Shown: positions 1 to 64,000 of the stretch, piece after piece
How positions within the stretch are numbered: the first letter of the stretch is position 1
How the letters are laid out: the number at the start of each line of letters is the position of its first letter
Source: Escherichia phage AV126
Sequence record: OR352956.1
DNA length: 64,000 nucleotides
Reading direction: 5' to 3' (one strand)
Position numbers and translations under genes: made by a program
Notes under the pieces: model-generated
The model's database searches: none
Told to the model about the DNA's origin: nothing
What the model saw: the letters and a program-made list of their open reading frames with translations, nothing else

Positions 1-2
1 CA

Positions 3-548
3 GGTGGTATTGGAGCTATTGTAGGGACAACTGGCAAAGTTTATTACTTAGAGCCTAACCCTAGCCGAAACATTGATGGGATGCATTTCCCAACAGGGAA
101 GGAGTTTGACAAAGGGGATATGATAGTCAAAGCGGATAATACGTTCTTCCTTGTAACAACAAGTGGGGCATACATTCCAGATATCCCAGCTTTCGGTATT
201 CGAGCTACACAGGCAGGAGATACCTTCCTGACACAGAACTTGACTCCTAACGGGACAGCAACAAACGCTTCTTGGTTGTATCACTATCCTCTGTCAGCAG
301 GAACACGTATCCGTATTCCTGGTGCTGGTGTAGGTGGAGCAGATTTGGACACAGTTATTACTCGTGCACCTTATCAAGATAATGATACGTGGACTAACCC
401 AGTTAAAATAGACATTGCAGATCCAATTGTAACGCCTACGAGTGCTGGAGTTAGAATCAAAACCATACCTAACGATTCTAGTAATGTTTCTGTAGGTAAT
501 ACTGCGGTTATTCGCCCAACACCAGTGGTAGATGTGCCAACAACCTAA
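3..548 (+). CDS. structural/tail-associated protein, C-terminal part (5' end lies outside window)
   Basis: Frame open from window edge to stop at 546-548; Thr/Asn/Ser/Gly-rich sequence immediately upstream of fibre genes. Confidence 0.5.
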   Translation, partial: GGIGAIVGTTGKVYYLEPNPSRNIDGMHFPTGKEFDKGDMIVKADNTFFLVTTSGAYIPDIPAFGIRATQAGDTFLTQNLTPNGTATNASWLYHYPLSAGTRIRIPGAGVGGADLDTVITRAPYQDNDTWTNPVKIDIADPIVTPTSAGVRIKTIPNDSSNVSVGNTAVIRPTPVVDVPTT

Positions 549-556
549 TGGAAATA

Positions 557-585
557 GAGAGGGGGGATTCCCCCCTCTTCTTCCA
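557..585 (+). terminator. hairpin GAGGGGGG-att-CCCCCCTC followed by TCTTCC
   Basis: GC stem-loop just after stop codon; weak T tract. Confidence 0.45.
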
Positions 586-614
586 ATAGAATGGTCTAAT
601 AATAGGAGAGATAA

Positions 615-2639
615 ATGAATTTAACAAGACCTAATAGTGCGATAGCCGATCTGGTAGAAGCTACTTATCGAAAACGTCGCAGTTTTGAGGCAGGTTTTAC
701 ATTACGTAATTCCCGTGAAGTTTTGCTGTTAGCGGCAGAAGGGAATTATTACCAATGGAAAGGAACTTTTCCTAAAGTAGTTCCAGCAAACTCTACGCCA
801 GCCACCACAGGCGGTATTTCTTCCCTTGCATGGCAAAGTGTTGGGACCGCTGATGATATAGCAATTATCAATGCCAAGTTTACGGCAATGCAGCAACAGA
901 TTGATGATCTGTCGGAAACAATACCTGAAGCTGGTAAATCGGCTTATCAGATCGCACTTGATAATGGTTTTGTTGGAACAGAAGCACAATGGCTTGCTTC
1001 TTTGAAAGGGGATACTGGTGCTCAACTTAATATTAAAGGATCGTTAGCAAGCACTAGTGAACTACCATCTACAGGTAACGTTGCAGGGGATGGTTATATC
1101 GTAGGCGATGTGATTTACGCTTGGGACGGTTCTGTTTGGAAACTTATTTCTTCTCTTGGACCAGAAGGGAAATCAGCTTACGAGGTATGGTTGGCAGATG
1201 GTAATACAGGATCTGTTTATGACTTTCTTGCCTCTATAAAAGGTGATAAAGGAGACGTTGGTCCTACAGGTCCACAGGGTGCACCTGGTGTCAACGCTAA
1301 TGGTTTTGATTACCGTGGAGATTTGCCTTCTACAAGTAACTTACCACAACCTAACTCTGAAAACGTAAGCCAAGCTTATTCTATTAATGGTAATCTTTAT
1401 GTCTCTAATGGGACAGCTTGGGTCAACATGGGTAATATTGTTGGTCCTCAAGGTCCACAAGGTGAGGCAGGTAAAGACGGTCTAGATGGAACAGATGGAG
1501 ACGAAGGGAAATCTGCATATCAAAGTTGGCTGGACGCTGGTAATGAAGGGACAGAAGTAGATTTTATTGCCTCGCTTAAAGGTCCAAAAGGAGACAAGGG
1601 AGAGCAAGGAGAACGAGGACCACAAGGCGAATTAGGTCCACAAGGACCAGTGGGTGCAACAGGATCAGGTTTAGAGATTATCGGGGTTCTGAACAGCGAA
1701 GCTGAACTTCCTCCGACTGGAGAAGTAGGTGACGCATATAAAATTAATAATGATTTGTATGTTTGGGTTCAAGATGCTACGGAATGGATGAATGTTGGTA
1801 GTCTTGGAGGAACATCAATTACAGCTAAAGGTCATGTTCCGAACAGTGAAGCTCTACCTGTTTACAATAACTATGGTGATGCCTACTTAACTGAAGACAC
1901 TAGTAATCTTTACATCTATACCTACGATCAAGACACCAATTCCGCATCTTTTGTTGACATGGGAAGTATTAAAGGCGACAAAGGTGAAAAAGGGGATAAA
2001 GGAGATAAGGGTGATCCTGGAACAAACGGAACCAACGGTACTGATGGGACCAACGGTAAGGACGGCGCACAGTGGTTTGTAGCAACAACTAATCCAGTCG
2101 CAGGAGACGGTGTTATCAATGATTACGCCTTCAATACTACCACTGGAGCAGTGTTTAAGAAAACAGATTCTTCTACGTGGACACTTATAGGAACTCTTCC
2201 TAGTATACCAGAAGCCCCTCAAGACGGCTTGACGTATGGTCGTTCTGATGGAAACTGGATCGAAATATCAGGATCAGATCCTACGGAAGCTATAACACCA
2301 ACTAGAGTTACAGCAGGTTTCATGGAACTTGAAACAACTACTACCAACTCTGGAGCATCTTGGACTCCTTCTGGAACTTCCAATATGTATGTTGTTACAG
2401 TAACTGACGCTCTGACAGTTGGAGCATGGCCTGGTGTCACTGGCTCTACAAAACCTAAAGCGTTTTCAGCAATGATTTATTTGATTCAAGATACAACGGG
2501 ACACACGGTTACACTAGATGCGTCTTATGGAGCACTAAATGATACAGAAATAGCAACTACTGCTAACGCAGTAACAATTTTGCAATTAACGTATCCTGGT
2601 GTGGGTGATATCGTGGACATGGTTGTTGTAACACGATAA
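615..2639 (+). CDS. tail fibre protein with collagen-like Gly-X-Y repeats
   Basis: 674 aa; runs such as GDKGDVGPTGPQGAPG and GDKGEKGDKGDKGDPGTNGTNGTDGTNGKDG; four internal ~60-aa repeats; RBS AGGAGAG before ATG. Confidence 0.75.
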   Translation: MNLTRPNSAIADLVEATYRKRRSFEAGFTLRNSREVLLLAAEGNYYQWKGTFPKVVPANSTPATTGGISSLAWQSVGTADDIAIINAKFTAMQQQIDDLSETIPEAGKSAYQIALDNGFVGTEAQWLASLKGDTGAQLNIKGSLASTSELPSTGNVAGDGYIVGDVIYAWDGSVWKLISSLGPEGKSAYEVWLADGNTGSVYDFLASIKGDKGDVGPTGPQGAPGVNANGFDYRGDLPSTSNLPQPNSENVSQAYSINGNLYVSNGTAWVNMGNIVGPQGPQGEAGKDGLDGTDGDEGKSAYQSWLDAGNEGTEVDFIASLKGPKGDKGEQGERGPQGELGPQGPVGATGSGLEIIGVLNSEAELPPTGEVGDAYKINNDLYVWVQDATEWMNVGSLGGTSITAKGHVPNSEALPVYNNYGDAYLTEDTSNLYIYTYDQDTNSASFVDMGSIKGDKGEKGDKGDKGDPGTNGTNGTDGTNGKDGAQWFVATTNPVAGDGVINDYAFNTTTGAVFKKTDSSTWTLIGTLPSIPEAPQDGLTYGRSDGNWIEISGSDPTEAITPTRVTAGFMELETTTTNSGASWTPSGTSNMYVVTVTDALTVGAWPGVTGSTKPKAFSAMIYLIQDTTGHTVTLDASYGALNDTEIATTANAVTILQLTYPGVGDIVDMVVVTR

Positions 2640-2641
2640 CA

Positions 2642-2668
2642 GAAGCCCCGAAAGGGGCTTTCTTTTTA
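2642..2668 (+). terminator. rho-independent terminator between the two fibre genes
   Basis: GAAGCCCC-gaaa-GGGGCTT followed by TCTTTTTAT. Confidence 0.7.
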
Positions 2669-2680
2669 TGGAGGGTTTAA

Positions 2681-5353
2681 ATGTTTCCAATTCCAATATT
2701 TACTATTATGACCAGCACTGGTGTCGTTCCTCTGCCAGCAGGTATTGTTAAAAAAGTAATCACTTTAGATTACCCAGATAATGCTGGTAATTCTAATAGC
2801 AGTTTAGCAATTTTGCTTAATGATGGCAGATTGTTTACTCAAGGCGCAAACCTTTTTGGTGAGATTGCAGATGGAACTCGTAGTGCACGATTCAATAATT
2901 TCCACTTAGCTTCTACTGTAGTAGCGGATGTGTTTACCGCAGATCGTTGTTTTGTTATTAAAACTAACAGTGGGGGATGGCAATATTCAGGATTGACAGC
3001 AGGGTTAGTAGGATCTATAGCAGCAGGTGGGACGGATGCATGTGTAACTACTTGGACCAGCTTTCCATCTGTAATAACAGGGACTATCTCTTTAGCCAAT
3101 CTTAAAGAGGTTAAGGGAGGATATAACAACACTCTCTGGTTAATGAATAGTGGTGTTCTTTATGGATCGGGTCAAAACACAGTAGGCAGTTTAGGTGCAA
3201 GTACTACTAACGAAGTTTCTACTCCTCGTCAGATAACAAGTGCAGCAGTTGCTTTTGATGCAGGTTACAACCAATGCTCTTATGTCAACAATGTGGGAAC
3301 CTTGCGTGTTTGTGGAGCCAGCAAAGGTTTAGCAGGTAACAATAACACAACAAAAGCTTTTGTAAATGCTACGATATCCACTACTGAAACAGTGTATGTC
3401 AAAGATTACATCAATACCGTTTCCCAGACAATAGTTGTAGGAGATACCTCCGGCGGCACGGGTACAGTAAACTACTTATATGTTAGGTCTAATACAGAAA
3501 CAACCTACACTAAACTGGATACCTTTGCAGCAGGTTTCTCAACATGGAAGTTTCCACCAAGCCGCCACTCTTTTTTCGTTGGGATCAATAATTCCTTGTG
3601 GGCTATTGGTAAGAACTACACTGCAAACTTAGGTTTGGGGTATGATTCTGCGAGCGGAGATCCACTTCAAGTGGGAAAACCAGTTAAACCTGAAGGAGTG
3701 GGTTCCTGGGATATAAACAAGCTCACAAGCGTTCATACGCTGAATATGGATGTTACTAACCAATTAGGTTATCAAGGAACCTTTTTCGTTTATAATGGAG
3801 ATATGTATTATTCCGGTATTTGGAAAGATGGGAAAGCCTCGTATCTGTTCAATAGTGGTCTAAACTATAATAAATTCACACCAATAGCAAGCTCCGTGAT
3901 TACGGGTGATATTCTGGCAACTGGCTTAACTACAGATTCTTTAGGAATTTGTATTGTAGGTGGAACTAAACAGTTGACACATTCTGTTAGCCCAGAAGGA
4001 GGTAAACTTTTCAATATTAAATACACTTCTTCTGCCCCTGCAAACATGACAATATCATCTACTGGTTTAATGACTTTCCATGCAGAAGGTGGTTTTGATG
4101 CAGGTATGACAGCCTTAAACGCTGAAGGAACAACTTTATCAGATACCTCTGGAGGATATGCTTCAACATTGAGTGTTTACACCCCTAGCTTATCTGCGAT
4201 GGATGTAGGAACAACACAAACAATGGTAGCAGAAATAACGCCAACAGGAGCAGCAAGCTTACCTGGTATGGTTGTTGAGTATACAACTACAGATCCTAAT
4301 GTTGCTACAGTAGATCCTACAACTGGTGTAATAACTGGTGTTGGTGATGGTGGTTGTAGAATTGGTTGCACAGCTACGTATCAAGGTGTTGTTACCGCTT
4401 CTGATAGTTCTTATTTAACGGTGAACGCTGTTGCGGGAAAGGAGTTAGCTCCATCTCCGAGTAGTAGTCTAACGGTTCTAAACGGATATTTCAACCACTC
4501 GGCAGATGGGGCAATTACGTTCCCAATTTTATCGGGTACTGTCACACCAGCTAACTTTGTAGTTAAGGTGGATGACGTTGTAATACCTTCAAATAAAGTA
4601 ATATTTAGAAATAAAGCTTTCTCTACAGTGGATAGTTATCCAGCAGGAGAATATAGACTGGCTATTGAATTTGCAAGTGCTTCAGTAGTGAATAGTGTTG
4701 ATGTGTCTATGGAAGCAAATCCAGATCTTTTAGAATTATGGGGCGGCAACAGAATTGGTTATTCTACAAGCCCAGCCTCACAATTCTTAAAAGGTTGTGC
4801 TAACTTAAGACGAATAACTTCTGATTGTTTTAGTAACACATCTTACACCGGAACATCTATAAGTGGTATCTTCTCTGGCTGTACAAGTTTGACAGCTATC
4901 CCTGAAGGATTATTCAGTGATGCTTTATTTCCTTCAATGACAACAATGTCAAGCACGTTTGAAGGTTGTACATCTTTAACATCTATTCCTTCAGATTTAT
5001 TTAAGAATCTATCAAAAGTTACAAGATATTCTTACACCTTTAAAGATTGCACCTCTCTTGCAGAAGTTCCAGCAGGAATGTTTGATAATATTCCAACGAA
5101 AGTGACCTCTTTAACAGCTACATTCCAAGGTTGTTTAGGACTTACAGATTTTAATAAGATCTTTAATGACAACCCAGGGTTAACTGTTTGTGGTAAACGT
5201 GGAGCATTATCTTCTTTCTTTAGTGGATGCACAAATCTTACAGGAACAGGAACAACATTAACAAATACATTAGGCGGAGTAGCTAATAGTTACCTATTCA
5301 GGTATTGCACAAAACTTTCGGATTATAACAACATTCCTTCCGGTTATAAATAA
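2681..5353 (+). CDS. tail fibre/spike protein with Ig-like (Big_2-like) domain and C-terminal BspA-type leucine-rich repeats
   Basis: 890 aa; Ig-like segment PTGAASLPGMVVEYTTTDPNVATVDPTTGVITGVGDGG; repeated FxGCTSLTxIP units near C-terminus. Confidence 0.7.
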   Translation: MFPIPIFTIMTSTGVVPLPAGIVKKVITLDYPDNAGNSNSSLAILLNDGRLFTQGANLFGEIADGTRSARFNNFHLASTVVADVFTADRCFVIKTNSGGWQYSGLTAGLVGSIAAGGTDACVTTWTSFPSVITGTISLANLKEVKGGYNNTLWLMNSGVLYGSGQNTVGSLGASTTNEVSTPRQITSAAVAFDAGYNQCSYVNNVGTLRVCGASKGLAGNNNTTKAFVNATISTTETVYVKDYINTVSQTIVVGDTSGGTGTVNYLYVRSNTETTYTKLDTFAAGFSTWKFPPSRHSFFVGINNSLWAIGKNYTANLGLGYDSASGDPLQVGKPVKPEGVGSWDINKLTSVHTLNMDVTNQLGYQGTFFVYNGDMYYSGIWKDGKASYLFNSGLNYNKFTPIASSVITGDILATGLTTDSLGICIVGGTKQLTHSVSPEGGKLFNIKYTSSAPANMTISSTGLMTFHAEGGFDAGMTALNAEGTTLSDTSGGYASTLSVYTPSLSAMDVGTTQTMVAEITPTGAASLPGMVVEYTTTDPNVATVDPTTGVITGVGDGGCRIGCTATYQGVVTASDSSYLTVNAVAGKELAPSPSSSLTVLNGYFNHSADGAITFPILSGTVTPANFVVKVDDVVIPSNKVIFRNKAFSTVDSYPAGEYRLAIEFASASVVNSVDVSMEANPDLLELWGGNRIGYSTSPASQFLKGCANLRRITSDCFSNTSYTGTSISGIFSGCTSLTAIPEGLFSDALFPSMTTMSSTFEGCTSLTSIPSDLFKNLSKVTRYSYTFKDCTSLAEVPAGMFDNIPTKVTSLTATFQGCLGLTDFNKIFNDNPGLTVCGKRGALSSFFSGCTNLTGTGTTLTNTLGGVANSYLFRYCTKLSDYNNIPSGYK

Positions 5354-5384
5354 GAAAAGGAGCCATTTGGCTCCTTTCTTTTAT
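5354..5384. terminator. bidirectional terminator between convergent genes
   Basis: AAGGAGCC-attt-GGCTCCTT flanked by A run on one side and T run on the other. Confidence 0.7.
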
Positions 5385-5409
5385 AAAAACTCTTTATAAA
5401 TCAATAAGA

Positions 5410-6297
5410 TCAGAACGGAATATCATCATCGAAGTCCATCGGAGGTTCTTCTTGATTACTTGGAGTTGGTTCTGGTTGTGGTTCAGGCTTTTTAACTTCT
5501 TTCTTCTCTTCTTTCTTAGGTTGTTCTGCGGAACCACGAATGGCAGCAGCAACTTTATCAGACAGAGCTAGAACTTTACGAGCAGAATCAATCAGATCTT
5601 CTACAGATACAGTCTTAATGGTATGGTCTTTACAAGCATTGAGGATAGCGTGACCAACAGATGCCCCAAGATCATAATCATTAATATCAACGCCACGAGA
5701 TTCAGCAATTTCAGATTTCAGCGTGACAGTTGCAGATTGAACAACCCCAGCGATATCGAAAGCATCGCCTTTAACACCATTACGAATCAGTTCCAGTGCA
5801 CCATTTACTGCGTGACCAGTTTCCAGACCTACAGTATCACGTTTTTTATAGGACTGTTTAGGAGCAGCATCGTTGGAACCTTTATTGCCAGAAGATTTGT
5901 TAGACTTCTGAACACCATCGGTAGACAATACTGTAATACGAGATTTTTTAGTATTGTAGTAAGTTTTACCGCCTTTATTATCAACGCGATCAATATCAAT
6001 ACTTACTTCTACACCTTTTTCAATAGTGATCCAGTTATCACCTTCTTTAACTTGCAGGTTTTCATAACCTTCTTTCAGTTCAATGTCACCAAGAGAAATC
6101 CAAACACCTTTCTCATCTGGTTTAGCACCTTTCTCTTTCAGAACAAGAGAAGCTCGGTGAGTTGAAACAATCGTTTTTCCTTCCCAATGAAAAGTTTTAG
6201 GTTCAGCGAATTTATCCAGTTTAACGTAGTCTACGATACCAGTTGCATAAGTTACGGTTTTGCCTTTACGATCAGTTTCAGTATTAATTACGGACAT
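5410..6297 (-). CDS. ssb: single-stranded DNA-binding-like protein with bacterial SSB C-terminal tail
   Basis: 295 aa ending EEPPMDFDDDIPF, matching the E. coli SSB C-terminal tip; Lys-rich linker; adjacent to replication genes. Confidence 0.6.
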   Translation of the reverse strand: MSVINTETDRKGKTVTYATGIVDYVKLDKFAEPKTFHWEGKTIVSTHRASLVLKEKGAKPDEKGVWISLGDIELKEGYENLQVKEGDNWITIEKGVEVSIDIDRVDNKGGKTYYNTKKSRITVLSTDGVQKSNKSSGNKGSNDAAPKQSYKKRDTVGLETGHAVNGALELIRNGVKGDAFDIAGVVQSATVTLKSEIAESRGVDINDYDLGASVGHAILNACKDHTIKTVSVEDLIDSARKVLALSDKVAAAIRGSAEQPKKEEKKEVKKPEPQPEPTPSNQEEPPMDFDDDIPF

Positions 6298-6313
6298 TAT
6301 TATCTCCTCTACA

Positions 6314-6706
6314 TTACATTAATTTTGCACAGAAAGAGCGGAGTCTTTCCATATCATCTTGCTCTAACAGGTATTTACCTTTACCTATTCCAACTCCAAT
6401 TTCACCATTAGGAAAATGAACTATTTGCACTGGGAAACCTCCGAGTTTAATTGTGGCAGCTTTGCCTTCTTCGTCTATAACGTTTCGGATTGTATCTTGC
6501 AGTGAAATGAATTCTTTGTTTGTAACAGTGGTTTCAATTATTTCAGATGTTTCAACACGAGCAGTTAGCTTCTTGTTTCCACCTTGAATAACCAAAATTT
6601 GAAAATAAAAAGAGTTGTCAAGACCTACAACATTTTTCTCAACTAGTGTTAAACTGGTATAATTTCCATAAACAGTTTCAACAGCTATCTTAGAACGTTC
6701 AGTCAT
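6314..6706 (-). CDS. hypothetical protein
   Basis: 130-aa ORF packed in minus-strand operon. Confidence 0.45.
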   Translation of the reverse strand: MTERSKIAVETVYGNYTSLTLVEKNVVGLDNSFYFQILVIQGGNKKLTARVETSEIIETTVTNKEFISLQDTIRNVIDEEGKAATIKLGGFPVQIVHFPNGEIGVGIGKGKYLLEQDDMERLRSFCAKLM

Positions 6707-6751
6707 TGAATGCTATCCTATCATAAAATGTTTAATATTGTCAAGCTTTAA

Positions 6752-7348
6752 TTACCAAGGAATATCATCTTCTTCTTCCGATTTGGTATCTACTTGAGGC
6801 GGACGTGGAACATTAACCTCTTTAACAAAGCGAAGATATGGGAAACGCGTAGCGATTTTAATAACATGTTTGGCATCTTCTCTAACATCTTTGTGCAAGA
6901 AGCAGATCCCTGTTTCCAAAGTTGTTTCAAAATCTTTAGAGTAATAACAATCCTTTCCATCAAATGCAGCCTGGCAGATGGACAGATCAAACTCATTCAG
7001 AAAGGTTGTCATTACATTTGGGTCCATAATCATAAGGTTGCAAAGCTGACCATCACGTTCAAATTCAAAAACGTGTTTAAGACCAGTAACACCCTCGTAG
7101 TTATCCGAAGCCTCTTTGTTTCCTAGTTTACGAATATTAGTTCCCATCAAAGCAGATGCAATCAAGTCTTGTATTTGCTCTTCTGATCGATGTGCAGGAA
7201 GAGACGTGTAAAAATCCAGATCACGTCCAGCAATATCAAGAATACGCCAATCACGAACAGCACCGCCAGCCAAGACAGAATTAGGATCAGCGATCTTTAA
7301 TACGGTAAGAATTTCTTTGGCAATATTGATTTGTTTTGATTTAGTCAT
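6752..7348 (-). CDS. nucleotidyltransferase-fold protein with SSB-tail-like C-terminus
   Basis: 198 aa; GGAVRD...LDIAGRDLDF resembles Pol-beta superfamily GS/DxD head; C-terminus EEEDDIPW. Confidence 0.5.
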   Translation of the reverse strand: MTKSKQINIAKEILTVLKIADPNSVLAGGAVRDWRILDIAGRDLDFYTSLPAHRSEEQIQDLIASALMGTNIRKLGNKEASDNYEGVTGLKHVFEFERDGQLCNLMIMDPNVMTTFLNEFDLSICQAAFDGKDCYYSKDFETTLETGICFLHKDVREDAKHVIKIATRFPYLRFVKEVNVPRPPQVDTKSEEEDDIPW

Positions 7349-7559
7349 TGATACGCTCCACAGTTACTTTAACAATATCGTCCATATTAATCTCATCTCC
7401 CAAGACTTCAATAACACCTTCCTCATAAAGTCGAGCACATTCTTCCCATACTTCTGCTTCCGTCATTCCACCTTCAATCTTATTTGCAAGACCTTTAATA
7501 ACATCTTCATTTTGTTCATCAATAAGAATTGAAACATTAAAGCTCACTAGTTTACGCAT
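7341..7559 (-). CDS. hypothetical protein
   Basis: 72-aa ORF, overlaps upstream stop by 8 nt. Confidence 0.4.
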   Translation of the reverse strand: MRKLVSFNVSILIDEQNEDVIKGLANKIEGGMTEAEVWEECARLYEEGVIEVLGDEINMDDIVKVTVERIND

Positions 7560-7569
7560 TGTTTTCTCC

Positions 7570-7737
7570 TTATACCTCTAAATGGAAAGTTTCTTTAGAT
7601 ACAAAATCGTATCCACCTTTTTCAAGCCAGTCATTGTAAACCTCATCGGCTTGAGACTCTATCATAAAATACCGAGTGGTAACTTCGTCTCCGACAATAC
7701 GCACAATTTTATAGCAAATCATGATACCATTTCCCAT
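7570..7737 (-). CDS. hypothetical small protein
   Basis: 55-aa ORF not in track; ATG shares one base with upstream TAA (TAATG). Confidence 0.3.
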   Translation of the reverse strand: MGNGIMICYKIVRIVGDEVTTRYFMIESQADEVYNDWLEKGGYDFVSKETFHLEV

Positions 7738-7928
7738 TAATCTTCCTCCAGATCAATTTCATTATAGCAATGTATGCAGTAGCCATCGTTGTGCATATGC
7801 TGTTCATAAGACATATCTTTACCACAAGACCAACAACGAATATCACCATCGTCCCATTCACGTTCTTCTTCGCCTTCAAATGCATCTGGTAGGTAAGGCA
7901 TACCAAGACAATGTAAATCGTAATGCAT
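7737..7928 (-). CDS. small zinc-ribbon protein
   Basis: Start re-set to ATG after RBS AGGAGGAG; CWSC...CIHC four-Cys pattern; track ORF extended into polymerase 3' end. Confidence 0.45.
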   Translation of the reverse strand: MHYDLHCLGMPYLPDAFEGEEEREWDDGDIRCWSCGKDMSYEQHMHNDGYCIHCYNEIDLEED

Positions 7929-7935
7929 ATCTCCT

Positions 7936-7960
7936 CCTATAAAGGGGCAGAAGCCCCTTA
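7936..7960 (-). terminator. hairpin after polymerase gene
   Basis: AAGGGGC-agaa-GCCCCTT then TTTAT on minus strand. Confidence 0.5.
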
Positions 7961-7977
7961 TAAAACAATATGTTAGA

Positions 7978-10900
7978 TCAATGACAGGATGCCCAGGAAT
8001 TACCCACGTCATATCCGGCAGTAAGCTGAACATTAAGATTGTAAAATTCTCCAGCCTTAGTAACAGCTAAAGCAGCAAGTTCACCTGCCCGACTATAGGC
8101 TGTAAACCATCCACCTTTGGGAGATTCATGAATGTTAGCCCAAATTTGCCCTGTCTCTTTTTCCTTATTATGCTTCCATTCTTCAACTTTAGCAAGGCAT
8201 TCTTTATCAATTTTCTTTTGTTCTTCAGGATCGTCTACTTTCTTCCAACCTAATGATTCAGGTGAAAACCATTTAAATTCTACAAGGCTACGAGAAACTT
8301 CAAGCTGGGCTTCATCGTGATATGCAATCATTTGTTGCACGAAGTCTTTATTCTTCCAGTCATCTTTAAAGAAGTCAACACTTAGCCCTTCTTCTTCGAT
8401 CATGTCGTCATAAATAACCATTGCACGTTTAGCACAGATAACCCCACCACTTTGGAACAGAGAGTTAAGAATCGCGTGAGCAGAACGAGTAGGAACCTTA
8501 CGACCGTCAATACCCAAAACATACTGTTTACCAGTCTTAACCCAGAAATCGTTTAAACGTTCTTTAAGACGCGCCAGTGGGAATGCAGCTTCCCAGAAAG
8601 CATCGAACACCAGTTGCCCTGTGTATTTATCGCTACCAATTGTTTTAGCAACCTTGTCTGCTTGAGCGCCGTACGTGCAGTTACCTGTCAACGTGATAAA
8701 ACCATTCTGACGCATAACAAAAGATTCATTCTTGGTTGAGATACAGAATACATCTGTTACTCGTGAAAAAGCTTTTGTCAACCTCTGTCCTGAAATAGTT
8801 TGTCCGTTATTGATTGCCAACGTTAACATGCCATCTTTTTGAACAGAACCATACGCAATATTACCTGTCATATTGATAGCCAAAGAAACAGCGTCGCTAA
8901 TCTTACCTTTCTTTTGACGGATAACAAGACTGCCGTTTGGACGCTTATGACCATCTGCCATCCAGAATGCCTCTAAGAATGCTTCCAACACAGCTTGACC
9001 TTGATTAGCAATTAATGTAGACCAGTCCACTTCGTGCTTATTTTGACCCACTTCAACGCCACATTTAGTCAAAAATTCCCTAAACTGACTCTTATTAGGA
9101 CGTAATGAATGCATCGTTCCAGATACATACTCGTCAAATGTGAAGATATCTCCCACAGCCTCACGTGCTTCTTCTAAGAATTTTTTCTCATCTTGATCTA
9201 CCGTGACTGTAATACCCATTACTTTATTTCTGGCTTTGCTAGACCACTTATAGTAGCCATCCGAAAGAAGCCAGCCTAAGAAACGACCTTCTTCCACTGT
9301 TAGAGTAGACACCACACCAGATCGCCCTGCTGCAATTATGTTTGACTCCGAGTTTAAATCCTCTGTAGATCTACGCTCCACTTGCATATACTTAACATTG
9401 TTACCATCTGATCGCATAGTTTTTCTCTGTGCGTTAATCCACATATGATCGTTAGTAACTTCTACTTTGAACCACTTGTTACCGAGAGAGACAACTTCTG
9501 CATCGTTATAGTCCCACAGCTTAAGAATAGGGGTATATTCGTAAAGAGCGGTGTGAGTATTATAAGATAAAACTTCATCCCCTACAAAAAGATCTTTACG
9601 TTTCTTCCAACCCGTTCTTGTTAACACTTCCGTATTATCTACAGGTACACAACCGTATTTAACGCTCTTAGCAGGACCACGTTCAAACTTACGTCCAATA
9701 ATATCAGTAATATGTTTTGCCATCATAGTATGCACATCGTTTGGTTTTTCTAACAGAAGTGCATTACAGTAAGCATGATCAGGATTATCATATCTCCACG
9801 TATAATGCGACTCAATCTTCGCCTCTAATGAATCAAAGTCATAACCAATCTGGAAGTATTTAGGAACCTCTACACCAAACAGGTTACGCATCTGCCATCC
9901 AAACAAAGAGGTAACACGAGGAATATTGGCTACAGACCTATGCTTCATACGAGAGGTTGCTGCATCGCATGTAGCCGCTGGCGTAGGTATACGTCCATCT
10001 GCACGAACTGCTGCCAAGAAACCTTTGTTGTATTCTTGATCTTCTTCGTCTTCTTCCCAATCAGCACCGCCACCTAAAATAGAGTTCCTACGATGCTTAT
10101 ACGTTAAGTATTCTACAATCTGTGTAGCATAAGGAAACTTCTCACCCAAAGCTTGCAGGTTAGGACAAATTTCTTTTTCCTGACCTTTGGTAAAACATGG
10201 GTTAGTCAATACTTTAAGACCGCGACCTTTACCTTTTGCTATACGCTCTTGAATCTTCCTTTCCAAGGTTTCCGGTGTGCACTCCAGATGATCACAACGG
10301 TCCTGACAAAAATTAGAAGATAGAGTTTGCTCAACGTAAGCTCGAATACCTTTCTGAAGTTCTTCCTCACTCTTTTTAATCTTGGTGCCAGATTTAAGAG
10401 TCAAATCTTTATCTTTATATTCCGATGGTACCCAACCTAATCCTACAAGCCAGTTTTTAATATGGGTTGTATCGTTTAATGTTGCAGGGATGTGAGGATC
10501 ACATAAAGGCTCATCTGCTGCAACTGGCAGTTTCCACTCTTTCCCCAACATAACTAACCACCAATCTCCATCCCTCTCTTCCAAATGACCATCATGTTTC
10601 TTAGCAAAATTGATCATATGGTTAGTTGGCTCTAAGTTCTTTTTAATTTGCAACTTAGGTGGAATAAAAGCCTTAAGATAGCCTTTTGTTGCTGGTTTAG
10701 GTGGCAAAATAGGCTCAACGAGTAAACGAAGACGCTCCATTTCTGCATCCAAAAAAGCAAGGTTCTCTTCTGCTTGCTTCATGTTAAAAGCAAACCCACG
10801 GTGTTCCTGGCGCGTGATAATGTCTGCTACACGTTGTTCAAGTTCAAATGGACCTTCCCATTTATCATAATCCCCCCATTCTTCCATGAGGTAATTATAT

Positions 10901-11547
10901 ACACTTGTGTTGGCTTTGTTATCATAGATACAGTAATAAAGCATATCCGCAGCAAAAGTCTTAAATCGATCTTCTTCTGGAATCTCTTTACGGAAATCTA
11001 TTTTTACATCCCCACCTGCCTTTCGAGAAAGTGCTGCCAAACTATGTCCTGATTTGCCCTCAATCTTTCGATCTGGGTTTAACACTTTACTCAAAATCAA
11101 GGAGTCAATAAGTTTTACCTTATTTTTGCCCCACGTATTATATTTAACACTGTAATCTAATCCATAAAACAGTTTTGTAGCCAACCAGTCGTAGTTGATA
11201 CCGTTGTGAGCCACAGCCATTTCAACCAGATATTCAGGCTTGTCTTTAAAATAACCTTCATGATTAATAAAGTCTGGGAAATCTTTTAGTTGAAAATGCG
11301 TGTAATCTTGCGCCACATACTCTTTAAGAACATATGTGTATTTACCATCTGACTCTTCATAAGGACGCCCATCAAAGATGTATTTAGGGCCATCGTGGAA
11401 AGCTACTATTTCTCCTGTTTCATGGTTCTCTAAGACAATACAGTGCATTTGAAATGTGTCTTTGAGACGATAAGGACTAGCTAAATAATCAATAGTGTCA
11501 TTATTCAACAATCCGTTTGCTTCAATATCCCATGTAAACTTACTCAC
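7978..11547 (-). CDS. family A DNA polymerase (T7 gp5-like, 3'-5' exonuclease domain) interrupted by an intein
   Basis: 1189 aa; N-terminal DIEANGL and VAHNGINYD exo motifs like T7; motif B RGPAKSVKYG/CTYGAQ split by a 324-aa insertion. Confidence 0.9.
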   Translation of the reverse strand: MSKFTWDIEANGLLNNDTIDYLASPYRLKDTFQMHCIVLENHETGEIVAFHDGPKYIFDGRPYEESDGKYTYVLKEYVAQDYTHFQLKDFPDFINHEGYFKDKPEYLVEMAVAHNGINYDWLATKLFYGLDYSVKYNTWGKNKVKLIDSLILSKVLNPDRKIEGKSGHSLAALSRKAGGDVKIDFRKEIPEEDRFKTFAADMLYYCIYDNKANTSVYNYLMEEWGDYDKWEGPFELEQRVADIITRQEHRGFAFNMKQAEENLAFLDAEMERLRLLVEPILPPKPATKGYLKAFIPPKLQIKKNLEPTNHMINFAKKHDGHLEERDGDWWLVMLGKEWKLPVAADEPLCDPHIPATLNDTTHIKNWLVGLGWVPSEYKDKDLTLKSGTKIKKSEEELQKGIRAYVEQTLSSNFCQDRCDHLECTPETLERKIQERIAKGKGRGLKVLTNPCFTKGQEKEICPNLQALGEKFPYATQIVEYLTYKHRRNSILGGGADWEEDEEDQEYNKGFLAAVRADGRIPTPAATCDAATSRMKHRSVANIPRVTSLFGWQMRNLFGVEVPKYFQIGYDFDSLEAKIESHYTWRYDNPDHAYCNALLLEKPNDVHTMMAKHITDIIGRKFERGPAKSVKYGCVPVDNTEVLTRTGWKKRKDLFVGDEVLSYNTHTALYEYTPILKLWDYNDAEVVSLGNKWFKVEVTNDHMWINAQRKTMRSDGNNVKYMQVERRSTEDLNSESNIIAAGRSGVVSTLTVEEGRFLGWLLSDGYYKWSSKARNKVMGITVTVDQDEKKFLEEAREAVGDIFTFDEYVSGTMHSLRPNKSQFREFLTKCGVEVGQNKHEVDWSTLIANQGQAVLEAFLEAFWMADGHKRPNGSLVIRQKKGKISDAVSLAINMTGNIAYGSVQKDGMLTLAINNGQTISGQRLTKAFSRVTDVFCISTKNESFVMRQNGFITLTGNCTYGAQADKVAKTIGSDKYTGQLVFDAFWEAAFPLARLKERLNDFWVKTGKQYVLGIDGRKVPTRSAHAILNSLFQSGGVICAKRAMVIYDDMIEEEGLSVDFFKDDWKNKDFVQQMIAYHDEAQLEVSRSLVEFKWFSPESLGWKKVDDPEEQKKIDKECLAKVEEWKHNKEKETGQIWANIHESPKGGWFTAYSRAGELAALAVTKAGEFYNLNVQLTAGYDVGNSWASCH
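8680..9651 (-). mobile_element. intein with LAGLIDADG homing endonuclease, inserted in polymerase motif B
   Basis: Begins CVPVDNTEV (block A), TNDH (block B), LGWLLSDGY and LEAFWMADGH (LAGLIDADG pair), ends NGFITLTGN with +1 Cys. Confidence 0.8.
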
Positions 11548-12341
11548 TATTCCTCCTTTCTAATGTTCTCCAGAACCCACTGAAGTTCTTTTAAACTTAA
11601 ACTTCTTACTCCCGCAGTTTTACTAGCTTCAGTTTTAAGTAACGGGTAAGCCTCAATGATACGTGTTTTAAGATCAGAAGTCAAGGCTTTTAAAAAATAG
11701 GTAGATGCTTCAGATAAAGAATCTTCTTCTGTTAGCACTTTACCTGCGCTTGCTCCGGCTCTCCTAACGGCTATGTCGTAGTCTTTGCTGTTACCTAATA
11801 CGAACAGTCGATTCTCTCCTAAAACAACGGGAGAACGCTTCTGGCTGCGTTTAATCCATATCTGGAATACACAAGGAACATCCCAAGGTTCTCCATGAAG
11901 AATAAAAGATCCTTTGGGACACTCTTCTTCGTGAAGAAGATGCATATAAGGATTTAGTTTGTGTGCAAAAAAGATTTTTTGAAATGTGCGAGGCAAGATA
12001 AAACAAATACCACCTTCGTTATCCAACATTTCAGCACAATGGTTAAAGAACTTAATGGCAAGACTAGCATTTTTTCCAAATGGAGGATTACCGACAAAAG
12101 CAGTTACACTACCAACAGACTCAACAGATTGAGCTAAAAAATCTGCCTCAATACAATCTTCAAACTTAGGGTCAATATCAAAAGAAGTTATGTTTTTAAA
12201 ACAAGAAGAGAAAGCTCCTTCTCCCGCAGATGGTTCTACGTAGTTAGCTTCCTCTCCAAAAATTTCTTTGATCTTATCACATAAGAACCCCGCATAAGCG
12301 GGGTTAGTGTAATATTGATCAAGTGTGTTCAACTTGCTCAA
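11547..12341 (-). CDS. DNA N6-adenine methyltransferase (putative)
   Basis: 264 aa; EPSAGEGAF (SAM-binding) and VGNPPFGK (NPPF catalytic motif). Confidence 0.6.
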   Translation of the reverse strand: MSKLNTLDQYYTNPAYAGFLCDKIKEIFGEEANYVEPSAGEGAFSSCFKNITSFDIDPKFEDCIEADFLAQSVESVGSVTAFVGNPPFGKNASLAIKFFNHCAEMLDNEGGICFILPRTFQKIFFAHKLNPYMHLLHEEECPKGSFILHGEPWDVPCVFQIWIKRSQKRSPVVLGENRLFVLGNSKDYDIAVRRAGASAGKVLTEEDSLSEASTYFLKALTSDLKTRIIEAYPLLKTEASKTAGVRSLSLKELQWVLENIRKEE

Positions 12342-12350
12342 TAGTCCTCC

Positions 12351-12782
12351 TTAGTTGTTAGCGAACTCAATAGTGAGGTCAACTTTACCATCATCAGAAA
12401 TAACCATGTTTTTGGTATTTTTAAAGATGATATCTACTTTACCTTCGCTTACACGACAGAATGCAACACCATCTGCAACTTTATCAATATAATATTTGTA
12501 AGAAAGAATACCCACTTTACTACGACCAGCACCTTTTGTGAAAGAAGGGCTTACATCGAAACGGAAACCTTTAGAAGAAACAACACGGTAAGAACGTCCA
12601 GTTGGGATATGTTCAATAACAGAGACATTGTTCTCAACAACTTTTACAGCAAACTCTTCAGGATGATCCTCAACAATCATGTGTGGGATGGCAAATGCCA
12701 ACGCTTGTTTGTGTTTAATAACACCAGCACCCAGAGCACCAGCAGCTTTAACTTTTGCATTCAGATCGATTGTCATACGCAT
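12351..12782 (-). CDS. hypothetical protein
   Basis: 143-aa ORF with RBS AGAGGAGAAG; own promoter upstream. Confidence 0.5.
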   Translation of the reverse strand: MRMTIDLNAKVKAAGALGAGVIKHKQALAFAIPHMIVEDHPEEFAVKVVENNVSVIEHIPTGRSYRVVSSKGFRFDVSPSFTKGAGRSKVGILSYKYYIDKVADGVAFCRVSEGKVDIIFKNTKNMVISDDGKVDLTIEFANN

Positions 12783-12815
12783 TTTTACTTCTCCTCTTGT
12801 TTGGTTGATGAGACA

Positions 12816-12844
12816 AGTATAAGTCCCTTCCGTAAAGTTGTCAA
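12816..12844 (-). promoter_or_regulatory. sigma70-type promoter
   Basis: TTGACA, 17-nt spacer, TATACT on minus strand just downstream of terminator. Confidence 0.5.
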
Positions 12845-12851
12845 CAGGTAT

Positions 12852-12876
12852 TTTTAATAAAAGGGCCGAAGCCCTT
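12852..12876 (-). terminator. rho-independent terminator after primase-helicase
   Basis: AAGGGC-ttcg-GCCCTT then TTTATTAAAAA on minus strand. Confidence 0.65.
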
Positions 12877-14653
12877 AATAGTTGCTATCCGTAGGCAAAT
12901 TAGCAGGATTGTTGAAATACTGCTCTTTGTCATGCAGAGTTGCAGTTCTAATGTCATAGTAAAACTGCCCTGCCGGACCAGTTTCCGAGAACTCACGGTT
13001 TTTTAGGATAAAGCAATGAGTCGTATTGCGTTCTACAGGGTCTTCAGCGGCTTTATCTCGTTCCAAAGCCAAGGTAATACCAGCACCTTTAGCCAAGAAA
13101 CTACTACCCATTGCATCGTCCTCTGTTAAGTGTTCATTGCCACCATTAGCCGACTTCTTAACGTGTGAGATGACGATAATGGTTATAGCATACTCTTTCA
13201 TGATGCGCTTCAACCATGTTGCTAACTCTTCCTGGGCTTGAACATCCATACCAGAAAGCAAATCAGAATAAGGGTCGATAACAAGAATTGTTACTCCAAA
13301 ATAGATGATCATCTCCAAAACTTTTTCTTTGATAGACTCCACATCTGCTCCACGATCATCACACACATAAAAACGTGGTGATCCATCTTCTCTTTCGTAA
13401 AAATCTAGGATTTTTTCTTTATTCTCTTCCAAGATTTGAAATTTCTCTTCCGGTGTTTTCCTGTGTAGAGGAATATGCAGGAACGAGGACAACAGGTTAC
13501 GAGAATATTTCTTATAAGTTGCTTCCAAGGACAGAATACCTAGGGTATGTTCTGGGTGCGCAACAATAATATGTTTGGTGATCTCGTTCACCATCAAAGT
13601 TTTACCGATACTGGTCTTTGCCAGGATAACTGTAATCTCTTCCTCTACTAAACCACCACCCAGCATATTTGCAGCAACACGCATAAAAGGAGGCAAGGTA
13701 ATCATCTTGGATTCCAAGCATTCTAATGCAGCTTCATACAAGACATTAGAAGCATAAACACCTGCTGGGGTGTATAGACGAGCACTCCAAAAAGCTTTTA
13801 CGAAATCTTTTGCACGACCTTCTTCCAGATACTGATTGGCATCCTTAAGATCCATCTGCATACGGTAGACTTTGTTACGAGGCAGCACCTTAACAATATT
13901 TTCAAATGCCTCGTTACCTGCTTTGTCGTTATCCATGCAAACAATAATCTTCTTAAATTTTTCAAAGAAAGGATATTGTGCCTGAACTTGTTTATACATA
14001 CTGGTTTCACCAGTTGTGCCACTTACTACGGCTGGAAGCTCATATTTACTGTCCAAGTTTTCAGATAGCATTTGATAAGCTGCCAGAGCATCGTGTTCAC
14101 CACCTGTAATTACAACAGTATGAGAACGATCTGCAAAACGAATTTGTCCAAAAAGATCTACATCTTTACCTACTTGACCAATAGGTTTACTGAAATCTTT
14201 AGGATGAATACGACGCTTAAAACCAACCAATTCTTTACCGATGGTAGTTGGATATAAACAACTTTCTACTACCATCTGATCTCCTTCCTGACGGTATTCA
14301 TAACGAACACCATAGAAAGATGAAACTTTTTCTTTAATGCCTCGATAACCACGTGGGTTGGTTGATGTTTCTTGAACAATTTTACGATGAATCTGTTTAT
14401 TAAATTCCGAACCCACAATCTCCTCCTCTTCTTCTAAAACTTCACCATTTTCTCGTAACCATTCTACGCTAGGAATAGTGTATTCACACGCAAAGCACTT
14501 AGCACCTTTATGCTCTCCATTAGAATCTAATCCATAAACCATCAGGTTATTACGAGAGCGATCCTTGCCATTTTTCATGCAGCGCGGACAACCTGTATGT
14601 CCTTCCTTGCTAAGATCAACATCAAATCCATATTTAGTTATAATGTGCGACAC
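12875..14653 (-). CDS. bifunctional DNA primase-helicase (T7 gp4-like)
   Basis: 592 aa; N-terminal Cys4 zinc ribbon (CPRC...CFAC), TOPRIM-like GGEHD and DNDKAG, helicase Walker A TSIGKT. Confidence 0.85.
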   Translation of the reverse strand: MSHIITKYGFDVDLSKEGHTGCPRCMKNGKDRSRNNLMVYGLDSNGEHKGAKCFACEYTIPSVEWLRENGEVLEEEEEIVGSEFNKQIHRKIVQETSTNPRGYRGIKEKVSSFYGVRYEYRQEGDQMVVESCLYPTTIGKELVGFKRRIHPKDFSKPIGQVGKDVDLFGQIRFADRSHTVVITGGEHDALAAYQMLSENLDSKYELPAVVSGTTGETSMYKQVQAQYPFFEKFKKIIVCMDNDKAGNEAFENIVKVLPRNKVYRMQMDLKDANQYLEEGRAKDFVKAFWSARLYTPAGVYASNVLYEAALECLESKMITLPPFMRVAANMLGGGLVEEEITVILAKTSIGKTLMVNEITKHIIVAHPEHTLGILSLEATYKKYSRNLLSSFLHIPLHRKTPEEKFQILEENKEKILDFYEREDGSPRFYVCDDRGADVESIKEKVLEMIIYFGVTILVIDPYSDLLSGMDVQAQEELATWLKRIMKEYAITIIVISHVKKSANGGNEHLTEDDAMGSSFLAKGAGITLALERDKAAEDPVERNTTHCFILKNREFSETGPAGQFYYDIRTATLHDKEQYFNNPANLPTDSNY

Positions 14654-14665
14654 TTTGTTCTCCTG

Positions 14666-14944
14666 TTAAAATGGTTCGTTAGTCTCCATCATATATTCTG
14701 CTTCTAGTTCTTCCATGTGCTTTCTAAATTGGAAAGCAATTTCTGCTACAGTTACATTTAAATCTTTTTCAAAAACTTCTGTAGATCCTTCATAAAAACG
14801 AATACCGTCAATTAAAAGCCCTCCGTGGTAATCCCAATCGCTTTCACGAGAAAGTGGATTAGGTTCTTCATAATAGTAATCCACCTCCACGACCAAGGCT
14901 TTCCCGTTACGAGCGGTGTATTCAAAATCAAAAGTGTTAATCAT
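14666..14944 (-). CDS. hypothetical protein
   Basis: 92-aa ORF in operon. Confidence 0.45.
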   Translation of the reverse strand: MINTFDFEYTARNGKALVVEVDYYYEEPNPLSRESDWDYHGGLLIDGIRFYEGSTEVFEKDLNVTVAEIAFQFRKHMEELEAEYMMETNEPF

Positions 14945-15888
14945 TATAACTCCTCAAATAAAAGCCTACGACGCTCATTCAACACATCAATGTGATAATG
15001 AGTCCTGACATACTTAGCTAATGCTAATCCTTTCTCCATGCAAACATCGGGAGCACTTAATAAGTATTCCGTAATATCTTTCCACTCGGAAGGTGTTTCA
15101 GCAAAGAATAACAAATCTTTAAACTCTTGTGTATGATAATTCTCACGAGGAGAGCAGATTAAAGGTAAACCCTTAGCACCTGCCTCAAGAATTTTAAGAT
15201 TGCTTTTTGCATTATTAAACACGTTATCGATCAATGGTGCAAGACTGATTTGATGACCATCGTAAGATTCCATGTAGTTGGCATATGGTCTTACACCTTC
15301 ATAAACACAAGTTGGTGCTACATTTTCCCTGATTAAAGACCATTCACGACTACTTAAAACTTCAGAATCCCTACGAAAACCACATATTGTAAGATCTTTA
15401 CCAAAATCGGGCAAGATAGCCAAATCTTGTTTATGTGTTTCACTTCCAGCCCAGACTAATGGAGTTTTGGAGTAGCGATCACGGGTCAACACAAATTGAC
15501 CTTCATCGTAAGGAAGTCCATTAGGGATTATGTGCACATTATCATTGTATTGTGAAAGTTCAACTTGCAAGGCAGGTGTCGTAGTTGTAACAAGATCACT
15601 GTGCTCTAAAAACCATTTTAAATGTTCACGAATACCTGATTCAAAAATACCTTCTAACATGTGTCCTTTTGGAATAACTAAAGAGTCATCCAAATCCATA
15701 ACCATTTTAAAGCCTAGGTTTTTAAGGGCTAAAAAGCCCTCTTTACCTTTTGTTGGCACTCCGTTAAAAACGAAAACGTTGTGTTTAGGTTGTGAAGAGA
15801 ACTGCCTTGAGTAAGGCAGCACTACCCTATGGAAATCGCAGACACTATAATTGATTCCGTTACGATTGTCAAGAATTATTTGTCCCAT
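14944..15888 (-). CDS. glycosyltransferase, GT-B fold (group 1-like)
   Basis: 314 aa; C-terminal SNLKILEAGAKGLPLICS resembles GT1/GT4 donor-binding motif; paralog of next gene. Confidence 0.5.
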   Translation of the reverse strand: MGQIILDNRNGINYSVCDFHRVVLPYSRQFSSQPKHNVFVFNGVPTKGKEGFLALKNLGFKMVMDLDDSLVIPKGHMLEGIFESGIREHLKWFLEHSDLVTTTTPALQVELSQYNDNVHIIPNGLPYDEGQFVLTRDRYSKTPLVWAGSETHKQDLAILPDFGKDLTICGFRRDSEVLSSREWSLIRENVAPTCVYEGVRPYANYMESYDGHQISLAPLIDNVFNNAKSNLKILEAGAKGLPLICSPRENYHTQEFKDLLFFAETPSEWKDITEYLLSAPDVCMEKGLALAKYVRTHYHIDVLNERRRLLFEEL

Positions 15889-15895
15889 ACTTCAC

Positions 15896-16843
15896 CTACA
15901 AACTTTCAATAACCTGGCGTCGCAACTCGTTTGCATCTGCCAGATTATAATGTGTTCGAACATGTTCAGCCAAGAACAAGCCACGATCTTCCCGATAATT
16001 TGGATTGCGAAGAAGCTTAACAATTTCGTAATGCCATTCTGCTTTATTCTCTGCGTAAGCAACAGCGCGAGCATCTACAGGGTTAAAATAAGGTAATACC
16101 TTAGAACAAACAATTGGAATACCTTTTGCTCCAGCTTCCAGGATTTTGAGATTGCTTTTACAATTATTAAAATCATTATCTACCAAAGGAGCTATAGCAA
16201 TAGCATGACTTTCGTAAACACTCATGTAATTATCTAAATCTTTTACAGCGGCTTTATATTTGGCATTTGGTAAATTTCTGCGAATCTTAATCCACTCTTG
16301 TCCCGTGATGCTTTGTGATGCTTCATATCCCGCAATAGTAAGAAGTTCATCATCGAAAGTATTAGAGACTAGTCGTAAGTCTGGTTCGTGACTAGCACCG
16401 CCAGCCCATACAACAGGGGTACCGGATGAACGATCATTTGACAAAGTGAATTGTCCGCTATCAAAAGGAAGTGCATTTCGGATCACAACAACATTCCTAT
16501 TTAAGTGACGGATCTTATATGCCAAATATTCCGTAGTCACAATAACCACATCAGCAAGCTTAACCATAGCTACAATAGCATGAGTGTTTGACTCGTATAG
16601 ACTTGCTAAATAATGTTCTGGATTAAGTTGGTAAAAATCATCTAAGTCTACAACAACCTTAACACCTTGACGTTTCAAAGATAAAACGTATTCTGCACCT
16701 TTAGAGTGGATACGGTTAAACACAACAACATCTTTCTTAGGTTGAATATTATTGTTGTTAAATGGTATAACAATACGATGATAGTCACAACCGCTGTGAG
16801 GTTTTGCATCAATTTTTAGTTTAGACCATTTTTTATTTGACAT
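15896..16843 (-). CDS. glycosyltransferase, GT-B fold, paralog
   Basis: 315 aa; SNLKILEAGAKGIPIVCS; collinear similarity to 14944-15888. Confidence 0.5.
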   Translation of the reverse strand: MSNKKWSKLKIDAKPHSGCDYHRIVIPFNNNNIQPKKDVVVFNRIHSKGAEYVLSLKRQGVKVVVDLDDFYQLNPEHYLASLYESNTHAIVAMVKLADVVIVTTEYLAYKIRHLNRNVVVIRNALPFDSGQFTLSNDRSSGTPVVWAGGASHEPDLRLVSNTFDDELLTIAGYEASQSITGQEWIKIRRNLPNAKYKAAVKDLDNYMSVYESHAIAIAPLVDNDFNNCKSNLKILEAGAKGIPIVCSKVLPYFNPVDARAVAYAENKAEWHYEIVKLLRNPNYREDRGLFLAEHVRTHYNLADANELRRQVIESL

Positions 16844-17516
16844 GTGCTAGTGCCTCCTCATAGGAAATTCGGATTTTCCCATTTTTAATATCCTCTAAAG
16901 ATGCTTTATATTCTTCCCAGTTAATCCCAATAGCAGCCTCTTTCTCTTCTTTTGTCAGGTTAGCAAAAGGCATAGGATTGTTTCCAAAAACATCGTCTGG
17001 GTGGATATAAGCCATGATACGAAGTGGACAAGGTGTTGCCTGAATACCATGATTCAAACCAGCAGCTTGCAAACGGTGTCCCCATTCAGCATCTTCAAAA
17101 CCATAACCGTGAGTGTAAGGACGGAAATAACCCATCTTCTCAACAACGGAACGAGAATACATTGCAAATTGACACATTGCAAGTTCCCAGAGAATAACTT
17201 CTCCTTTGCTTCCAACAACTTTATCTTTGAAATACTCCGGCATACCAAAGAAATCCCATCCTCCAGAGACAGCTTGATCTACAAAGTATGTTTCCCATCC
17301 CTCCATGACTGGGTAGCAATCATCGTCAAAAATAAACCAATAATCATAACCTTCTTCATAAAACTGGTGCATAAGTTCATTCCTGGCATAAGCTACACCT
17401 TTACGATCTGGATCGTTGAATACTCGAAAATCTGCACGTGGATCTGTTACAAGGTAGTCTTTAAGTGGACGGACACCTACAGTGATAACACCCACTCCGA
17501 TTTTAATATTTTCCAT
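16833..17516 (-). CDS. glycosyltransferase, GT-A fold (family 2-like)
   Basis: 227 aa; DxD-type FIFDDDCYP and GYGFEDAEWGHRL resembling GT2 motif. Confidence 0.55.
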   Translation of the reverse strand: MENIKIGVGVITVGVRPLKDYLVTDPRADFRVFNDPDRKGVAYARNELMHQFYEEGYDYWFIFDDDCYPVMEGWETYFVDQAVSGGWDFFGMPEYFKDKVVGSKGEVILWELAMCQFAMYSRSVVEKMGYFRPYTHGYGFEDAEWGHRLQAAGLNHGIQATPCPLRIMAYIHPDDVFGNNPMPFANLTKEEKEAAIGINWEEYKASLEDIKNGKIRISYEEALAHVK

Positions 17517-17524
17517 TTTCTCTC

Positions 17525-18088
17525 CTAAATAGTTTTACTGTGATCGTGACAGTGTAATAAATGATGTATAGACCGTTGAGGATTTGTTTGACCTAATCTG
17601 TAAATGTGAAACAGATACATTCCCCGCATCAATCCTAACCTCTTTCCTTTTTCATGTAAAGTGCGAGAGAAAATTAAGTCGAATTGGATAGATTTTTCTT
17701 CGAAAGGAATTTCGTTCCACAACGATTTTCTAAAAAGCAAAAAGAAACCTGCCAGAGGTGTTCCGAAAGGAACTTCTTCAACACTCACTTTATGATATTC
17801 TCTTGCAATCTTAGCATATTCTATATGGTTTAGAATATCTGGATCATCGTTAATTTGGTTAGAGAAAAGCTGATAACCACTACCTAACCTGTTACAAGTT
17901 GCACCTATTACATCAAAAGGTGGGTTTGAAATAACAAGCTCTTCAAGCATAGATGGTTGATCAGGCAGGAGGAACATTGTATCGGTATCTCTTAAGCACA
18001 CCCAACTATCATCTGGAAGAACGGCAATAGCTTCATTGATAGCCTTGCCGATATTTCCTGTCAGATAGGGAGTAATATAATAAATCAT
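17525..18088 (-). CDS. putative GT-A-like glycosyltransferase
   Basis: 187 aa; CLRDTDTMF DxD-like motif; adjacent to GT cluster. Confidence 0.35.
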   Translation of the reverse strand: MIYYITPYLTGNIGKAINEAIAVLPDDSWVCLRDTDTMFLLPDQPSMLEELVISNPPFDVIGATCNRLGSGYQLFSNQINDDPDILNHIEYAKIAREYHKVSVEEVPFGTPLAGFFLLFRKSLWNEIPFEEKSIQFDLIFSRTLHEKGKRLGLMRGMYLFHIYRLGQTNPQRSIHHLLHCHDHSKTI

Positions 18089-18104
18089 TCTCCCCTCCGT
18101 TATA

Positions 18105-18296
18105 TTAACTGTCAGCTACAATCCCACGTTTAATCATTTCTTGTTGGATTTGGATGACACGATCTCGTGCTTCCATATATTCTTTAAAAGATTCTTGGAG
18201 ATGGTCACGAGCTACATCCCGTAGTTTAATCAGTTTGTCGTTTGTCACTTCTTGAAGAGAGATTTCGCCAGTTTCATTGGTCCCAAGCGTTTTCAT
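18105..18296 (-). CDS. hypothetical small protein
   Basis: 63-aa ORF. Confidence 0.4.
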   Translation of the reverse strand: MKTLGTNETGEISLQEVTNDKLIKLRDVARDHLQESFKEYMEARDRVIQIQQEMIKRGIVADS

Positions 18297-18504
18297 TTAC
18301 AACCTCCTTAATAGCTACTGCACAGTTCTTACAAATACATTGACCTTTGTTCTTAGAAATTTCAATGTAAGGTTCATTTTCGTTTTCTCTGCGTCGTGAA
18401 TCGTATATTACAGTATTGAAGCAGACAACGCAAATGTTTTTAATAACGACATATTTTTGCACTTTTTGCTTAGTGCGAAAATTGACTTCAATGACTTCTC
18501 CCAT
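18274..18504 (-). CDS. small zinc-ribbon protein
   Basis: Start re-set to ATG after RBS GGGGAG (ATGA overlap with upstream stop); CVVC...CKNC. Confidence 0.4.
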   Translation of the reverse strand: MGEVIEVNFRTKQKVQKYVVIKNICVVCFNTVIYDSRRRENENEPYIEISKNKGQCICKNCAVAIKEVVNENAWDQ

Positions 18505-18788
18505 CAGTGAATCTCCCCTAAAATGTTGTTTTGAGACATTACTGCGGAGCATTCTACAGCATCATGAGTCCTTGCAAAACGCTCCCACAGCACAGCATCT
18601 ACTTTAAGAACCATACAAGGATAAATACTGTCGTTGATCATATCAATGCTATATTTATCTACATCCTTTTCATCTTCCATAAACAAAGTAGCGTATGCTT
18701 CCAAATGTTTACGGGTGTAGTATACGTCCTCTTCGGTAAGACCGACAACCAGGTAACTTGCTACAACAACAGTATTATCTTCTTGCAT
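18504..18788 (-). CDS. hypothetical protein
   Basis: Start re-set to ATG after RBS AGGGGAG, one base downstream of SleB-like stop. Confidence 0.4.
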   Translation of the reverse strand: MQEDNTVVVASYLVVGLTEEDVYYTRKHLEAYATLFMEDEKDVDKYSIDMINDSIYPCMVLKVDAVLWERFARTHDAVECSAVMSQNNILGEIH

Positions 18789-18789
18789 T

Positions 18790-19311
18790 TTAACTCCCCT
18801 TTGGTAGATAGAAACCATGCACTTTATCTCGATAAACAAGACGCATATCACGCTCCCAGTGTGTCCTTATATTCCGTTTCTTGAAGTATAGAGCACCTTT
18901 AGTAACATCTAAAACAGACCGCAATTCAGGAAAATGTTTCTCTAAATAAAGTAAACGTTCCGCTATTGCTTTTGCTTCCTGCCACTTATCTTTTTCTGTT
19001 ACGTTAAAAGTTTTCGCATATGAGAATTGCCCTTTCTGGAACAAGACTCCTCTGACTGTGTTAGGGAAGTATGTATCATTTCTTCTGTTGATTACTACAT
19101 TCCCAACGGCATTCATTCCTTTTTTACCCAGACCTCGACCTTCTGCGTAAATTGCACAAGCTAATAGAATTTTATCATTATATTGCTTTGTACATTTGTG
19201 AACTACTTTAGCAGTTTTTACGTTTGCAGCTTCGGCTTTCGCCACAACAGGTGTAAATGTAAAAGCAGTTAAGGATAGTAACGCAACTGTTACAAAGTTT
19301 TTTATCAGCAA
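18790..19311 (-). CDS. secreted cell-wall hydrolase, SleB/Hydrolase_2-like
   Basis: 173 aa; N-terminal signal peptide; AIYAEGRG...GMNAVGNVVINR motif; TTG start with RBS AAAAGGAGG. Confidence 0.6.
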   Translation of the reverse strand: MLIKNFVTVALLSLTAFTFTPVVAKAEAANVKTAKVVHKCTKQYNDKILLACAIYAEGRGLGKKGMNAVGNVVINRRNDTYFPNTVRGVLFQKGQFSYAKTFNVTEKDKWQEAKAIAERLLYLEKHFPELRSVLDVTKGALYFKKRNIRTHWERDMRLVYRDKVHGFYLPKGS

Positions 19312-19363
19312 ATTTTGCCTCCTTTTTAAGTTAACGAACTTCTAGTATAACACGATAGAGGCT

Positions 19364-19383
19364 TTATTGCAAGAGGGGGATTT
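19364..19383 (-). terminator. terminator-like hairpin after terD
   Basis: GAGGGGGA-gaaa-TCCCCCTC; no strong U tract. Confidence 0.35.
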
Positions 19384-19410
19384 CTCCCCCTCAAAATCAT
19401 TTGTTAATTA

Positions 19411-20013
19411 TTATGGACATTCATACCATTCTTTTTTACCACCGAAGGCCATCACCACATCGCAAATATCCAGACCAGCTTTACCTACACCATATGCTTT
19501 CAGTTTCCATTCCCCATCTTCACGAACCAAGGAAGCCACGTGGCAGATTGTGTTGCCAGCTACTTCAGGAGCTAGGAAGTCAAAATCCAGAATTTCCACA
19601 TTGCGCTCGGAGTCGAAGATTTTAAGCATACCTTCAGAAGCATGACCAAAACGTTTCAGACCTGTATCATCATCAATGGTCAGAACAAAGGCAATCTCTT
19701 GTGCATCAGGAGAGATTTTAGCCAGAGTAATATCAATCTGCTCCATGCTGCCAGTCCCATCACGAACATCGTCACCAGCGAAGGTAGAACGTTCAGGATC
19801 AAACTTGTTAGCATAGCAAACCAGATGACGTGCAGACAGCATTTCAGGATTGCCAGCGGCATTGTGACGACAAACCAGTGCACTTACATCCAGATCCAGT
19901 TTAGAATCAGATTTCCAAGAGAATTCCAGGCGCAGTTCTTTCAGAGCCGGAGCAACTTTCTTCAGGGAAATTTTTTCGCTAGAGCCTTTTTTCAGGGAAA
20001 TTTTATCATTCAT
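19411..20013 (-). CDS. terD: TerD-family stress protein
   Basis: 200 aa; DLDVSAL, GDDVRDGTGS, IDITL, EIAFVLTI, DGEWKLKAYG track E. coli TerD. Confidence 0.8.
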   Translation of the reverse strand: MNDKISLKKGSSEKISLKKVAPALKELRLEFSWKSDSKLDLDVSALVCRHNAAGNPEMLSARHLVCYANKFDPERSTFAGDDVRDGTGSMEQIDITLAKISPDAQEIAFVLTIDDDTGLKRFGHASEGMLKIFDSERNVEILDFDFLAPEVAGNTICHVASLVREDGEWKLKAYGVGKAGLDICDVVMAFGGKKEWYECP

Positions 20014-20028
20014 CTTTTGTCTCCTCTA

Positions 20029-20298
20029 TTATTTAAGTGTAATACCAGTTACAGTCAATTCTACTTCCAAAAGCTTAGATGTGTTTTGGATTGCTACTAA
20101 TTGTGCATGATGGTTTAGTTCTACAGCAGAATAATCATTTTCCCCATCATCTACTTTTAAATAAACAATAACTTCACTAAGGTCTAAACCATTTTCGTCA
20201 AATGCATTTTCATAGACGAAAGTATCTCCTACATCCAAATCTTTAATGGTAAGGCATCGTTTATTTACTTTTTGCTCATCAATTTCGAAGTTTAACAC
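20029..20298 (-). CDS. hypothetical protein, paralog family A
   Basis: 89 aa; LDVGDTFVY...TVTGITLK similar to 21320-21598 product. Confidence 0.45.
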   Translation of the reverse strand: MLNFEIDEQKVNKRCLTIKDLDVGDTFVYENAFDENGLDLSEVIVYLKVDDGENDYSAVELNHHAQLVAIQNTSKLLEVELTVTGITLK

Positions 20299-20527
20299 TT
20301 CTTCCTCCTAATGTTATCTCCGGTTTGTATATACGAAGAATTATAGCATTTTCATTTTCTTTGTCAACCCATTCTTCATAATCGGGCCATACATGAATCT
20401 CTACTCTACTTACAATATTTTCCATCCGCACAGTCCCAATGAAATATTCTTTGAGACTGCGCATAATGAAAGCTTCTCTCTCGCGCCAATAATTTTCTAC
20501 GACTTGAGAGGCAAGCTCGTCGATCAT
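20279..20527 (-). CDS. hypothetical protein
   Basis: 82-aa ORF, ATGA-type overlap with upstream gene. Confidence 0.4.
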   Translation of the reverse strand: MIDELASQVVENYWREREAFIMRSLKEYFIGTVRMENIVSRVEIHVWPDYEEWVDKENENAIILRIYKPEITLGGRSVKLRN

Positions 20528-21318
20528 TTTTTAGCACCTACCTTAACAACCCACTCTCCGAACTCTTCAGATAAGAGTTTGTCATAAAGCTCTGAATCTG
20601 TCAAGTCTAAATCTTTAATGCCAATAAAACCAACATTGTCATAAGCATTTGCCAGTTCTTTCAGGAAGCTGAACTTCTCATTACCAACGCCAACCATGAA
20701 CCAATAGATAGGCTTATTCTTATTCTCTTCAATAAGACGACGAACAGCACTAGGATCACCATTCTCACCATCTGTCTGGAAGAATACAACACCAGGAGTA
20801 ACGTCAGCACCTGGTTCAGATACAGCTACAACTTTTTCACGCTCTACAGATACTGTTTCAGTTTTACCCAGCAGACGATTAAAGAAGCCTTTCTTTGGAG
20901 CCTCCTCTTGTACCACTTGTTTAGTGGTAACATATTTGGTAACAGTGCCAAAATACTCATCGTAGATATCTGCCATTACAGGGGCGTAATTTGTTCCACC
21001 TCCGATACGAACATTACGCATACATTTACCAACATAGTCATCGTAAACGTCTGCTGTTGCTGGAGTAAGCTCTTGAGAACTCGTATTGAAGGCCCACATG
21101 TCAATTTGTTCATTATCGTCGAACAGCATACCAAAAGGAAGCAGTTTGCCTACAAAATCACTCACTACCCCACGAGTATATAGACCATGCATACTACCAG
21201 AAATATCTAGAGCACATGCTACACGAAGAACAATCTTACCTTCATTCAGGTTCTTATTCTTTTTCAGAGAGAAAGCAAGGTTTTCTTGACGTTTTTTCAG
21301 GCTGATTTTCTCGGACAT
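20524..21318 (-). CDS. von Willebrand factor A domain protein (TerY-like)
   Basis: 264 aa; MIDAS DISGSM, GGGTNYAP, TDGENGD; N-terminal ISLKK like TerD. Confidence 0.65.
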   Translation of the reverse strand: MSEKISLKKRQENLAFSLKKNKNLNEGKIVLRVACALDISGSMHGLYTRGVVSDFVGKLLPFGMLFDDNEQIDMWAFNTSSQELTPATADVYDDYVGKCMRNVRIGGGTNYAPVMADIYDEYFGTVTKYVTTKQVVQEEAPKKGFFNRLLGKTETVSVEREKVVAVSEPGADVTPGVVFFQTDGENGDPSAVRRLIEENKNKPIYWFMVGVGNEKFSFLKELANAYDNVGFIGIKDLDLTDSELYDKLLSEEFGEWVVKVGAKK

Positions 21319-21319
21319 A

Positions 21320-21598
21320 TTATTTCTCCTTCTTAAGTGTAATATTGGTAACTTCTAAATCTACTTCCACCATATTTGTATCTGGTGGGATGCAATGAGT
21401 ATAGCCTCGTTGTGCTAGTGATCCATTAATACAGATCGCACTGTTTGTGGAATTTTTAATGAACACCAAGTTACGGTAGGTATCCAACCCTGCGTCTTCA
21501 TAGGCATCATAATACATGAATGTGTCCCCTATGCCAAGGTCTTCGAAAGCAATAGGTAAATCCTGACACTTTTCTTCTTGAATATTGAATCTAAACAC
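21320..21598 (-). CDS. hypothetical protein, paralog family A
   Basis: Probable GTG start after RBS GAGGAGG; LGIGDTFMY...EVTNITLK; track ORF extended to 21664. Confidence 0.4.
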   Translation of the reverse strand: MFRFNIQEEKCQDLPIAFEDLGIGDTFMYYDAYEDAGLDTYRNLVFIKNSTNSAICINGSLAQRGYTHCIPPDTNMVEVDLEVTNITLKKEK

Positions 21599-22154
21599 GC
21601 ATACCTCCTCTACCAATTTTGAAGCCCAAATCGTAAGCTTCCTTAGTGATCTTTTGTAACTCACTTATAGGAAGTGTTACAAGAGGATCATCTTCTTCAA
21701 TTTCCATCTTGTCATCTTCTGTTTCAATGAGAGTATTATGCACTTTGTGATAAGGGTTGTCAACACGTTTAAACTTATTCTTTTCTGTGCTGAAAAAACA
21801 ATCTGGATCTTCTTCACCATCACCCCAACCTTGGTTAGGATCTCCGTCAGATTGTTCTGTAGGGATTTCACCTGTAAAATACTCTTCCAGCACCATAGCG
21901 ATACCGTCCCTTGGATTCGAGGAATGCATTAAATCACAAACCTTACCCCAATCCATAGCCCATTCGAACCGTTCACGAACGCCATTTTCATTCTCCTTTC
22001 CAGAGAAAACACAACCATAACTATCATAGTTGCCATACATCTCTTCAATAACAACACCATCCTTCAAAAGAAAGAGATAGCAAGGTGATCCGTCGAAAGA
22101 AGTAGAAAGGGCAGCTTTGCCCGATTCCTTACACAAAAAGCTAAAACAACCCAT
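21591..22154 (-). CDS. hypothetical protein
   Basis: 187-aa ORF, acidic C-terminal half. Confidence 0.45.
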   Translation of the reverse strand: MGCFSFLCKESGKAALSTSFDGSPCYLFLLKDGVVIEEMYGNYDSYGCVFSGKENENGVRERFEWAMDWGKVCDLMHSSNPRDGIAMVLEEYFTGEIPTEQSDGDPNQGWGDGEEDPDCFFSTEKNKFKRVDNPYHKVHNTLIETEDDKMEIEEDDPLVTLPISELQKITKEAYDLGFKIGRGGMRV

Positions 22155-22351
22155 TACAAACCCTCCTTCAGATTATCAAGAGCTACAGTGGTTTCACAAA
22201 ATTCTCCATATGCTTTATGATGTTCTAGAAAAGCTTCAGGTCCACCCCAATCATTATCGTGTGTATTCCAACCATCAATAAAAGCATCTTCAATGATTGT
22301 GATCAGTTCCTGTCGAGTCAACGTAATGGTATCAGGTTTTGGATTATGCAT
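22154..22351 (-). CDS. hypothetical small protein
   Basis: 65-aa ORF. Confidence 0.4.
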   Translation of the reverse strand: MHNPKPDTITLTRQELITIIEDAFIDGWNTHDNDWGGPEAFLEHHKAYGEFCETTVALDNLKEGL

Positions 22352-22517
22352 CTTCTTTCTCCTCTAAAATATGAAACCCATAGCTACAATAGTCCTGAAA
22401 GGTTTCGTGTGCAAGATCTTCTATATCCTCTTGAGACATATCATCTTCAATTTCGATATCCACAACCTCATTGCATCCACACCAAGCAGTTTCAATATTC
22501 ACTCGTAAAGTTTTCAT
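22344..22517 (-). CDS. hypothetical small protein
   Basis: 57-aa ORF not in track; ATGA overlap with upstream stop. Confidence 0.3.
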   Translation of the reverse strand: MKTLRVNIETAWCGCNEVVDIEIEDDMSQEDIEDLAHETFQDYCSYGFHILEEKEDA

Positions 22518-22720
22518 TCTTCTTCCTCATTAAATTCCACATCAGAAATAACTTTAAATCTACCAAAGTTACGACAACCTTCATAGATATATCCATCACG
22601 ACAAGCTGCAAAAATATCTGGAGTTTGTAGCTGGGTCATTGGGGCAAAGCGTTTCTCTTCGTCATAACGAACACCTATTTCTCCAGCTTGTTCGTCAAGC
22701 ATGTATACACGGATTCTCAT
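22514..22720 (-). CDS. hypothetical small protein
   Basis: 68-aa ORF. Confidence 0.4.
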   Translation of the reverse strand: MRIRVYMLDEQAGEIGVRYDEEKRFAPMTQLQTPDIFAACRDGYIYEGCRNFGRFKVISDVEFNEEEE

Positions 22721-23829
22721 TTACCCAACCCCTTCTTAACAGCGTCAACCATCCCATCTTCGAGAGATTGAACTTCATTGATGTAATCAACACGGGCAGC
22801 ACGGGCTTCCGTATTGATGCGGTTAGTTTCTTCCAACATTTTAACCAAGTTTTCCTGATCGTGACGCAGAGTTTCAATATCCAACACTTGACGGTTAGCC
22901 AGTGCTGCTGCTTCGATCTGATTCTGTGTGGCAAGATCGCTACCCAGTTTAATTGCCAGGTTAAATTCATCAAGAACGTTATTCTGTGTCTCTGCGGCTT
23001 TCATTTGACGTAAGCTTTCAATATACATTGAGAAGTTAGCAGAGTAAGCAGGAATAACATTATTTACTATGTTACGCGCAGATCGCATTAAGCTTGCAGA
23101 AACTTTTTGCATACCTTGCACACGTGGTCCCATTTGGACACACAGTAGGCGCAATGCTTTTAAATCCGCAATACGAATCTCCAGAAGATCCAAGGTATCT
23201 CGGATCGCTTGTCGCTGTTCTACCGCATCTTCTGGAAGAGCAGCCAAAGCTTGTTCTTCTTTTTCATAGGTCGCTGTTAGAAGCTGCATATCTCGGTTCA
23301 AACTTGCAGCATATTGTCCAATAGCTTGATGTAGCTTTTCAAGGTATACCAAAGAATCTTCTTCTTTGCGAATATCCATTTGAAGGTTCTTTACCAACTC
23401 TTCAATACGGTTATTAACATTATCAAACTCCCCAAACAGGTCTTCTTTCATACCCATAACTTTTTTAATGAGTTTAGTAATACCCTTGCTTTGTTTAATA
23501 GAGTTTGGATCAAGTTGTTTTGCCTGTTTAATCAAAGCTGTGAGTCGTTCACTCATCTGATCGCCTTGATTACTACGTTGATGTTTTAATACCTCAGCAT
23601 TCAAGGAACGCAAGGTTGTTCCTGCCTCTGCCCCAATCTCTTCGATCTCTTGTCGGGTCATAGAAGGCAAAACTGGAACTTCTTGCGGTGCCGCTGGTGC
23701 ATAAACAGGACTGGCATCTAACACGCTTGGAGCGAATACAGATTTACTTGCATCTGTTGTTGCAGCGAATACACTCATTTCAGACTTCTTCTGACCACCA
23801 GTAGCTGCTTTTAAAAATGGACTTGTCAT
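22717..23829 (-). CDS. TelA-like (toxic anion resistance family) protein, putative
   Basis: 370 aa, mostly helical/coiled-coil; assignment rests on size and Ter neighbourhood, not a verified motif. Confidence 0.4.
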   Translation of the reverse strand: MTSPFLKAATGGQKKSEMSVFAATTDASKSVFAPSVLDASPVYAPAAPQEVPVLPSMTRQEIEEIGAEAGTTLRSLNAEVLKHQRSNQGDQMSERLTALIKQAKQLDPNSIKQSKGITKLIKKVMGMKEDLFGEFDNVNNRIEELVKNLQMDIRKEEDSLVYLEKLHQAIGQYAASLNRDMQLLTATYEKEEQALAALPEDAVEQRQAIRDTLDLLEIRIADLKALRLLCVQMGPRVQGMQKVSASLMRSARNIVNNVIPAYSANFSMYIESLRQMKAAETQNNVLDEFNLAIKLGSDLATQNQIEAAALANRQVLDIETLRHDQENLVKMLEETNRINTEARAARVDYINEVQSLEDGMVDAVKKGLGK

Positions 23830-24416
23830 TCTTCATTCTCCTCTTCTGCATCTCTTATATATGGTGAAACACCGTACTCTTTAGCTACTTTAACCCAATC
23901 ATCCCATTTATATAACCATAATTTTCCTTCAGTTCCTTCTTTATCTGATTTCAACCACATGTTAGGTTGCTTGCCTGGGTACATGCGATTAGGTTTACGA
24001 TTATAACCTCTAACACATCTTGTCGCAAACCTATCTACCAGAACAAGAACATATTTATATTCGTGGTTCAACGGCTCTTTGGAAGTGGCTTTAGGATTAG
24101 CCCCTAATTCTGCTGCCAGTTTTTGCCAATGAGCACCGTGCCTACTAAACTTACCCATACAACCATCAATAGCATGAGCAATTTCGTGCTTCATTGTATC
24201 CACGATCATATCTCTTGTGGAGTTCTTATGCAAGTGCCAATTTACAACAACAATTTTATCTCGGTAGTTGCACCAACCGAAAGAGTTATTCACTTTGTTT
24301 CTAACACAAGCTTTATATCCTGCTTCACGTAACATGTTGTAGTAAACAGGAAAATCTTCTTTTATTTCCTGCATCACTTCCCACCACAAGAGTTGCAAGT
24401 CTCTCTCGGTATGCAT
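23826..24416 (-). CDS. SprT-like zinc metalloprotease
   Basis: 196 aa; HEIAH (HExxH) preceded by WCNYRDKIVVVNW. Confidence 0.5.
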   Translation of the reverse strand: MHTERDLQLLWWEVMQEIKEDFPVYYNMLREAGYKACVRNKVNNSFGWCNYRDKIVVVNWHLHKNSTRDMIVDTMKHEIAHAIDGCMGKFSRHGAHWQKLAAELGANPKATSKEPLNHEYKYVLVLVDRFATRCVRGYNRKPNRMYPGKQPNMWLKSDKEGTEGKLWLYKWDDWVKVAKEYGVSPYIRDAEEENEE

Positions 24417-24419
24417 AAC

Positions 24420-25013
24420 TTACACCTTAAAAGCGAAATGCGTGGTCGTGGCTTCAAAATCAGGGCCAGATAAACTTGCACTGAAATCTGAAATATTTGT
24501 AATTAAAAAGCTTTTATGCATACCTAACACAGCCACGCTTTCAATATCTTCTACTAACATTTCAATCATGTTAGAAACATGGCTGAACGTATAGTTTTGT
24601 TTTTTGATGGTGTAGAAAGAAAGACTCCCACCTGCTGTATAAGATACCTCTTCAAAATCTTTAATCGTATATTGTGTGCCATCAGTAAAGAAAATGGTAG
24701 CTTTATTAGTAGCACGTTTCTTGTTTTTTGGTCCTTTTTTACGTTTACTGCGAGTAGGCAAACCGTTTGGAAATACCGTAGCTACAAATTCTTCAGGAGA
24801 AACCTCCTTACCGAAATCATAACCGTAAGAAACAGCGTCTATAAACTCGTCGTCTTCATTTTTAAAATAATGAAAATAGGGCCAATTTGAGAGATTATCG
24901 AGCATCTTATGCTCATCCACAGCAGAGAACGTATCCCTCAAAGCACGTGTGATTTGCAAAGCATTAGGCAAACTTTTAACACCTGTAATGGAAGTACGAA
25001 TAGAAATTGTCAT
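24420..25013 (-). CDS. hypothetical protein
   Basis: 197-aa ORF. Confidence 0.45.
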   Translation of the reverse strand: MTISIRTSITGVKSLPNALQITRALRDTFSAVDEHKMLDNLSNWPYFHYFKNEDDEFIDAVSYGYDFGKEVSPEEFVATVFPNGLPTRSKRKKGPKNKKRATNKATIFFTDGTQYTIKDFEEVSYTAGGSLSFYTIKKQNYTFSHVSNMIEMLVEDIESVAVLGMHKSFLITNISDFSASLSGPDFEATTTHFAFKV

Positions 25014-25027
25014 TGTTTTTCTCCTTA

Positions 25028-25465
25028 TTAACGTCGCTTGCTACGAGATGAACTCTTTTTACTTAAAGGGCTATTGTAAGATTTACGAGTTGTATAGCTA
25101 CTATTTGTTTTAAAAGTTTGTCTCGGCTTTTCATAAGTTTTTATCTCTTGTTTAGGCTTACCATAAAAATTAGTTTTCGGCTTAGGTGTATTATAATGCT
25201 TATTAATAATCGTTCTGTTATCGTTATAATCTCCACTGCTACGATTACTACCGCCACTCATCATATGCCCTAACAACATACCTGTAGCAAACTCACCAAC
25301 ACCGCTACTACTAGAACCGCCACCATTGTTGATAATAGTTGTATCTCCGTCAGATCCTTGTTGAGCGTATTGTTGAGGAGGTTGTTGGTATTGTGCAGGA
25401 TTTGTTTCATCCTCGCAAGCTGTTAAAAAGATACAACCAATTAAAATCAGGGCTAGTTTTTTCAT
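25028..25465 (-). CDS. lipoprotein
   Basis: Start re-set to MKKLALILIGCIFLTAC (lipobox LTAC) after RBS GAGGAAAG; Gln/Pro/Gly-rich mature part. Confidence 0.55.
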   Translation of the reverse strand: MKKLALILIGCIFLTACEDETNPAQYQQPPQQYAQQGSDGDTTIINNGGGSSSSGVGEFATGMLLGHMMSGGSNRSSGDYNDNRTIINKHYNTPKPKTNFYGKPKQEIKTYEKPRQTFKTNSSYTTRKSYNSPLSKKSSSRSKRR

Positions 25466-25652
25466 ATTTGCTTTCCTCGTTTTGGCTATTAATACATCTG
25501 TGTTTGAAATCTCCAGAGAAGCAATAAAGTTGCTCTCCATCTCGGTATAAACTCACTTTACTGCCGTTGATTACGCTTGTCAATACAAAAATTACAACAA
25601 ACAACCCTATTGCAAAACAGATATTTTCAAACACAACCAACAAGTATTTCAT
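25407..25652 (-). CDS. small membrane protein
   Basis: 81 aa, hydrophobic N-terminal helix; ATGA overlap with upstream stop. Confidence 0.4.
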   Translation of the reverse strand: MKYLLVVFENICFAIGLFVVIFVLTSVINGSKVSLYRDGEQLYCFSGDFKHRCINSQNEESKYEKTSPDFNWLYLFNSLRG

Positions 25653-25999
25653 TTTAAAAATACCTCATCATCAGTTTCATTATCCCAGAAGAACAAATCC
25701 CAACCATTTGGATCGTTCCATTTGGCTGCTGGAGAAGTCCATATTTGTTCGATATCAATATTCAAAACTTCACCGTTTCGTTTTGAAACAGCTTTAGTTA
25801 ATTCCCAACGAGATACAGGCTCTACTTCTCCTGAACCACTTCCACAACAAGCTACAACATTAGGAGGCAAATTAATTGGATCTTTGGTCACAATCATAAC
25901 GCTTACCCCAGGGTAAACTTTTGAAAGATAGTCTGAAATGTAATCCACATCACCAGATAAATCCCAAACAAGTTCTTGAATTTCATCAAAATTATTCAT
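25649..25999 (-). CDS. hypothetical protein
   Basis: 116-aa ORF, RBS AGGAGAG. Confidence 0.5.
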   Translation of the reverse strand: MNNFDEIQELVWDLSGDVDYISDYLSKVYPGVSVMIVTKDPINLPPNVVACCGSGSGEVEPVSRWELTKAVSKRNGEVLNIDIEQIWTSPAAKWNDPNGWDLFFWDNETDDEVFLK

Positions 26000-26010
26000 A
26001 AGTCTCTCCT

Positions 26011-26035
26011 ATAAAATAGCCTCCCGAAGGAGGCT
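26011..26035 (-). terminator. hairpin after terC
   Basis: AGCCTCC-ttcg-GGAGGCT then ATTTTAT on minus strand. Confidence 0.5.
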
Positions 26036-26041
26036 CATCTA

Positions 26042-27016
26042 TTAAACAGCAGCTTCTTCTTTTTCAGGGAAGATAAAGCTTGCAATAACACCAAGAGCTA
26101 ATGTGCCTAGAACAATCATCAGACTTACGTTAGGGGAAATATCATGCGGGAGGAATGACCATTTGGCATGAAGTGTTTCACCGAACGGGTGATACATAAG
26201 TTTAGCACCAACAAACACCAGAACCACAGCAACAGCTTTCTCTAAGTGAACCAGATATTTCACAGCTACACTTAACACAAAGAAAAGTGCACGTAAACCA
26301 AGAACAGCCATCAGCATTGCAGAATAAACTAGCAGAGGTTCTTGTGTCACCCCGATCACAGCCGGAACTGAATCAAAAGAGAAGACAATATCTGTAAGCT
26401 CAATAACAAACACACAAAGAAGAGCAGGAGTTGCATATTTAATACCATTCTTAATGGTAATGAACTTTTCACCATCCAGTGCATTGTGCACAGGCAGAAC
26501 TTTACCTACTAAACGAACAGCCCAATGCTTAGAGTAATCAATATCCTCTTCTTCGTCACCACCTTTGATGATAGCCACGGCAGACCAGGCTACAATCAAA
26601 CCGAACAACACTTGGACCGACCAATGAAGGTTAAACAAAGCGGTGCCTGCTGCAACAAAAATACCTCGGAAGACAATGGCTCCTGCAATCCCCCAAAGTA
26701 AAATCTTATGTTGGAGATGTGTGCTCTTAATTCCAAAGCTTGCAAAAATTGCCATGAACACCATCAGGTTATCTACAGAAAGACTCTTTTCCAACACATA
26801 ACCACTTAGGAAAAGCGCGGCAAACTCTTTACCATGTTCTACCCAAATGAATGCGTAATATCCTAAAGCTAAAGCAATCCAAAAAACAGACCAAAGCAAA
26901 GCAGATTTAATTCCAATTTCTTTATTCTCTTTATGACCAAAGAAATCGATACCAATAGACAATGCCAAAATACCAACTAAAACAACTACATCAATAATTG
27001 GGAAACCGAGTTGCAT
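26042..27016 (-). CDS. terC: TerC-family integral membrane protein
   Basis: 324 aa, multi-pass; EKSLSVDNLMVF and SFDSVPAVIGVT motifs. Confidence 0.8.
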   Translation of the reverse strand: MQLGFPIIDVVVLVGILALSIGIDFFGHKENKEIGIKSALLWSVFWIALALGYYAFIWVEHGKEFAALFLSGYVLEKSLSVDNLMVFMAIFASFGIKSTHLQHKILLWGIAGAIVFRGIFVAAGTALFNLHWSVQVLFGLIVAWSAVAIIKGGDEEEDIDYSKHWAVRLVGKVLPVHNALDGEKFITIKNGIKYATPALLCVFVIELTDIVFSFDSVPAVIGVTQEPLLVYSAMLMAVLGLRALFFVLSVAVKYLVHLEKAVAVVLVFVGAKLMYHPFGETLHAKWSFLPHDISPNVSLMIVLGTLALGVIASFIFPEKEEAAV

Positions 27017-27033
27017 TCTTTTCTCCTCTCTTT

Positions 27034-27092
27034 GCGGGGAACTATTCCCCGCTTCATGTGATATATCTTACTCTTTTTAAGAACTATGTCAA
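27034..27092 (-). promoter_or_regulatory. promoter plus 5' hairpin cassette driving terC
   Basis: Minus strand TTGACA, 16 nt, TAAGAT, then GCGGGGAA-tag-TTCCCCGC and RBS; same design as island cassettes. Confidence 0.6.
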
Positions 27093-27095
27093 CAC

Positions 27096-27317
27096 TTATT
27101 TTGTTGAATGAGAGGAAAAGATTCCTCGTAATACAGCCAGAATAAACGAAACACAAACCACGGTCCAGAAGGTTACTGGGACAGTGATATCTGCATGACC
27201 CATAACTTCAGCAACATAGTTGTAAGCCAGCAACAGTAACCAAGCTGGAATCAAACTAAGCATAAAAGCAATAACAAAAAAGCTTACCACTGCAACAATA
27301 CCTGCAAAAACACCCAT
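27096..27317 (-). CDS. small membrane protein
   Basis: 73 aa, two hydrophobic helices. Confidence 0.45.
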   Translation of the reverse strand: MGVFAGIVAVVSFFVIAFMLSLIPAWLLLLAYNYVAEVMGHADITVPVTFWTVVCVSFILAVLRGIFSSHSTK

Positions 27318-27329
27318 ACTAATCTCCTC

Positions 27330-27815
27330 TTAAAGTTTATAAATAGTCACATCGTGACCAGCTTTTACTAAAGTTTCTTTGATCATGACTTCAATGATAG
27401 CCCAATTACCTCCAGCATGACCTGCACCTATCATAGGTAGACCAATCTTATGTGCTGGCTGATCTCCTTTATCGTAATTGTGTAAGTCCATTGCCATAGC
27501 TGCAAGAGCATCATACAGCGCATCATAATCTAGTTGACGACCTTTACTATTGTATCCATAACGATACTGTCCATAAAGGTTGTATACCATAGGGTTAGGA
27601 TAATCTTCTGGTTCCCCTAAACTAAAAGAACCAAGCTTTTTCTGGTTTCCTGCTCCTGTAGCTAAATCTGCTTCGTATGCATATGGAAACGCATATTTTA
27701 TTTGTGGGGCAATGCCTGCCCCCATATTACACATACAGTTGCAACAATGAGCAATAACAGTTACTTCACCTGCTTTAGCGGCATCAATAAGATTACCTGT
27801 TTTCATTTTAAGCAT
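27330..27815 (-). CDS. macro-domain protein (ADP-ribose binding/hydrolase)
   Basis: Start re-set to ATG after RBS AAGGAG; VIAHCCNCMCNMGAGIA resembles macro VNAAN...GGGV motif. Confidence 0.7.
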   Translation of the reverse strand: MLKMKTGNLIDAAKAGEVTVIAHCCNCMCNMGAGIAPQIKYAFPYAYEADLATGAGNQKKLGSFSLGEPEDYPNPMVYNLYGQYRYGYNSKGRQLDYDALYDALAAMAMDLHNYDKGDQPAHKIGLPMIGAGHAGGNWAIIEVMIKETLVKAGHDVTIYKL

Positions 27816-27828
27816 TTTTAGCTCCTTA

Positions 27829-28656
27829 TTACAGAATGTGTTGTTTTGTGTAACGATCCAAGAATTCAAAGTTTTCAGCATACTTTGCAATCCGATTGTA
27901 GCCTTCAGCTAAACAGCCGAAGAAAAGTTGTTCCACATAGTAGTGTGGCAATTGGCTAAGAATGATTTTGAAGTCTTCATGATTTTGGCCCATAAGATAC
28001 TTAATAGGACGAACAAGGCACTGTGCATCACGTTCTTCATTAATCATTTTAACAAACGCTTCTGGTGTATTAATGTAGTTAAAATTCAGTTTAGCTTCAG
28101 TATCTGCTTGATTACCTTCGTATTTTGCAAAATACAAGAAGTAAACATCATTTTTAACTTGATTTTCATCAAGAATCTCAATCAGTTTGTCTTCATGCGT
28201 TCCGGTGATATTTACATCATCAATGAACACCAACTTCTTATCACCCCAGAATTCTTTGTTGCAGTAGAATGTATCCCCATCAATAAGTTTCTTACGACTA
28301 GCTTTATCCAAGAAGCCATAATCGTTAATATAACTAACTTTACGATGAATAATATCCAGTTCTGCTGAACGACCTTGATCATATTGTGCTTGCAACATAT
28401 TAAAGTAATTAATAAAATGATCTGTCATCATTGTTGCAGCATTATGCACATGGTTATAAGGAGAAGGAATGATAACAAATTGTTCCCCAATATGTTTCAT
28501 TGCCACTTGAGCAAAAAACTGAAGTGCCAATTCTTTACCCATACGACGCGCAGCTTGGTTACTGCCAAATTTCAATTTTGAATAATCTTTGATATCAAAA
28601 GTAGCAGTTTCCAGGTCATCAAATTTATTTGCAAAAATTTGAGTTTGATTACGCAT
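27829..28656 (-). CDS. phosphoribosyltransferase-domain protein
   Basis: 275 aa; KKLVFIDDVNITGTHE matches type I PRTase PRPP-binding motif. Confidence 0.55.
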   Translation of the reverse strand: MRNQTQIFANKFDDLETATFDIKDYSKLKFGSNQAARRMGKELALQFFAQVAMKHIGEQFVIIPSPYNHVHNAATMMTDHFINYFNMLQAQYDQGRSAELDIIHRKVSYINDYGFLDKASRKKLIDGDTFYCNKEFWGDKKLVFIDDVNITGTHEDKLIEILDENQVKNDVYFLYFAKYEGNQADTEAKLNFNYINTPEAFVKMINEERDAQCLVRPIKYLMGQNHEDFKIILSQLPHYYVEQLFFGCLAEGYNRIAKYAENFEFLDRYTKQHIL

Positions 28657-29305
28657 TTACAATTTCTCCTCTTTTAAGTTTCTCTAGTAAGTCGTTAGGG
28701 TTCTTAATATGACAGAAGTTAATCCCTATGTCAACACATTTTCCATCAAATTCTTCGCTGTCCCCAACATGTAAAATCTCTTCAGCCTTCAAAGGAATGC
28801 TTGAATATGTGGCGGTCCTAACAAAGAATCTAGGATCTGGTTTACACAACAGATGTTCGTCTGAAAAATGCATAAATTCAAAACAATTCCAACTGTCAAA
28901 CATACAAGCACGACGCAAAATATCCCCAGATATAAAATTAGTATTGCTTTTAATACTAAGATCATATTTACCAGACAAGTATAGCAAACAAACTGGCAAA
29001 TCTAAAGCAATATGTGGAGGAAATTTAAGAAACCATTGCTCACACTCAAAACGCATTTGTGCAGATTCTACAGGGGTTAAACCTATCTTTCTTCCCAACA
29101 TATTCCATGCATATGCTACACCTTCTGCACACCCATTTAGTGCAGCATTATCCATAATTTCTTTGGCATCTTTATAGGCTTCTTTTGCGGCACGTTCAGA
29201 CATTCTACCATATGTGGCAATAGTGTGCGTACGTGCATCTGCATAGTTTTGATTGGCAGAAATAAGAGTATTCCATACATCAAAAGAGATATGTTTTATT
29301 GTCAT
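28649..29305 (-). CDS. HAD-superfamily hydrolase (putative)
   Basis: Start re-set to MTIKHISFDVWNTL (HAD motif I-like); C-terminal HVGDSEEFD (motif IV-like). Confidence 0.5.
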   Translation of the reverse strand: MTIKHISFDVWNTLISANQNYADARTHTIATYGRMSERAAKEAYKDAKEIMDNAALNGCAEGVAYAWNMLGRKIGLTPVESAQMRFECEQWFLKFPPHIALDLPVCLLYLSGKYDLSIKSNTNFISGDILRRACMFDSWNCFEFMHFSDEHLLCKPDPRFFVRTATYSSIPLKAEEILHVGDSEEFDGKCVDIGINFCHIKNPNDLLEKLKRGEIVNA

Positions 29306-29306
29306 A

Positions 29307-29912
29307 TTAGGCCCACCATGCATCAAGATTTAAGTTACTATCTACCACAACTTGTTCTATGTGGTAGCCTTTTATCTGTATCCCACTGTTTAAGAGCATA
29401 TCATATGCTTCATTGAAACGCAACTTATCTTCTGCGGAATATAAGCGAGCATTATAAAATCGGTAATCAATTTCTTCAACATTAGAAGAAATACGGAAGA
29501 AGTTTGTTTCTACTTCAGGATCACTTGCTGAAGTCTTAATGTGAACTTCTCCATAATTTTCTTTACTTAGATCCATGAAAAGAACACAGGCAACATGTTT
29601 AAACATTCGTTCCAGTTTGTAACGAACAACATTGAAACCTGCATTCTCAAGTTTCTCTACACATTGCAACATTAACGTAGTGTCGAGATCGCTTTGATAC
29701 TTTGTTAACATACGATCACGTTGAGACTTTGTATCCCGATGTAAATCAATTGTTGTGCATTTGGCACCAATGATCTTAGCTGCTTTCATCAACTCTTCAG
29801 AACTAACGTTAGATAAAGTAAGATGAAAATGGGCTTTCCACACTTTTTTAGCAGGAATGCCAAAAGATTTATCCCCGCTATTTGGCATGTTAACTACTAC
29901 ACTATGTTGCAT
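29307..29912 (-). CDS. hypothetical protein
   Basis: 201-aa ORF; HFHLTL is a possible H-x-T-x motif, unverified. Confidence 0.45.
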   Translation of the reverse strand: MQHSVVVNMPNSGDKSFGIPAKKVWKAHFHLTLSNVSSEELMKAAKIIGAKCTTIDLHRDTKSQRDRMLTKYQSDLDTTLMLQCVEKLENAGFNVVRYKLERMFKHVACVLFMDLSKENYGEVHIKTSASDPEVETNFFRISSNVEEIDYRFYNARLYSAEDKLRFNEAYDMLLNSGIQIKGYHIEQVVVDSNLNLDAWWA

Positions 29913-29927
29913 TACTTATCTCCTCAC

Positions 29928-30119
29928 TTAAAATGGAAGTCTTTGAAGTTCATCTCCTCCGATATCAAGTAATTTAGCAACATCTCGATCAGAAAGCAAC
30001 TCTTTTCTTTGTAAAATATCTACAAGGGTTGCAAGAATATCCTTAACGTCCCGATCACTGTTCTTCAAAAGTTCTCCTGCCGTCCCTACCCTATCTCCTA
30101 CAGCAAAATATGTAACCAT
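29928..30119 (-). CDS. hypothetical small protein downstream of nrdG
   Basis: Start re-set to ATG after RBS AGGAGG; 63 aa. Confidence 0.4.
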   Translation of the reverse strand: MVTYFAVGDRVGTAGELLKNSDRDVKDILATLVDILQRKELLSDRDVAKLLDIGGDELQRLPF

Positions 30120-30132
30120 AAAACCTCCTAAG

Positions 30133-30603
30133 TTAATCTGATTGCCAACCACTTGCCGTTTTGGTCCATAATCTTTGATTATCTGACCCTCTGAAAGGTT
30201 TTGTAGTTGGATTGTTTATTTCATACTTTCCGTCTACAATAATGTCAACAAGATTTTTAATATACAAAGGCACTTCCTCAAAAGTATATCCTGTATACAC
30301 CATTATATCTTTGCTTGACCCATAAACGTCTCTAACCTTTTCTATAAGGTTTTTAACATTGTAAATATTCTGCGGATCTAATGGCTCTCCTCCTAAAATT
30401 GTTAAACCTTTTACAAACGGTCTTGACAAATCTTTTAAAACTTGCTCTACATTTTCGTGAGTGAACGGTTTCCCATAAGAATAAGACCAGGCTTTTTGGT
30501 TAAAACAGCCACGACAACCGTGGCTACAACCACTAACCCAGAGGGAGCACCTAACTCCCTCACCATTAATAAGATCTACAGGTTCATATCCTGCAAAATT
30601 CAA
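30133..30603 (-). CDS. nrdG: anaerobic ribonucleotide reductase activating protein (radical SAM)
   Basis: 156 aa; CSHGCRGC; N-terminus collinear with E. coli NrdG. Confidence 0.9.
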   Translation of the reverse strand: MNFAGYEPVDLINGEGVRCSLWVSGCSHGCRGCFNQKAWSYSYGKPFTHENVEQVLKDLSRPFVKGLTILGGEPLDPQNIYNVKNLIEKVRDVYGSSKDIMVYTGYTFEEVPLYIKNLVDIIVDGKYEINNPTTKPFRGSDNQRLWTKTASGWQSD

Positions 30604-32414
30604 AGATGTTTCTCCCTTTGCAAAACTTCCTGCATTTTACCTTTGTTGTAAGGCCGTGAATTAGGGGCAGAAAGATACCCTGATACACGTCTAACTACAG
30701 AAATAGTTTCTTCTTCATGGTTGCCACAATCAGGACACTCAAACCCTTTAGCCGTTGCCTTAAATTCTCCATGAAAACCACACTTAAAGCATTGATCCAC
30801 GGGCTGATTAATACCAAAATAGTGAATATGTTCATAAGCGTAGTCTACTAAAGTCTCCAAAGCTTCTAAGTTATTCTTTAAGTTTGGTGTTTCGACATAA
30901 CTTATGTTACCACCATTGCTAATCTGTGCAAAACCTGCTTCATAATCCCATTTTTCAAAAGGATTTGTTACCAACCAAACAGGTTGATGAAAAGAGTTAG
31001 TAAGATAGTCTCTTTCTACCAAACCTGGGTATTTTTCATTTAAAGCTGTTGCAAACTTATAGCACAAAGATTCTGCTGGAGTTCCATAGAGACTAAACGC
31101 CAGGTTAGATCGTTCTTTAAACACAGCACACACATCTTTCATATGTTGCAGAATGTTTTTACCAAGTTCCTTTTTATCTTTTTCTTCTGGATAAAGGATT
31201 TCCAAAGCTTCGGCAAGACCTACATAACCAATACTAATAGAAGCATAACCACCTTCAAACAAAACACCAATTTCATCATTGGCATTTAAACGCGCTAAAG
31301 CCCCTTCCATGAAAAGAATAGGGTTTTCAGATGCTTTGGTATGTCTGATACGGTTTACACGTAGCATGTGAGCATCGTAGGCTATCTCCATATGTTTATT
31401 AAGAAGATCGGTGAAAGATTCTCCTTTACTTCTCGCTTCCGCAGCAATCAGTGGCAAATTGATAGAAACTACTCCAAGGTTGAATCGTCCATCATATTTT
31501 TCTCCTTGTTCGGTGGCATAGTACGACAAAAAGGAACGACAACCCATACTCGTAACAGTACCATCTGCTGATCCCGTAACTTCTTTGTTCAAAGGAACAG
31601 AAATAAAGTCTGGATAAATACGATCAGCACAACATGCCAAAGCTTGTTGCTTAAGGTCATAGTTAGGATCACTAGGTTTCATGTTAACACCTTCTTGTAA
31701 AAAGAAAATAACTTTAGGGAATACAGGCGTTACATGATCTTTGCCTAGACCATTACTATGCACTTTAAGATAGTTAGCTGTGATCATTCTGCCAAAAACA
31801 GAGGTATCCAGACCCATACTGATTGTAATAAAAGGAGATTGTCCATTTACACTCATTAAAGTATTAACCTGATACAAGAGAGTTTGCATAGCATCATATA
31901 CATCTTGTTCGGTCATTTCCAGGGCTTCTTTCCTTGCATAACAGCCGTAGCGACGTTTGGTTATCTCCATGTTTTTAAGGAAACTAGCTTCAACATAAGG
32001 ACTAAGACCTTTATCAATGTGCGCACACGTTTGACCTCCATACTGACTGGAGGCAACAGCTTGAATGATTTGAGTTAGCACTGTAGTAGCTACCCCAATA
32101 GATTTTGGTTTTTCTATCTGTGCGGCTCCGATCTTAAAACCATTCTCTAACATATCTTGATAATTAACAAGACAACAGTTTGTAAGAGGAGAGAGCAGAT
32201 AATCCAAGTCGTGAATATGCCCAAAACCTTCTGTATGCCATTCTGACAAGTTTTTTGGCAGTATCTGTGTCATTGCCATATGTTTGCTTAAAATCCCCGC
32301 CAAGAGATCCCTATGCGTGTTAACGAGGTGGGAAGGTTTGTTTGCATTCTCTCTAGTGTATGTTTCTGAAGTGCGATCTAAAAAAGAAAAAACATCTTGG
32401 TACAAATCTTTCAT
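30600..32414 (-). CDS. nrdD: anaerobic ribonucleoside-triphosphate reductase
   Basis: 604 aa; C-terminal Zn ribbon CFKC...CPDC and glycyl-radical RVSGYL; ATGA overlap with nrdG. Confidence 0.9.
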   Translation of the reverse strand: MKDLYQDVFSFLDRTSETYTRENANKPSHLVNTHRDLLAGILSKHMAMTQILPKNLSEWHTEGFGHIHDLDYLLSPLTNCCLVNYQDMLENGFKIGAAQIEKPKSIGVATTVLTQIIQAVASSQYGGQTCAHIDKGLSPYVEASFLKNMEITKRRYGCYARKEALEMTEQDVYDAMQTLLYQVNTLMSVNGQSPFITISMGLDTSVFGRMITANYLKVHSNGLGKDHVTPVFPKVIFFLQEGVNMKPSDPNYDLKQQALACCADRIYPDFISVPLNKEVTGSADGTVTSMGCRSFLSYYATEQGEKYDGRFNLGVVSINLPLIAAEARSKGESFTDLLNKHMEIAYDAHMLRVNRIRHTKASENPILFMEGALARLNANDEIGVLFEGGYASISIGYVGLAEALEILYPEEKDKKELGKNILQHMKDVCAVFKERSNLAFSLYGTPAESLCYKFATALNEKYPGLVERDYLTNSFHQPVWLVTNPFEKWDYEAGFAQISNGGNISYVETPNLKNNLEALETLVDYAYEHIHYFGINQPVDQCFKCGFHGEFKATAKGFECPDCGNHEEETISVVRRVSGYLSAPNSRPYNKGKMQEVLQREKHL

Positions 32415-32479
32415 TATTAATCCTTATTTTGTGAGTAGAACTATTATTCTACCTCTTCCAACCGAAAAAAGCTTTGAGG

Positions 32480-32512
32480 AAAATCAAAAAAGGCGCAAAG
32501 TGCGCCTTTAAG
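32480..32512 (-). terminator. rho-independent terminator
   Basis: AAAGGCGCA-ctt-TGCGCCTTT then TTTTTGATTTT on minus strand. Confidence 0.7.
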
Positions 32513-32514
32513 TT

Positions 32515-33864
32515 TTATCGTTTGGAGAGGAATTGTCTTCCCATGATCTTACCGTTCTTTACAGCGGTCCCATCATGTCCATTATAATCCCAAGTTCCAT
32601 CGATATTACGCAAGAAGCTATCACGAACAGTGTAGGCTTTACCGTTCTCTACTTTACTTTCTTCCACAATGATCGCCATAACAAGCTTATTTTCAATTTC
32701 GGTAGTAACCGATTCTTTGATACCTTCTGTAACTTCACGATCATATTGGATATAAACTCGCTCCTCAGTCACTTGCACGTCTACCACATTTTTAAATGTG
32801 TAGGTCTGTTGTGTAGTGTAGAGGACACGAACGACACTCTTCTTACCTACTGGCGGCTTCTGACGACGCTTGCGGTAACGTGGAGACGGGTTAAGTTTAA
32901 TATAGCCTACAATATCTGATCCATCCCCAGAGTGGCTCCAATAAAGTGTCTCTGCCAACAAACCTTTTCCTTGGTCCCCATTTCGAAAAAGAACATCAAC
33001 AGGACCATCACAAGGGCGTTTACCTCCAATGTGGGCTTGGTATTTTGCTGTTCTTGGGAGAACAAAATATTCTTCAATCTGCCATTCACTATCGTATTTC
33101 TCCCATTCAAAGTGGTTGGCTTTGCATACTTCTAAAACACCATTTTTGTAACGGACTTGAACAAAGTCCTCACAAGGTTGAATACCTGTATTAGGAATAT
33201 AGGTAGGCTCTGTGTCTTCTGGTTCAAAAGTCTCTTTTTGTTGTTCCACATCTTCCACTTTTCTTACATGTTTAGTATAAAACATATCTTTAAACTCCTG
33301 TGCTTCAACCTCGACTGCAAATTCATGTTCTCTGACAGCCGGAGGCACAAGGCTTCCACACTCAAGATGTAGAGCATCCAGACCTGCCATTTTATCGTAA
33401 AAGATAACTTTTCGATACTTCTTACCGTCTTCTGGAATAGCAGGGTCTACTCGTTTAAGACGGGAAGCATCGCTTTTAGTCCAAAAACTCTTCCCTGTTG
33501 TATTATTGAAAGTAGTAATCATTTCTCCAATTTCTTCTTCAGAAAGGTTACTAGTGTCTGTGTAAACATCTTCAATTTTTAGCATTTTAGTTTTCTTAAA
33601 AATTAAATCTAGCATTGCATCTCCTGTAAAACGTAGTTCATTATCTCCTACTGTCGGCTCTCCAGTAAATTCATCGGTCCCGACTGTGTGACAGACGTAT
33701 GGAAAATTTGTGCAACCGTGTAAAAGAGCATATTGTCCTGTAAGTTTAGGATCTGTCTCTTTAGTCCAACCATATGCAATCTCAATAGCTTTGCAAAGCT
33801 TATCGAACAAGCCCCGATTGTTTGCCGCTGTTACCAAATCTTGCTTATGTGCATATACATTCAT
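32515..33864 (-). CDS. hypothetical protein
   Basis: 449-aa ORF, no motif recognised. Confidence 0.5.
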   Translation of the reverse strand: MNVYAHKQDLVTAANNRGLFDKLCKAIEIAYGWTKETDPKLTGQYALLHGCTNFPYVCHTVGTDEFTGEPTVGDNELRFTGDAMLDLIFKKTKMLKIEDVYTDTSNLSEEEIGEMITTFNNTTGKSFWTKSDASRLKRVDPAIPEDGKKYRKVIFYDKMAGLDALHLECGSLVPPAVREHEFAVEVEAQEFKDMFYTKHVRKVEDVEQQKETFEPEDTEPTYIPNTGIQPCEDFVQVRYKNGVLEVCKANHFEWEKYDSEWQIEEYFVLPRTAKYQAHIGGKRPCDGPVDVLFRNGDQGKGLLAETLYWSHSGDGSDIVGYIKLNPSPRYRKRRQKPPVGKKSVVRVLYTTQQTYTFKNVVDVQVTEERVYIQYDREVTEGIKESVTTEIENKLVMAIIVEESKVENGKAYTVRDSFLRNIDGTWDYNGHDGTAVKNGKIMGRQFLSKR

Positions 33865-34415
33865 AATAACCCTCCTCGTTTTATTGCAATAGATGCCCTA
33901 GGCTCTGCGATACCAGTGGCGTATAAATATGGATGACCTTGTGGAGAAGTTCTCATCCCAAACGAACCTAATTCTAACCCATACATATCCTCCACGTCAA
34001 GACCAATATCTGTCTCTATGATTTGAGTTTGAACTTTGTAATACGTCCAAAAGAAATAGCGCATAGTTTCGGCATATTCTTTGACGGACGCTCCTGGATA
34101 AAACTCAATAATTTCCAACTTTAAGAAAATGTTAAAGTGAGCATCATCCAACTCTTCTTCTGTTCGGTAGCAAGGTGTTAGAGCCATATAAGGATGATCT
34201 GTTGAAAATTCAAACCCATCTTTCTCCATCTGGAGGAAAGACTGCTCTGCACTGGCTACGTAGAACTTACCATTAGGATGCCCCAAGGGGCGATCCTCTT
34301 TACCTTCTGGTAATGTATATGCAAGGATATCCGCATCTACAAGATAAGGGACTTCCAACATCTCCGCAAATCGCCCGTAGTAATCAATAGCTTGAGCAAT
34401 AACAGCTACGTTCAT
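33861..34415 (-). CDS. hypothetical protein
   Basis: 184-aa ORF, ATGA-type overlap. Confidence 0.5.
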   Translation of the reverse strand: MNVAVIAQAIDYYGRFAEMLEVPYLVDADILAYTLPEGKEDRPLGHPNGKFYVASAEQSFLQMEKDGFEFSTDHPYMALTPCYRTEEELDDAHFNIFLKLEIIEFYPGASVKEYAETMRYFFWTYYKVQTQIIETDIGLDVEDMYGLELGSFGMRTSPQGHPYLYATGIAEPRASIAIKRGGLL

Positions 34416-34663
34416 GATCTTCCTCCTGTGCGGAAAGCGCGTTTAGTAATGTTGGACATAATGATTAAATCTTGTAAAGTCATATCTGGGAACTGTTGTT
34501 CTAAAACTCCCTCAACAGCCCCTATAATATCTGATAATTCCACAAGTTGCATTATTTTGCAATCCTGTTCAACAGCATCAAAAAGTTCTTCTACTTCCTC
34601 TTTAATCTTTTCTATGCTGCCATAAGGTTGTTTCTTAATGTCTGTTATGTGATACCCCGCCAT
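34412..34663 (-). CDS. hypothetical small protein (possibly MazG-like NTP pyrophosphatase fold)
   Basis: 83 aa, Glu-rich helical; tentative. Confidence 0.35.
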   Translation of the reverse strand: MAGYHITDIKKQPYGSIEKIKEEVEELFDAVEQDCKIMQLVELSDIIGAVEGVLEQQFPDMTLQDLIIMSNITKRAFRTGGRS

Positions 34664-36256
34664 TTAACGATCCTCTCTGATTTGATTAATCTTACGAGCA
34701 AGGGCAGCTATAAGCTTATCTTCTTCAGATACAGGAGCCGTGCTCTTACCTAAACGATGCATGTCTAAAATCTCTTGAACAGTCCGGTTCCATTGCAGAC
34801 ATTTAATACAACGTGTATGTGCAACATACAGAAGATTTCGTTCTGATTCTTCAAGACCTACCCACTCACCCTTCTTATCATAATTAGAAGGGAAGTCATT
34901 TGCAACAATAACCTGATCCCATTCCAAACCTTTTGATTTGTGGGCTGTAGTTAAAGTAACTTTAGCCGTTGGAGAGTTACGGTGCATACGTAAAGTGTAT
35001 GCAATATTATTAGCTTTACCAGAAACAACGATGTTTAAAAGTCGTTTTGCATCAGGATCTGATTCTGCACACTCTACAAATTCTTCCCAAGAAGTGTAAG
35101 GGAGAACTGTCTCATGCTTAACTTTGTCCAAATCACCTCTACGTAAAGCATTAACACTATCAACCATAGAAATGAAATCTTTGGTATCTACGTTAATAAT
35201 AATCTCTTCTCCGTTAGCGATTCGGTCCATAGCTTCGAGCAACAAAGTCAAATTCTTACGGAAAATAATAGTGTAAGGTTTACTATAATCTACCACATCA
35301 GAATGAAAACTTCCAGTGACAGTATCATAACCTTTGCCTACCAACGGATGCTTCAGAGGTGAGCGATCAGAAAGGATCGCATTAGCAATGTCCGCAACTT
35401 TAGGACCAAAGCGAAAACAAGCTGTCAGAGGCAACTCAACCCCATATGTAGCTGTTTGCTTCATCATGTTCTGGCTTCCACGGAACTGATAAATACTCTG
35501 AAATTCATCACCCACAACAACAATACGTTTAGCCGATTTAGCATTGCGAAGGATAGACAGGAATGCAGGGTTAACATCCTGGAATTCATCTCCAAAAATA
35601 ATATCGTATCCTAAGTCTTCTTTGCTCAATTCAAAGAGTTTCACATAGGTGTCATGAGTCATAATGGTTTCTGATTTAGGATCAATACGCTCACGCCAAA
35701 GTTGCTTCGCATATTTAACAACTTCATTAATAAGTTTTTGTTCGTTGATGTTTTTACGTTTTAAGTCTGACATGTGCACTTTAGGAAAATGTTTATGTCC
35801 GATATGTTCATCGTCAGAAAACTCATATTTAGCTAAAGTTTGTTTTACCATTAACCCGATCATTGCACGAGTCAGTAGCACTTTACCATTCTTATCGATC
35901 AAGTTCTGAATCTTGAATTTCTTGGCAATCTCACTACCAGTGCCAGCTACGTTAACATATTGACCTTCTGGACGAGATAATTTGTGTCGAAGGTTTTGTG
36001 GAAGACGCTGGTAACAGATAGAATGTAGCGTTCGGCACATAACATTGGGCGGCATTTTACGTCGAGCTTCCTCTGCCATACTTTTGTTAAATGCTAAGTA
36101 TAGAATACTATCATTTGTGCCATTAGCCAACATATACAGCGTTGACGTTTTACCTGATCCAGATTTAGCTTGAATTGTAACGAAACGATTTTCTTGATAC
36201 CCACTTTCAATAGCGTATTGTTCATCGGTAGGTGTAAAACTCAATTGTGTAGACAC
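34664..36256 (-). CDS. superfamily 1 DNA helicase (UvrD/Dda-like)
   Basis: 530 aa; Walker A AKSGSGKT; TLHSICYQ; C-terminal TTAHKSKGLEWD. Confidence 0.75.
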   Translation of the reverse strand: MSTQLSFTPTDEQYAIESGYQENRFVTIQAKSGSGKTSTLYMLANGTNDSILYLAFNKSMAEEARRKMPPNVMCRTLHSICYQRLPQNLRHKLSRPEGQYVNVAGTGSEIAKKFKIQNLIDKNGKVLLTRAMIGLMVKQTLAKYEFSDDEHIGHKHFPKVHMSDLKRKNINEQKLINEVVKYAKQLWRERIDPKSETIMTHDTYVKLFELSKEDLGYDIIFGDEFQDVNPAFLSILRNAKSAKRIVVVGDEFQSIYQFRGSQNMMKQTATYGVELPLTACFRFGPKVADIANAILSDRSPLKHPLVGKGYDTVTGSFHSDVVDYSKPYTIIFRKNLTLLLEAMDRIANGEEIIINVDTKDFISMVDSVNALRRGDLDKVKHETVLPYTSWEEFVECAESDPDAKRLLNIVVSGKANNIAYTLRMHRNSPTAKVTLTTAHKSKGLEWDQVIVANDFPSNYDKKGEWVGLEESERNLLYVAHTRCIKCLQWNRTVQEILDMHRLGKSTAPVSEEDKLIAALARKINQIREDR

Positions 36257-36270
36257 GTATTTCTCCTCTC

Positions 36271-36786
36271 TTAATAAAAACTCTTGACAATCCTCATCAT
36301 TTCCTTAGCTCTGCTGGCGTAAGGTTCTTTTAGATTAGGTGGCAAATGTGCATTAATGTATCCCATTTGTTTTTCCCATGTCCACTTATCTTTAAATCTT
36401 GGCATGGTGTCTCCTGCTAAACTGTTTTCTTTTCGTGTTTGAATAATCCAATTACATGGAAAATGCACACCACCTTTACGGAAGGGAATATAATGTCCCA
36501 ATGTGAATGCCTTATTGTTCTTTAAACGTCCAGCTAAATTAAGATTAACAATAAGACTACGAAACACGTAGTATTGATAAAGATTGTCAACAGTATATAC
36601 AGAGTAGTATGCTCTAAGTGCATTATCTCTACTAAGATTACCAACATCCAAACTGCACCAGTTTAAATTACTTGGATCGTAGTTGTGATTATCAATCCAT
36701 TCTTCTCTTTCCTCAAATTCTGCATTAACAGCAGACTGCCCTGCTGTAGATACAAAAAGAGAATTTGCATCAAAGAACATACTCAC
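36271..36786 (-). CDS. hypothetical protein
   Basis: 171-aa ORF. Confidence 0.5.
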   Translation of the reverse strand: MSMFFDANSLFVSTAGQSAVNAEFEEREEWIDNHNYDPSNLNWCSLDVGNLSRDNALRAYYSVYTVDNLYQYYVFRSLIVNLNLAGRLKNNKAFTLGHYIPFRKGGVHFPCNWIIQTRKENSLAGDTMPRFKDKWTWEKQMGYINAHLPPNLKEPYASRAKEMMRIVKSFY

Positions 36787-36793
36787 TCCCCCT

Positions 36794-37147
36794 TTAGTTT
36801 ACATCGTTTAGAGCATTACCAATCTTTAAGATAATAACATCGTTAAGAGCTTCTTCTCCATTAAGGCCAGAGAAAGCAGGAGTAACGAAAGTTACCATAT
36901 AATAATGGTCTTCTTGTAGGATTGCGATAACGCCGTCTAGTTTAACATCTCCTGTGAAACGAAAAACTTTCAACTTTTGTTCTAAAGGAAGATCTCCTTC
37001 AACATTTAAAACCATATCTCCGACACCAAACTTTTCTGCCCCGATGTAGATGTAAGCTTGGTCCTCTTTTTTATGATAATACAATGTTGCTTGTTTGTCT
37101 TGTAGTGTTGTGATACCAAACACATCTACATCAATAATATTTTTCAA
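36794..37147 (-). CDS. hypothetical protein
   Basis: 117-aa ORF. Confidence 0.5.
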   Translation of the reverse strand: MKNIIDVDVFGITTLQDKQATLYYHKKEDQAYIYIGAEKFGVGDMVLNVEGDLPLEQKLKVFRFTGDVKLDGVIAILQEDHYYMVTFVTPAFSGLNGEEALNDVIILKIGNALNDVN

Positions 37148-37260
37148 AAAATTCTCCTCTTATTTTGTGTTGACCTTATTTCACATTAACCTGTGGGATA
37201 CAGAGTTGCGAGATCTGTTTAGAACCTTACCAATCCCTGCATGACTACACCCTTCACTAT

Positions 37261-37623
37261 TTAACCTAAACACATACGTGCGATCAGACCCTGGATGAGT
37301 TTATCTGCTTCTTCACGATCATAGTCGGTATCTTCTATACCACCATCTTCGTCACGATAAACTTTACCTTCCAGGTACCCAGCATCGATCAAACCAATAA
37401 TCAAATCAAACTGCCAGCAAGAGTTACCGAAAGGGCGTTTTCCACTGAAACTGTCTTCTTCTTCCCAAAGTGTAGAGAGCAGTCGTCTGAAATATTCACG
37501 CACAGTAACAGTTCCAAGATCATCGTCTTCAAAAACAACATCTAAAGCATCTGGTTCAGCTTTCTCTACAACAGGCACATAACGTTGACCATTAATAACA
37601 ACATCTACAATCGTTTCTCTCAT
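37261..37623 (-). CDS. hypothetical protein
   Basis: 120-aa ORF. Confidence 0.5.
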   Translation of the reverse strand: MRETIVDVVINGQRYVPVVEKAEPDALDVVFEDDDLGTVTVREYFRRLLSTLWEEEDSFSGKRPFGNSCWQFDLIIGLIDAGYLEGKVYRDEDGGIEDTDYDREEADKLIQGLIARMCLG

Positions 37624-37982
37624 TTTTCCTCCTTCTTGTATTCTAAGAACATGTCAACTTCATAAGCTGTCCGTTCATCAAATTTGCTAGGATCTACTAA
37701 AATAAAAAGTTGTTTATTTATATCTTGAAACTCTTTTACTACAATGTAAAGGTGTTTCTTACAAGAGAAGCCTGTTGCTTGATAAGCATCACCCCAATCA
37801 TCCACACCTTTTAATGTTTCTACATACTTACATTTTATTTTATCTTTACCGTCTTGGTAAAGTGCTTCACCTCCGAACCATGTGAAGAATTTAGTGCGAT
37901 CTGCCCCAACCTTAAAGCCGTCACGAGCAAAAACACCAGCAGAGGCTAATAACAGCAAGGCAAACAGCACTTTTCTCATCAC
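37620..37982 (-). CDS. secreted hypothetical protein
   Basis: 120 aa with N-terminal signal peptide MMRKVLFALLLLASAGVFA. Confidence 0.5.
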   Translation of the reverse strand: MMRKVLFALLLLASAGVFARDGFKVGADRTKFFTWFGGEALYQDGKDKIKCKYVETLKGVDDWGDAYQATGFSCKKHLYIVVKEFQDINKQLFILVDPSKFDERTAYEVDMFLEYKKEEK

Positions 37983-38287
37983 ATCTCCTCGTCGGACTTC
38001 AAGGCTTTAGAGAATACTACATTAAACATTTCACCGCAACCATTATTAACATAATACATGATGTAATTATCATCTTCGTCTACAGGCGCACGATACTCCA
38101 GTTCATAACTATACAAATTAGAATTACTTGTGCAACCTTGTGGATACCAAAAGTAAAGTTCACCACAAGATTCTACCCATTTAAGACCAGTCCGATCTTC
38201 AAATACTAATGTAGATGGATTTTCTGAATCTTTTACAGCTTCTTCGTAATACTGGTGCACCGTAACTGCTAATGATAATGTACTCAT
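37979..38287 (-). CDS. hypothetical protein
   Basis: Start re-set to ATG (TGATG overlap with upstream stop). Confidence 0.45.
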   Translation of the reverse strand: MSTLSLAVTVHQYYEEAVKDSENPSTLVFEDRTGLKWVESCGELYFWYPQGCTSNSNLYSYELEYRAPVDEDDNYIMYYVNNGCGEMFNVVFSKALKSDEEM

Positions 38288-38460
38288 CACGCCTCCAAAT
38301 AGTGTTTACAAATGACAAAACGCCATGTTTGTTTGTAGTAGTCTCTTTTTTCAAGAGCCTCTTTGTAAGAGGGTATACGTTGCGACAGAAGCGTCCATTC
38401 ACAATCTGCACCCATTCTTCCATAAAGCGCGTAACGGATGTTACTTTGTTTATCTCCCAT
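38287..38460 (-). CDS. hypothetical small protein
   Basis: 57-aa ORF not in track; strong RBS AAGGAGG 5 nt before ATG. Confidence 0.45.
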   Translation of the reverse strand: MGDKQSNIRYALYGRMGADCEWTLLSQRIPSYKEALEKRDYYKQTWRFVICKHYLEA

Positions 38461-38503
38461 AAATGCCTCCTTAATCTTGTTTACAAGTATACCCTCTAAT
38501 TAG

Positions 38504-38701
38504 TTACACTTTTTCCCAAGTACCAAAAGCACAGGAAGGGTAGATTCCAACTTGAGGGTTTCCGTTATCATCTTTGAAAGTAAAACTGTTGTTGTCTTTA
38601 TCAAGAACTGTAGAATAAATCTTACCAACAGTAACGCAGTTGGAAGCTTGACCCAGTTCAGTGAGAGTAAGACATTTCATTTTCTGTTTCTTTGTAGCCA
38701 T
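38504..38701 (-). CDS. hypothetical small protein
   Basis: 65-aa ORF. Confidence 0.45.
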   Translation of the reverse strand: MATKKQKMKCLTLTELGQASNCVTVGKIYSTVLDKDNNSFTFKDDNGNPQVGIYPSCAFGTWEKV

Positions 38702-38783
38702 TTATAAAATCTCCTTAGTAAGTGAATCTTTATTCTACACAAAGAGCTTTGCACATGTCAAGTAACTCTTTGTCAGATTAGTC

Positions 38784-39053
38784 TTAATGATTAGTGATGT
38801 TGATGACAATCTTAGTTTCAACCTTAGCCCAACAGTAGTCTGCTTCATTAAAACGACTAGTCACAATGTATTCTCCTGCACGAGAACCTGTTAAGCACAC
38901 TGCACCTGTATCTGTAGCTAAGTAGTAGTCCCGTTCTTGTTCACTTACTTCTGAATCGTAGTAGTAGAAAACAGACATAGGTTCAATTTCATCTAAACGA
39001 TATAATTTTGGAACAGGGGATTTCTCGATAAACTCGATAGAAGTCTTACTCAT
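38784..39053 (-). CDS. hypothetical protein
   Basis: 89-aa ORF. Confidence 0.45.
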   Translation of the reverse strand: MSKTSIEFIEKSPVPKLYRLDEIEPMSVFYYYDSEVSEQERDYYLATDTGAVCLTGSRAGEYIVTSRFNEADYCWAKVETKIVINITNH

Positions 39054-39286
39054 TTGTTTTCTCCTAGATCTAAACTAATTAAGAAGTCACGAAGGATGAT
39101 CATTTGTTCTGTAGATAATGATAATACACCTTCTCCATAAATATCACCAGACCATTCAGCAGTTAGATCTAGTGTACCAGTACCAGGAAACCAATCAACA
39201 GTGATCTGATTACCATTAGAGTCAGGTAGTATTTCACTGACTAACATAACACACTCTCCTATTATTGTTCTTGATCTTACGATCAT
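39050..39286 (-). CDS. hypothetical protein
   Basis: 78-aa ORF; inverted repeat spans its start region. Confidence 0.45.
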   Translation of the reverse strand: MIVRSRTIIGECVMLVSEILPDSNGNQITVDWFPGTGTLDLTAEWSGDIYGEGVLSLSTEQMIILRDFLISLDLGENK

Positions 39287-39417
39287 CTACCGATAAGAAC
39301 AAGTACTTAAATCTCTGTTCTTCGAACATCTAACGATAGAGATTAATCTATTACATAATCTATACTCGCTATCGCTCGACCCTTCGGGGTTAGGGTAGCA
39401 TATTTTTTGAAAAAAAG

Positions 39418-39741
39418 TCAACACTTATTTTTGGTAAGTAGAGAAATCAATTGTTCACCTGCTTCTGGTGCATATAGTGCTTTAGTATCGAAGTCAAAGA
39501 AGTGAGTGACCCCTGTTACTTTGGATGCCTGAATAGATAATCGTGCAAGCTTAAGCAGATTATCCATTTCCGCAATCTTTGCACGAAATACTGCACGTGT
39601 AGCGTCAAAAGCTGCATGTGGCATGTATTTACGATTTAGACTACTACGTTTAAATTTACGATAATCTGCAATGATCTTGTTACGTTCTTTGTTCAAGTGC
39701 TTTACCAGTGCAGTGTATACATGTGGTTCTTTGTTAGCCAT
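39418..39741 (-). CDS. hypothetical protein
   Basis: Start re-set to MANKEPH after RBS GAGGAG. Confidence 0.45.
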   Translation of the reverse strand: MANKEPHVYTALVKHLNKERNKIIADYRKFKRSSLNRKYMPHAAFDATRAVFRAKIAEMDNLLKLARLSIQASKVTGVTHFFDFDTKALYAPEAGEQLISLLTKNKC

Positions 39742-39946
39742 TGTTAATCTCCTCTTCATATGTTGGTAGTGCATGGTATGCGATCACAGGTGCCAAGTCA
39801 AAATAAAAATGACCATTGATAACAGCTATCGTGCCATTGCGTGTTTTGTTAACTTCACAGAATCCTTTCTTGCCGTTTGCCATGATTACAAGCCACTCTC
39901 CGATAGGAACATCCTCGGTACCAGATACTTTAATCCATCCACTCAC
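39734..39946 (-). CDS. hypothetical small protein
   Basis: 70-aa ORF. Confidence 0.45.
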   Translation of the reverse strand: MSGWIKVSGTEDVPIGEWLVIMANGKKGFCEVNKTRNGTIAVINGHFYFDLAPVIAYHALPTYEEEINNG

Positions 39947-40200
39947 TTTACTTCCCCTTTGTAATCGGACACTATACCAGGTCTTACTTTTGCCTTAAGA
40001 TGTTTCAACTCTGCCATAGGAGTTGCCACTTGTATAGGGTTAACTTCAACCTCGTAGATAGTATACTCATAACCCGCATACTTCCCGATGGAATGCAGGT
40101 ATTTGATAGCATGTTCAGGTGAATCTGCTTCAACATACCCCAAATCTTTTGTAGTGCGGCCTTCACAGTCGCCTTCTGTAGTTACGTGATAAAGTGTCAT
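39943..40200 (-). CDS. hypothetical protein
   Basis: 85-aa ORF. Confidence 0.45.
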   Translation of the reverse strand: MTLYHVTTEGDCEGRTTKDLGYVEADSPEHAIKYLHSIGKYAGYEYTIYEVEVNPIQVATPMAELKHLKAKVRPGIVSDYKGEVK

Positions 40201-40520
40201 AAAACCTCCTTCTTGTTGGCTGCTTCAATCATAGCGTTAAGAGTCTCCATACCGCTTTCAACTGCTTGAGCAATCTCTTGGAACACAGACTTCTTAAAGA
40301 TGTATAAAGACCCTGCCTGTAAGCGTTGCACACAACATAAGATCGCTTGGTGATCCATCAGGAAGTCGCCGTAGGCTGAATCAATCTTACCTGTAATTGG
40401 GTTGTCTCGTGAGCGAGGATCGTATTCTAATGTGATATGCGTTACACCAGGTAAAGTAACAAACTGACAACGGATGTTGACACGTGGTGTAATTGACACG
40501 CTAAACAGGCTGTTTGACAT
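40197..40520 (-). CDS. hypothetical protein
   Basis: 107-aa ORF, RBS GAGGAGG. Confidence 0.45.
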   Translation of the reverse strand: MSNSLFSVSITPRVNIRCQFVTLPGVTHITLEYDPRSRDNPITGKIDSAYGDFLMDHQAILCCVQRLQAGSLYIFKKSVFQEIAQAVESGMETLNAMIEAANKKEVL

Positions 40521-40667
40521 TTAAACCTCCTCGTAGTAAGGTAAAGCTTTAATCAATTGTTCTGAAGCGCCATTCTCTATCCATGTAGCCCCGTTGTCAA
40601 GAGAAACATACCCTTTCTTATCGATAAATTTACGGAGACAACCAGTGAACTTGTTTTTGTAGATCAT
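40521..40667 (-). CDS. hypothetical small protein
   Basis: 48-aa ORF not in track; ATGA overlap with upstream stop. Confidence 0.35.
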   Translation of the reverse strand: MIYKNKFTGCLRKFIDKKGYVSLDNGATWIENGASEQLIKALPYYEEV

Positions 40668-41107
40668 TTCTTCTTTCCTTTCTTTAATTTGTTGTGACCT
40701 TTACCCTTATAAAGCTTGTGATTACGAGCAGACGGGTTATTTTGGTTATCCAGTCGGCTAATAGGTGTCTTCCAAAGATTCCCTGCTACAAAAGAGGCTG
40801 CCACAAGTTCTTCCAGGTATACAAAATCCAAAGCAGGTATCTTTGTTTCCCTTATCTCGCGTTCTACATTAGACAACACGCCTTCTTCCTTACTGTCTTC
40901 TTTTTCAATTACAGACCAACCCTCTTCCTGCCAAGCTTCCCCTCTGAACCAAGTTTCCATGTTATAACCTTGTTCGTCGAGAATAACACCATCTCGCATC
41001 TCAAACCATTCGCCACCACAAAAATGGCGGTGCTCAACACGTCTACCTTCCTTCATTGCTTCTTTAGCTTCGGGCCAAGTCAGTTTGATGTTTTGGATGT
41101 TTTGCAT
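40664..41107 (-). CDS. hypothetical protein
   Basis: 147 aa, Lys-rich C-terminus; first gene after divergent promoter. Confidence 0.5.
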   Translation of the reverse strand: MQNIQNIKLTWPEAKEAMKEGRRVEHRHFCGGEWFEMRDGVILDEQGYNMETWFRGEAWQEEGWSVIEKEDSKEEGVLSNVEREIRETKIPALDFVYLEELVAASFVAGNLWKTPISRLDNQNNPSARNHKLYKGKGHNKLKKGKKK

Positions 41108-41137
41108 TTGTTTTCTCCTTTTGTTTGGTAGGAGTTG

Positions 41138-41165
41138 ATCTTAACAAGATTAAAAAGTATGTCAA
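41138..41165 (-). promoter_or_regulatory. sigma70-type promoter for minus-strand block
   Basis: TTGACA, 16 nt, TAAGAT on minus strand. Confidence 0.55.
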
Positions 41166-41168
41166 TAC

Positions 41169-41196
41169 TTGATCTGAAATTATTTTCAGGTATCAT
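41169..41196 (+). promoter_or_regulatory. sigma70-type promoter for plus-strand block
   Basis: TTGATC, 16 nt, TATCAT; back-to-back with minus promoter. Confidence 0.45.
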
Positions 41197-41221
41197 GTAT
41201 GAACATTAACAAGAGAGGTAG

Positions 41222-41515
41222 ATGATGAACATTACTTTAGCAACTAAGAATATTTCTGAAACAATTAACGGTTTTGGTGTTATTGTAGCCTTGCACGGTA
41301 ACAACGAGAAATGGTTGGCTTCTTTTGAAGAGGATCGTCAACACAACATCATTTTAGACGCTCCTATAAAAGTTATGCATATACTTGGTGAAAACAAAGT
41401 GCTCACTTCCTCCCGTTCAAAGGAACAAATTACAAACGAATTAGTAAAACTGCTTGACAATGTTCTTAACATGTTTGATAATGCACCCATCGATACAAAA
41501 CGTGTCTTAATGTGA
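41222..41515 (+). CDS. hypothetical protein
   Basis: 97-aa ORF. Confidence 0.5.
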   Translation: MMNITLATKNISETINGFGVIVALHGNNEKWLASFEEDRQHNIILDAPIKVMHILGENKVLTSSRSKEQITNELVKLLDNVLNMFDNAPIDTKRVLM

Positions 41516-41527
41516 GAGGAGAACAAA

Positions 41528-41815
41528 ATGTACTATTCACAAGACGAAGCAGCAAACATTAAACTGGCAGTGGGCGATCTTATTGTGTCACCTAACTACC
41601 ATTGGGATAACACAGACTTGGTTGAAGTAGTAACCCATGTTGGAGTTGAAGGTATTGTGCTCTACACACTAGGTGGAGGTGTTGTTGGGGAAATGGAACG
41701 TTATACAACGACCAAGAAACTGGTAAGCTCTTATCGCATGTTTTTACACCAAGGTTCTGAAGAGTATACAGCTTTCTTGTCGAAATTAGATGCAGATCGG
41801 GAGAATGCACGATGA
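41528..41815 (+). CDS. hypothetical protein
   Basis: 95-aa ORF, RBS GAGGAG. Confidence 0.5.
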   Translation: MYYSQDEAANIKLAVGDLIVSPNYHWDNTDLVEVVTHVGVEGIVLYTLGGGVVGEMERYTTTKKLVSSYRMFLHQGSEEYTAFLSKLDADRENAR

Positions 41816-42168
41816 AAATTGTACACGATGAAATTCAAATAGAAGAAAGTGACCTGATGGATTTGGATGCAGCTTTGGGGAAGGTAATCTATGCAGGAAT
41901 TAAAGCCTTCCGTGAGAAGGCAAACAATAGCACGTTTGTCATGATCCCCACTAAACTGATGCGTGTTTTGTATCCAAATAGAAGTGCGCCGTATACAGAT
42001 GAAGAAGAGGAGACAGGTAGAAGAGAGTGGTTAAATATTTTAGAAAAGATGGAGAATGCTTTTATTGATAGTGGTAATCCAGAAATCGTGTATGCTGAAG
42101 ATCAAAGGAAGGCACGGTTAGAGGGCCGTCTTTTATTCGCTAGTTATTTTGATAATCTTTGGAGCTAA
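41812..42168 (+). CDS. hypothetical protein
   Basis: 118-aa ORF, ATGA overlap. Confidence 0.5.
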   Translation: MKIVHDEIQIEESDLMDLDAALGKVIYAGIKAFREKANNSTFVMIPTKLMRVLYPNRSAPYTDEEEETGRREWLNILEKMENAFIDSGNPEIVYAEDQRKARLEGRLLFASYFDNLWS

Positions 42169-42170
42169 AT

Positions 42171-42347
42171 ATGTCTGAATTCTTCACAATGGCTTTCTTA
42201 GGGATCTATCTGATTATTAGTGCTGTTGGCTTAATCATGTCTCTAATAGAGGAAATGGGAATTAAGTGGAATTGTGCATTCGGTATAGCTCTTATGCTCA
42301 CTCCAGTTTGGATTTACATTTGCAAATCGGTTGAACTAATTGGTTAA
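42171..42347 (+). CDS. small membrane protein
   Basis: Start re-set to MSEFFTMAF; hydrophobic. Confidence 0.45.
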   Translation: MSEFFTMAFLGIYLIISAVGLIMSLIEEMGIKWNCAFGIALMLTPVWIYICKSVELIG

Positions 42348-42357
42348 TGGAGGTAAT

Positions 42358-42696
42358 ATGTTTAGTAAAGAAATGAGAGAGGTGATCGCTACTCTGGTAG
42401 TTGATCATGGTGTTGAAGTTGAGCGTCACGTTTGGAAAGATGAGCCTCCTTTCTTTGATTTGGCATCACGGGCTAAAAGTCACATGTATCTCCTTGAAGA
42501 TGATAAGGATTTTATTCTGCGTATGCGTTATGATCGAGAGTTTAGAATTCCTCTTGACACAGATCCTGATGATGTAGTATTGTGGTTGGCAGAGCATTTC
42601 GCATTTAACGCTCTACATGGAAGAAGTTTTGGTAATGAACGTTGGGATACCATTTGTCGTAAACATAATATTGAACCAGAATACGGGAGTATGTAA
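42358..42696 (+). CDS. hypothetical protein
   Basis: Start re-set to MFSKEMREV after RBS GGAGG. Confidence 0.5.
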   Translation: MFSKEMREVIATLVVDHGVEVERHVWKDEPPFFDLASRAKSHMYLLEDDKDFILRMRYDREFRIPLDTDPDDVVLWLAEHFAFNALHGRSFGNERWDTICRKHNIEPEYGSM

Positions 42697-42947
42697 TGTT
42701 AAGCGTTAAGCCTAAGATGATCAGTGAAGACCAGAAAGATTTCATTTACAAGTGTGGACGAATCTGGAGAGAGTATACCAAGGGTAACGAGGTCGTGGTG
42801 GTTACTGAACACCAGATTGAAATCTCTGATCTTTTCGGTGATTATTTGCAAGTGATCAAATTAGGCATTGACAGAGGTTTGGTGCAGGTGTTAACATTAT
42901 CCCAAGTTGAAGCAGAACACTTAGACAAAATCATTGTCGAGTTCTAA
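42696..42947 (+). CDS. hypothetical protein
   Basis: 83-aa ORF. Confidence 0.5.
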   Translation: MLSVKPKMISEDQKDFIYKCGRIWREYTKGNEVVVVTEHQIEISDLFGDYLQVIKLGIDRGLVQVLTLSQVEAEHLDKIIVEF

Positions 42948-42960
42948 GAGGAGAAAGAAT

Positions 42961-43125
42961 ATGATCTCTTTAGAATCAATAGCTTTTAAGAAGGGGTATA
43001 CCGCAGGGTTCAAGTTTGGTATGTTTAATAAAGTAAATCCATATTGTCCAATGACACACAAAAAGGAATTCGAAGAATGGGAAGATGGATTTTCTAAAGG
43101 CTATCAGGCAAAAGGTTGGTTGTAA
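42961..43125 (+). CDS. hypothetical small protein
   Basis: Start re-set to MISLESIAF after RBS AGAGGAG. Confidence 0.45.
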   Translation: MISLESIAFKKGYTAGFKFGMFNKVNPYCPMTHKKEFEEWEDGFSKGYQAKGWL

Positions 43126-43134
43126 GGAGAGAAT

Positions 43135-43299
43135 ATGATTTTAAACTTCATCATCAACTTGTGTTTGACATTGGGATTACTCTGTGCAATAGTATCCCCT
43201 CTGGTTGGTGAATATTGTTCTGAACTGGCGATGTTTATAGTTCTTGGTGCGGCTATTGCTAATATGTTTGTCGCTGCGATTTGTATGTTGTGGGAATAG
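43135..43299 (+). CDS. small membrane protein
   Basis: 54-aa ORF not in track; RBS AAGGAGAG; two hydrophobic helices. Confidence 0.35.
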   Translation: MILNFIINLCLTLGLLCAIVSPLVGEYCSELAMFIVLGAAIANMFVAAICMLWE

Positions 43300-43310
43300 G
43301 AGGGAAGTTT

Positions 43311-43667
43311 ATGAAAAAATTAATCTTAGCCACATTGCTGGCTACCGTAAGCTTCACCACTTACGCTCAAAAATTTGTAGCAGTTAAAACGGATATTGGT
43401 AAAGATGTTGTGATCACAGGCAACAAGTTTTACTATACACCTGGGAATGGTGTTCTAGAAGAGTGCAAAGATGTTGAGGCATATACAGGAAAAGAAGATA
43501 ACACGGAACGTCCTTTTTATTCGATTATAGCTACTTGCAAAAATGAAATAGTAGCTATTAAACAATACAAAGATGCCCCTGGAGGAGAATACTTATTAGT
43601 CAAGAATATTAAGAGTGAAAAAACTGCAAAGTTTACAGTAATTATTTTAAAAGGAGAAACGTTCTAA
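43311..43667 (+). CDS. secreted hypothetical protein
   Basis: Start re-set to MKKLILATLLATVSFTTYA signal peptide. Confidence 0.5.
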   Translation: MKKLILATLLATVSFTTYAQKFVAVKTDIGKDVVITGNKFYYTPGNGVLEECKDVEAYTGKEDNTERPFYSIIATCKNEIVAIKQYKDAPGGEYLLVKNIKSEKTAKFTVIILKGETF

Positions 43668-44806
43668 TGAAATACACTATTTTTGGAGATGTAGCGGTTG
43701 TAAATAAGGAATATGGCGTTGAAGCTAATAAACTTCCTGCTGGAGTTTGGGTTGTCAACTGCGATCCGCACGGTAACTACTCTTTAGTGCGTGGCGAAAG
43801 TTTCTCTCTTCCGAACACTCTTTATGGGGAAACTAAAGACCGCGCCGCACATGTTATTAAAACATTTGCTCGTCGTAGTAAAGAAGGTAAAAATACTGGG
43901 GTGTTACTGACAGGGACAAAAGGCAGTGGTAAGACGATGTTAGCTAAACTGATTAGCATGTCTCTAATGTCCACAGAAGGTTTAGGTATTCCAACCATTT
44001 TGGTTACACAGCCTTACACAGATGCTGGCTTCTTAGAATTTATGAGTAAAATTACAGATCGTGCTGTTGTTTTATTTGACGAATTTGATAAAGTGTACGC
44101 TAAGAAAGAAGATCAGGAAGCACTGTTGACCTTGTTGGATGGAACAGGAAGTGGGAATAAACTTTACATCCTCACTAAAAATAGTGGTTATATCTCGGAA
44201 TATTTTGTAAACCGTCCTAGTCGTATCTACTACAGTTTCAATTACGATAAACTGTCTAGTGAAACTATGTTAGATTACTTGGATAAGAACTTGGTAAATA
44301 AAAAGCACGTAGATAACTTCCAACGTTTATGGGATGTTAGCACAGAGTTGTCTTTCGATGTTATTCAAGGCATTGTAGAAGAATTGAATTTCTATCCAAA
44401 AATGACTTTTAAAGAATGTCTTGAAATGATGGGTATTTCTTTAGGGAACGATGCTAAATGGAATGTGGCTTCTATCGTAGCTAATGGCAAAACCTTGAAG
44501 GTGAATTGGATCAATAACTGGCACGACTTCACCCCTACTAAGTTTTTGTCGGGTGCTTGTTCCCTGAACATCTATCTACAAAGTTTGAAAGATGATGAAG
44601 TGGAAGCAATGGAAACCAACAGTTATGTTATCCTGGATGAAGATGGTGATCCACATATTGATCTATGTGCAACGGCTGATGGTCTAACTTGTGATCTGAT
44701 TGAAGGTGGTAAGATTCTGGTTATGAGCACTACACCAGGAAACACTTTGCGAGTGGTGCTGGAGCCTGTAACACAACGTTCCACTACACTTGGTAGCGTG
44801 TTCTAA
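43667..44806 (+). CDS. AAA-type ATPase
   Basis: 379 aa; Walker A GTKGSGKT, Walker B VVLFDEFD. Confidence 0.6.
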   Translation: MKYTIFGDVAVVNKEYGVEANKLPAGVWVVNCDPHGNYSLVRGESFSLPNTLYGETKDRAAHVIKTFARRSKEGKNTGVLLTGTKGSGKTMLAKLISMSLMSTEGLGIPTILVTQPYTDAGFLEFMSKITDRAVVLFDEFDKVYAKKEDQEALLTLLDGTGSGNKLYILTKNSGYISEYFVNRPSRIYYSFNYDKLSSETMLDYLDKNLVNKKHVDNFQRLWDVSTELSFDVIQGIVEELNFYPKMTFKECLEMMGISLGNDAKWNVASIVANGKTLKVNWINNWHDFTPTKFLSGACSLNIYLQSLKDDEVEAMETNSYVILDEDGDPHIDLCATADGLTCDLIEGGKILVMSTTPGNTLRVVLEPVTQRSTTLGSVF

Positions 44807-44809
44807 TAA

Positions 44810-44835
44810 AGATGCCCCGCAAGGGGCATTTGTTA
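44810..44835 (+). terminator. rho-independent terminator
   Basis: ATGCCCC-gcaa-GGGGCAT then TTGTTAT. Confidence 0.55.
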
Positions 44836-44894
44836 TGGAGGGATTTTAGTTATTCTTTTGTTGTAGGCTCGCACTAATAGCTAAAGGGGGAGGT

Positions 44895-46355
44895 GTGCCA
44901 AAAATAGTCACTTGGGAACAATATAAAACAGATATAAAACAAGCTTATCAAGGTAAGTCTTGGACTGTTGTAGATTATATTGAGCCGTGGAACGGCAATA
45001 AAACTAAACTTAGATGCATCTGTGCTCTGCATGGAGAATGGAAAACAACAAGCATAAATACCGCTAAACTAGGGAGGGGTTGTCCAGAATGCGGTAGGGA
45101 GATTATAAGTAAAGCAGTATCTATAAACAAATCAAAAACCTGGGAGCAATATAAAGAAGAAGTGCAAACCGCTTACAATCAGGCAGGTAAGTTTTGGACT
45201 GTTACAGGATGGCACGGAGAATGGAAAGGATGGAATACTAAACTGGTTTGTTGTTGTGCTTTACATGGGGAGTGGAGGTCTACTTCTATATCTTCTGCGA
45301 AAAACGGGAGTGGATGCAGGAAGTGTATGGGAGAAGCAAACAGAGAAAGAACATCGATTGCATGGGAGAAACATAAAGAAGAAGTAGAAGAAGCTTATAA
45401 AGAAAAACCCTGGATTGTTAGAGGCTATGTGGAACCGTGGAACGGTTCCCGCACTAAGTTGATTTGTGAGTGTAAGGTTCATGGTCAATGGTGCACTACC
45501 ACTGTAAACAGTGCTAAACAAGGGACTGGATGCTACAGTTGTCAAAGAGAAATGACGAAACAAAGGAATACAATGGAGGATAAACAACATGTTGAAGATT
45601 TTATAAAAGCTTGTCCTGATAATGTAGAGCGTAAATATTATCGTAGCGATAGAGTAGATAGATTAGGTCGTCAGGTTTACTGGATTGTAGAATGTCCTAT
45701 ATGTGCAGAGGATGATTATTGTAAAGAAGGCTTATGCGATAATAAATTTGAGATGAAGATGAGTCATTTGAAAAGGGGTGGCCTTCCTTGCCGTTGTTCT
45801 AAATATTATCATTACACTCCTGAACAATGGGCCTACCGTATGACCAAAGCTTGCCAGGAACGAGGGGATCAATTTATAGGATTCATTGATAAGGTAAGCA
45901 ATAACAGCAAGTTTAAATATCTATGTAGGGAGCATGGAGAGCAAACGATCACACCTACCGATTATCTCAATGGGAAAGGTTGTCCAGGCTGTAAGAACAG
46001 AAATATGCAAGAATTTTACATCAATATTATTCTTGATGAGTACGGAGAAGACACGGGAGCTTACAAGTTGGGGATTGCAAAGGACAGTGATATCAGGATC
46101 AAAGGGCAGAATGCAAACAACAATTACTTTATGCGCCGTATAGCATTGTTCGATCTGCCGTCCTACCAAGCTTGCAGGGCGTTAGAGAGTAAGCTAAAGT
46201 CTAAGACTGATCAGATTCTACCGTCTATTGGCTGTGTAGAACGCTTGCACATGAAAGATGGTCATAGTGAAACCTTCCTGCGCGAGGATTTGGCTATCGT
46301 CTTAAGTGCTATCAACCAAGCAGGTGGAATAATGAGAGAGGAGGAAACATGTTAG
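44895..46355 (+). CDS. zinc-ribbon repeat protein
   Basis: 486 aa; three tandem ~70-aa units each with C-x-C...HGxW...SAK-x-G-x-GC-x2-C; probable GTG start. Confidence 0.55.
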   Translation: MPKIVTWEQYKTDIKQAYQGKSWTVVDYIEPWNGNKTKLRCICALHGEWKTTSINTAKLGRGCPECGREIISKAVSINKSKTWEQYKEEVQTAYNQAGKFWTVTGWHGEWKGWNTKLVCCCALHGEWRSTSISSAKNGSGCRKCMGEANRERTSIAWEKHKEEVEEAYKEKPWIVRGYVEPWNGSRTKLICECKVHGQWCTTTVNSAKQGTGCYSCQREMTKQRNTMEDKQHVEDFIKACPDNVERKYYRSDRVDRLGRQVYWIVECPICAEDDYCKEGLCDNKFEMKMSHLKRGGLPCRCSKYYHYTPEQWAYRMTKACQERGDQFIGFIDKVSNNSKFKYLCREHGEQTITPTDYLNGKGCPGCKNRNMQEFYINIILDEYGEDTGAYKLGIAKDSDIRIKGQNANNNYFMRRIALFDLPSYQACRALESKLKSKTDQILPSIGCVERLHMKDGHSETFLREDLAIVLSAINQAGGIMREEETC

Positions 46356-46714
46356 TTGACGTTCAAATTATGCGCAACGAAAGAATGGACTTCTTTGAAG
46401 CAGTAGAGAAACATCTGATCCGATGGGACTATGAATTTGTTCCTGCTGGATGTGGACCAGTAGAGCATTTAGCGGAAGACGACGATGTATACATGATCAT
46501 TCGTCAAGTGTACCAGACAGACCAGTGTGAAGAAACTCCCGAACTGATTTTGTTTGAGTGTAAAGATCTTGCAAAATATTTTGACTATGGCGGAAAAGAG
46601 GGTCATAATCTCTCCAGATACAATAAACGTCTACTTATCTTAGACTACATGCGGAACAACAAACACAAACTCATCGACGCAGACGCAGTTTATGGCTACT
46701 GGTGGATGGACTAA
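46349..46714 (+). CDS. hypothetical protein
   Basis: 121-aa ORF. Confidence 0.5.
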   Translation: MLVDVQIMRNERMDFFEAVEKHLIRWDYEFVPAGCGPVEHLAEDDDVYMIIRQVYQTDQCEETPELILFECKDLAKYFDYGGKEGHNLSRYNKRLLILDYMRNNKHKLIDADAVYGYWWMD

Positions 46715-46727
46715 CAAAGGAGAAACT

Positions 46728-46907
46728 ATGGCACGTTTAGCAGATCATGAAATCTTTAAACCTATTCTGAACCACTATGATGAACTTAAAGCAGTGTTGG
46801 ATTGTTATAGAGAGGATGAAGAACGTTTGGAAGTCAATCTTAAGATAGTTCTGATGAAAGCTTTTCAAGACGGGCAAGCTAAAGTTTTAGAAGGCATGAA
46901 AAAATGA
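46728..46907 (+). CDS. hypothetical small protein
   Basis: Start re-set to MARLADHEIF after RBS AAGGAGA. Confidence 0.5.
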   Translation: MARLADHEIFKPILNHYDELKAVLDCYREDEERLEVNLKIVLMKAFQDGQAKVLEGMKK

Positions 46908-47446
46908 GAATAACTGATGAATATGTATTCTTCTTTTCACATAAAGATGTGTTTAGTAATTGGTATATTGCACCCTTTACAGAAACTGAACTAGGTTACA
47001 ATGAGACTTTCTGTTGTGTTGAGCAATATATGATGTGGCGTAAGGCTTTGCTGTTCAAGGATCATGCGATTGCAGCAGCTATCCTTGATCACTCAACTAT
47101 ACGTGACAACGAGAGGAAACAAGCATACTACAAACGTATGGGTCGAGCGGTATCTGGTTTTAATAATGATATGTGGGAAGAGAACCGTGAGCGTATTGTT
47201 ATGCGAGGCTTATGCTTGAAATATGTACAGAATCCAGATTTGTATGCAGACTTACACCTTTACCAATACAAAACGTTTGTTGAAGCAAGCCCCTACGATA
47301 AGGTTTACGGAATTGGAATGGGGATGTATGAACCAGGGGTGCTAAACCCTGCTACCTGGAAAGGGCAGAATCTTTTAGGCAAATATCATAATAAACTGAT
47401 CGAAATACTTTTCCCAGACAAAATACCGCAAAGACGATATTTGTGA
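46904..47446 (+). CDS. NADAR-domain protein (YbiA-like)
   Basis: 180 aa; FSNW, VEQYMMWRKALLF, KRMGRAVSGF, VEASPYDKVYGIGMG collinear with E. coli YbiA. Confidence 0.75.
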   Translation: MRITDEYVFFFSHKDVFSNWYIAPFTETELGYNETFCCVEQYMMWRKALLFKDHAIAAAILDHSTIRDNERKQAYYKRMGRAVSGFNNDMWEENRERIVMRGLCLKYVQNPDLYADLHLYQYKTFVEASPYDKVYGIGMGMYEPGVLNPATWKGQNLLGKYHNKLIEILFPDKIPQRRYL

Positions 47447-47502
47447 TATTTTAACTTTTTTCATTTTTAGAACAAAGGTGTCACTTTGTAGCACAGAAAT
47501 AA

Positions 47503-47536
47503 GGCTCCTACAGCACCGTAGAGAGCCTGTTATTTT
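47503..47536 (+). terminator. rho-independent terminator ending plus-strand block
   Basis: GGCTCCTAC-agcacc-GTAGAGAGCC then TGTTATTTTG. Confidence 0.6.
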
Positions 47537-47685
47537 GTCCTATACAAACCCTTGTCTTTTTCAGTTTGCATCACTAGGATTCGATCTGAGTGGGTTCCTG
47601 AAGGTCTGCCAATAAGATTAAAGGTTATCTCAAATTCCCACTACCTATTATCTCAAAAATCCCTCAAATTATTTAAACTTTTTAA

Positions 47686-47870
47686 GAATTTACAAAAGTG
47701 AAAGTTGAAAACCAAAATTTAAAGTTTAGGAAAAATTATCTTAGAATGTTAGATACAAACAAAACTCAAAAGTCAAGGAAAATTTTAAAAATTTTGCGCG
47801 CCCACAGTATTTAAAGTTTTTTTGCTTTTACAAAAATGAAAGTACAAAAGCAAAATTTAAAGTTTACAAA
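47686..47870. repeat. two imperfect ~45-bp direct repeats
   Basis: TTTACAAAAGTGAAAGTTGAAAACCAAAATTTAAAGTTTA (47686) vs TTTACAAAAATGAAAGTACAAAAGCAAAATTTAAAGTTTA (47818). Confidence 0.6.
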
Positions 47871-47914
47871 AATTTATGCAGGTGGGAATGAGAAGAGTTC
47901 TCATGTGGAAATGC

Positions 47915-47993
47915 AAATGATAATGATTCGCATTTAAGTTTATAAACGAGATTGATTCTTATTCAATAAGGTAAATGATAATCATTCTCATTT
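47915..47993. promoter_or_regulatory. two Fur-box-like motifs
   Basis: AAATGATAATGATTCGCATTT (47915-47935) and AAATGATAATCATTCTCATTT (47973-47993) vs consensus GATAATGATAATCATTATC. Confidence 0.4.
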
Positions 47994-48251
47994 AGAGAAT
48001 GACGCGCAGGGGCGGTGTTTGTCTCGCGCTCCCGTGTCCCCTCGCCATGTAATAAGAATAACAGATCCAACCAGGAAAGCAAGCGATTATTTTATCTTTA
48101 CATTTCTTTACAAATATATAGCGCCCAGCCTACCGGCGATCAACCTTCCAACCAGCGCCCCTGGTATGTTAGCCCCGCCTTTACGCCGTGGGGTGGCGCT
48201 TCCTCTTCTGTATGTAAAACAGTATAAGCCCGATCCCTGGGCTTGTCAAGA

Positions 48252-48518
48252 TTATTTTTTGTTTTCTTGCCAGGATAGGACACCTAACCAAAAATGCATA
48301 TCGCCCCGCGCCGCTGGCGGGATCTTGCTTTCCCCGCCGCCACTGCAAGCCCATAAATAACCATCAGCAAACGGATCAAAATGTTCTATCTCTTCCACTT
48401 TATGATCGCCCAGGTTGAGAACGGTTTCAACCTTTAAGCCCGTTGCGCTTGCTACCTGGTGCACCGTGCCGCCTTGCCAGCCCAATGAGTGCATAAGGTG
48501 TAATGTAGTATTTGTCAT
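48252..48518 (-). CDS. hypothetical protein (uncertain)
   Basis: 88-aa ORF in GC-rich non-coding-looking stretch; weak RBS. Confidence 0.25.
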   Translation of the reverse strand: MTNTTLHLMHSLGWQGGTVHQVASATGLKVETVLNLGDHKVEEIEHFDPFADGYLWACSGGGESKIPPAARGDMHFWLGVLSWQENKK

Positions 48519-48626
48519 GGTATCGCCCTTTCTTTGATGTGCGCCCTGGTTGGCGCGGTAGAAAGATAATAGCCCTTTTCTTTATATATAGCAAGCAAAA
48601 AGAAAATAAAAAAGATTGAAAAATGG

Positions 48627-48683
48627 TTGACGTTAACCAGGCGGCGGCGTAGTATTCATCTTATAGGGCGGCAATGGTGCCGC
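48627..48683 (+). promoter_or_regulatory. promoter-hairpin cassette 1
   Basis: TTGACG, 17 nt, TAGTAT, then GGCGGCA-atgg-TGCCGC. Confidence 0.6.
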
Positions 48684-48704
48684 TCACTATTTGGAGTTAA
48701 GATC

Positions 48705-48902
48705 ATGGCAACATTGCACATTGTGGCGAAAGCTGGACAAATCAACGTAGTGGTAAACGGTTTTACTGAGTTCAGTCACCCCCAGGATGATCATGAAACG
48801 GTTTTATCTTTCATTGATTCCCTGTTAGAAATGGGAGTCATTACAGAAGACCAGCACGCTACAAAATGCAAGCGCGTTAATCAAATTGCAGGAATAGAAT
48901 AA
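48705..48902 (+). CDS. hypothetical small protein
   Basis: 65 aa from ATG after RBS GGAG; track ORF begins at the TTG of the -35 box. Confidence 0.55.
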   Translation: MATLHIVAKAGQINVVVNGFTEFSHPQDDHETVLSFIDSLLEMGVITEDQHATKCKRVNQIAGIE

Positions 48903-48908
48903 AAACTA

Positions 48909-48968
48909 TTGACAACAAACAACAACCTGATAAGATGTATCACATAGGGCGGGAAGTGGTTTCCCGCT
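48909..48968 (+). promoter_or_regulatory. promoter-hairpin cassette 2
   Basis: TTGACA, 16 nt, TAAGAT, then GGCGGGAA-gtggt-TTCCCGC. Confidence 0.65.
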
Positions 48969-48992
48969 CGTAACAGAAGAGAGATTATCATC

Positions 48993-49265
48993 ATGGCATC
49001 ATATAGCGCAACAATGATCGTAGCTGGCACAACTGGTAAACCTATGAGCGGTGGCGGATCTTTCGCTAATATCAATATTGACGGGCGTTTATCCCTGGAC
49101 GCAGCGATCGCTATTGCACGGGAAACATTTAAGAAAGAATGTAATTTCAACAAGCAAGATTATCTCGGTTTCGCTATTGAAAAAACCGCGCGCTTTGTTG
49201 ATTATAAAAGCCCGAAAATGGTTGATACTACACTAAAAGCGCAAGATGTAGCGTTTTTGCTTTAA
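48993..49265 (+). CDS. hypothetical small protein
   Basis: 90 aa; RBS AGAAGAGAG. Confidence 0.55.
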   Translation: MASYSATMIVAGTTGKPMSGGGSFANINIDGRLSLDAAIAIARETFKKECNFNKQDYLGFAIEKTARFVDYKSPKMVDTTLKAQDVAFLL

Positions 49266-49268
49266 GGC

Positions 49269-49323
49269 TTGACATTAACGAATAATTTGTTAATATGTTA
49301 CATAAAGCGGGAATAGTTCCCGC
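49269..49323 (+). promoter_or_regulatory. promoter-hairpin cassette 3
   Basis: TTGACA, 16 nt, TAATAT, then GCGGGAA-tag-TTCCCGC. Confidence 0.65.
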
Positions 49324-49341
49324 TATTTGTAAGGTGGTAGA

Positions 49342-49599
49342 ATGTTTTACATCAAATTAAAAGGTCACGTGATCGCGTTCAAAGATAACGCTTTTTACAG
49401 ATTAGCAAAATATGCGTTAATACATCCCCACTATGTTTATATAAGGGGGCGTGATGAAATAAATATCTTTGATCAAACAACATGCGAGAACATCGAGATC
49501 CGCAAGGTTGGCGTACGTGATTATCGTACATCTTTCTACCCTTGCAAGGATTCAGCAAGTCTTTTTAAAGTATGCCAATTGTTGAAAAAAGGTGGTTAA
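49342..49599 (+). CDS. hypothetical small protein
   Basis: 85 aa; RBS AAGGTGG. Confidence 0.55.
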   Translation: MFYIKLKGHVIAFKDNAFYRLAKYALIHPHYVYIRGRDEINIFDQTTCENIEIRKVGVRDYRTSFYPCKDSASLFKVCQLLKKGG

Positions 49600-49600
49600 T

Positions 49601-50158
49601 ATGGGCCGCGAATATGTGATCCAGTCTTGGGTAAAACATGAAGCAGATGATCCGCGCATCATTCCCGATCATCTTATCGATGAATCCACGGGATATAGCG
49701 GTGAGCAAATAGGTAACAGATTAGCACGTAGTAACGGCAACGTAAAAGCGCGTTATGTGCGCCCTGGCTGGCTGGCAAATGGTAACGCTGATTTATCCAG
49801 TGCGGAAGATGCAAGCGACGGCGCGAAAGATAATCCTTTGTACAAAATTGATCCGGCTTTTCGTGTCCTGGATGAATACCCCAGCAAGATAGCGGCGCTT
49901 GATGAAGCATTGGAAAGTAAGCGCATCACCTGGACCGCTTACAACATGGCAAAAAACGTACTTGATGGTAAATTGATTCAAGCTGAAAGAAAATTAGCCA
50001 AAATTGCAGCCATAGCCCAGGAGGAAGACGAGGAGACAACGGAAGAGGAAGAGTACGAAGAGATCCCGCCGTTGTTGTGTATTGATGCTTTTCCTGATTA
50101 TCAGCCGACAGAGGAAGAAAAAAGGATCGCACTAGAAAACTTTGAAAATAGTCTTTGA
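49601..50158 (+). CDS. hypothetical protein with acidic C-terminal region
   Basis: Start re-set to MGREYVIQ after RBS AAAGGTGG; EEDEETTEEEEYEE. Confidence 0.5.
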   Translation: MGREYVIQSWVKHEADDPRIIPDHLIDESTGYSGEQIGNRLARSNGNVKARYVRPGWLANGNADLSSAEDASDGAKDNPLYKIDPAFRVLDEYPSKIAALDEALESKRITWTAYNMAKNVLDGKLIQAERKLAKIAAIAQEEDEETTEEEEYEEIPPLLCIDAFPDYQPTEEEKRIALENFENSL

Positions 50159-50211
50159 CATATCGCCGCCACTGGCATAATATTTACCACGTAGGGCGGC
50201 AATGGTGCCGC
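50155..50211 (+). promoter_or_regulatory. promoter-hairpin cassette 4
   Basis: TTGACA, 17 nt, TAATAT, then GGCGGCA-atgg-TGCCGC. Confidence 0.65.
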
Positions 50212-50240
50212 TCATAGTGAAATTATACAGGAGGTTTACA

Positions 50241-50336
50241 ATGATTAATAAAGAAAATAGCTTGACGGTTGGAACGATTAACGCTATCATTTTCGCCGTT
50301 CCATTTTGGGTTGTAGTAGCGGCTATTATTTTCTAA
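50241..50336 (+). CDS. small hydrophobic peptide
   Basis: 31-aa ORF not in track; RBS AGGAGG. Confidence 0.4.
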   Translation: MINKENSLTVGTINAIIFAVPFWVVVAAIIF

Positions 50337-50345
50337 AAAATATTC

Positions 50346-50406
50346 TTGACAACGTTTTTTAATCTGATAAGATGTATCACATAGGGCGGCGGAATACTTC
50401 CCCGCC
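50346..50406 (+). promoter_or_regulatory. promoter-hairpin cassette 5
   Basis: TTGACA, 16 nt, TAAGAT, then GGCGGCGGAA-tac-TTCCCCGCC (imperfect). Confidence 0.6.
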
Positions 50407-50427
50407 AAAACAAAAAAGGGTAACACA

Positions 50428-50790
50428 ATGAGCAAGCAAATCAATACTATCATGTTTAATCTGGTATCTTTCCGCGATGATATGAAAAATTTACCACGTG
50501 AAACGGTTGATATTCATGTTTCAGCTTATCGCGCCCTTATTGATATGTTACCGCTAAAACGTGATCAACATGCCGCTAATATGATGCTTAATGCTATGCT
50601 TAAAAAGATGATTCAAACGGATCTTACTCTGGCATATGAGTATCAAGGGCGCTTATATGCTACTTACAACAAAGCGGTACCTGGTCTGGGAAGTACCGAA
50701 GAGTTGCACGGCTTAAACCTGGATCAGAACACTTGGGATAGTATGCGCCGCGTTATGGTATGGGCCGAAAGCGGTAAAATTTACGAATAA
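50428..50790 (+). CDS. hypothetical protein
   Basis: 120-aa ORF. Confidence 0.55.
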   Translation: MSKQINTIMFNLVSFRDDMKNLPRETVDIHVSAYRALIDMLPLKRDQHAANMMLNAMLKKMIQTDLTLAYEYQGRLYATYNKAVPGLGSTEELHGLNLDQNTWDSMRRVMVWAESGKIYE

Positions 50791-50796
50791 AAACGG

Positions 50797-50856
50797 TTGA
50801 CACTGTTTAAAATGCTGGTATAGTTTATCACATAGGGCGGGAAGTGGTTTCCCGCC
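50797..50856 (+). promoter_or_regulatory. promoter-hairpin cassette 6
   Basis: TTGACA, 16 nt, TATAGT, then GGCGGGAA-gtggt-TTCCCGCC. Confidence 0.65.
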
Positions 50857-50878
50857 AACAATGAAAAAGGTTATCATC

Positions 50879-51244
50879 ATGGCTATTAATATTAATGTTT
50901 CCGCTTATGCTACCCTGGCTAACACGGCTAAAATTGAATTATCCAGCATTGAGGCGGTGCATATTAGCGCCCGTCGCTGGTTTCAACAGTCCTACGGTAA
51001 CACGTATTTTTCTTTAATGGTTGACGTTGAGATCGGCGGTAAACTGATCGAGGTGGTTAACGTTCCGTTTCAATATGGCTATGGTGATCATTTTGATACC
51101 GTCGCCCTGGAAGAATTTAGCAAGGTTATCAACCTTGAGGGCAAGGAATTTTCACGCGGCGCGTATCTTTCCCGTTTTTGCCGTGACAATGGGATCACTG
51201 TATACAGTCATGCAAGCGATGTTAAACGTAAAAAAGATCTATAA
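50879..51244 (+). CDS. hypothetical protein
   Basis: Start re-set to MAININVSAY by analogy with sibling cassettes. Confidence 0.5.
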   Translation: MAININVSAYATLANTAKIELSSIEAVHISARRWFQQSYGNTYFSLMVDVEIGGKLIEVVNVPFQYGYGDHFDTVALEEFSKVINLEGKEFSRGAYLSRFCRDNGITVYSHASDVKRKKDL

Positions 51245-51250
51245 AAAGCA

Positions 51251-51309
51251 TTGACAGCACGAATAAAAAGAGTAAACTGTATTACATAGAGAGCGGGAAC
51301 ACTTCCCGC
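51251..51309 (+). promoter_or_regulatory. promoter-hairpin cassette 7
   Basis: TTGACA, 16 nt, TAAACT, then GCGGGAA-cac-TTCCCGC. Confidence 0.65.
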
Positions 51310-51333
51310 CTCACTGAAAAAGAGAGAAAAATC

Positions 51334-51573
51334 ATGGCTAAATCTAAAATGTACAACGGTCACAAAAACAAAACTCATTGGAATGTAAGCCTGTGGATTA
51401 ATAACGATGAGGGATTGTATCGGTTTGCATTGGGATTGATCAATGAGTGCGGTAATAAAGATCAGGCGGCTGATTTAATGTGCTACCGTTTGAAACAGGA
51501 TGGAATCACTACAACGCCAGACGGCTTTAAGTATAGTAAAACTGCAATCCGCGCCGCTATGGTTGGAATGTAA
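51334..51573 (+). CDS. hypothetical small protein
   Basis: 79 aa; RBS AAAGAGAGA. Confidence 0.55.
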   Translation: MAKSKMYNGHKNKTHWNVSLWINNDEGLYRFALGLINECGNKDQAADLMCYRLKQDGITTTPDGFKYSKTAIRAAMVGM

Positions 51574-51582
51574 TAAAAACAG

Positions 51583-51642
51583 TTGACAACGTTTAAAATT
51601 AGTGTAAGATGTATCACATAGGGCGGGAAGTGGTTTCCCGCC
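51583..51642 (+). promoter_or_regulatory. promoter-hairpin cassette 8
   Basis: TTGACA, 16 nt, TAAGAT, then GGCGGGAA-gtggt-TTCCCGCC. Confidence 0.65.
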
Positions 51643-51664
51643 AACAACAGAGAGATTAAAGATT

Positions 51665-51892
51665 ATGGCTATCAATATTGTTCGTGTATCCGGCACCGTT
51701 GGCAGTTCCCAGGTTGTAGCAGTTGTAACAAACAAAAAGATTAATGATGTATGTGAGATCTTGAATAAGTGGGCTATTGCTAATTTTGGGGAATATGCAA
51801 GCGTTGAGTACATCGAATCCTACCAGGTGCCGACCATCAGCCTAACCGATCTCAACGTTGATCGCCTGTTATGCCTGGATGAATTAATCTGA
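51665..51892 (+). CDS. hypothetical small protein
   Basis: 75 aa; N-terminus MAINIV resembles 50879 gene. Confidence 0.55.
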   Translation: MAINIVRVSGTVGSSQVVAVVTNKKINDVCEILNKWAIANFGEYASVEYIESYQVPTISLTDLNVDRLLCLDELI

Positions 51893-51901
51893 AAAAGATT
51901 G

Positions 51902-51957
51902 TTGACACGGGAAAGAAAAAGAGTAAACTGTATTACGTAGGGCGGCAATAGTGCCGC
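51902..51957 (+). promoter_or_regulatory. promoter-hairpin cassette 9
   Basis: TTGACA, 16 nt, TAAACT, then GGCGGCA-ata-GTGCCGC. Confidence 0.65.
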
Positions 51958-51982
51958 TCACAACAGAAGAGAGATTATCACG

Positions 51983-52198
51983 ATGGCTAATATCCGTACA
52001 CTGTTAAAAAATGCAAGTCAAGTTTTATTTTCAGATGACGAGTATTTCAACAAAGACATTACAGGCGTGAAAAATTTAAAAGACGTGAAGGATGTTATCG
52101 GTATCCGTGGATCTTTACGTAAAGGTGATATATACGGTAACAAGGTGCAATATAAACTGTCAAAAGATTATGATTTTACTTTGACAATTATTTCATAA
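51983..52198 (+). CDS. hypothetical small protein
   Basis: 71-aa ORF. Confidence 0.55.
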   Translation: MANIRTLLKNASQVLFSDDEYFNKDITGVKNLKDVKDVIGIRGSLRKGDIYGNKVQYKLSKDYDFTLTIIS

Positions 52199-52204
52199 AA
52201 CCGC

Positions 52205-52266
52205 TTGCAATCTTAATAAAATAAAGTAAACTGTATTACATCAAGGCGGCGGAATGGTCCACCGCC
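52205..52266 (+). promoter_or_regulatory. promoter-hairpin cassette 10
   Basis: TTGCAA, 16 nt, TAAACT, then GGCGGCGGA-atgg-TCCACCGCC. Confidence 0.6.
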
Positions 52267-52290
52267 TAACAAAGAGAAGAGGAAAATATT

Positions 52291-52458
52291 ATGATCACTT
52301 TCGCTACCCGTGAAGCCGCTCGCAACGTTGCCCGTAAAGTTAACGCCGCCAACCTGGGCGCTACACTTAAAGCCCCGGTAAAAGATGCATCAGGCGCGTG
52401 GATCTTCCCTGGTCTGCGTCACGCTGATAAGCTAGGCACTTTAAGCCTTAAAAAATAA
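52291..52458 (+). CDS. hypothetical small basic protein
   Basis: 55-aa ORF not in track; RBS AGAGGA. Confidence 0.45.
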   Translation: MITFATREAARNVARKVNAANLGATLKAPVKDASGAWIFPGLRHADKLGTLSLKK

Positions 52459-52461
52459 TCG

Positions 52462-52500
52462 TTGACTTTTCGTTATAGCGCCTTATAATGGGCGCTATAG
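52462..52500 (+). promoter_or_regulatory. promoter with palindrome over the -10 box
   Basis: TTGACT, 16 nt, TATAAT lying in the loop of ATAGCGCC-N8-GGCGCTAT. Confidence 0.55.
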
Positions 52501-52532
52501 AGAAGAGAAACCACTACTAACAAGGAAACATC

Positions 52533-52754
52533 ATGATCACTTTCGCTATTGTCGCCGTTGTCGCTGGTCAGGTTTACGTAAACGAGACATTTACTACAGA
52601 AGACAAGGCCGCAGGAGATATAACCGCCGTTTACAACGAGTGCAAGGCAGTAGAAAGGATGTTAGCGCCTTGTATGCTAATGAGTGAACGCCAGGACGGG
52701 ATAACAGTATTTACTAACATTGAAACAGGGTACCAAATGGTAGTAACAAAATAA
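52533..52754 (+). CDS. hypothetical small protein
   Basis: 73-aa ORF. Confidence 0.55.
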   Translation: MITFAIVAVVAGQVYVNETFTTEDKAAGDITAVYNECKAVERMLAPCMLMSERQDGITVFTNIETGYQMVVTK

Positions 52755-52757
52755 AGC

Positions 52758-52814
52758 TTGACACGGATTTAATTTTCAGTAAACTGTTACACGTAGGGCG
52801 GGAATAGTTCCCGC
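52758..52814 (+). promoter_or_regulatory. promoter-hairpin cassette 11
   Basis: TTGACA, 16 nt, TAAACT, then GCGGGAA-tag-TTCCCGC. Confidence 0.65.
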
Positions 52815-52833
52815 TCAAAAAGAGAGAAAGACT

Positions 52834-53187
52834 ATGAAAGCACAAAATGCAATTAAAGAGTACATCCTTGCCGCTATCGATTTTAATGATTACGGTATTA
52901 CAACCGAAAAAGAGAAGATCGCGGAATTGATGCGCCGTTTTAATTCCGAGTACTGGTACCCTGATAACCAATCACGTTTTAATTATAGTATTGTTAAAGC
53001 ACTTGCATCATGGTTACAAGGTTTGCCATCAGATATCAATATCGCTTTCGAATATTGGGAAATTGATCGCCTGTTAACATCCTGGGGATACATTAAAGAG
53101 AATAGCCGCGATGATAAAATCCAACGAGAAAGGGAAAATTATTGGCTTTATATTGCAGGCGTGATCCTTGCTTGCTCTTATGAATGA
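52834..53187 (+). CDS. hypothetical protein
   Basis: 117-aa ORF. Confidence 0.55.
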   Translation: MKAQNAIKEYILAAIDFNDYGITTEKEKIAELMRRFNSEYWYPDNQSRFNYSIVKALASWLQGLPSDINIAFEYWEIDRLLTSWGYIKENSRDDKIQRERENYWLYIAGVILACSYE

Positions 53188-53193
53188 TAAACC

Positions 53194-53246
53194 TTGACAA
53201 TTTTACAAAACAGTTTAAATTAACAATATAGCGGCAATGGTGCCGC
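53194..53246 (+). promoter_or_regulatory. promoter-hairpin cassette 12
   Basis: TTGACA, 16 nt, TAAATT, then GCGGCA-atgg-TGCCGC. Confidence 0.6.
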
Positions 53247-53266
53247 TCATATGAAGAGGAAACAAA

Positions 53267-53413
53267 ATGAATACATCTAATCGCGCAGAAAAAATTCAAT
53301 CTTCCAAGATCCGCAAGGCCTGGAACGAGGAAGTGATCCGCAAAGGCGACAAGCGTAATAAAACAAAGCGCGGGAAGAGTGACAAATATAATTGGATGGA
53401 TTTAGAGGATTAA
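53267..53413 (+). CDS. small basic protein
   Basis: 48-aa Lys/Arg-rich ORF not in track; RBS GAGGAAAC. Confidence 0.4.
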   Translation: MNTSNRAEKIQSSKIRKAWNEEVIRKGDKRNKTKRGKSDKYNWMDLED

Positions 53414-53419
53414 CATAAC

Positions 53420-53447
53420 AAGGGCGCACCAAGCGCCCTTTCTTTTT
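53420..53447 (+). terminator. rho-independent terminator
   Basis: AAGGGCGC-acca-AGCGCCCTT then TCTTTTT. Confidence 0.7.
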
Positions 53448-53468
53448 ACATGTAGAGGATAAACAAAA

Positions 53469-53654
53469 ATGACTTTAAACGAGCTTAAAACAGCGTACAG
53501 CGCAACATTAAAAATAGCCGTGCGTTACCGTGACGAATACGGTTTTATTGCGCAGGGCGTGATCCTGGGCTTTTCTGACGATGGTTTGATCTATGTTGAT
53601 GCACATTATAACAAGGTTAAACCGGAAAACGTTATTAGCATAAAATATCTTTAA
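53469..53654 (+). CDS. hypothetical small protein
   Basis: 61 aa; RBS GAGGA. Confidence 0.5.
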   Translation: MTLNELKTAYSATLKIAVRYRDEYGFIAQGVILGFSDDGLIYVDAHYNKVKPENVISIKYL

Positions 53655-53660
53655 AAACGG

Positions 53661-53720
53661 TTGACACCATAACCGGACCTGTTAAACTGTATTACATCAG
53701 GCGGGGAATAGTTCCCCACC
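53661..53720 (+). promoter_or_regulatory. promoter-hairpin cassette 13
   Basis: TTGACA, 16 nt, TAAACT, then GGCGGGGAA-tag-TTCCCCACC. Confidence 0.6.
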
Positions 53721-53739
53721 ATACAAAAAGGTAAATATT

Positions 53740-53946
53740 ATGATCACCGCAAAACAAGAAAAAATCATTATCGACGTTGCAGCCGTTGCCGCTATCGCTA
53801 TTATTGGATCTTATTATGATACCCGTTTCCCGTCGGCTATGCATGAGGTCGCCGCCGTTGCATCAGTTGGCGTACTGTTTTACGTTGGTAAACGCTATTT
53901 ATCACCAATGATTAACAAGCTGACACCGTGGAAAAATAAAGGTTGA
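53740..53946 (+). CDS. small membrane protein
   Basis: 68 aa, hydrophobic core AAVAAIAIIG. Confidence 0.5.
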   Translation: MITAKQEKIIIDVAAVAAIAIIGSYYDTRFPSAMHEVAAVASVGVLFYVGKRYLSPMINKLTPWKNKG

Positions 53947-53997
53947 TCCTGTTTTACATTGTGTTATAGTTATCGTGTAGGGCGGCAATGGTGCCGC
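53943..53997 (+). promoter_or_regulatory. promoter-hairpin cassette 14
   Basis: TTGATC, 16 nt, TATAGT, then GGCGGCA-atgg-TGCCGC. Confidence 0.6.
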
Positions 53998-54017
53998 GCC
54001 CCTTTGAGGATGCAATC

Positions 54018-54302
54018 ATGAGTAAAGCTAACACCGTGCTAATGTTTTCCCTGATTAATGATCTCGCTTACTTGTCCAACATGACGCAGGAGGGTAACAC
54101 ATTAACGGCAACATTCACCAATAAGCTTGACCGAGTGATCATCGTCTCACTGAAAACAGTTAGTAAAGGCTTTTACTCGTTAGCTTATCATTGTATCACT
54201 GACACCGACGAGACAAGCCAGGACTATAGCGCCCCTTTCCCTGAATCAATGGCACGGGAGATCATCGCCGCCGTTGTAAATGATGGTTTGTTTACTGCAT
54301 AA
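54018..54302 (+). CDS. hypothetical small protein
   Basis: Start re-set to MSKANTVL; track start is the ATG inside the hairpin loop. Confidence 0.5.
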   Translation: MSKANTVLMFSLINDLAYLSNMTQEGNTLTATFTNKLDRVIIVSLKTVSKGFYSLAYHCITDTDETSQDYSAPFPESMAREIIAAVVNDGLFTA

Positions 54303-54319
54303 ATAATTTAGAAAAAGGC

Positions 54320-54376
54320 TTGCAATCATTTTGAGATAGTGTATATTTAATTCATAGGGCGGCGGGAATAGTTCCC
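54320..54376 (+). promoter_or_regulatory. promoter-hairpin cassette 15
   Basis: TTGCAA, 16 nt, TATATT, then GGGCGGCGGGAA-tag-TTCCC. Confidence 0.55.
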
Positions 54377-54399
54377 AAAGCAAACGAGAGGATTACACG

Positions 54400-54519
54400 A
54401 TGAGCAAGTACACAGTAGAATACACGGTAGAGAATCCGGCAGTATCCGAAGGTAAAAAGATGACATTTGCCATCAGTATAATCGCTTTCGTTGTCACTAT
54501 CTTATCAATCATCTTATAA
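54400..54519 (+). CDS. small membrane peptide
   Basis: 39-aa ORF not in track; RBS GAGAGGA; C-terminal hydrophobic helix. Confidence 0.4.
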   Translation: MSKYTVEYTVENPAVSEGKKMTFAISIIAFVVTILSIIL

Positions 54520-54529
54520 GGTACACACC

Positions 54530-54691
54530 ATGAAAATAGCAGACATTATCAAAGAGATCGCCCTTGCCACTGGTATCGAGATCGAGGAAGTGATCGCGCT
54601 CAATCTTACAGAAAACGATTTGCGCAACTATGAAGCGGAAAGCGTGAAAGCAAGTGGCGCGGTCCTGGCATATAATCCGGCTAACAAATAG
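54530..54691 (+). CDS. hypothetical small protein
   Basis: Start re-set to MKIADIIKE; 53 aa. Confidence 0.4.
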   Translation: MKIADIIKEIALATGIEIEEVIALNLTENDLRNYEAESVKASGAVLAYNPANK

Positions 54692-54692
54692 T

Positions 54693-54750
54693 TTGACAAG
54701 CTGAATCAACCTGATAAGATGTATGACATAGGGGCGACAAGCGCCCCGCC
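54693..54750 (+). promoter_or_regulatory. promoter-hairpin cassette 16
   Basis: TTGACA, 16 nt, TAAGAT, then GGGGCG-acaa-GCGCCCC. Confidence 0.65.
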
Positions 54751-54771
54751 TAACAGAAGAGAGAAAAAATC

Positions 54772-55050
54772 ATGACCATCACCAAATTATCTACCGAAGA
54801 GATCACCAACATTCTGACTACTAATCTGCAAGATTGGAAGCGTGAAGCCGATTTGCAAGCGGTTTGCAAGCTGAATGTAGAGTTAACAGAAAGCGACATT
54901 GACGCCATTATTAACCCTGATTTCTATGATGCTATTCATGATGATTCTATTATCCTTGAAACACTATTAGATAATACTTGGATCAATCCCGATTTGGCAG
55001 CTTATGACCGTAGCGCCTTTATCACTATCCACAATATCTATAACCGTTAA
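54772..55050 (+). CDS. hypothetical small protein
   Basis: 92-aa ORF. Confidence 0.55.
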   Translation: MTITKLSTEEITNILTTNLQDWKREADLQAVCKLNVELTESDIDAIINPDFYDAIHDDSIILETLLDNTWINPDLAAYDRSAFITIHNIYNR

Positions 55051-55060
55051 GGGGCGTAGC

Positions 55061-55171
55061 ATGAATCCGAGAGATATGCAATCATGGAAAGGGTGCGACG
55101 ATCTAAGCGCCTTGCGCAATAAGTCAAGCCGTAACCTTAGACGGTTGGAAGCAAAGAAAAAGAAAAAATAG
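55061..55171 (+). CDS. small basic peptide (uncertain)
   Basis: 36-aa ORF not in track; Lys-rich tail. Confidence 0.3.
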   Translation: MNPRDMQSWKGCDDLSALRNKSSRNLRRLEAKKKKK

Positions 55172-55172
55172 T

Positions 55173-55228
55173 TTGACAAGTCGGCTTAGTCTGGTAATAT
55201 GTATCTTGTAGGGCGGCAATGGTGCCGC
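55173..55228 (+). promoter_or_regulatory. promoter-hairpin cassette 17
   Basis: TTGACA, 16 nt, TAATAT, then GGCGGCA-atgg-TGCCGC. Confidence 0.65.
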
Positions 55229-55249
55229 TCACAAGAAGAGAGAAAAATC

Positions 55250-55534
55250 ATGGAAATCACAAAAAGCCTAACTAATTATGCAGCACGTCGCGGATTATGT
55301 TTAACCGTTGAAAACTTAGGGAAAGAAGACTTTTTGTGTTTTTGGGAGCTTGAAAATGATTGCGAGTGGATGTTTTCCTATTCTATCTGCGAAGATCAAA
55401 ACGGTTGTTTGTTAACCTGGCGCGGTAATATCTATTTACCGGAAGAAATTAAAGAAGAGTTACCAGGTACAATCATGACAGAGAGACAGCTTAAGGAAGT
55501 GATCAATTTTGTAGGGCAAAACATTAAAAAATAA
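55250..55534 (+). CDS. hypothetical small protein
   Basis: Start re-set to MEITKSL; 94 aa, Cys/Trp-rich. Confidence 0.5.
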   Translation: MEITKSLTNYAARRGLCLTVENLGKEDFLCFWELENDCEWMFSYSICEDQNGCLLTWRGNIYLPEEIKEELPGTIMTERQLKEVINFVGQNIKK

Positions 55535-55535
55535 T

Positions 55536-55597
55536 TTGACAGCACGCAAACAACGTAGTAAAGTTTACCACATAGGGCGGCGGAATGGTCCACCGCT
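55536..55597 (+). promoter_or_regulatory. promoter-hairpin cassette 18
   Basis: TTGACA, 17 nt, TAAAGT, then GGCGGCGGA-atgg-TCCACCGC. Confidence 0.6.
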
Positions 55598-55619
55598 CAC
55601 AACAGAAGAGAAACAAATC

Positions 55620-55790
55620 ATGATCCCGACTATGTTTTATGTATCGCGCAAAGGTCACAATATTTTTTGGTCTGAAGATTTAAATGAAGCCATGACGTTT
55701 GCCCGTGATCGTGTTGCTATCGGTGGCGTTAACATCACCGTAACCGATGAAAATGGCATTGAATACTATAACGGCGACGATGAAGAGTAA
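55620..55790 (+). CDS. hypothetical small protein
   Basis: Start re-set to MIPTMFYVSRKG; 56 aa. Confidence 0.5.
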   Translation: MIPTMFYVSRKGHNIFWSEDLNEAMTFARDRVAIGGVNITVTDENGIEYYNGDDEE

Positions 55791-55856
55791 TTAATAAGGC
55801 GGGGAATACTTCCCGCCACGCAGTGAATTTTCCGTTTGGGAAGTAAAAAATAAATC

Positions 55857-55918
55857 TTGACGATAATTTGTTATCTGATAGAATGTATTTCGTAGGGCGG
55901 GGCAATAAGGCAACGCCC
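55857..55918 (+). promoter_or_regulatory. promoter-hairpin cassette 19
   Basis: TTGACG, 16 nt, TAGAAT, then imperfect GC hairpin GGGCGGGGCAATAAGGCAACGCCC. Confidence 0.5.
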
Positions 55919-55936
55919 ATTAATGAGGGTAGAATC

Positions 55937-56041
55937 ATGTTAGAGAAAATTTTCACGGTTGCAGTAGTTGGCCTGGCGTTATCGGTTGGAGTGGTTGCAA
56001 CTATGGCTAATATGATCCTATCTTCCCACGGTATCGGCTAA
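55937..56041 (+). CDS. small membrane peptide
   Basis: 34-aa ORF not in track; RBS GAGGG; hydrophobic. Confidence 0.4.
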   Translation: MLEKIFTVAVVGLALSVGVVATMANMILSSHGIG

Positions 56042-56051
56042 GGTGAAACAA

Positions 56052-56267
56052 ATGATCACGAATAAGACAGGTAAAACGGAATTTTTACGCGGCTTGCAAG
56101 TTGGTAAACCTGAGATCTGGCATTGTACTAAATCCGCGCATAATGAAATGAAAGATTTTACCGCTACTTTACAACGTGTTAAAATATCTATCACACAGAA
56201 AAAAGCCTTGTTAGTAGTAGAAAACGAGATCCCGCAAACTATTATTATTGTCGAGCGTACAGCATGA
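56052..56267 (+). CDS. hypothetical small protein
   Basis: Start re-set to ATG after RBS AAGGTG. Confidence 0.5.
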   Translation: MITNKTGKTEFLRGLQVGKPEIWHCTKSAHNEMKDFTATLQRVKISITQKKALLVVENEIPQTIIIVERTA

Positions 56268-56650
56268 AAACAGAAATCATTATTGAAATCATCAACGGTT
56301 ATAAAGAAGCCTTTATTTTTGCTGAATCAGCAAGGGATCATGAAGGTAATTTTATTGAAAACTTAGACGATTATGATTTTTCTCCTAGCGCGGACGAACG
56401 GATCGCCCAGGATGTAACAGCCTTTATTAATGCTAATCTTGCCGCTATCTCTGAGGCAATGAGCGACGGCGCAACAGCCAACCAGATCGGGAATGATTTA
56501 CATTTTACCCGTAACGGTCACGGCGTAGGCTTTTGGGATCGCCCTGAAATATACACCACTAACACGGCGAACCGCCTAACCAATGCAGCTAAGTTTATGC
56601 CGAACGTGTCGGCTTACATTGGTGAAGATAATTTGATTTATATTGAATAA
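56264..56650 (+). CDS. hypothetical protein
   Basis: 128 aa; ATGA overlap with upstream gene. Confidence 0.55.
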   Translation: MKTEIIIEIINGYKEAFIFAESARDHEGNFIENLDDYDFSPSADERIAQDVTAFINANLAAISEAMSDGATANQIGNDLHFTRNGHGVGFWDRPEIYTTNTANRLTNAAKFMPNVSAYIGEDNLIYIE

Positions 56651-56656
56651 AAAGTA

Positions 56657-56713
56657 TTGACACAGATCGCCAGTGTGCTAATATTTACCACGTAGGGCGG
56701 CAATGGTGCCGCC
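56657..56713 (+). promoter_or_regulatory. promoter-hairpin cassette 20
   Basis: TTGACA, 16 nt, TAATAT, then GGCGGCA-atgg-TGCCGCC. Confidence 0.65.
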
Positions 56714-56731
56714 GATAATGAGGAAAGTAAA

Positions 56732-57031
56732 ATGGAAACTATCGCTATTGTTACCGTAGAAAAACTGGTTGTTGGTGATGTATTCGCGTTAATGGTGCCT
56801 AACAGCAGCAAGCTGGGCGCTTATGAAGTAATGGATCATAAAAATGAATCATTTGGCGACGGTTGCACAATGGCGGTAAAATCTTTAAAGGATGGAATCA
56901 TCCGCCAGGCTAACTGGCACAAAGGGAATCAAGTCGGTTTAATATCAGCTAATTTCTTGCCAGAAGAGCAAACGTTAGACCAACTATCAGGCGGTAAGAC
57001 GTTAGCCGAACTACTGGAAACAGCGATCTAA
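56732..57031 (+). CDS. hypothetical protein
   Basis: 99-aa ORF; RBS GAGGAAAG. Confidence 0.55.
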   Translation: METIAIVTVEKLVVGDVFALMVPNSSKLGAYEVMDHKNESFGDGCTMAVKSLKDGIIRQANWHKGNQVGLISANFLPEEQTLDQLSGGKTLAELLETAI

Positions 57032-57075
57032 TCAACAAAGGGGCGGCAACGCCCCACATCAGAAAGGAAAAGATT

Positions 57076-57312
57076 ATGAGTATTGCAACAGTATTAAACG
57101 CCGTTAAAACCGCTGAATCATCCGGCTTGCATGTTGAGCTTATAGATCAACCAGGTGGCGATCTCCTTGTCCAGGTTTACCCGCCGAAAGTAGGGGATGA
57201 TTATTATTGGGCTTATTCTGATACGTTCGAACAAGTAGACACGAAAGCGATCACGGCTTTTATTTTAAAAGCTATTGAAGAAAATAACTTTCATCATAAC
57301 ATCAATCAATAA
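57076..57312 (+). CDS. hypothetical small protein
   Basis: 78 aa; preceded by promoterless hairpin GGGGCG-gcaa-CGCCCC. Confidence 0.55.
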   Translation: MSIATVLNAVKTAESSGLHVELIDQPGGDLLVQVYPPKVGDDYYWAYSDTFEQVDTKAITAFILKAIEENNFHHNINQ

Positions 57313-57366
57313 ACCATAAGCGGGGCGGTAACGCCCCATTAAACGCAATAGGAAGAGGATAGACGC

Positions 57367-57657
57367 ATGAAAAAGATGATCGCAGTAGTTGCCCTGGTTG
57401 TTGGTATTAACGCGCCTGTACTGGCTAATGAGTTGCCAGAATCCATCACGCTAACCGATATCAACGCAATAAACCGGATCGGCGTTAATTATCGCCTATG
57501 CCTTGCCGCTAAAACTTTCCAGGACGGCACGACAGAATACCACGGATTCGAGGGTATCCGCTGCGGTGAGCTTGCACGCGACCTTAAGGAAGATCCAGAC
57601 CTTGAGGCCATACCGATGACCGTAAACGGTAAAGCTTACGTAAACCGCCAACAATGA
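57367..57657 (+). CDS. secreted small protein
   Basis: 96 aa; signal peptide MKKMIAVVALVVGINAPVLA. Confidence 0.55.
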   Translation: MKKMIAVVALVVGINAPVLANELPESITLTDINAINRIGVNYRLCLAAKTFQDGTTEYHGFEGIRCGELARDLKEDPDLEAIPMTVNGKAYVNRQQ

Positions 57658-57788
57658 GAAAGATAATCATCACAATGGGGATCGTAGTAGCAACGCTGGC
57701 GCTTATCCCCTTCATGGTTGAACATGTGCTGATCAGTGTTGTCCTTGTAGTCAGTGACCTATTGGAAACGGTTGGCAACTGGTTTTAA
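57654..57788 (+). CDS. small membrane peptide
   Basis: 44-aa ORF not in track; ATGA overlap; hydrophobic. Confidence 0.4.
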   Translation: MRKIIITMGIVVATLALIPFMVEHVLISVVLVVSDLLETVGNWF

Positions 57789-57797
57789 GATAAATAA

Positions 57798-57825
57798 ACA
57801 GGGCTTGTTTTTGTCCTGTTTTTTG
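57798..57825 (+). terminator. rho-independent terminator
   Basis: ACAGGGC-ttgtttttgt-CCTGT then TTTTTTG. Confidence 0.65.
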
Positions 57826-57963
57826 TTATACTTATTGAACGGGCGGCACTTGGGAGCAGGTGAAGATAATCACCGGAAGATCCCGCTATATATCGATAGC
57901 TAATACCTATCAAACAACAAAACATCAAAGAGATAAACTATCAAATCTTTACAATCCTACCTA

Positions 57964-58024
57964 TTGACACCGGATCACGCTTACATTATTATTTATCACG
58001 TAGGGCGAGCAATACAGCAAGCCC
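57964..58024 (+). promoter_or_regulatory. promoter-hairpin cassette 21
   Basis: TTGACA, 17 nt, TATTAT, then GGGCGAGCAA-tac-AGCAAGCCC. Confidence 0.55.
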
Positions 58025-58041
58025 ACAAAGAGGAAAAGAAG

Positions 58042-58410
58042 ATGAGCAAATCAGCAATTAAAGCAGTTGAAAAAGCGCAAGAAGTGATCGCAACGTCAAC
58101 CACTGGCGCAAAGGTTAATCTCGTTGGTTATCTGACAGATGAAGCTATCCGTAAAAATTGGCGTAATGCTGATTTACTGGCTTGCTTATTGATTAATAGT
58201 GTCGCTAATGCTTTCCAGTGTGAAACAGCCGAGAGCCTGGAGGAAAACTTGTTTGATAATATGGATCAAGCCATTGAAACCTATATACAATCAAACCTGG
58301 ATAGCTGGAACAGTAAGACATGGCCTGACAGCTTACGCGATACAACTGATCAACTGATCCGCCTTGCCCTGATGGTTGAACGCGATAACGTTCACAACCG
58401 CACAAAGTAA
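58042..58410 (+). CDS. hypothetical protein
   Basis: Start re-set to MSKSAIKAV after RBS AGAGGAAAAG. Confidence 0.55.
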   Translation: MSKSAIKAVEKAQEVIATSTTGAKVNLVGYLTDEAIRKNWRNADLLACLLINSVANAFQCETAESLEENLFDNMDQAIETYIQSNLDSWNSKTWPDSLRDTTDQLIRLALMVERDNVHNRTK

Positions 58411-58468
58411 GATTATACAAGGGGCGCACTAAGCGCCCTTTAACGTAAAGAAATGTAAATAATGCGCT

Positions 58469-58505
58469 ATCCCCTATTGACAGGGGATCGGCGTTATATT
58501 ATATT
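58469..58505 (+). promoter_or_regulatory. promoter with palindrome over the -35 box
   Basis: ATCCCCT-attgac-AGGGGAT enclosing TTGACA; 17 nt; TATATT; no downstream GC hairpin. Confidence 0.5.
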
Positions 58506-58550
58506 TAACTCACTGGCAGCAAACAACGAAACGAAACAAAGGACAACACC

Positions 58551-58970
58551 ATGAACATTAAATCAAATAATCCAGCTTACTCCTTCGATAACGCTTTTTG
58601 TCACGGTAGCGCCGCCAAAGGCTTCGAAATCGATGGTAAATTGGTTATCGTGAACGTTGACGGGGAAGAGGTTGCAGTGTATCCGGTAAACGATGTTAAA
58701 AGCCGTTTACAATGCCGCATGGATGTTACCGCATATCAGCTTGATCCGGTCCGTGTAGTTGCCCTGGTATTAGAGGAAGAGATCAAAGCAATGCATCACA
58801 GTAATAAGTTTATTGGTGACGCGCAGGATAATATGAACGTTTGCCGCCATAAAGTTAATGAAGCATTGAAAGAATATGGTTTTAAGGATCTGATGATCAA
58901 ACGTGATGAAAAATTCCGCTTTCGTAATGACCTGGCAAACCGGATCTACTCAATCTATGAAGCGTTATAA
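58551..58970 (+). CDS. hypothetical protein
   Basis: 139-aa ORF. Confidence 0.55.
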   Translation: MNIKSNNPAYSFDNAFCHGSAAKGFEIDGKLVIVNVDGEEVAVYPVNDVKSRLQCRMDVTAYQLDPVRVVALVLEEEIKAMHHSNKFIGDAQDNMNVCRHKVNEALKEYGFKDLMIKRDEKFRFRNDLANRIYSIYEAL

Positions 58971-58984
58971 TCGACAACAAAACA

Positions 58985-59012
58985 AGGGGCGCACCAAGCG
59001 CCCTTTCTTTTT
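58985..59012 (+). terminator. rho-independent terminator closing the island
   Basis: AAGGGGCGC-acca-AGCGCCCTT then TCTTTTTG. Confidence 0.75.
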
Positions 59013-59217
59013 GCCTGAACAATGTTGATAGCTTTCGCCTATGAAAAACCGACACAGAACAAAACTGAATAAATCGCGGTATCGAGCTAATCAACCATCA
59101 AACGAATAACCATACATCCCAGGGCAACAGGCTGTTAGAGAGCTATTTAGAGCGGTTAAAATCGATCTACAACCAACAACAAACCATCAAAAACACCCTT
59201 TTACCTCCTTTCTAGTG

Positions 59218-59237
59218 CAATGATAACCATTATCATC
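59218..59237. promoter_or_regulatory. Fur-box-like motif
   Basis: CAATGATAACCATTATCATC; 14 of 15 core positions match ATGATAATCATTATC. Confidence 0.4.
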
Positions 59238-59989
59238 TACCCATGATTATCTATGCAATATAAGCGCATAATTATAATGTTGATAATAGTTCGCAACAAC
59301 TAACCAACAAACAACATAAAACAATAAGCAAACTAATCATAATCAAAGGAATAATAGCAAGATGATTGATAACGACAAACAATCAAACCATGATGAATAC
59401 TAAGCAAGATAACGATAACACGACAAAACAACCAACTAACGAACAATAACAAACGAAACCATTAAAAGATCAACTATTAGCAAAATAGTGTCTATTGCCA
59501 TAATAGTGACTGAATGAAATCATTACAAAACGAATCATTCCAAGGATCATCATTAGCACGCTACGCCGGACACGTAGCGAGCTAATAATAAGCCAACTAC
59601 ACCCCAACAATCATAACCATCGGTGACGGTTATTTCTTGTTACTGCGTAGCTTGCAATAATTGCAAGCGTAATGACGCTTACACTTATTGCGCTGGCTTA
59701 TTATTAGCATTATATGTAATTACCAAGATCATAACATTAGCGCAATAACAATAATCATTACAATAATTACATAAGGAAACAATTAGCATAGCAATAATTA
59801 TGGGGGCAATGGGAGGATGATTATCATCATTCCGATACATTGCACACTATGCACATAATAAGATAAAAAGCAATAATCTTGGGGGCGAAATGTTACCGCC
59901 ACAGGCGGGAATGTTGAGCATCTTCTCTTAAACGTAAATAAAATCAGAAAATTCTTGATTTATTTTAGTTTTTATGTTAATAAACGTTT

Positions 59990-60010
59990 AAATAATAATC
60001 ATTCTCATAT
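59990..60010. promoter_or_regulatory. Fur-box-like motif (weaker)
   Basis: AAATAATAATCATTCTCATAT shares ATAATCATTCTCAT with 47973 site. Confidence 0.3.
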
Positions 60011-60167
60011 AAATAATAGTCTGCTTGTCATGAGCGGGATTAGTTGACATTGTTCCGTCATATGATGAAGTTGCCAAGCCATTGATAAATAAGTGTTTGT
60101 GTGATTTATAATCAAGTGGCCCACCTTGTCGCTACGTTGGCATGAGCCTTGCATAAGTCATTGAATA

Positions 60168-60190
60168 CGAATGATAATTATTCTCATTCG
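60168..60190. promoter_or_regulatory. Fur-box-like motif
   Basis: GAATGATAATTATTCTCATTCGC. Confidence 0.35.
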
Positions 60191-60529
60191 CATGATATTT
60201 GGGAATTGTCGCTGCGTGGACCTGACGGCCCGAAAATTCGCGTTAAGCACTTCTTACGTATGCGCCATGATTTTTGCCATATCATATTGATTCTATTAGA
60301 TATTCTTGCCATGATTGCCATGAAACAGGGTGTCCCGAAATAATCTCTCCCCGTAGATATTTTGGGTTACTTTTTATACAAGAGTGGGGTGTCAAAAATA
60401 ATCGGTATATATGGGATAATTGATAGGAATCCCCTATGATAATTCGATTGTAATTCCCTAAGATTGATCGTATGATGTTGGTGATTGATGATTGCCATGA
60501 AAGATGGCTAACGATGAGAGGAGATTATC

Positions 60530-60898
60530 ATGCAAGAGAGTAAAAATATTCCGTTGAGCAGTGCAGCATTGATTCAATTCTACAAAGCATGGATGGCTGA
60601 TCACTACAGCATGGATCGCACGGAGAATGGACTGTGTTTATGTATTCATCATTTTGTGCGATCTCATCTTATGAAAGATGTGGAGAATCCCCGATGGTAT
60701 GCCGACATAATAGATAGCTTGTTGTTTGAGATGCGTGCTCAGTTCAAAGACGCTGGCATTGATACGTGCGCACCCTTCAACACTGGATATGCGGATTACT
60801 TGATTGAAGTGGAAGATAAAATGTGTCACCTGAATCCACTTCGCATTCAGTGGGTGAAAGATCGCATTGAAGATGCAAATAATGCTTGCATTGAATAA
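60530..60898 (+). CDS. hypothetical protein
   Basis: 122 aa; RBS GAGAGGAG. Confidence 0.55.
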   Translation: MQESKNIPLSSAALIQFYKAWMADHYSMDRTENGLCLCIHHFVRSHLMKDVENPRWYADIIDSLLFEMRAQFKDAGIDTCAPFNTGYADYLIEVEDKMCHLNPLRIQWVKDRIEDANNACIE

Positions 60899-60968
60899 AA
60901 ATGTCTGTATGATGTTTGTATAAGATATGCAATACCGCGCATAACAAACAGCTAATGAGGAGATTGGA

Positions 60969-61199
60969 ATGCATAGCATGAAACGCATGAAAATTCGTAT
61001 TGAGAATGATGGTGGTTATAAAGGATTGGCACATGCAAAATTTCCACTTGTGCTGGAAGCTACGGTGGAATACAGTGGGCTTGCTCATGTGCGATTCTCG
61101 AAGATGATGGAAGTGCAGGAATGGTTTTGGGACGAGATAGATGCACGAGAAGGAGAAGATTATGTTTTCTTTCCTCACGAATATGAAATTATCTATTAA
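60969..61199 (+). CDS. hypothetical small protein
   Basis: 76 aa; RBS AGGAGA. Confidence 0.5.
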   Translation: MHSMKRMKIRIENDGGYKGLAHAKFPLVLEATVEYSGLAHVRFSKMMEVQEWFWDEIDAREGEDYVFFPHEYEIIY

Positions 61200-61211
61200 G
61201 GGTTGTGTGCA

Positions 61212-61451
61212 ATGATCACACCACAACAGAATGAAGCAGCAATGGATCTTCTTGATAGTTTGTATTTCGATAATTGGTACTCTGAATGTGAATGGATGAA
61301 TGTGCAAACTCTGAAAGAGAAGACAAAAGCGTTGATTACAGTAGATCAATTTCTTGCAGAGACGGAAAGAATGAATTATGATATGGCATCTCGCGCACGA
61401 CGCGTTTCCATTTTCAATAAAATGTTAGCATTATGGGGAGGTAGAAAATGA
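61212..61451 (+). CDS. hypothetical small protein
   Basis: Start re-set from TTG to first ATG. Confidence 0.45.
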   Translation: MITPQQNEAAMDLLDSLYFDNWYSECEWMNVQTLKEKTKALITVDQFLAETERMNYDMASRARRVSIFNKMLALWGGRK

Positions 61452-61909
61452 GACAACCATCTATACTGGAAGCGCATGTGCAGTGTGTTGTAGATTATGT
61501 CAAAGAACACTCAAGTTTATTAAATGTAACCTGTGCAGTGCAAAATGATGTAGGTATTGTCTGTGTGCAACATATCTTATCTGAAACTCGTTATGAAGTG
61601 TTTCGTGCCACGTTGTTTGGATGTGATCGGGTGCATGTAAACTTCCTGGACTCCAATTATCGTTATGCTTTAGAAAATATTGATGACTATCTTCCTTGCT
61701 CTCCGACAGGATATGTAATGGTAACAGCAAACGAAGTAACACCGAGCAACAGTGAACGGGAAGCTTTGTTACGGAAGAAAATACGCCAACTGCAAGTGTT
61801 GAATGAAATGCAAGAAGAGATTGAAAAAGAACTAAAAGAAGATTTTGGTATACTTCCAAAAGACGCTTTGAAATGGTATGATGAACTAGGAGGAGAAAGT
61901 TATGAATAA
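61448..61909 (+). CDS. hypothetical protein
   Basis: 153 aa; ATGA overlap. Confidence 0.5.
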   Translation: MRQPSILEAHVQCVVDYVKEHSSLLNVTCAVQNDVGIVCVQHILSETRYEVFRATLFGCDRVHVNFLDSNYRYALENIDDYLPCSPTGYVMVTANEVTPSNSEREALLRKKIRQLQVLNEMQEEIEKELKEDFGILPKDALKWYDELGGESYE

Positions 61910-62096
61910 AGGAACCACTGTATATTTAGTGACTAAGAACACCCCATGTTGGAATCAGTGCACAACGACTCCATATAAAATCTGTGCAACACTGGAACTA
62001 GCACAACGTGCAGAAGCAGAAGTTGACGCTATGCATTACAGTTATGGGGAGATCATTCCTTTCACTCTGGAACAAGAAGGAGCATACAATGTTTAA
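61902..62096 (+). CDS. hypothetical small protein
   Basis: 64 aa; RBS GGAGGAG. Confidence 0.5.
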   Translation: MNKGTTVYLVTKNTPCWNQCTTTPYKICATLELAQRAEAEVDAMHYSYGEIIPFTLEQEGAYNV

Positions 62097-62547
62097 AGAA
62101 GGCCATGTCTACCGTTTCCAGGATGAGGATTATATGCGACTGTATTCTACCTTTGATAAAGGTATTGCGACTATCATTGGAGAGAATTTTTTCGAGGTGT
62201 TGAGCACTGATACGAATGGTAATATCTTGTCAATGGTTGTAATAGGTATGAGAGATGGTATTATCACTGCTGGTGATGGGGATCGTTACATAATCAATTC
62301 TGCTCATATAGATTATTTTGTTGACGGTGGTGTTCGTGGTGGTCGTGGAAAACCCCAAGAAGAACCTGTTGATACAACAAAAGAAGAGTGGTATGTTGTA
62401 ATGACTGATGACACATGTATTTCTGGATTTGAAAGTTATGAAGAAGCTTTGAAAGAAGCAGCAGAGCATAAAATGGCTAATCCTACAGAAGAGGTTGAAG
62501 TTTATAAACGTTTGGTTGTTGCTACCATCGGCGTATCTTTTGTTTAA
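62089..62547 (+). CDS. hypothetical protein
   Basis: Start re-set to MFKEGHVYRF after RBS AAGGAG. Confidence 0.5.
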   Translation: MFKEGHVYRFQDEDYMRLYSTFDKGIATIIGENFFEVLSTDTNGNILSMVVIGMRDGIITAGDGDRYIINSAHIDYFVDGGVRGGRGKPQEEPVDTTKEEWYVVMTDDTCISGFESYEEALKEAAEHKMANPTEEVEVYKRLVVATIGVSFV

Positions 62548-62559
62548 AAGGAGAATGTT

Positions 62560-62997
62560 ATGTTTAAAGTTAATGCTGTTTACTGTTTCAAAAGTAAAGC
62601 TGCATGTGAAGCTTTCTCTATGATCTCTGATGAAAATTTCAAAATGGCAGCTTTGATTGAAGGGTCTTGTTTCCGCGTCGAAGATGTTAGTGAATCAGGG
62701 TCTGTTTGCTCATTGACTTTATTGGACAGCGGGGATATTATTGAAGCTGGACAGTATCCGTTCAGAAGTTGGGAGATATTGTTAGCTCGCGGAGAGCGTA
62801 ACTTTTTTATGTGCGTGTCTGCGGGGGAAGTTGTGAAAGAAACTAAGGATGTTTCTGTTTACAATTCTGAATTTATAAGTTATAGTGAGTATCAACATCT
62901 GGAAGGCATTGTTGGTCACTTGTTATCTCTGATTGACATTGAATGTGACTTGCCTGAATCATTGAAAGAAGAGTTGAAAGCATTAGATCTGTTATAA
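62560..62997 (+). CDS. hypothetical protein
   Basis: 145 aa; RBS AAGGAGA. Confidence 0.55.
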   Translation: MFKVNAVYCFKSKAACEAFSMISDENFKMAALIEGSCFRVEDVSESGSVCSLTLLDSGDIIEAGQYPFRSWEILLARGERNFFMCVSAGEVVKETKDVSVYNSEFISYSEYQHLEGIVGHLLSLIDIECDLPESLKEELKALDLL

Positions 62998-63024
62998 TGT
63001 TTCGCACAACGAAAGGAGAATAAG

Positions 63025-63324
63025 ATGAATCTGACCGAACAGTTACGCCGTATTGCAAAAGAAGCTTCCTTCAACTTCCCTGTTGAAGAAGTGATCGAGA
63101 CATGTTTTGCTGAAGCACGAGCGGGAAACTCTTCAAGAAATTTCACGCCATCTGATTTTGGTCTGGATAACTCCCCTACCCACCCAGGGGAGATCTACAA
63201 TCAGGTGAAGTGGATGGATGAAGCAGTAGCAATTCTTCGTGAGCGTGGGCTTATTGTTTATAAAGAAATGGATCTGAACGGGGCATACGAGTGGATCACT
63301 ATTGATTGGTCGGAGGTGAAATAA
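63025..63324 (+). CDS. hypothetical protein
   Basis: 99 aa; RBS AAGGAGA. Confidence 0.55.
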   Translation: MNLTEQLRRIAKEASFNFPVEEVIETCFAEARAGNSSRNFTPSDFGLDNSPTHPGEIYNQVKWMDEAVAILRERGLIVYKEMDLNGAYEWITIDWSEVK

Positions 63325-63533
63325 TGGTTACTATCACATTGACAGTTACACAAGAGCAAGCAGAAGAATTACGTGATGCACTGGCATATATGGGACGCGC
63401 TTATTATATGCCTCATAAATCTCAAGATGTTTTTGCTACAGCCGTTGAGAAAGCTTTAAACAAATACCGAGAAACTCATGCCGTTCCTAAAGTATCAGCA
63501 GAAGAGTTTGGCACTTGGCACGAAGTTCACTGA
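63324..63533 (+). CDS. hypothetical small protein
   Basis: Start re-set to MVTITLTV after RBS GGAGGTG. Confidence 0.5.
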   Translation: MVTITLTVTQEQAEELRDALAYMGRAYYMPHKSQDVFATAVEKALNKYRETHAVPKVSAEEFGTWHEVH

Positions 63534-63543
63534 GGAGGTTTCG

Positions 63544-63777
63544 ATGAAAGGTAACAAGATGAAAGTTAGTCAAGTGCCGAGCGCATACACTTTGTGGCTT
63601 GCGCGAGCGTTACACCAGACGATCAAAAACCCTAAGAAGCCAATGAAGAGCGGGAAGAAGTTTATGTCTAAGGGCAAAACAACCTTTGGCTTCACTCGTA
63701 TGTCTGTTAAGATGAAAAGACTGGGATACAAGCCAAACTACGCTCGTTACCCTTCCGAATACAACTGGTTTGACTAA
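63544..63777 (+). CDS. small basic protein
   Basis: Start re-set to MKGNKMKV after RBS GAGGAGG. Confidence 0.5.
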   Translation: MKGNKMKVSQVPSAYTLWLARALHQTIKNPKKPMKSGKKFMSKGKTTFGFTRMSVKMKRLGYKPNYARYPSEYNWFD

Positions 63778-63790
63778 AAGGAGAAAGATT

Positions 63791-63967
63791 ATGGCTACTT
63801 TTCAACAATTGAAAGATGTTTCACGTTTAGTAAGAAAAATCCGAGAAGCAGACGCTGCTGTGCGGAATGCACTAACACCAGCAGAGCGTGAAGATCTTGA
63901 AGAGGAGGTGAAAACAGCCGAGAATGCTTTTGCTGCGTATCTTTCAACACTGTACACAGGAGGTTAA
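63791..63967 (+). CDS. hypothetical small protein
   Basis: Start re-set to MATFQQL after RBS AAGGAGAAAG. Confidence 0.5.
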   Translation: MATFQQLKDVSRLVRKIREADAAVRNALTPAEREDLEEEVKTAENAFAAYLSTLYTGG

Positions 63968-64000
63968 ATGTCAGAAGAACTTAAAGAATTTTATCAGGCA
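63968..64000 (+). CDS. hypothetical protein, N-terminal fragment (runs off window)
   Basis: ATG after RBS GGAGG; open to window end. Confidence 0.35.
   Translation, partial: MSEELKEFYQA

What the first reader, a model, noticed from the sequence alone, without database searches (positions are those of the whole stretch)
46904..47446. NADAR-domain protein, giving the phage two ADP-ribosylation-reversal enzymes
The 180-aa protein is collinear with YbiA-type NADAR domains (FSNW, EQY, MGR, ASPYD...GIG). NADAR enzymes can remove ADP-ribose from guanine in DNA, the modification made by DarT toxins. Together with the macro domain at 27330-27815 this suggests defence against host ADP-ribosylating toxin or defence systems.
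Basis: partly seen in the sequence, partly recalled or inferred. Interest (0 to 1): 0.6.

Follow-up and report, generated by a model that had tools for sequence, protein, structure and literature searches.

The report
Phage NADAR enzyme, likely anti-DarT1
This phage gene encodes a well-conserved NADAR enzyme whose counterpart in a sister group of phages has already been shown to strip toxic ADP-ribose marks off DNA and defeat the bacterial DarTG1 defence, so it is a real but largely expected counter-defence gene.

Summary
The ORF at 46904-47446 (+, 180 aa) is real and is a clear NADAR domain (Pfam E=3.9e-35; AF2 pLDDT 95; Foldseek TM 0.79 to the ADP-ribose-bound Phytophthora NADAR 8BAU). The window is a phAPEC8-like E. 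coli myovirus (Phapecoctavirus). The gene is the syntenic counterpart, 55% identical, of bas60_0111 in phage PaulScherrer (Bas60). That is the only NADAR gene I found in Bas60-62, so it should be the published AdfN^Bas60, which neutralises DarT1 and rescues phages on DarTG1 hosts. All ADP-ribose-contacting residues are kept, including the Glu (E127) that separates this type from DarG1 (Asp) and T4 AdfN (His). dN/dS is 0.08. The "riboflavin N-glycosidase" and "GTP cyclohydrolase II" labels do not discriminate. The second enzyme is also real: the 27330-27815 ORF is a macrodomain, 39% identical to T4 Tk.4/AdfM (anti-DarTG2). The two genes are 19 kb apart on opposite strands. In passing: an unannotated, phage-specific intergenic element lies just downstream, with a conserved sigma-70 promoter and a Fur-box-like palindrome. 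I could not explain it.

The parts
46904..47446 (+). NADAR-domain gene (180 aa), a predicted AdfN-type ADP-ribosyl-guanine glycohydrolase. Predicted ADP-ribose-contacting or catalytic residues: E40, K47, R81, W91, R95, E127, D132.
   Evidence: ORF. Pfam NADAR E=3.9e-35. AF2 pLDDT 95.2 and pTM 0.88. Foldseek to 8BAU TM 0.79 and to YbiA 2B3W TM 0.69. 55% identity to bas60_0111, taken to be AdfN^Bas60. Invariant residues. dN/dS 0.08.
44895..46907 (+). Three upstream ORFs whose ends overlap or nearly abut: 44895-46355 (486-aa CapR-repeat 'endonuclease'), 46349-46714 and 46692-46907. The last stop codon overlaps the NADAR start (ATGA), so they are probably co-transcribed and translationally coupled with the NADAR gene. 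Functions unknown.
   Evidence: ORF coordinates. The ATGA overlap is read from the sequence. CapR repeats in Pfam. PHROG 681 'endonuclease' and two unknown-function PHROGs. The same gene order is annotated in phAPEC8_ev052.
27330..27815 (-). Macrodomain gene (161 aa from the ATG; 186 aa if the upstream TTG at 27890 is used), of the Tk.4/AdfM, SCO6735 and DarG/TARG1 class.
   Evidence: Pfam Macro 20.7 bits, just under the cut-off. PDB hits 5E3B 3.3e-12, 5M31 3.9e-5, TARG1 2e-3. 39% identity to T4 Tk.4 at E=2e-21. PHROG 335. Homologues in 2297 phage records.

Best explanation
The gene encodes an orphan, stand-alone NADAR ADP-ribosylglycohydrolase of the AdfN kind. After infection of a host carrying DarTG1, the DarT1 toxin attaches ADP-ribose to the N2 amino group of guanines in phage single-stranded DNA and blocks replication. 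The phage NADAR binds the ADP-ribose through K47, R81, W91, R95 and D132, and positions the distal ribose with E40 and E127. It then hydrolyses the ribose-guanine bond, releasing ADP-ribose and restoring normal DNA. Shown here: domain identity, fold, conservation of every ADP-ribose-contacting residue, purifying selection, and a syntenic relationship (55% identity) with bas60_0111. Inferred: that bas60_0111 is the tested AdfN^Bas60 (it is the only NADAR in those phages), the catalytic activity itself, the DarT1 target, and expression during infection. Because it has Glu rather than Asp or His at the hallmark position, it probably also removes cytidine-linked ADP-ribose and acts on RNA, as other Glu-type NADARs do. 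The separate macrodomain gene (AdfM-like) probably covers thymidine-linked ADP-ribose made by DarT2.
For: NADAR domain. Confident model that superposes on ADP-ribose-bound 8BAU. Residue mapping from the 8BAU alignment onto the residues listed by Schuller 2023: E40=E43, K47=K50, R81=R79, W91=W89, R95=R93, E127=E125, D132=D130. E40, K47, W91, E127 and D132 are invariant and R81 is nearly invariant in 67-69 homologues. The equivalent Glu is essential in SCO5665. The gene sits at the same genome position in Justusliebigvirus and is 55% identical to bas60_0111. AdfN^Bas60 neutralises DarT1 without other phage factors and rescues RB69, T5 and Bas25 on DarTG1 hosts, but not T5 on DarTG2. All four NADAR families tested hydrolyse G-ADPr in vitro. 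dN/dS is 0.08.
Against: There is no experiment on this protein or this phage. AdfN^Bas60 was tested only by ectopic expression, not by deletion in its own phage. I could not read the paper's accession table, so bas60_0111 = AdfN^Bas60 rests on it being the only NADAR found there. 45% of residues differ from bas60_0111. Pn W133 is Tyr (Y135) in both phage proteins. E. coli YbiA and T4 AdfN hydrolyse G-ADPr in vitro yet fail to protect cells from DarT1 on their own, so in vitro activity does not guarantee in vivo protection. The protein also passes the curated cut-off of TIGR02464, the riboflavin-intermediate N-glycosidase model. Expression timing is unknown, and no convincing promoter or terminator was found next to the gene.
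Confidence: 0.7

Rival explanations
1. The main physiological target is not DarT1-modified guanine. It is another ADP-ribosylated nucleic acid, such as cytidine-linked ADP-ribose, ADP-ribosylated RNA, or the product of a defence or toxin ART not yet described. Anti-DarT1 activity would then be a side activity of a broad-range enzyme.
For: Glu-type NADARs (the 'NADAR' and YbiA families) remove both G-ADPr and C-ADPr from ssDNA and ssRNA, whereas the Asp-type (DarG1) and His-type (T4) remove only G-ADPr. Our protein has the Glu (E127). The closest bacterial relatives are orphans with no adjacent DarT. The family occurs in 718 phage records across hosts as different as Staphylococcus, Listeria, Bacillus and Prevotella.
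Against: AdfN^Bas60 fully neutralises DarT1 and restores titres on DarTG1 hosts. No cytidine- or RNA-directed ART defence system that this family reverses has been shown in E. coli.
Confidence: 0.17
2. It is a small-molecule N-glycosidase like E. coli YbiA. It would clear reactive riboflavin-pathway intermediates or another ribosylated metabolite during infection and would have no role in defence evasion.
For: TIGR02464 'riboflavin biosynthesis intermediates N-glycosidase' scores 114.8 bits against a cut-off of 73.7. Many records annotate the gene as 'GTP cyclohydrolase II / COG3236' or 'YbiA-like N-glycosidase'. The protein is 30% identical to YbiA with the same Glu hallmark.
Against: The same model scores bas60_0111 (AdfN^Bas60) at 109.4 bits and a stand-alone Burkholderia NADAR at 171 bits, so it does not discriminate. 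The 180-aa protein has no GTP cyclohydrolase domain. No riboflavin gene lies in the neighbourhood. A profile of the clade prefers 8BAU over YbiA, 124 against 64 bits. YbiA itself also hydrolyses G-ADPr.
Confidence: 0.08
3. It reverses or limits ADP-ribosylation carried out by the phage's own transferase, in a self-regulating role comparable in spirit to the T4 Alt/ModA/ModB host take-over, and does not counter a host toxin.
For: The only support is general: large myoviruses can encode ARTs (T4 alt lies near 30.3), and NADAR and macrodomain genes co-occur with NAD-related genes in some phages (one search shows macrodomain genes next to ribose-phosphate pyrophosphokinase in Vibrio phages).
Against: No ART was seen among the ORFs examined near either gene. 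AdfN^Bas60 works in uninfected cells against a host toxin. I did not screen the whole phage genome for ARTs.
Confidence: 0.05

Closest known systems
AdfN^Bas60, taken here to be gene bas60_0111 of Escherichia phage PaulScherrer (Justusliebigvirus); Johannesman et al. 2025, PMC11825919
   Same: Phage-encoded orphan NADAR in the same subfamily (Stephanstirmvirinae), at the same genome position: after a large phi92_gp222-like gene and before the conserved intergenic element and a small reverse ORF. 55% identical over the whole domain. Same Glu hallmark, same Tyr in place of Pn W133, and the same extra loop between helices 2 and 3.
   Different: 45% of residues differ. Bas60 has a 7-residue insertion near residue 27 and a different C-terminal tail. 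Two small ORFs sit between the large upstream gene and the NADAR in this phage, but not in phi92-like phages. The protein studied here has never been tested.
AdfN^T4 (T4 gp30.3) and T4-like phage NADARs
   Same: Orphan phage NADAR consisting only of the core domain, with no N-terminal extension. Proposed role as an enzymatic anti-DarTG1 factor. T4 also pairs it with a macrodomain (AdfM/Tk.4), as this phage does.
   Different: Only 19% identical. T4 has His at the hallmark position where ours has Glu, and it is not matched by TIGR02464. AdfN^T4 needs a T-even context for full activity and cannot remove C-ADPr.
Stand-alone 'NADAR family' enzymes: Phytophthora nicotianae NADAR (PDB 8BAU) and S. 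coelicolor SCO5665
   Same: 8BAU is the best structural and profile match (TM 0.79; 124 bits). The Glu hallmark and all ADP-ribose contacts are conserved. These enzymes hydrolyse G-ADPr, and SCO5665 also C-ADPr, on DNA and RNA.
   Different: Cellular rather than viral, only 28% identical, with physiological substrates still unknown. Pn NADAR has its own N-terminal and internal extensions.
E. coli YbiA (PDB 2B3W; TIGR02464)
   Same: Same fold (TM 0.69), same Glu hallmark, 30% identity, and a score above the TIGR02464 cut-off.
   Different: YbiA is a housekeeping gene in a LexA-controlled operon with dinG and ybiB. It is characterised as a riboflavin-intermediate N-glycosidase and does not protect cells from DarT1. 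It lacks the ~11-residue 'GIGxGxxDPxxxDP' segment present in our clade.
DarG1 (DarT1-associated BC4488-type NADAR antitoxin)
   Same: Same superfamily and the same proposed chemistry, removal of ADP-ribose from guanine N2.
   Different: DarG1 uses Asp, not Glu, carries an N-terminal beta-beta-alpha extension, and is encoded next to DarT1. A profile of our clade does not reach the G. lovleyi DarG1-type structures even at E<=10.

Membership tests
NADAR superfamily (Pfam PF08719) | Sequence match to the family model above the curated threshold | tested here: met
   121.9 bits against 35.1, E=3.9e-35, covering 152 of 163 profile positions
NADAR superfamily (Pfam PF08719) | YbiA-like alpha-helical core fold | tested here: met
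   AF2 model pLDDT 95.2. The only significant Foldseek PDB hits are 8BAU (TM 0.79) and YbiA 2B3W (TM 0.69).
NADAR superfamily (Pfam PF08719) | Conserved ribose-positioning Glu and phosphate-binding Lys (E88/K95 of E. coli C7 NADAR; E43/K50 of Pn NADAR), plus the other ADP-ribose contacts | tested here: met
   E40 and K47 are invariant in 67-69 homologues. R81, W91, R95 and D132 align to Pn R79, W89, R93 and D130. Pn W133 is Tyr135 here.
AdfN (phage anti-DarT factor NADAR) | Orphan NADAR encoded by a lytic phage, with no adjacent DarT | tested here: met
   Phapecoctavirus genome. The neighbours are a CapR-repeat protein and small unknown ORFs.
AdfN (phage anti-DarT factor NADAR) | Homology to an experimentally validated AdfN | tested here: met
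   55% identity, E=3e-66, to bas60_0111 at the same genome position. That gene is the only NADAR found in Bas60-62, so it is taken to be the validated AdfN^Bas60. The paper's accession table was not readable.
AdfN (phage anti-DarT factor NADAR) | Removes ADP-ribose from guanine in DNA, neutralises DarT1, and restores phage growth on DarTG1 hosts | not testable with these tools
   Needs biochemistry and phage genetics. Known only for the 55%-identical relative, and there only by ectopic expression.
YbiA-type riboflavin-intermediate N-glycosidase (TIGR02464 equivalog domain) | Score above the curated model cut-off | tested here: met
   114.8 bits against 73.7. However, the model also accepts bas60_0111 (AdfN^Bas60) at 109.4 bits and other stand-alone NADARs, so it does not define function.
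YbiA-type riboflavin-intermediate N-glycosidase (TIGR02464 equivalog domain) | Fusion to or genomic association with riboflavin genes (RibA/RibD), or the LexA-controlled dinG-ybiB context | tested here: not met
   The protein is a single 180-aa domain. No riboflavin, dinG or ybiB genes lie in the neighbourhood.
DarG1 / BC4488 NADAR antitoxins | Catalytic Asp replacing the hallmark Glu | tested here: not met
   Glu127 in V-E-ASPYD, invariant in the clade.
DarG1 / BC4488 NADAR antitoxins | N-terminal beta-beta-alpha extension, and adjacency to a DarT1 gene | tested here: not met
   The NADAR match begins at residue 11 and the model shows only one short N-terminal strand. There is no DarT neighbour.
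T4-like phage NADARs | His at the hallmark position | tested here: not met
   Ours has Glu where T4 gp30.3 has His ('KHSI') in alignment A1. Overall identity is 19%.
AdfM / Tk.4-like phage macrodomains (for the ORF at 27330-27815) | Macrodomain homologous to T4 Tk.4 and to the DarG macrodomain | tested here: met
   39% identity over 124 residues, E=2e-21, to T4 Tk.4. PDB 5M31 DarG macrodomain E=3.9e-5 and 5E3B E=3.3e-12.
AdfM / Tk.4-like phage macrodomains (for the ORF at 27330-27815) | Protects the phage from DarTG2 by removing thymidine-linked ADP-ribose | not testable with these tools
   For T4 there is genetic evidence only, in a preprint. Nothing is known for this phage.

The most novel reading that the evidence does not exclude
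Because it carries the Glu-type active site, this Stephanstirmvirinae NADAR could be a broad-spectrum eraser that removes ADP-ribose from both guanine and cytosine, on DNA and on RNA. That would differ from the guanine-only T4 and DarG1 enzymes. Together with the AdfM-like macrodomain (thymine), the phage would then be protected against base ADP-ribosylation on three of the four bases, including by ART defence systems not yet discovered. The wide spread of this clade in phages of Staphylococcus, Listeria, Bacillus, Enterococcus and Prevotella would point to such systems being common well beyond E. coli DarTG1.
Probability: 0.3. Interest if true: 0.5.

Novelty: new member of a known kind. Interest (0 to 1): 0.27.

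Why it matters
It transfers an experimentally grounded function (AdfN, anti-DarTG1) to a gene that most of the sampled Phapecoctavirus records label 'hypothetical' or, wrongly, 'GTP cyclohydrolase II', and that PHROGs still lists as unknown. These phages are used against pathogenic E. coli (APEC, ExPEC, STEC). Knowing that they probably carry both a NADAR and a macrodomain eraser helps predict their host range on DarTG-bearing strains. Conceptually it adds little: the phage-NADAR counter-defence idea, and the NADAR-plus-macrodomain pairing, are already published for Bas60-type phages and for T4.

Tried and rejected
(1) 'GTP cyclohydrolase II' annotation: rejected. The protein is a single NADAR domain, and the label is a known carry-over from RibA-COG3236 fusions.

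(2) TIGR02464 as evidence for riboflavin metabolism: rejected as non-discriminating, because the model also accepts bas60_0111 (AdfN^Bas60).

(3) NF053876 'DS32_2 NADAR anti-phage protein': 15 bits against a cut-off of 240, so not a member.

(4) A NADAR-macrodomain operon: rejected. The genes are 19 kb apart on opposite strands.

(5) Phylogenetic placement against DarG1 and Bas32-type NADARs: I could not obtain those sequences. The supplementary tables of PMC11825919 are not held, and the clade profile did not reach the G. lovleyi DarG1-type structures at E<=10.

(6) Promoter and terminator scan around the gene: no more sites than in shuffled sequence, so it says nothing about expression timing.

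(8) Downstream element: tRNA scan and Rfam at gathering and E-value thresholds found nothing. Single-sequence folding z-scores were only -1.5 and -1.7. RNAalifold on both strands gave almost no covariation. An origin-of-replication reading gets no support from GC skew, which turns at about 41 kb where gene orientation switches. Three literature searches found no description of it.

Full report
OBSERVATION. An ATG-initiated ORF of 180 codons lies at exactly 46904-47446 on the + strand. Its start codon overlaps the stop of the preceding small ORF (ATGA, read). That ORF and two further upstream ORFs (44895-46355, 46349-46714, 46692-46907) overlap or nearly abut, so the NADAR gene is probably the last cistron of a four-gene block. 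The quoted motifs (FSNW, EQY, MGR, ASPYD, GIG) are all present. Pfam assigns a full-length NADAR domain at E=3.9e-35 and 121.9 bits against a cut-off of 35.1. A profile search of every six-frame ORF in the window finds no second NADAR.

WHERE THE WINDOW COMES FROM. The 4 kb around the gene is 98-99% identical to many phAPEC8-like E. coli myoviruses of the genus Phapecoctavirus, subfamily Stephanstirmvirinae. In those records the gene is called 'hypothetical protein', 'GTP cyclohydrolase II' or 'COG3236 / GTP cyclohydrolase II'. PHROGs places it in phrog_1017, 'unknown function'.

WHAT THE PROTEIN IS. AlphaFold2 with a 67-sequence alignment gives a very confident model, pLDDT 95.2 and pTM 0.88. 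Foldseek against the PDB returns only two significant hits. The first is the Phytophthora nicotianae NADAR bound to ADP-ribose (8BAU; TM 0.79, E=2.4e-9). The second is E. coli YbiA (2B3W; TM 0.69).

I combined the phmmer alignment to 8BAU with the residue list in Schuller et al. 2023 (PMC11543638). The ADP-ribose contacts map as follows: E40=E43, K47=K50, R81=R79, W91=W89, R95=R93, E127=E125 and D132=D130. Pn W133 is replaced by Tyr135. E40, K47, W91, E127 and D132 are invariant and R81 is nearly invariant across 67-69 homologues.

E127 is the hallmark position. It is Glu in the YbiA and stand-alone 'NADAR' families, Asp in DarT1-associated DarG1, and His in T4-like phage NADARs. The equivalent E167 of SCO5665 is essential for activity. 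Alignment A1 shows Glu in our protein and in E. coli YbiA, and His in T4 gp30.3. A profile of our clade scores 8BAU at 124 bits and YbiA at 64 bits, and does not reach the DarG1-type structures even at E<=10. The protein has no N-terminal extension. The gene is under strong purifying selection: dN/dS is 0.08 at dS 0.73 against the phiWec181 allele.

THE KEY COMPARISON. Johannesman et al. 2025 (PMC11825919) showed that T4 gp30.3 (AdfN^T4) and two unrelated phage NADARs, AdfN^Bas32 and AdfN^Bas60, counter DarTG1. AdfN^Bas60 neutralised DarT1 in uninfected cells. It restored RB69, T5 and Bas25 to full titre on DarTG1 hosts, and it did nothing against DarTG2.

Bas60-62 are phi92-like phages, now the genus Justusliebigvirus, which is the sister genus of Phapecoctavirus. 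Phage PaulScherrer carries locus tags 'bas60_', and its gene bas60_0111 is annotated 'putative YbiA-like N-glycosidase'. The same gene is present in EmilieFrey (Bas61) and JohannJBalmer. My tblastn search found one NADAR per sampled phi92-like record, so I take bas60_0111 to be AdfN^Bas60. The paper's accession table was not available to confirm this.

That protein is 55% identical to ours over the whole domain, E=3e-66. It sits at the same genome position: after the large phi92_gp222-like gene, and before a long non-coding stretch and a small reverse ORF. The window gene is therefore the Phapecoctavirus counterpart of an experimentally validated anti-DarT1 factor. That validation was by ectopic expression only, and no deletion in the native phage was reported.

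THE RIVAL ANNOTATION. NCBIfam TIGR02464 ('riboflavin biosynthesis intermediates N-glycosidase') scores 114.8 bits against a cut-off of 73.7. As a control I scanned bas60_0111, YbiA, a Burkholderia stand-alone NADAR and a Klebsiella phage NADAR. All four pass (109-171 bits), and only T4 gp30.3 does not. The model therefore recognises Glu-type NADARs in general and cannot separate a housekeeping glycosidase from an anti-DarT1 enzyme. No riboflavin gene lies nearby, and the protein has no cyclohydrolase domain. YbiA itself removes G-ADPr in vitro.

THE SECOND ENZYME. The ORF at 27330-27815 (- strand) is only marginal in Pfam: Macro at 20.7 bits against a cut-off of 22. Even so, it clearly matches solved macrodomains: SCO6735 (5E3B, E=3.3e-12), the T. 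aquaticus DarG macrodomain (5M31, 3.9e-5) and TARG1 (2e-3). It is 39% identical (E=2e-21) to T4 Tk.4. A 2025 preprint renames Tk.4 AdfM and shows it is needed for T4 growth on DarTG2 hosts.

The macrodomain gene sits 19 kb away on the other strand. Its block also holds NrdD/NrdG, two unknown ORFs, a ComF-like PRTase (PF15610), a small membrane protein and TerC. A metabolic role for it, acting on ADP-ribose derivatives, cannot be excluded.

MECHANISM AND ITS LIMITS. Most likely (confidence 0.7), the protein hydrolyses the bond between ADP-ribose and guanine N2 on phage ssDNA modified by DarT1, which restores replication. Mikolcevic et al. 2026 (PMC12945103) found that Glu-type NADARs also remove cytidine-linked ADP-ribose and act on RNA, whereas DarG1 and T4 AdfN do not. 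A broader substrate range is therefore a live possibility for this enzyme.

The closest bacterial relatives (44-49% identity) are orphans. One is in a prophage-like Burkholderia region and one is stand-alone in a myxobacterial MAG; neither has a neighbouring ART. The family occurs in 718 phage records, including large myoviruses of Staphylococcus, Listeria, Bacillus and Enterococcus.

NOVELTY. The kind (AdfN) is published, and a syntenic counterpart in the sister genus has been tested. No paper I could find discusses the Phapecoctavirus gene. I rate it a new member of a known kind, of modest interest.

NOTICED DOWNSTREAM (not part of the finding). About 800 bp separate the NADAR stop codon from the next gene, a small reverse ORF. 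The 5' part holds an AT-rich 75-nt direct repeat. It also holds three palindromes spaced 29 nt apart, the last of which is the only match to the E. coli Fur-box consensus in the whole window (3 mismatches; 0.05 matches expected by chance).

The last ~280 nt (47975-48252) are about 92% identical between Phapecoctavirus and Justusliebigvirus, and nearly identical over the last ~150 nt, although the adjacent NADAR proteins are only 55% identical. The differences there include small indels, so the stretch does not code for protein. The element is found in 231 phage records spanning Stephanstirmvirinae and Vequintavirinae (Seunavirus, Certrevirus, Mydovirus). It is absent from 5,426 complete E. coli genomes, and its core matched only one contig among 185,579 representative genomes.

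In all 27 distinct copies, a -35 hexamer (TTGACA, TTGACG or TTGCAA) and a -10 hexamer (TATACT, CATAAT, TATATT or TATAGT) on the minus strand keep a 17-18-nt spacing, while the spacer sequence varies. That argues for a real sigma-70 promoter reading into the conserved core. A Fur-like box with at most 4 mismatches is present in 17 of 27 copies; the chance rate is about 0.0015 per element.

No Rfam family or tRNA matches, and covariation is too weak to establish an RNA structure. It could be a phage non-coding RNA, an iron-responsive sense/antisense RNA pair, or a DNA-level element. I could not decide between these.

Noticed in passing
window 47975-48252 (core about 48085-48215); also L003:6085-6369, L007:1490-1790, L012:375-680 and others: Unannotated intergenic element, about 92% identical between Phapecoctavirus and Justusliebigvirus and still 72-77% identical in more distant Klebsiella-phage and Vequintavirinae copies. 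It occurs in 231 phage records, is absent from E. coli genomes, and has no Rfam or tRNA match. A minus-strand sigma-70 promoter (-35 at 48249-48244, -10 at 48226-48221) keeps its hexamers and 17-18-nt spacing in all 27 distinct copies, while the spacer varies. Covariation is weak, with one clear R-Y compensatory pair, so no RNA structure is established. It is a candidate new phage ncRNA or a DNA-level element.
   Followed up: partly
window 47887-47994: Three palindromes spaced 29 nt apart (AATGAGAAGAGTTCTCAT, AATGATAATGATTCGCATT, AATGATAATCATTCTCATT). The last is the only hit to the Fur-box consensus GATAATGATAATCATTATC in the 64-kb window (3 mismatches, 0.05 expected by chance). A Fur-like box is kept in 17 of 27 related elements. 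In 15 of 27 copies (all the Vequintavirinae-type copies except Ro1) it overlaps a possible + strand promoter, TTGAAT-18-CWGAAT. This suggests iron-responsive control by the host Fur protein in a lytic phage.
   Followed up: partly
window 47665-47739 and 47803-47877: An AT-rich 75-nt direct repeat (81% identity) carrying promoter-like TTTACA-18-CAAAAT motifs. It is partly conserved in phage PaulScherrer. Function unknown.
   Followed up: no
window 26042-32414 (- strand): Gene block: NrdD (30600-32414), NrdG-like radical-SAM activase (30133-30603), two ORFs with no Pfam match (29307-29912, 28649-29326), a ComF-like PRTase PF15610 (27829-28656), the macrodomain (27330-27815), a 73-aa membrane protein (27096-27317) and TerC (26042-27016). 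The PRTase-macrodomain-TerC adjacency suggests an alternative, metabolite-processing role for the macrodomain. In some Vibrio phages the homologous macrodomain gene sits next to a ribose-phosphate pyrophosphokinase gene.
   Followed up: partly
window 44895-46355 (+): A 486-aa protein with five CapR-homology zinc-ribbon-like repeats (Pfam PF21817; PHROG 681 'endonuclease'). It heads the four-ORF block that ends with the NADAR gene. Its function, and any link to the NADAR, are unknown.
   Followed up: no
public records matched (e.g. MG065639 'Campylobacter phage A150', OP562383 'Acinetobacter phage vB_AbaM_ABPW7'): Several records labelled as Campylobacter or Acinetobacter phages are 98-99% identical, over the stretches compared here, to E. 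coli Justusliebigvirus or Phapecoctavirus genomes. The host labels are probably wrong, or the samples were contaminated.
   Followed up: no
window 48252-48518 (-): An 88-aa reverse ORF (PHROG 19316, unknown function) is the only minus-strand gene in a long run of + strand genes. Its stop codon directly abuts the conserved minus-strand promoter and hairpin of the intergenic element. The corresponding position is empty in Certrevirus phages.
   Followed up: no

Follow-up and report, generated by a model that had tools for sequence, protein, structure and literature searches.

Host Fur sites are known from phage DNA. A Fur box precedes stx1, a phage-borne cargo gene. The sitABCD boxes on lambdoid phages are likewise host Fur sites carried by phage DNA (PMC6969025). 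Lambda and lambdoid prophages (upstream of nohA/nohB in Qin and DLP12) have a strong Fur box tens of base pairs from the genome end; the Qin sequence, identical to that of lambda, was gel-shifted by Fur and recovered through in vivo Fur titration, in a paper that leaves phage, prophage, and lambda unmentioned with regard to this site (PMC2189734). Promoter overlap is the rule among E. coli Fur clusters (about 83%), arrays elsewhere being a minority, and the hallmarks of Fur arrays are paired matches at 6-bp offsets and gains in hexamer steps (PMC2189734). In phage T5, Repeat Region 3, the injection stop signal (DRC repeats and palindromes E to I), holds a Fur-grade palindrome array in a large noncoding tract.

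Here, we describe five Fur-box-like sites in a 64,000-nucleotide stretch (the window) of Escherichia phage AV126 (OR352956.1), a phAPEC8-like phage (Phapecoctavirus); phages of this type are virulent myoviruses. Judged by sequence match, statistics, conservation, and placement, the sites are best read as genuine high-affinity Fur sites, and it is highly probable that Fur binds them.

Fur-box likeness of the five sites

A symmetric, independent Fur weight matrix was built from 19 E. coli K-12 sites (NC_000913.3); for 17 of these, Chen et al. 2007 (PMC2189734) give a footprint or gel shift. When each was left out in turn, the E. coli operators scored a median of 18.1 bits (minimum, 7.1). The five phage sites score 17 to 23 bits, on par with the best E. 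coli operators (Table 1). The null model was dinucleotide-preserving shuffles (n = 2,000) of the two noncoding tracts, both 35% G+C. The left tract (805 bp) has two clusters of at least 16.8 bits against 0.01 expected, and the right tract (1,559 bp) has three against 0.03, giving five clusters in 2.4 kb of noncoding DNA against ~0.04 in shuffles; the observed counts were equalled in none of the 2,000 shuffles. The other ~61.6 kb of the window contain one site of at least 16.8 bits (at 16162, within a coding region), and, with the terminal repeat set aside, ~49.7 kb of a sister genome held no site of at least 14 bits. The five motifs of the original prediction are present where it had placed them, and their likeness to Fur boxes withstood the comparison with composition-matched shuffles that it had proposed.

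Against the 19-bp consensus GATAATGATAATCATTATC, 16 of 19 positions match at 47971-47989, 15 at both 59216-59234 and 60173-60191, and 14 at both 47913-47931 and 59988-60006. An earlier count of 16 to 17 matches at two sites was slightly generous, because only one site reaches 16 and two reach 15. The core said to be common to three sites, ATAAT(C/T)ATTCTCAT, does occur exactly three times in the window (47978, 59995, and 60174); shuffles gave 0.16 copies on average, and three copies in 0 of 100. None of the five sites departs from the 7-1-7 Fur unit TGATAATnATTATCA at more than two positions, and the whole window holds eight matches of this quality against 0.94 expected. Four of the five consist of two strong overlapping matches at a 6-bp offset, while site 4 pairs one strong match with a weak one. 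By eye, site 4 is identical to the ryhB operator at 18 of 20 bases, and site 1 to a repeat unit of the T5-like phage HildyBeyeler at ~30 of 33.

Table 1. Features of the AV126 window discussed in the text (window positions; scores from the Fur matrix)
Feature	Position	Strand	Details
Iteron-like direct repeats	47665..47890		TATTTAAAGTTT ... GAAAGT ... AAAATTTAAAGTTT; directly left of the Fur boxes; read in the sequence
Weak Fur-like hexamer runs near sites 1 and 2	47884-47902, 47907-47925, 47948-47966		9-10 bits each
Fur site 1	47913..47937		Overlapping 19-bp matches 47913-47931 (17.1 bits) and 47919-47937 (17.5 bits), 6-bp offset; 7-1-7 core TGATAATGATTCGCA at 47918-47932, 2 mismatches
Fur site 2 (strongest)	47971..47995		Matches 47971-47989 (22.9 bits) and 47977-47995 (17.3 bits); 7-1-7 core TGATAATCATTCTCA at 47976-47990
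Conserved noncoding-RNA-like element	47996..48214	-	~215 nt; read leftwards, ends at site 2
Sigma-70 promoter of the RNA element	48221..48249	-	TTGACA-17-TATACT; 11/12 consensus positions
Island	48627..58970	+	~40 small genes, function not known; from the ORF list and the annotation of the tuntematon homologue
Fur site 3	59216..59240		17.3 and 14.0 bits; 7-1-7 core TGATAACCATTATCA at 59221-59235
Three weaker Fur-like sites	59696-59714, 59744-59768, 59813-59831		14.1, 15.3, and 14.2 bits
Direct terminal repeat of virion DNA	59917..60245		329 bp; single copy in the window, a concatemer junction
Fur site 4	59988..60012		18.1 and 11.5 bits; core TAATAATCATTCTCA at 59993-60007; in the terminal repeat
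Fur site 5	60167..60191		Matches 60167-60185 (16.8 bits) and 60173-60191 (19.7 bits); core TGATAATTATTCTCA at 60172-60186; in the terminal repeat

Placement and conservation

The boxes had been described as flanking an island on both sides, which is correct as far as it goes but misses that the right tract holds the physical genome ends. We identify the island as the terminal block of small genes, here labelled early-type. It makes up most of the last ~11.6 kb of the virion DNA, with Fur-bearing tracts on both borders; none of its genes that were tested matched Pfam, and its coverage differs from relative to relative. The left end of the virion DNA falls at 59917, the right end at 60245. The record of phage Schickermooser (NC_048196) has at both of its ends an exact 329-bp repeat, which falls on this interval (its paper gives 328 bp; PMC6563267), and both repeat boundaries are conserved, followed by AGCAnnTTCT..ACGTA. 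The distance to the repeat boundary is 71 bp for site 4 and 54 bp for site 5. Site 3 is ~210 bp beyond the terminator (58984-59006) of the last small gene and ~700 bp inward of the terminal repeat and right genome end, and the three weaker sites sit in an AT-rich tract just inward of the repeat. The inner border of the ~12-kb block carries sites 1 and 2, next to a conserved module of promoter and noncoding RNA. With these two 12 kb away from the end, a "terminus" label does not cover all five sites. The argument from position is weakened by the scarcity of noncoding DNA in phages: any binding array would land in such tracts. At the place of the iteron-like repeats, relatives have lineage-specific repeats, and T5-like phages have DRD repeats.

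The element whose 3' end adjoins site 2 looks, from its sequence, like a noncoding RNA. Its consensus fold has 44 pairs, seven with both sides changed, and its invariant G-U pairs are compatible with the minus strand only; an Rfam search returned no family, and E. coli genomes gave no match. In its promoter, the spacer doubles as the terminator hairpin of an 88-aa gene that lies upstream on the minus strand (48252-48518), and this hairpin has four compensatory pairs. The promoter position is kept in other subfamilies (TTGACG-17-CATAAT, TTGCAA-17-TATAGT, and TTGACA-18-TATAAT, by eye). An alignment of nine phages is gap-free from the 3' hairpin of the RNA element through the Fur box. The spacing between box and RNA is not strictly fixed, because the strong box of phage tuntematon sits ~30 bp farther from the RNA end.

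From Phapecoctavirus through the rV5-like subfamily, the Fur sites are kept while their flanks diverge, and across subfamilies the boxes are 70 to 89% identical against ~40 to 55% in neighboring DNA. The site 2 box is conserved in phages of Klebsiella, Cronobacter, Salmonella, and Enterobacter and in rV5 relatives; in tuntematon, the 52-bp segment that contains it (47943-47994) is inverted (the reverse complement agrees at 49 of 52 bases) with the box retained. The site 3 box is identical in tuntematon and in a divergent IMG/VR relative, L020. In the latter, site 4 is kept despite diverged flanks, and site 5 is kept with one additional GATAAT hexamer (24.6 bits), so that the boxes of its terminal repeat stand as conserved islands in diverged sequence. 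This single hexamer gain, together with the 6-bp pairing, indicates a Fur-type anatomy. The five sites thus appear to be under selection in a virulent phage.

AT-rich palindromes arisen by chance, or kept only through RNA hairpins or terminators, have next to no probability as an explanation. The low G+C content of the tracts would favor such an origin, and a 9-bp hairpin is possible between site 2 and the downstream GAGAATGAC. However, the shuffle counts given above, the significance of the boxes in six relatives (matched in 0 to 1 of 1,000 shuffles), and the lone coding-region site elsewhere in the window, with none in the scanned part of the sister genome, effectively refute it. Moreover, the hairpin varies between phages while the DNA motif is kept: conservation of RNA hairpins across the box was not found among the phages compared, and it is therefore the DNA sequence that is kept.

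Candidate roles of the arrays

Overlap with sigma-70 promoters is true of most E. coli Fur clusters (PMC2189734), and the boxes could likewise be operators at which Fe-Fur represses phage promoters, some transcripts being made only when the host is iron starved. On the minus strand, weak promoter-like matches (9/12) fall on or beside sites 1, 4, and 5; on the plus strand, site 5 is overlapped by TTGCAT-18-GATAAT (by eye). Yet such weak matches occur at chance frequency (14 found in the right tract against 7.8 expected), and their -35 elements are not conserved in L020, where a 6-bp insertion would break the spacing. No promoter conserved among relatives overlaps any of the five boxes, and in a matrix scan the strong conserved promoter at 48249-48221 was free of a Fur box. 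The T5 arrays lie downstream of terminators, without an annotated promoter, and no promoter is annotated at the lambda box. This geometry does not favor the suggestion that the boxes tie phage transcription to iron status, and we consider a switch of this kind distinctly unlikely.

A phage regulator whose preferred site happens to resemble the Fur box had also been suggested. Most of the ~40 neighboring small genes are without known function, and the A2 protein of T5 binds DNA. The rV5-like and phAPEC8-like phages have many proteins in common, which makes a regulator shared by that group conceivable. Against this, every instance scores as a top host operator, whether in lambda, T5-like, or rV5-like phages; ~110 kb of the phAPEC8-like phage type yielded no homologue of the T5 pre-early/terminal-repeat proteins and no Fur homologue; and the lambda/Qin version is an experimental Fur site (PMC2189734). 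With the motif recurring in three such groups and no shared candidate protein detectable, a phage-encoded binder is very unlikely.

Titration, the remaining suggestion, would have the arrays soak up Fur and thereby de-repress host iron uptake and RyhB-type iron sparing, with iron flowing to the phage's own iron-dependent class Ia ribonucleotide reductase (NrdA and NrdB are encoded in the sister genome). An E. coli cell has roughly 5,000 to 10,000 Fur. By our count, the five strong clusters and the weaker ones offer ~10 to 12 dimer positions per genome, and by our estimate 100 to 300 genome copies could take up much of the Fur pool; one such box on a multicopy plasmid, the Qin nohA fragment, titrates Fur in vivo (PMC2189734). 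Titration is thus physically plausible, but it is position free, whereas the boxes keep their place by the RNA element and in the terminal repeat, and it would become strong only late in infection. T5 has like arrays and is reported to degrade host DNA within minutes (preprint 10.64898/2026.04.02.716235), so de-repressing host genes would be pointless there. Since it leaves both the conserved placement and T5 unexplained, we hold a Fur sponge to be unlikely.

The reading that we prefer, and to which we give an even chance, is that these are host-Fur binding arrays acting in cis at genome ends and borders. That cis action is their main function, rather than titration or promoter control, is a more tentative proposition. 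Both binding in vivo and the cis role are what we infer. On entry of the DNA into an iron-replete cell, Fe-Fur already present there would load onto the arrays and form short protein-DNA blocks that act in cis, marking or insulating the genome ends and the border of the early block. Such a block might be a roadblock to RNA polymerase or a barrier against H-NS spreading out of AT-rich tracts, or Fur might serve as an accessory factor for DNA-end handling; several mechanisms are candidates for the cis role, with none singled out. Soaking up of Fur during genome multiplication would then be an unavoidable side effect.

Comparison with host operators, lambda, and T5

Operators of the ryhB/fhuA type have their core in common with the phage sites (AATAATAATCATTCTCATTCGCA in ryhB), as well as the 7-1-7 and 9-1-9 symmetry, the paired matches at a 6-bp offset, and the score range. 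They differ in spanning promoter -35/-10 elements and controlling an iron-related gene or small RNA, whereas the phage sites have neither a conserved promoter overlap nor an iron-related neighbor. The sitABCD and stx1 boxes are ordinary operators that bring a cargo operon into the host Fur regulon, unlike the arrays of the virulent AV126, which have no cargo gene. Similar in manner of action may be the Fur-box array upstream of E. coli ftnA, which Nandal et al. in 2010 reportedly found to displace H-NS. There, several boxes lie off the promoter core and act via occupancy of AT-rich DNA, with RNA polymerase not blocked, although that array serves a host iron-storage gene. An anti-H-NS role of the phage arrays is a hypothesis.

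The lambda box (48447-48471; 18.1 bits) lies 31 to 37 bp from the right cos end, and AV126 sites 4 and 5 are similarly near the repeat boundaries. Lambda is temperate, with one box at the cos site, in contrast to the arrays of AV126 in a direct terminal repeat, with more at 0.7 and 12 kb inward. On the lambda map, late transcription has to cross the box near the right cos end, and a simple roadblock is therefore not general.

On the T5 genome, the DRC/palE-I repeats (9470-9633; up to 20.7 bits) have the DnaA-box repeat on one side and the 7.9% nick on the other, in the region to which the injection stop has been mapped. As in AV126, a terminal block of small early genes has the array at its inner edge, with direct repeats alongside. 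T5 differs in having paired DnaA boxes by the array and a 10-kb terminal repeat, AV126 in having a 329-bp repeat and the conserved RNA module; the noncoding tracts of the window contain no DnaA box, and we know of no two-step DNA entry in phAPEC8-like phages. The placement parallels in T5 and lambda point to an unrecognized host factor acting at phage DNA ends, and AV126-type boxes lie in the terminal repeat and at the inner edge of the early block, away from iron genes.

Fur-box matches on both sides of the island

In bacteria, iron control by way of Fur boxes is textbook knowledge. The original prediction placed five Fur-box-like motifs in the non-coding DNA flanking the small-gene island (48627-58970, plus strand) of Escherichia phage AV126, and all five positions were confirmed in the window sequence. 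The surrounding region (47400-60600) is 94-98% identical to phAPEC8-like phages (genus Phapecoctavirus, subfamily Stephanstirmvirinae; virulent Escherichia coli myoviruses of ~150 kb), with phage tuntematon as the top match across its whole length. Genes run leftward from ~5 to 41 kb of the window and rightward from 41 kb on, and the island (48.6-59.0 kb) comprises ~40 small rightward genes with no assigned function. Searches of 10 neighbouring proteins against Pfam and PHROG recognised only NADAR, a CapR-type endonuclease and an AAA ATPase, none of them iron- or Fur-related, and no tRNA genes were found by ARAGORN in the window or in relatives.

The Fur box is a 19-bp 9-1-9 inverted repeat, equivalent to overlapping 7-1-7 units; the 7-1-7 unit TGATAATnATTATCA was present with two or fewer mismatches in all five sites. 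The sites match the consensus at 16, 15, 15, 14 and 14 of 19 positions, so that the 16-17 matches credited earlier to two sites are slightly generous: 16 is reached once and 15 twice. The shared core ATAAT(C/T)ATTCTCAT that had been reported was recovered three times (0.16 expected), and the site cores are nearly those of the ryhB (GACAATAATAATCATTCTCATTCGCA) and fhuA operators.

A symmetric 19-bp weight matrix was built from 19 E. coli Fur sites (17 of them footprinted or gel-shifted; coordinates from Chen et al. 2007, PMC2189734; sequences extracted from K-12 MG1655), with nohA of the Qin prophage as the only phage site included. Leave-one-out scoring of the 19 real sites gave 18.1 bits as the median and 7.1 bits as the lowest value. 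Eight positions within the five phage sites scored 22.9, 19.7, 18.1, 17.5, 17.3, 17.3, 17.1 and 16.8 bits, within the range of experimentally proven Fur sites. Dinucleotide-preserving shuffles of the two non-coding tracts predicted 0.01 and 0.03 clusters of equal strength versus 2 and 3 seen, and the observed counts were reached in none of 2000 shuffles. Natural sequence served as a further control: outside the two tracts the window contained one site of equal strength (16162, coding), and the 50 kb scanned of the sister phage Schickermooser (NC_048196) contained no site of at least 14 bits outside the terminal repeat. The comparison with composition-matched shuffles, set beforehand as a test of the prediction, thus came out in its favour; on the matrix, shuffle and control results together, the boxes are therefore stronger than AT-rich DNA would lead one to expect. 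The lone coding match (16162-16180, 18.0 bits, AATTATTAAAATCATTATC) stands without a partner at 6 bp and probably arose by chance.

Fur sites cluster as overlaps spaced exactly 6 (or 3) bp, and 6-bp pairing occurs in all eleven footprinted E. coli sites, where it is read as two dimers on different helix faces (PMC2189734). A 6-bp overlap was found at all five phage sites, with two good matches offset by exactly 6 bp at sites 1, 2, 3 and 5. With the weaker sites counted, ~10-12 Fur dimer positions would be available per genome.

Fur-box-like sites and the RNA element beside them (window coordinates)
Feature	Position	Strand	Description
Site 1	47913-47937		Overlapping pair, starts 47913/47919
Site 2	47971-47995		Overlapping pair, starts 47971/47977
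Site 3	59216-59240		Overlapping pair, starts 59216/59222
Site 4	59988-60012		Overlapping pair, starts 59988/59994; one strong, one weak
Site 5	60167-60191		Overlapping pair, starts 60167/60173
Promoter TTGACA-17-TATACT	48249-48221	minus	Consensus-grade sigma-70; reads through the GC block toward the box
Structured ncRNA-like element and its promoter	47996-48249	minus	~215 nt transcribed; conserved fold

The Schickermooser record carries an exact 329-bp repeat at its start and end (given as a 328-bp terminal repeat in the accompanying paper, PMC6563267). By comparison with it, the 329-bp direct terminal repeat maps to 59917-60245 of the window, which would place the physical ends in the right-hand non-coding tract and a concatemer junction inside the window; this assignment for AV126 is taken from the sister phage rather than from AV126 reads. 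Sites 4 and 5 fall within this repeat, 71 and 54 bp from its boundaries, which would put a strong Fur-type box within ~100 bp of a genome end, if the ends are those of the sister phage. Site 3 and three weaker sites lie within 700 bp just inside the right end, and sites 1 and 2 are found 12.3 kb from that end (~8% of the genome), where the small-gene block has its inner border; the last 11.6 kb of virion DNA is mostly this block. A similar motif, AGCAnnTTCT(CT)TA(A)ACGTA, follows both boundaries of the terminal repeat and is probably the terminase cutting signal. Two further tracts were noted here: 59250-59900, just inside the right end, is strongly strand-asymmetric and A+C-rich with many AACAA-type runs, and 60250-60520, between the terminal repeat and the first left-end gene, holds repeated TTGCCATGA motifs and several promoter-like sites.

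Conservation of the boxes and the adjoining putative RNA element

In a divergent IMG/VR relative (L020; neighbouring protein 55% identical), divergence of the terminal repeat has spared only its two boundaries, site 4 and site 5, the last of which has gained exactly one GATAAT hexamer and scores 24.6 bits. Relatives whose flanking protein is 55% identical have, on the left, four strong clusters in the same place (six positions of at least 15 bits, up to 23.8 bits). One to four boxes are retained at this position in phages of another subfamily, Vequintavirinae (including Klebsiella Mydovirus, Cronobacter CR9, Salmonella SSE121, Enterobacter F1M1E and rV5). Identity across subfamilies is 70-89% in the box versus 40-55% in adjacent DNA, and each of six relatives submitted to the shuffle test exceeded 999-1000 of 1000 shuffles. 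In tuntematon, a 52-bp segment with site 2 (47943-47994; 2046-2097 in tuntematon) is inverted with the box retained; it is identical to the reverse complement at 49/52 positions, and is bounded by inverted Fur-like half sites. As a result of the inversion, 30 bp more separate the strong box from the RNA element. The "tRNA-Met" and "tRNA-Ile" annotations of Klebsiella phage OY978796 (1494-1647) overlie palindromic Fur boxes and the first part of the GC block, and look false because ARAGORN finds no tRNA there.

Directly right of site 2, a GC-rich block is conserved far above neighbouring genes. Its minus-strand promoter holds its position in other subfamilies, and the GC hairpin in the promoter spacer co-varies and doubles as the terminator of the upstream 88-aa gene. 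The ncRNA-like element is conserved from Phapecoctavirus to Vequintavirinae, with a consensus fold of 44 pairs (7 of which show double changes; 95% of cells paired) whose invariant G-U pairs are compatible only with the minus strand, and a nine-phage alignment runs without gaps from the element's 3' hairpin through the box. Rfam searches (whole window at the gathering threshold; 47850-48300 at E up to 10) returned no real family, a PrrF match (14.6 bits, E = 6.8) being noise. The box-plus-RNA module had no match among 5,426 E. coli genomes, and a host origin was rejected on that count.

Three other candidates were discarded. As an RNA terminator hairpin the box was rejected, since the hairpins predicted over it vary from phage to phage and it is as DNA that the box is conserved; as an operator of a rightward GC-block promoter it was rejected by eye, the -35 being TAAATG (2/6). 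An 18-aa open reading frame in the GC block was likewise rejected by eye as a small peptide, being conserved neither in locus L015 nor in the Klebsiella phage.

Iteron-like direct repeats (TATTTAAAGTTT ... GAAAGT ... AAAATTTAAAGTTT) lie directly left of the boxes (47665-47890); repeats at this place are lineage-specific, with DRD repeats there in T5-like phages, and may form an origin or a protein-binding array. On the other side, the 88-aa gene (48252-48518, minus strand; phrog_19316, no assigned function) and the RNA module are near-identical by eye where the neighbouring NADAR-domain protein is only 55% identical, which suggests strong constraint or recent exchange.

Related motifs in T5, lambda and metagenomic contigs

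BLAST linked sites 1 and 2 to the T5-like phage HildyBeyeler, in which at least five boxes scoring 17-21 bits lie next to paired DnaA boxes. In T5 (AY587007), matrix matches within 9470-9633 (9470, 15.8 bits; 9528, 13.8 bits; 9574/9580, 20.7/19.7 bits; 9615, 19.6 bits) coincide with annotated direct repeats C and palindromes E, G, H and I. With the DnaA-box inverted repeat on one side and the 7.9% nick on the other, they fall in the non-coding stretch to which the injection stop signal was mapped; the shear point calculated by Davison is 9618. In the T5 papers searched, these palindromes are described and Fur is not named.

Lambda (NC_001416) carries an 18.1-bit box at 48447-48471 (nohA omitted from the matrix for this score), 31-37 bp from the right cohesive end and abutting GGGTCCT, which we take to be cosQ. 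Sequence identical to this box lies upstream of nohA in the Qin prophage. For the Qin nohA site, a gel shift with Fur and recovery in an in vivo Fur titration are reported, in a paper that makes no mention of phage, prophage or lambda regarding it (PMC2189734); within the phage-type motif, gel-shift support comes from this lambda/Qin relative only.

The exact palindrome AATGAKAATNATTCTCATT was found in at least 120 IMG/VR contigs (loci L031-L150), with arrays of at least three strong clusters at 20 of these loci. Among 40 whole contigs, 13 had the motif within 300 bp of a contig end, versus 3.7 expected; this excess may reflect real termini or assembly breaks at repeats, and since such breaks could produce it, we treat it only as a lead.

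Possible roles of the arrays and comparison with known systems

Given the matrix scores and the tested lambda/Qin and ryhB/fhuA relatives, Fur is very likely to bind the five predicted sites in vitro. What such binding would do was weighed against the three roles first proposed. A tie between phage transcription and host iron status would make the boxes iron-responsive operators on phage promoters, as in a classical promoter switch. About 83% of E. coli Fur clusters overlap a sigma-70 promoter (PMC2189734); none of the five sites overlaps a conserved one, such overlap being a typical and not an absolute feature of Fur boxes. The promoter-like matches near the boxes (9-of-12) are at chance level and not conserved in relatives, a 6-bp insertion is tolerated in a relative, terminators precede the T5 arrays, and no annotated promoter is found at the sites of T5 or lambda, all of which leaves the switch disfavoured. 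Titration, in which the arrays soak up Fur, fared better: it is physically plausible with ~10-12 dimer positions per genome and an iron-dependent class Ia NrdAB encoded by the sister genome, but it leaves unexplained both the conserved placement of the boxes and T5, where host DNA is reported to be degraded early (preprint 10.64898/2026.04.02.716235). The third role, binding by a phage regulator, is unlikely because the motif occurs in phages with no protein detectably in common in the ~110 kb searched. A tblastn search of this sequence (the window and 50 kb of Schickermooser) detected no homologue of Fur or of the T5 pre-early proteins, including A1/A2, which serve second-step transfer.

With placement and T5 left unexplained by a sponge, and a promoter switch disfavoured, we therefore favour a cis-acting role for the predicted Fur arrays. 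Blocks built by pre-existing Fe-Fur on the arrays would insulate or mark the ends of the genome and the early-block border, with Fur titration as a by-product. As to the particular cis function (roadblock, H-NS barrier, end or entry factor), we can only infer. One bolder version, to which we give a low probability, is that Fur is the missing host component of staged (two-step or other) DNA entry and end handling in large virulent coliphages. The right-terminal ~12 kb of small genes (~8% of the genome) would then be delivered first, as in T5, and pre-existing Fe-Fur on sites 1 and 2 would halt or gate further entry, with the same gating on T5 palindromes E-I at the injection stop signal; the boxes of the terminal repeat and the lambda right-cos box would use Fur as an accessory factor in end processing.

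Our literature search found phage Fur boxes only ahead of cargo operons, such as sitABCD (PMC6969025), and nothing on Fur boxes in virulent phages, rV5, Phapecoctavirus or T5 iss. The Fur box itself is known; what is new is its use in a terminal repeat and at non-coding borders, without a conserved promoter or cargo gene. Arrays matching the best host operators in strength are conserved in the terminal repeat and non-coding control tracts of virulent phages, and the same motif makes up the unexplained palindromes of the T5 injection stop signal and recurs beside the lambda right cohesive end. Should Fur load there, the host would be contributing its global iron sensor to phage DNA entry, to end handling or to insulation of the early region. 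Infection outcome would then be linked to iron supply, with relevance to the gut and to phage therapy, and there would be a handle on the decades-old question of what stops T5 DNA transfer.

Sites 1 and 2 resemble T5 Repeat Region 3, an array of DRC/pal motifs at the inner border of a terminal early-gene block. Unlike that region, the window is without the eight paired DnaA boxes of IRC/IRD (four TTWTNCACA matches in the window, all coding, and none in the non-coding tracts), and its terminal repeat is 329 bp versus ~10 kb in T5. Sites 4 and 5 would be of the lambda cos type, with a strong Fur-type box near a genome end (71 and 54 bp, respectively, from the terminal-repeat boundaries; 31-37 bp from the end in lambda).

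Follow-up and report, generated by a model that had tools for sequence, protein, structure and literature searches.

Why do nearly all promoters in a cluster of very small genes of Escherichia phage AV126 stand in front of a GC hairpin, and what do these repeated elements do? We addressed this question in a window of 64,000 nucleotides, the whole stretch of DNA analysed (sequence record OR352956.1), whose source phage is a Phapecoctavirus (phAPEC8-like) with ~95% identity to Mt1B1_P17 and tuntematon.

The small-gene island and its cassettes

Between positions 48627 and 59012 we counted thirty-two intact + strand ORFs of 31-185 aa each, spanning 48705-58970 with a coding fraction of 0.77, which agrees with the ~32 tiny genes of a preliminary description of this DNA. 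The island is GC-richer, as that description had it, albeit slightly (41.8% vs 39.0%), and the highest value among other 10.4-kb stretches within the window is 40.3%. The absence of recognisable motifs in the products was also borne out: 30 of the 31 scanned products matched PHROG families, 29 of these 30 being of unknown function, and the 10 largest products gave no Pfam hit. The island is probably the early-gene region of a phAPEC8-like myovirus, and it is made up of ~22 copies of a single modular expression cassette ~85 nt long. Large virulent phages carry host-takeover or early modules, among them the SPO1 terminal-redundancy module, the T4 hyperplastic regions and the T5 pre-early region. 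The AV126 cluster resembles these in its many very small genes of unknown function, in having a strong host-RNAP promoter for each gene or few genes, and in adjoining the genome end (in phi92 the island ends ~1.1 kb from the right terminal repeat); both the early timing and the role in host takeover or counter-defence are putative in AV126.

The island holds twenty-three sigma70-like promoters with A-rich sequence upstream, the number given before. Their -35 element is TTGACA in 18, the others being TTGACG (twice), TTGACT, TTGCAA (twice) and TTGATC, 18 have a 16-nt spacer and the remaining 5 one of 17 nt, and the -10 matches TAnnnT in every one but one. Each cassette starts a few bases past the preceding gene's stop codon and runs from an A-rich UP-like tract through a strong host sigma70 promoter (TTGACA and TAnnnT, mostly 16 nt apart, in many cases with TGn), a start site with a conserved Y-R dinucleotide and UAG after it, a 6-10-bp GC hairpin with a G-rich 5' arm, and an A/G-rich leader that is free of structure and has a weak Shine-Dalgarno sequence (SD) of the GAG type, to the ATG. 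The start sites here and below are predictions from promoter geometry and the Y-R rule. Such a hairpin begins 8-14 nt past the -10 hexamer in 21 of the 23 promoters, compared with 19 in the earlier count. The arrangement is not a chance one, since the pattern TTGACA-N16/17-TANNNT-N8-14-GCGG has 15 matches vs 0.05 expected from shuffles. GC-rich hairpins occur at 2.0 per kb in the island vs 0.32 per kb elsewhere, the genome-wide tally is eighteen cassettes inside the island and one outside, and at the non-cassette strong promoters of the genome the RBS comes directly, with no hairpin between.

All island elements described here and below are on the + strand. Cassette 1 (48627-48704; TTGACG-17-TAGTAT) has its hairpin at 48666-48685 (GGGCGGCA AUGG UGCCGCUC), followed by a leader, an SD and ORF 48705-48902. 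Cassette 3 (49269-49341; hairpin 49306-49324, AGCGGGAA UAG UUCCCGCU) precedes two ORFs (49342-49599, 49601-50158), and cassettes 4 (50155-50240; hairpin 50194-50213) and 5 (50346-50427; hairpin 50385-50406, GGCGG C GGAA UAC UUCC C CGCC with a C.C mismatch) precede ORF 50241-50336, of 31 aa, and ORF 50428-50790. Single ORFs likewise follow cassettes 8 (51583-51664; hairpin 51622-51642; ORF 51665-51892), 12 (52758-52833; hairpin 52796-52816; ORF 52834-53187), 13 (53194-53266; hairpin 53230-53247; ORF 53267-53413), 15 (53943-54017; TTGATC-16-TATAGT; hairpin 53982-53997; ORF 54018-54302) and 19 (55536-55619; hairpin 55575-55598; ORF 55620-55790). Cassette 17 (54693-54771), with hairpin GGGGCG ACAAG CGCCCC at 54731-54747, leads into ORFs 54772-55050 and 55061-55171, and cassette 20 (55857-55936), whose hairpin at 55895-55918 consists of a GGGCG/CGCCC outer stem, an internal loop and a short inner stem, leads into three (55937-56041, 56052-56267, 56264-56650). 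The two promoters without a regular downstream hairpin are that at 52462-52532 (TTGACT-16-TATAAT; ORF 52533-52754), where no downstream hairpin is present and an inverted repeat (52473-52500) straddles the -10, and that at 58477-58550 (TTGACA-17-TATATT; ORF 58551-58970), which has none.

Complementarity of the hairpin arms

All fourteen exact copies of TAGGGCGG are in the island and on the + strand, and the remaining hairpins open with the variants TAAAGCGG, TAGAGAGCGG, TCAAGGCGG, TATAGCGG, TCAGGCGG, TAGGGGCG and TAGGGCGA. Inter-arm distance (loops of 3-7 nt), stem length and loop sequence are variable; the spacing to the -10 and the placement of the G-rich arm 5' in the sense of transcription are fixed. 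The preliminary description had proposed that the stems vary in sequence yet stay complementary, and the four arm pairs it quoted are all present. Among 33 distinct hairpins, 91.1% of cells pair vs 82.2% when shuffled (0 of 500 shuffles) and 65% at most in slid controls, and seven of twelve stem pairs have changed on both sides. For 47 hairpins of four phage groups, pairing was 96.8% vs 70.0% shuffled. Because the hairpins were found sequence by sequence, these alignments lean towards structure, and because hairpin types are shuffled as whole units, the independent compensatory events are few (roughly 5-10). The co-varying stems indicate that complementarity, and not one fixed sequence, is what is kept.

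Comparison of orthologues points in the same direction. C.A mismatches of AV126 hairpins are U-A pairs in phi92 and SP27, as at cassette 10 (52205-52290; TTGCAA-16-TAAACT; hairpin 52244-52267; ORF 52291-52458), where the U-A pair is that of phi92. Cassette 14 (53661-53739; hairpin 53710-53730; ORF 53740-53946) also contains a C.A mismatch, and the length of its 3'-arm C run differs among phages. In cassette 7 (51251-51333; hairpin core 51293-51309, extended to GAG A GCGGGAA CAC UUCCCGC CUC; ORF 51334-51573) the loop alone varies among orthologues (CAC, UAG, UAC), and the SP27 genes homologous to ORF 51334 (71% identical in aa) have a hairpin of different sequence in the same place. The sole cassette outside the island, on the - strand at 27017-27092 (TTGACA-16-TAAGAT; hairpin 27034-27052, GCGGGGAA UAG UUCCCCGC), belongs to a TerC-like membrane protein gene, and its phi92 orthologue reads GCGGAGGA UUG UCCUCCGC, which amounts to two compensatory pair changes. 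A divergent - strand promoter at 48519-48594 (TTGCTA-17-TATTAT; ORF 48252-48518), with a 5' hairpin at 48541-48556 (sense GCGCC AACCAG GGCGC), is kept in six of six relatives. The cassette architecture is the same in Vequintavirus, Certrevirus and Asteriusvirus, and an analogous one is found in cluster-B mycobacteriophages.

Of 89 variant orthologous cassettes, only twelve were without a stable hairpin: in ten the cassette as a whole was gone or replaced, and the other two were the already degenerate cassette 16 (54320-54399; TTGCAA-16-TATATT; hairpin 54364-54376; ORFs 54400-54519 and 54530-54691). Thus, where the orthologous promoter is kept the stable hairpin is kept too, with the exception of cassette 16, whose hairpin has only -7.8 kcal/mol and is weak in relatives as well. 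The counter-cases are this cassette, which persists with a decayed hairpin, and three hairpins that persist without a promoter. Two of the latter lie between ORFs, GGGGCGGCAACGCCCC at 57040-57055, where the orthologous gene of phi92 has a full promoter-hairpin cassette, and GGGGCGGUAACGCCCC at 57322-57337, between ORFs 57076-57312 and 57367-57657.

The conservation of TAGGGCGG exceeds what pairing requires; recent gene conversion could account for this, as could a reader that is specific for the sequence. Such a reader might bind DNA, with +1 to +25 as an operator by which a phage product would shut off early promoters, or RNA, with UAGGGCGG and the stem as a tag by which a phage or host factor would direct processing, antitermination or timed decay. 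Fourteen of the 21 cassettes have TAGGGCGG in exact form, and it is present in phi92 and CR9 too; the position of the element overlaps the start site, where repressors act, and the hairpin promoters form a class separate from the remaining sigma70 promoters in this genome. However, the variable geometry, the co-varying arms and the several cassettes that have no TAGGGCGG at all (GGGGCG, AGCGG and GCGGGG types) argue against a dyad-symmetric DNA site, the elements have neither a boxA-like partner nor a constant loop as in nut/boxB sites, and no candidate binding protein was identified. We therefore regard a protein recognition site as rather improbable.

The hairpin as a probable 5'-proximal RNA structure

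Since it lies downstream of the predicted start site, the hairpin would be transcribed as nucleotides +4/+5 to ~+25 of each cassette mRNA; for the predicted transcript, promoter geometry thus agrees with the earlier placement of the hairpin at the very 5' end. In predicted folds of the 5'UTRs the hairpin begins at nucleotide 3-5 with an energy of -11 to -17 kcal/mol (z-scores of -2.2 to -4.6 in 18 of 20), and the SD and AUG are left unpaired. The predicted unpaired 5' tail is R-U-A, sometimes with an additional G, that is, 3-4 nt; where +1 is G with CUCAC as the 3' flank, the 5' end is fully paired in the predicted folds. The hairpin is most likely active as RNA, as a structure near the mRNA 5' end that serves stability or insulation. 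It may limit the 5'-end-dependent decay by RppH and RNase E, and it may shield the leader and the ribosome site from interactions with whichever coding sequence lies behind; early expression would then be uniform and independent of context.

Simple 5' hairpins of this kind have parallels; the leader of T7 gene 10, for instance, has a 5' stem-loop. The E. coli ompA and papA mRNAs carry 5'-terminal stabilising stem-loops (Emory, Bouvet and Belasco 1992, as cited in PMC3997798). The AV126 elements share with them a simple hairpin a few nucleotides from the 5' end (a predicted one in AV126), an accessible ribosome site after it, and a dependence on structure and not on sequence; unlike them, the AV126 element is repeated ~20 times within a mobile cassette, and its predicted 3-4-nt unpaired tail is at the limit of RppH and RNase E protection (PMC8833179). 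A stem-loop at the 5' terminus blocks RppH and pairing of the 5' end slows RNase E (PMC8833179, PMC3997798), and these enzymes need a minimum of two unpaired nucleotides and prefer three or more (PMC8833179), so that the AV126 hairpin would at best protect in part. RppH is, however, disfavoured by the pyrimidine at the predicted +2.

The closest precedent is the PeSL (promoter-early stem-loop) cassettes of RB49/phi1, PST/T4 and nt-1/KVP40 (Arbiol et al. 2010, PMC2839356; Comeau et al. 2014, PMC4122927), which resemble the AV126 cassettes in having an AT-rich tract, a strong early promoter of sigma70-like type, a stable stem-loop with a G run and a C run, an SD and a start codon, and in recurring many times across a hyperplastic region that consists of small ORFans. 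The PeSL stem-loop lies upstream of the promoter, between its -35 and -10 elements, or across the -10; it was interpreted and tested as a terminator; the AV126 hairpin, in contrast, is downstream of the -10, within the predicted transcript, and has no T run. Only promoter 52462 resembles RB49 in this respect, its inverted repeat lying over the -10, where the stem-loops of RB49-type PeSLs were described (PMC2839356). The host lineages differ as well, T4-like phages for PeSLs and Stephanstirmvirinae (also Vequintavirinae and Asteriusvirus) for the AV126-type cassettes, which are best read as a positional variant of the T4-type PeSLs.

By analogy, the AV126 stem-loop could be a terminator or attenuator that stops upstream transcription and insulates each cassette. 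PeSL stem-loops, with a G run, loop and C run, cut reporter read-through as strongly as rrnB T1 (PMC2839356), the distance from stop codon to next -35 is too short for any other terminator, and there are only three or four T-run terminators in the 10.4 kb, including those at 53420-53446 (3' of ORF 53267-53413), 57796-57825 (3' of ORF 57654-57788) and 58984-59012, which closes the island. However, none of the cassette hairpins has a + strand T run, the next 8 nt being A-rich, and a scan for terminators flagged none of them. Moreover, the hairpin follows the promoter of its own cassette, and if it terminated efficiently, transcripts from that promoter would be cut short at ~+25. We consider this explanation very unlikely.

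Recombination within the cassettes

In this island related phages are distinguished by deletions, by replacements and by swapped hairpins, and the junctions of these changes fall inside cassettes. Eleven of nineteen breakpoint clusters lie in cassettes, which make up 22% of positions (P = 9e-4), and further clusters fall on one orphan hairpin and one terminator. These are the promoterless GGCGGGGAAUACUUCCCGCC (55798-55817), an indel junction where tuntematon, Mt1B1_P17 and ESCO13 have an extra small gene, and the terminator-like hairpin at 57796. Cassette 6 (50797-50878; hairpin 50836-50856; ORF 50879-51244) is the junction of an indel of one gene that separates AV126 from tuntematon, Mt1B1_P17, nieznany and ESCO13, and cassette 22 (57964-58041; hairpin 58003-58024, GGGC GA GC AAUACA GC AA GCCC; ORF 58042-58410) is a breakpoint cluster. 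The gene of cassette 2 (48909-48992; TTGACA-16-TAAGAT with a TGn extended -10; hairpin 48947-48969; ORF 48993-49265) has five different hairpin types among its orthologues in eight genomes. Two crossovers could be resolved to the base, both in nieznany. One, within the shared GTAGGGCGGCAATGGTGCCGC, joins the hairpins of cassettes 18 (55173-55249; hairpin 55211-55230; ORF 55250-55534) on the left and 21 (56657-56731; hairpin 56696-56713; ORF 56732-57031) on the right and removed five genes; the other, within GTAAACTGTATTAC, joins cassette 9 (51902-51982; hairpin 51940-51959; ORF 51983-52198) to cassette 10 and removed one gene. The comparison shows, at the level of sequence, that the cassettes are joints at which genes are deleted, inserted or replaced and hairpins swapped via homologous recombination between copies. 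In PeSLs, too, the junctions of indels and replacements that separate close relatives lie inside the elements, where the stem-loop itself can host the crossover. Like AV126, lambdoid morons (promoter-gene-terminator units) bring single genes with their own expression signals; they have no conserved flanking sequence that mediates movement, whereas in AV126 the conserved cassette itself is the exchange site.

These results raise the possibility that the hairpin has no RNA function and is a palindromic DNA linker that promotes, or hitchhikes on, recombination, as proposed for PeSLs. The resolved crossovers lie inside the hairpin and adjoining cassette sequence, the same hairpin recurs up to seven times in the island, hairpin types are exchanged between cassettes as whole units, TAGGGCGG is more conserved than pairing needs, and the wobble asymmetry that would mark the sense strand (G.U vs A.C, 8 vs 4) is not significant. 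However, a pure homology linker is expected to be homogenised, and at least twelve complementary hairpin types are found in one genome, with other phage groups adding more that are all still complementary; the G-rich-arm-first orientation and the distance to the -10 are both fixed; and the hairpin keeps its place in homologous cassettes whose proteins are only ~70% identical. A linker without RNA function is therefore unlikely in our estimation, and we lean, by a modest degree, towards modular early-gene cassettes that are recombination joints and whose hairpin acts as a transcribed 5'-proximal RNA structure.

The interpretation of the preliminary description is thus partly supported. The island is mosaic in that gene content differs between relatives and breakpoints are concentrated in cassettes; recombination inside the cassettes, by which related phages gain, lose and replace genes, is the strongest evidence derived from these sequences and, like the PeSL precedent, was absent from that description. 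Recombination at the cassettes therefore accounts for the sets of small genes that differ among related phages, each gene with its own expression signals.

Cassette architecture and gene content of the island

The island (window 48627-59012, + strand) contains 32 intact ORFs whose products measure 31-185 aa; its coding fraction is 0.77, and 23 sigma70-like promoters lie ahead of these ORFs. The promoters match at least 9-11 of the 12 consensus positions and are preceded by 20 A-rich nucleotides. The -35 hexamer is TTGACA in 18 of the 23 listed promoters (the others being TTGACG twice, TTGACT, TTGCAA twice and TTGATC), 18 promoters have a 16-nt spacer and 5 a 17-nt one, and the -10 hexamer, often preceded by TGn, is TAnnnT in all promoters except one. 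A GC hairpin lies 8-14 nt past the -10 hexamer at 21 of the 23 promoters; the hairpin of cassette 54320 (cassettes are named by start coordinate) is degenerate, and the promoter at 58477 is without one. At 52462-52532, a promoter of the form TTGACT-16-TATAAT has an 11-bp inverted repeat straddling the -10 and no downstream hairpin, which is the position described for the PeSLs (promoter/stem-loop cassettes known from T4-like phages) of RB49. Exact TAGGGCGG occurs 14 times in the window, every copy in the island on the + strand, and the pattern TTGACA-N16/17-TANNNT-N8-14-GCGG gives 15 matches against 0.05 expected. The density of GC-rich hairpins is six times that of the rest of the window. The preliminary description of the island as a run of tiny genes behind repeated promoter-hairpin units was correct, with slightly different counts (for example, 21 hairpins instead of 19), and its impression of a GC-richer island was confirmed: G+C is 41.8% in the island and 39.0% elsewhere, and the best other 10.4-kb stretch reaches 40.3%.

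Each cassette fills the ~85 nt between the upstream gene's stop codon and the following ATG. Its elements are, in order, an A tract, the -35, a 16-nt spacer, the -10, a segment of 6-7 nt closed by a pyrimidine-purine step (C-A or C-G in 17/21 cassettes), U-A-G and the hairpin. In the 21 hairpins (-11 to -17 kcal/mol), loops of 3-7 nt join a G-rich 5' arm to a C-rich 3' arm, and 17-30 nt of A/G-rich leader, including a GAG-type Shine-Dalgarno sequence, separate them from the ATG. E. coli RNA polymerase is expected to start at a pyrimidine-purine step 7-8 nt past the -10, and we infer that the cassette transcripts start at the conserved step at this distance. The 5'UTRs so predicted fold into a hairpin from nt 3-5 to ~25 (-11 to -17 kcal/mol, z-scores of -2.2 to -4.6 in 18/20) with the ribosome site unpaired, leaving a 5' tail of 0-4 unpaired nt ahead of the hairpin; in transcripts with G at +1 and CUCAC as the 3' flank, the 5' terminus itself is predicted to be paired too. 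In the hairpin at 53710-53730, the C run of the 3' arm is CCC, CCCC or CCCCC depending on the phage, which shifts the hairpin stability from -12.5 to -9.3 kcal/mol; this variation, at 53710-53730 and in the orthologues, looks like homopolymer slippage. The ribosome sites behind hairpin cassettes are of a weak GAG/GGA type in an A/G-rich leader, whereas genes elsewhere and translationally coupled island genes mostly use AGGAG or GGAGG (according to the RBS annotation of the phi92 authors). Promoter spacing, -10 type, 5' structure and ribosome site thus all distinguish the island from the remainder of the genome.

Among Phapecoctavirus genomes (Mt1B1_P17, tuntematon, ESCO13 and others; 258 records), identity to the island is 94-96%; all genes matching it there are annotated as hypothetical, and no regulatory elements are annotated. 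PHROG families were assigned to 30 of the 31 island proteins scanned. Of these 30, 29 are of unknown function and one, a 39-aa membrane protein, belongs to the PHROG class 'moron/host takeover'; the ten largest proteins had no hit in Pfam. The earlier idea of a host-takeover or counter-defence arsenal thus gains neither support nor contradiction from these assignments. From the promoter type and the genome position, the island genes would be expressed early. Two public labels look spurious given the tiny size of the proteins, namely 'phosphoribosylpyrophosphate synthetase' for the 70-aa orthologue of ORF 51983-52198 in tuntematon (6628-6840) and 'TDP-4-keto-6-deoxy-D-glucose transaminase' for the 48-aa orthologue of ORF 53267-53413 in SKA64 (4932-5078). 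Beyond the island, window 59013-60550 is a stretch of ~1.5 kb with no ORFs, a strongly A/C-rich + strand, and short direct and inverted repeats, and it partly resembles the phi92 sequence ahead of the right terminal repeat. Because of this similarity, the physical genome end probably lies here; the phi92 equivalents of the island genes, gp225-gp248, stop ~1.1 kb short of the right direct terminal repeat.

Conservation of hairpin structure

At least 12 hairpin types occur in one genome, and the 134 cassette instances of the window and seven relatives (the detailed comparison covered 8 of ~258 related genomes) collapse to 33 distinct hairpins. Pairs were counted in a core-anchored, N-padded alignment; plain MAFFT of 22 cassettes left the 3' arms out of register. 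In this alignment, which, being made from hairpins detected one sequence at a time, leans towards structure and whose statistics ignore phylogeny, 91.1% of cells were paired compared with 82.2% when the 3' letters were shuffled (0/500), both sides had changed at 7 of 12 pairs, and the covariation score was 0.237 compared with 0.133 (0/500). Pairing fell to 38-65% when the partner was slid by 1-3 columns. With 14 further hairpins from Vequintavirus, Asteriusvirus and Certrevirus and loop anchoring, an alignment with the same leaning, pairing was 96.8% compared with 70.0% for shuffled arms (0/1000); pairing of these 47 hairpins was computed directly, and a MAFFT-padded alignment with shifted rows was discarded. 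Since hairpins move between cassettes as whole units, the independent compensatory events would number ~5-10 rather than dozens. An arm-swap test gave a modest contrast (-12.75 kcal/mol for native and -9.17 for swapped hairpins), because purines dominate every 5' arm and pyrimidines every 3' arm, which lets swapped arms still pair fairly well. The wobble asymmetry, used as a strand marker, was not significant (G.U 8 vs A.C 4).

Comparison of orthologues provides cleaner evidence than these pooled alignments. The only hairpin cassette outside the island (27017-27092, - strand), which, judging by how relatives are annotated, precedes a gene for a TerC-like integral membrane protein, reads GCGGGGAA-UAG-UUCCCCGC in the window and GCGGAGGA-UUG-UCCUCCGC in phi92 (a Justusliebigvirus), and thus has two compensated pairs. 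In two hairpin types, a C.A mismatch of this phage is a U-A pair in phi92 and in the Asteriusvirus SP27. The orthologues of cassette 51251 differ in the loop only (CAC, UAG or UAC), and the SP27 homologues of ORF 51334 (71% aa identity) have a hairpin at that position, built from different arms. Of 89 orthologous cassettes not identical to those of the window, just 12 have no stable hairpin; ten of these have lost or replaced the whole cassette with its promoter, and the other two are the already decayed 54320. The proposal that selection acts on structure rather than on sequence is supported by the excess of pairing, by the pairs changed on both sides and by the compensatory changes among orthologues, with the leaning of the alignments already stated. 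Conservation of TAGGGCGG exceeds the needs of pairing.

The hairpins were also compared with known RNA elements. A nut/boxB antitermination site is disfavored by the loops, which differ among cassettes (AUGG, GUGGU, UAG, UAC, CAC, ACAAG), and by the lack of a visible conserved boxA; the stems are too short for an RNase III site; and a search of Rfam gave no match at E ≤ 1.

Cassettes as recombination joints and their distribution

To locate junctions, the island was searched with blastn against five Phapecoctavirus relatives and the alignment ends were clustered. Eleven of the 19 clusters fell inside cassettes, which make up 22% of positions (binomial P = 9e-4), and two more fell at the orphan hairpin 55798-55817 and at a terminator. 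Two junctions in the relative nieznany were resolved to the base: one follows window cassette 55173 up to GTAGGGCGGCAATGGTGCCGC and cassette 56657 beyond, with the five intervening genes absent, and another follows cassette 51902 up to GTAAACTGTATTAC and cassette 52205 after it, with ORF 51983-52198 missing. The gene at 48993 has five hairpin types among eight genomes, and at cassette 50797 a shared promoter is combined with differing hairpins and downstream genes. At the level of sequence, the comparison shows the cassettes as recombination joints. Three island hairpins without a promoter (55798-55817, 57040 and 57322) look like scars of such recombination, because the phi92 counterpart of the site at 57040, where the window keeps only the hairpin, is a complete cassette. 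The window has no Chi sites (GCTGGTGG), so that the recombination must have another explanation than Chi.

Of the 19 hairpin cassettes in one complete Phapecoctavirus genome (recorded as Campylobacter phage B15), 18 belong to the island and one lies outside it, and the other strong sigma70-like promoters lead straight into the ribosome site. The records MG065650 and MG065666, named 'Campylobacter phage B15' and 'A12a' and both UNVERIFIED, are a Phapecoctavirus and a Vequintavirus according to their sequence and their own taxonomy lines, and the Campylobacter host label is doubtful. Small genes behind the same architecture were also found in a Vequintavirus, in SP27 and in Certrevirus CR9, and some of these have counterparts in the island (28-91% aa identity). 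In SP27, a 347-kb jumbo phage, ~ten small genes at 6446-12287 follow near-identical TTGCAA-16-TATAAT promoters with 5' hairpins; this run holds two paralogues of window ORF 51334, and one of its hairpins, GAGAGCGGGAACACUUCCCGCC, equals that of the window at 51251, yet fronts an unrelated gene. A pattern scan of IMG/VR gave mostly single matches, presumably by chance, and only multi-match contigs were followed. These led to the high-GC cluster-B mycobacteriophages (Phaedrus, Imvubu), where ~10 copies of an analogous unit, TTGACA-16-TATTGT, ~10-13 nt, the hairpin GGCGGGACGGACCCGCC and then GGGAGAGGA-ATG, precede small genes; the pattern matches in Phaedrus are at 1335-9253 of the reverse complement (- strand) and at 13728 (+ strand), and one mycobacteriophage copy, GCCGGG...CCCGGC, is a compensatory G/C swap. 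In the literature searched, the mycobacteriophage unit was not described, and neither were such cassettes or any mapping of transcripts in phAPEC8-, phi92- or rV5-like phages; the paper on rV5 goes no further than a list of promoters and terminators.

Among known elements, the PeSL of T4-like phages comes closest to the cassettes (PMC2839356, PMC4122927). Both combine a sigma70-like early promoter and its AT-rich upstream region with an adjacent stable stem-loop of G-run, loop and C-run, both end in a Shine-Dalgarno sequence and the start codon of a small ORFan, both are present in many copies in a hyperplastic region, and in both the indel or replacement junctions between relatives fall in the elements (here 11/19 clusters). 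However, the PeSL stem-loop lies upstream of or within the promoter and is a terminator (PMC2839356, PMC4122927), whereas here it lies 8-14 nt after the -10 (n = 21) with no T run, and the island belongs to a phage lineage that is not T4-like. As the position of the stem-loop and the function it implies, a defining feature, differ along with the lineage, we do not class the cassettes as members of PeSL. An intrinsic terminator is argued against by the flanks, since no cassette hairpin is followed by a T run and the flanks are A-rich; a terminator scan of the island + strand flagged only 53420, 57796 and 58984. From the sequence, a PeSL-style terminator would also fit poorly in that, placed behind its own promoter, it would abort its own transcripts.

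Possible role of the hairpin and implications

We infer the molecular role of the hairpin from its placement. The hairpin would act as RNA, transcribed downstream of the start site, because it lies at a fixed distance downstream of the predicted start, because the G-rich arm always comes first in the sense of transcription, because the arm spacing varies in a way that a dyad-symmetric DNA-binding protein would not tolerate, and because it leaves the ribosome site open. In N4-type hairpin promoters, read by a virion RNA polymerase, the hairpin itself is the promoter, upstream of the start site and without sigma70 hexamers; here, the hairpins all follow a near-consensus sigma70 promoter at a fixed distance, which speaks against that reading.

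As a transcribed element, the 5'-proximal hairpin may stabilize the cassette mRNA against decay by RppH and RNase E. A stabilizing hairpin reportedly works if it is within ~2-4 nt of the 5' end (Emory et al. in 1992), and the cassettes resemble stabilizing stem-loops of the ompA type in that the structure, not the sequence, is conserved. RppH is blocked by a 5'-terminal stem-loop and RNase E is slowed by a base-paired 5' end (PMC8833179, PMC3997798), and U at +2 is disfavored by RppH (PMC8833179). Protection of the cassette mRNAs from these enzymes would be partial. The hairpin may also insulate the leader from whichever gene recombination sets behind it. A more speculative scheme, to which we give little credence, is that the hairpin marks a class of immediate-early mRNAs, its position conserved across three or more coliphage lineages and the device invented anew in mycobacteriophages; a phage factor, or the machinery of decay or translation, would read it so that early messages escape, or later selectively meet, infection-induced turnover, and the same sequence would serve as a homology 'socket' for the exchange of ready-to-express early genes between unrelated families.

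Most of the unknown small genes now mined for host-takeover and anti-defence functions are found in the early regions of large virulent phages, and both the evolution and the expression of these regions are poorly understood. In genomes without such annotation, gene boundaries and likely start sites can be read from the cassettes, which also explain differences in gene content among therapeutic phage candidates and provide a compact, natural promoter-5'UTR part for E. coli expression. With the stem-loop inside the mRNA, the prediction differs and is easily tested: a 5' hairpin would serve stability or insulation, not termination. With this island, the PeSL idea, in which regulatory cassettes are also recombination joints, is no longer confined to the T4-like phages but takes in Stephanstirmvirinae, Vequintavirinae and Asteriusvirus.
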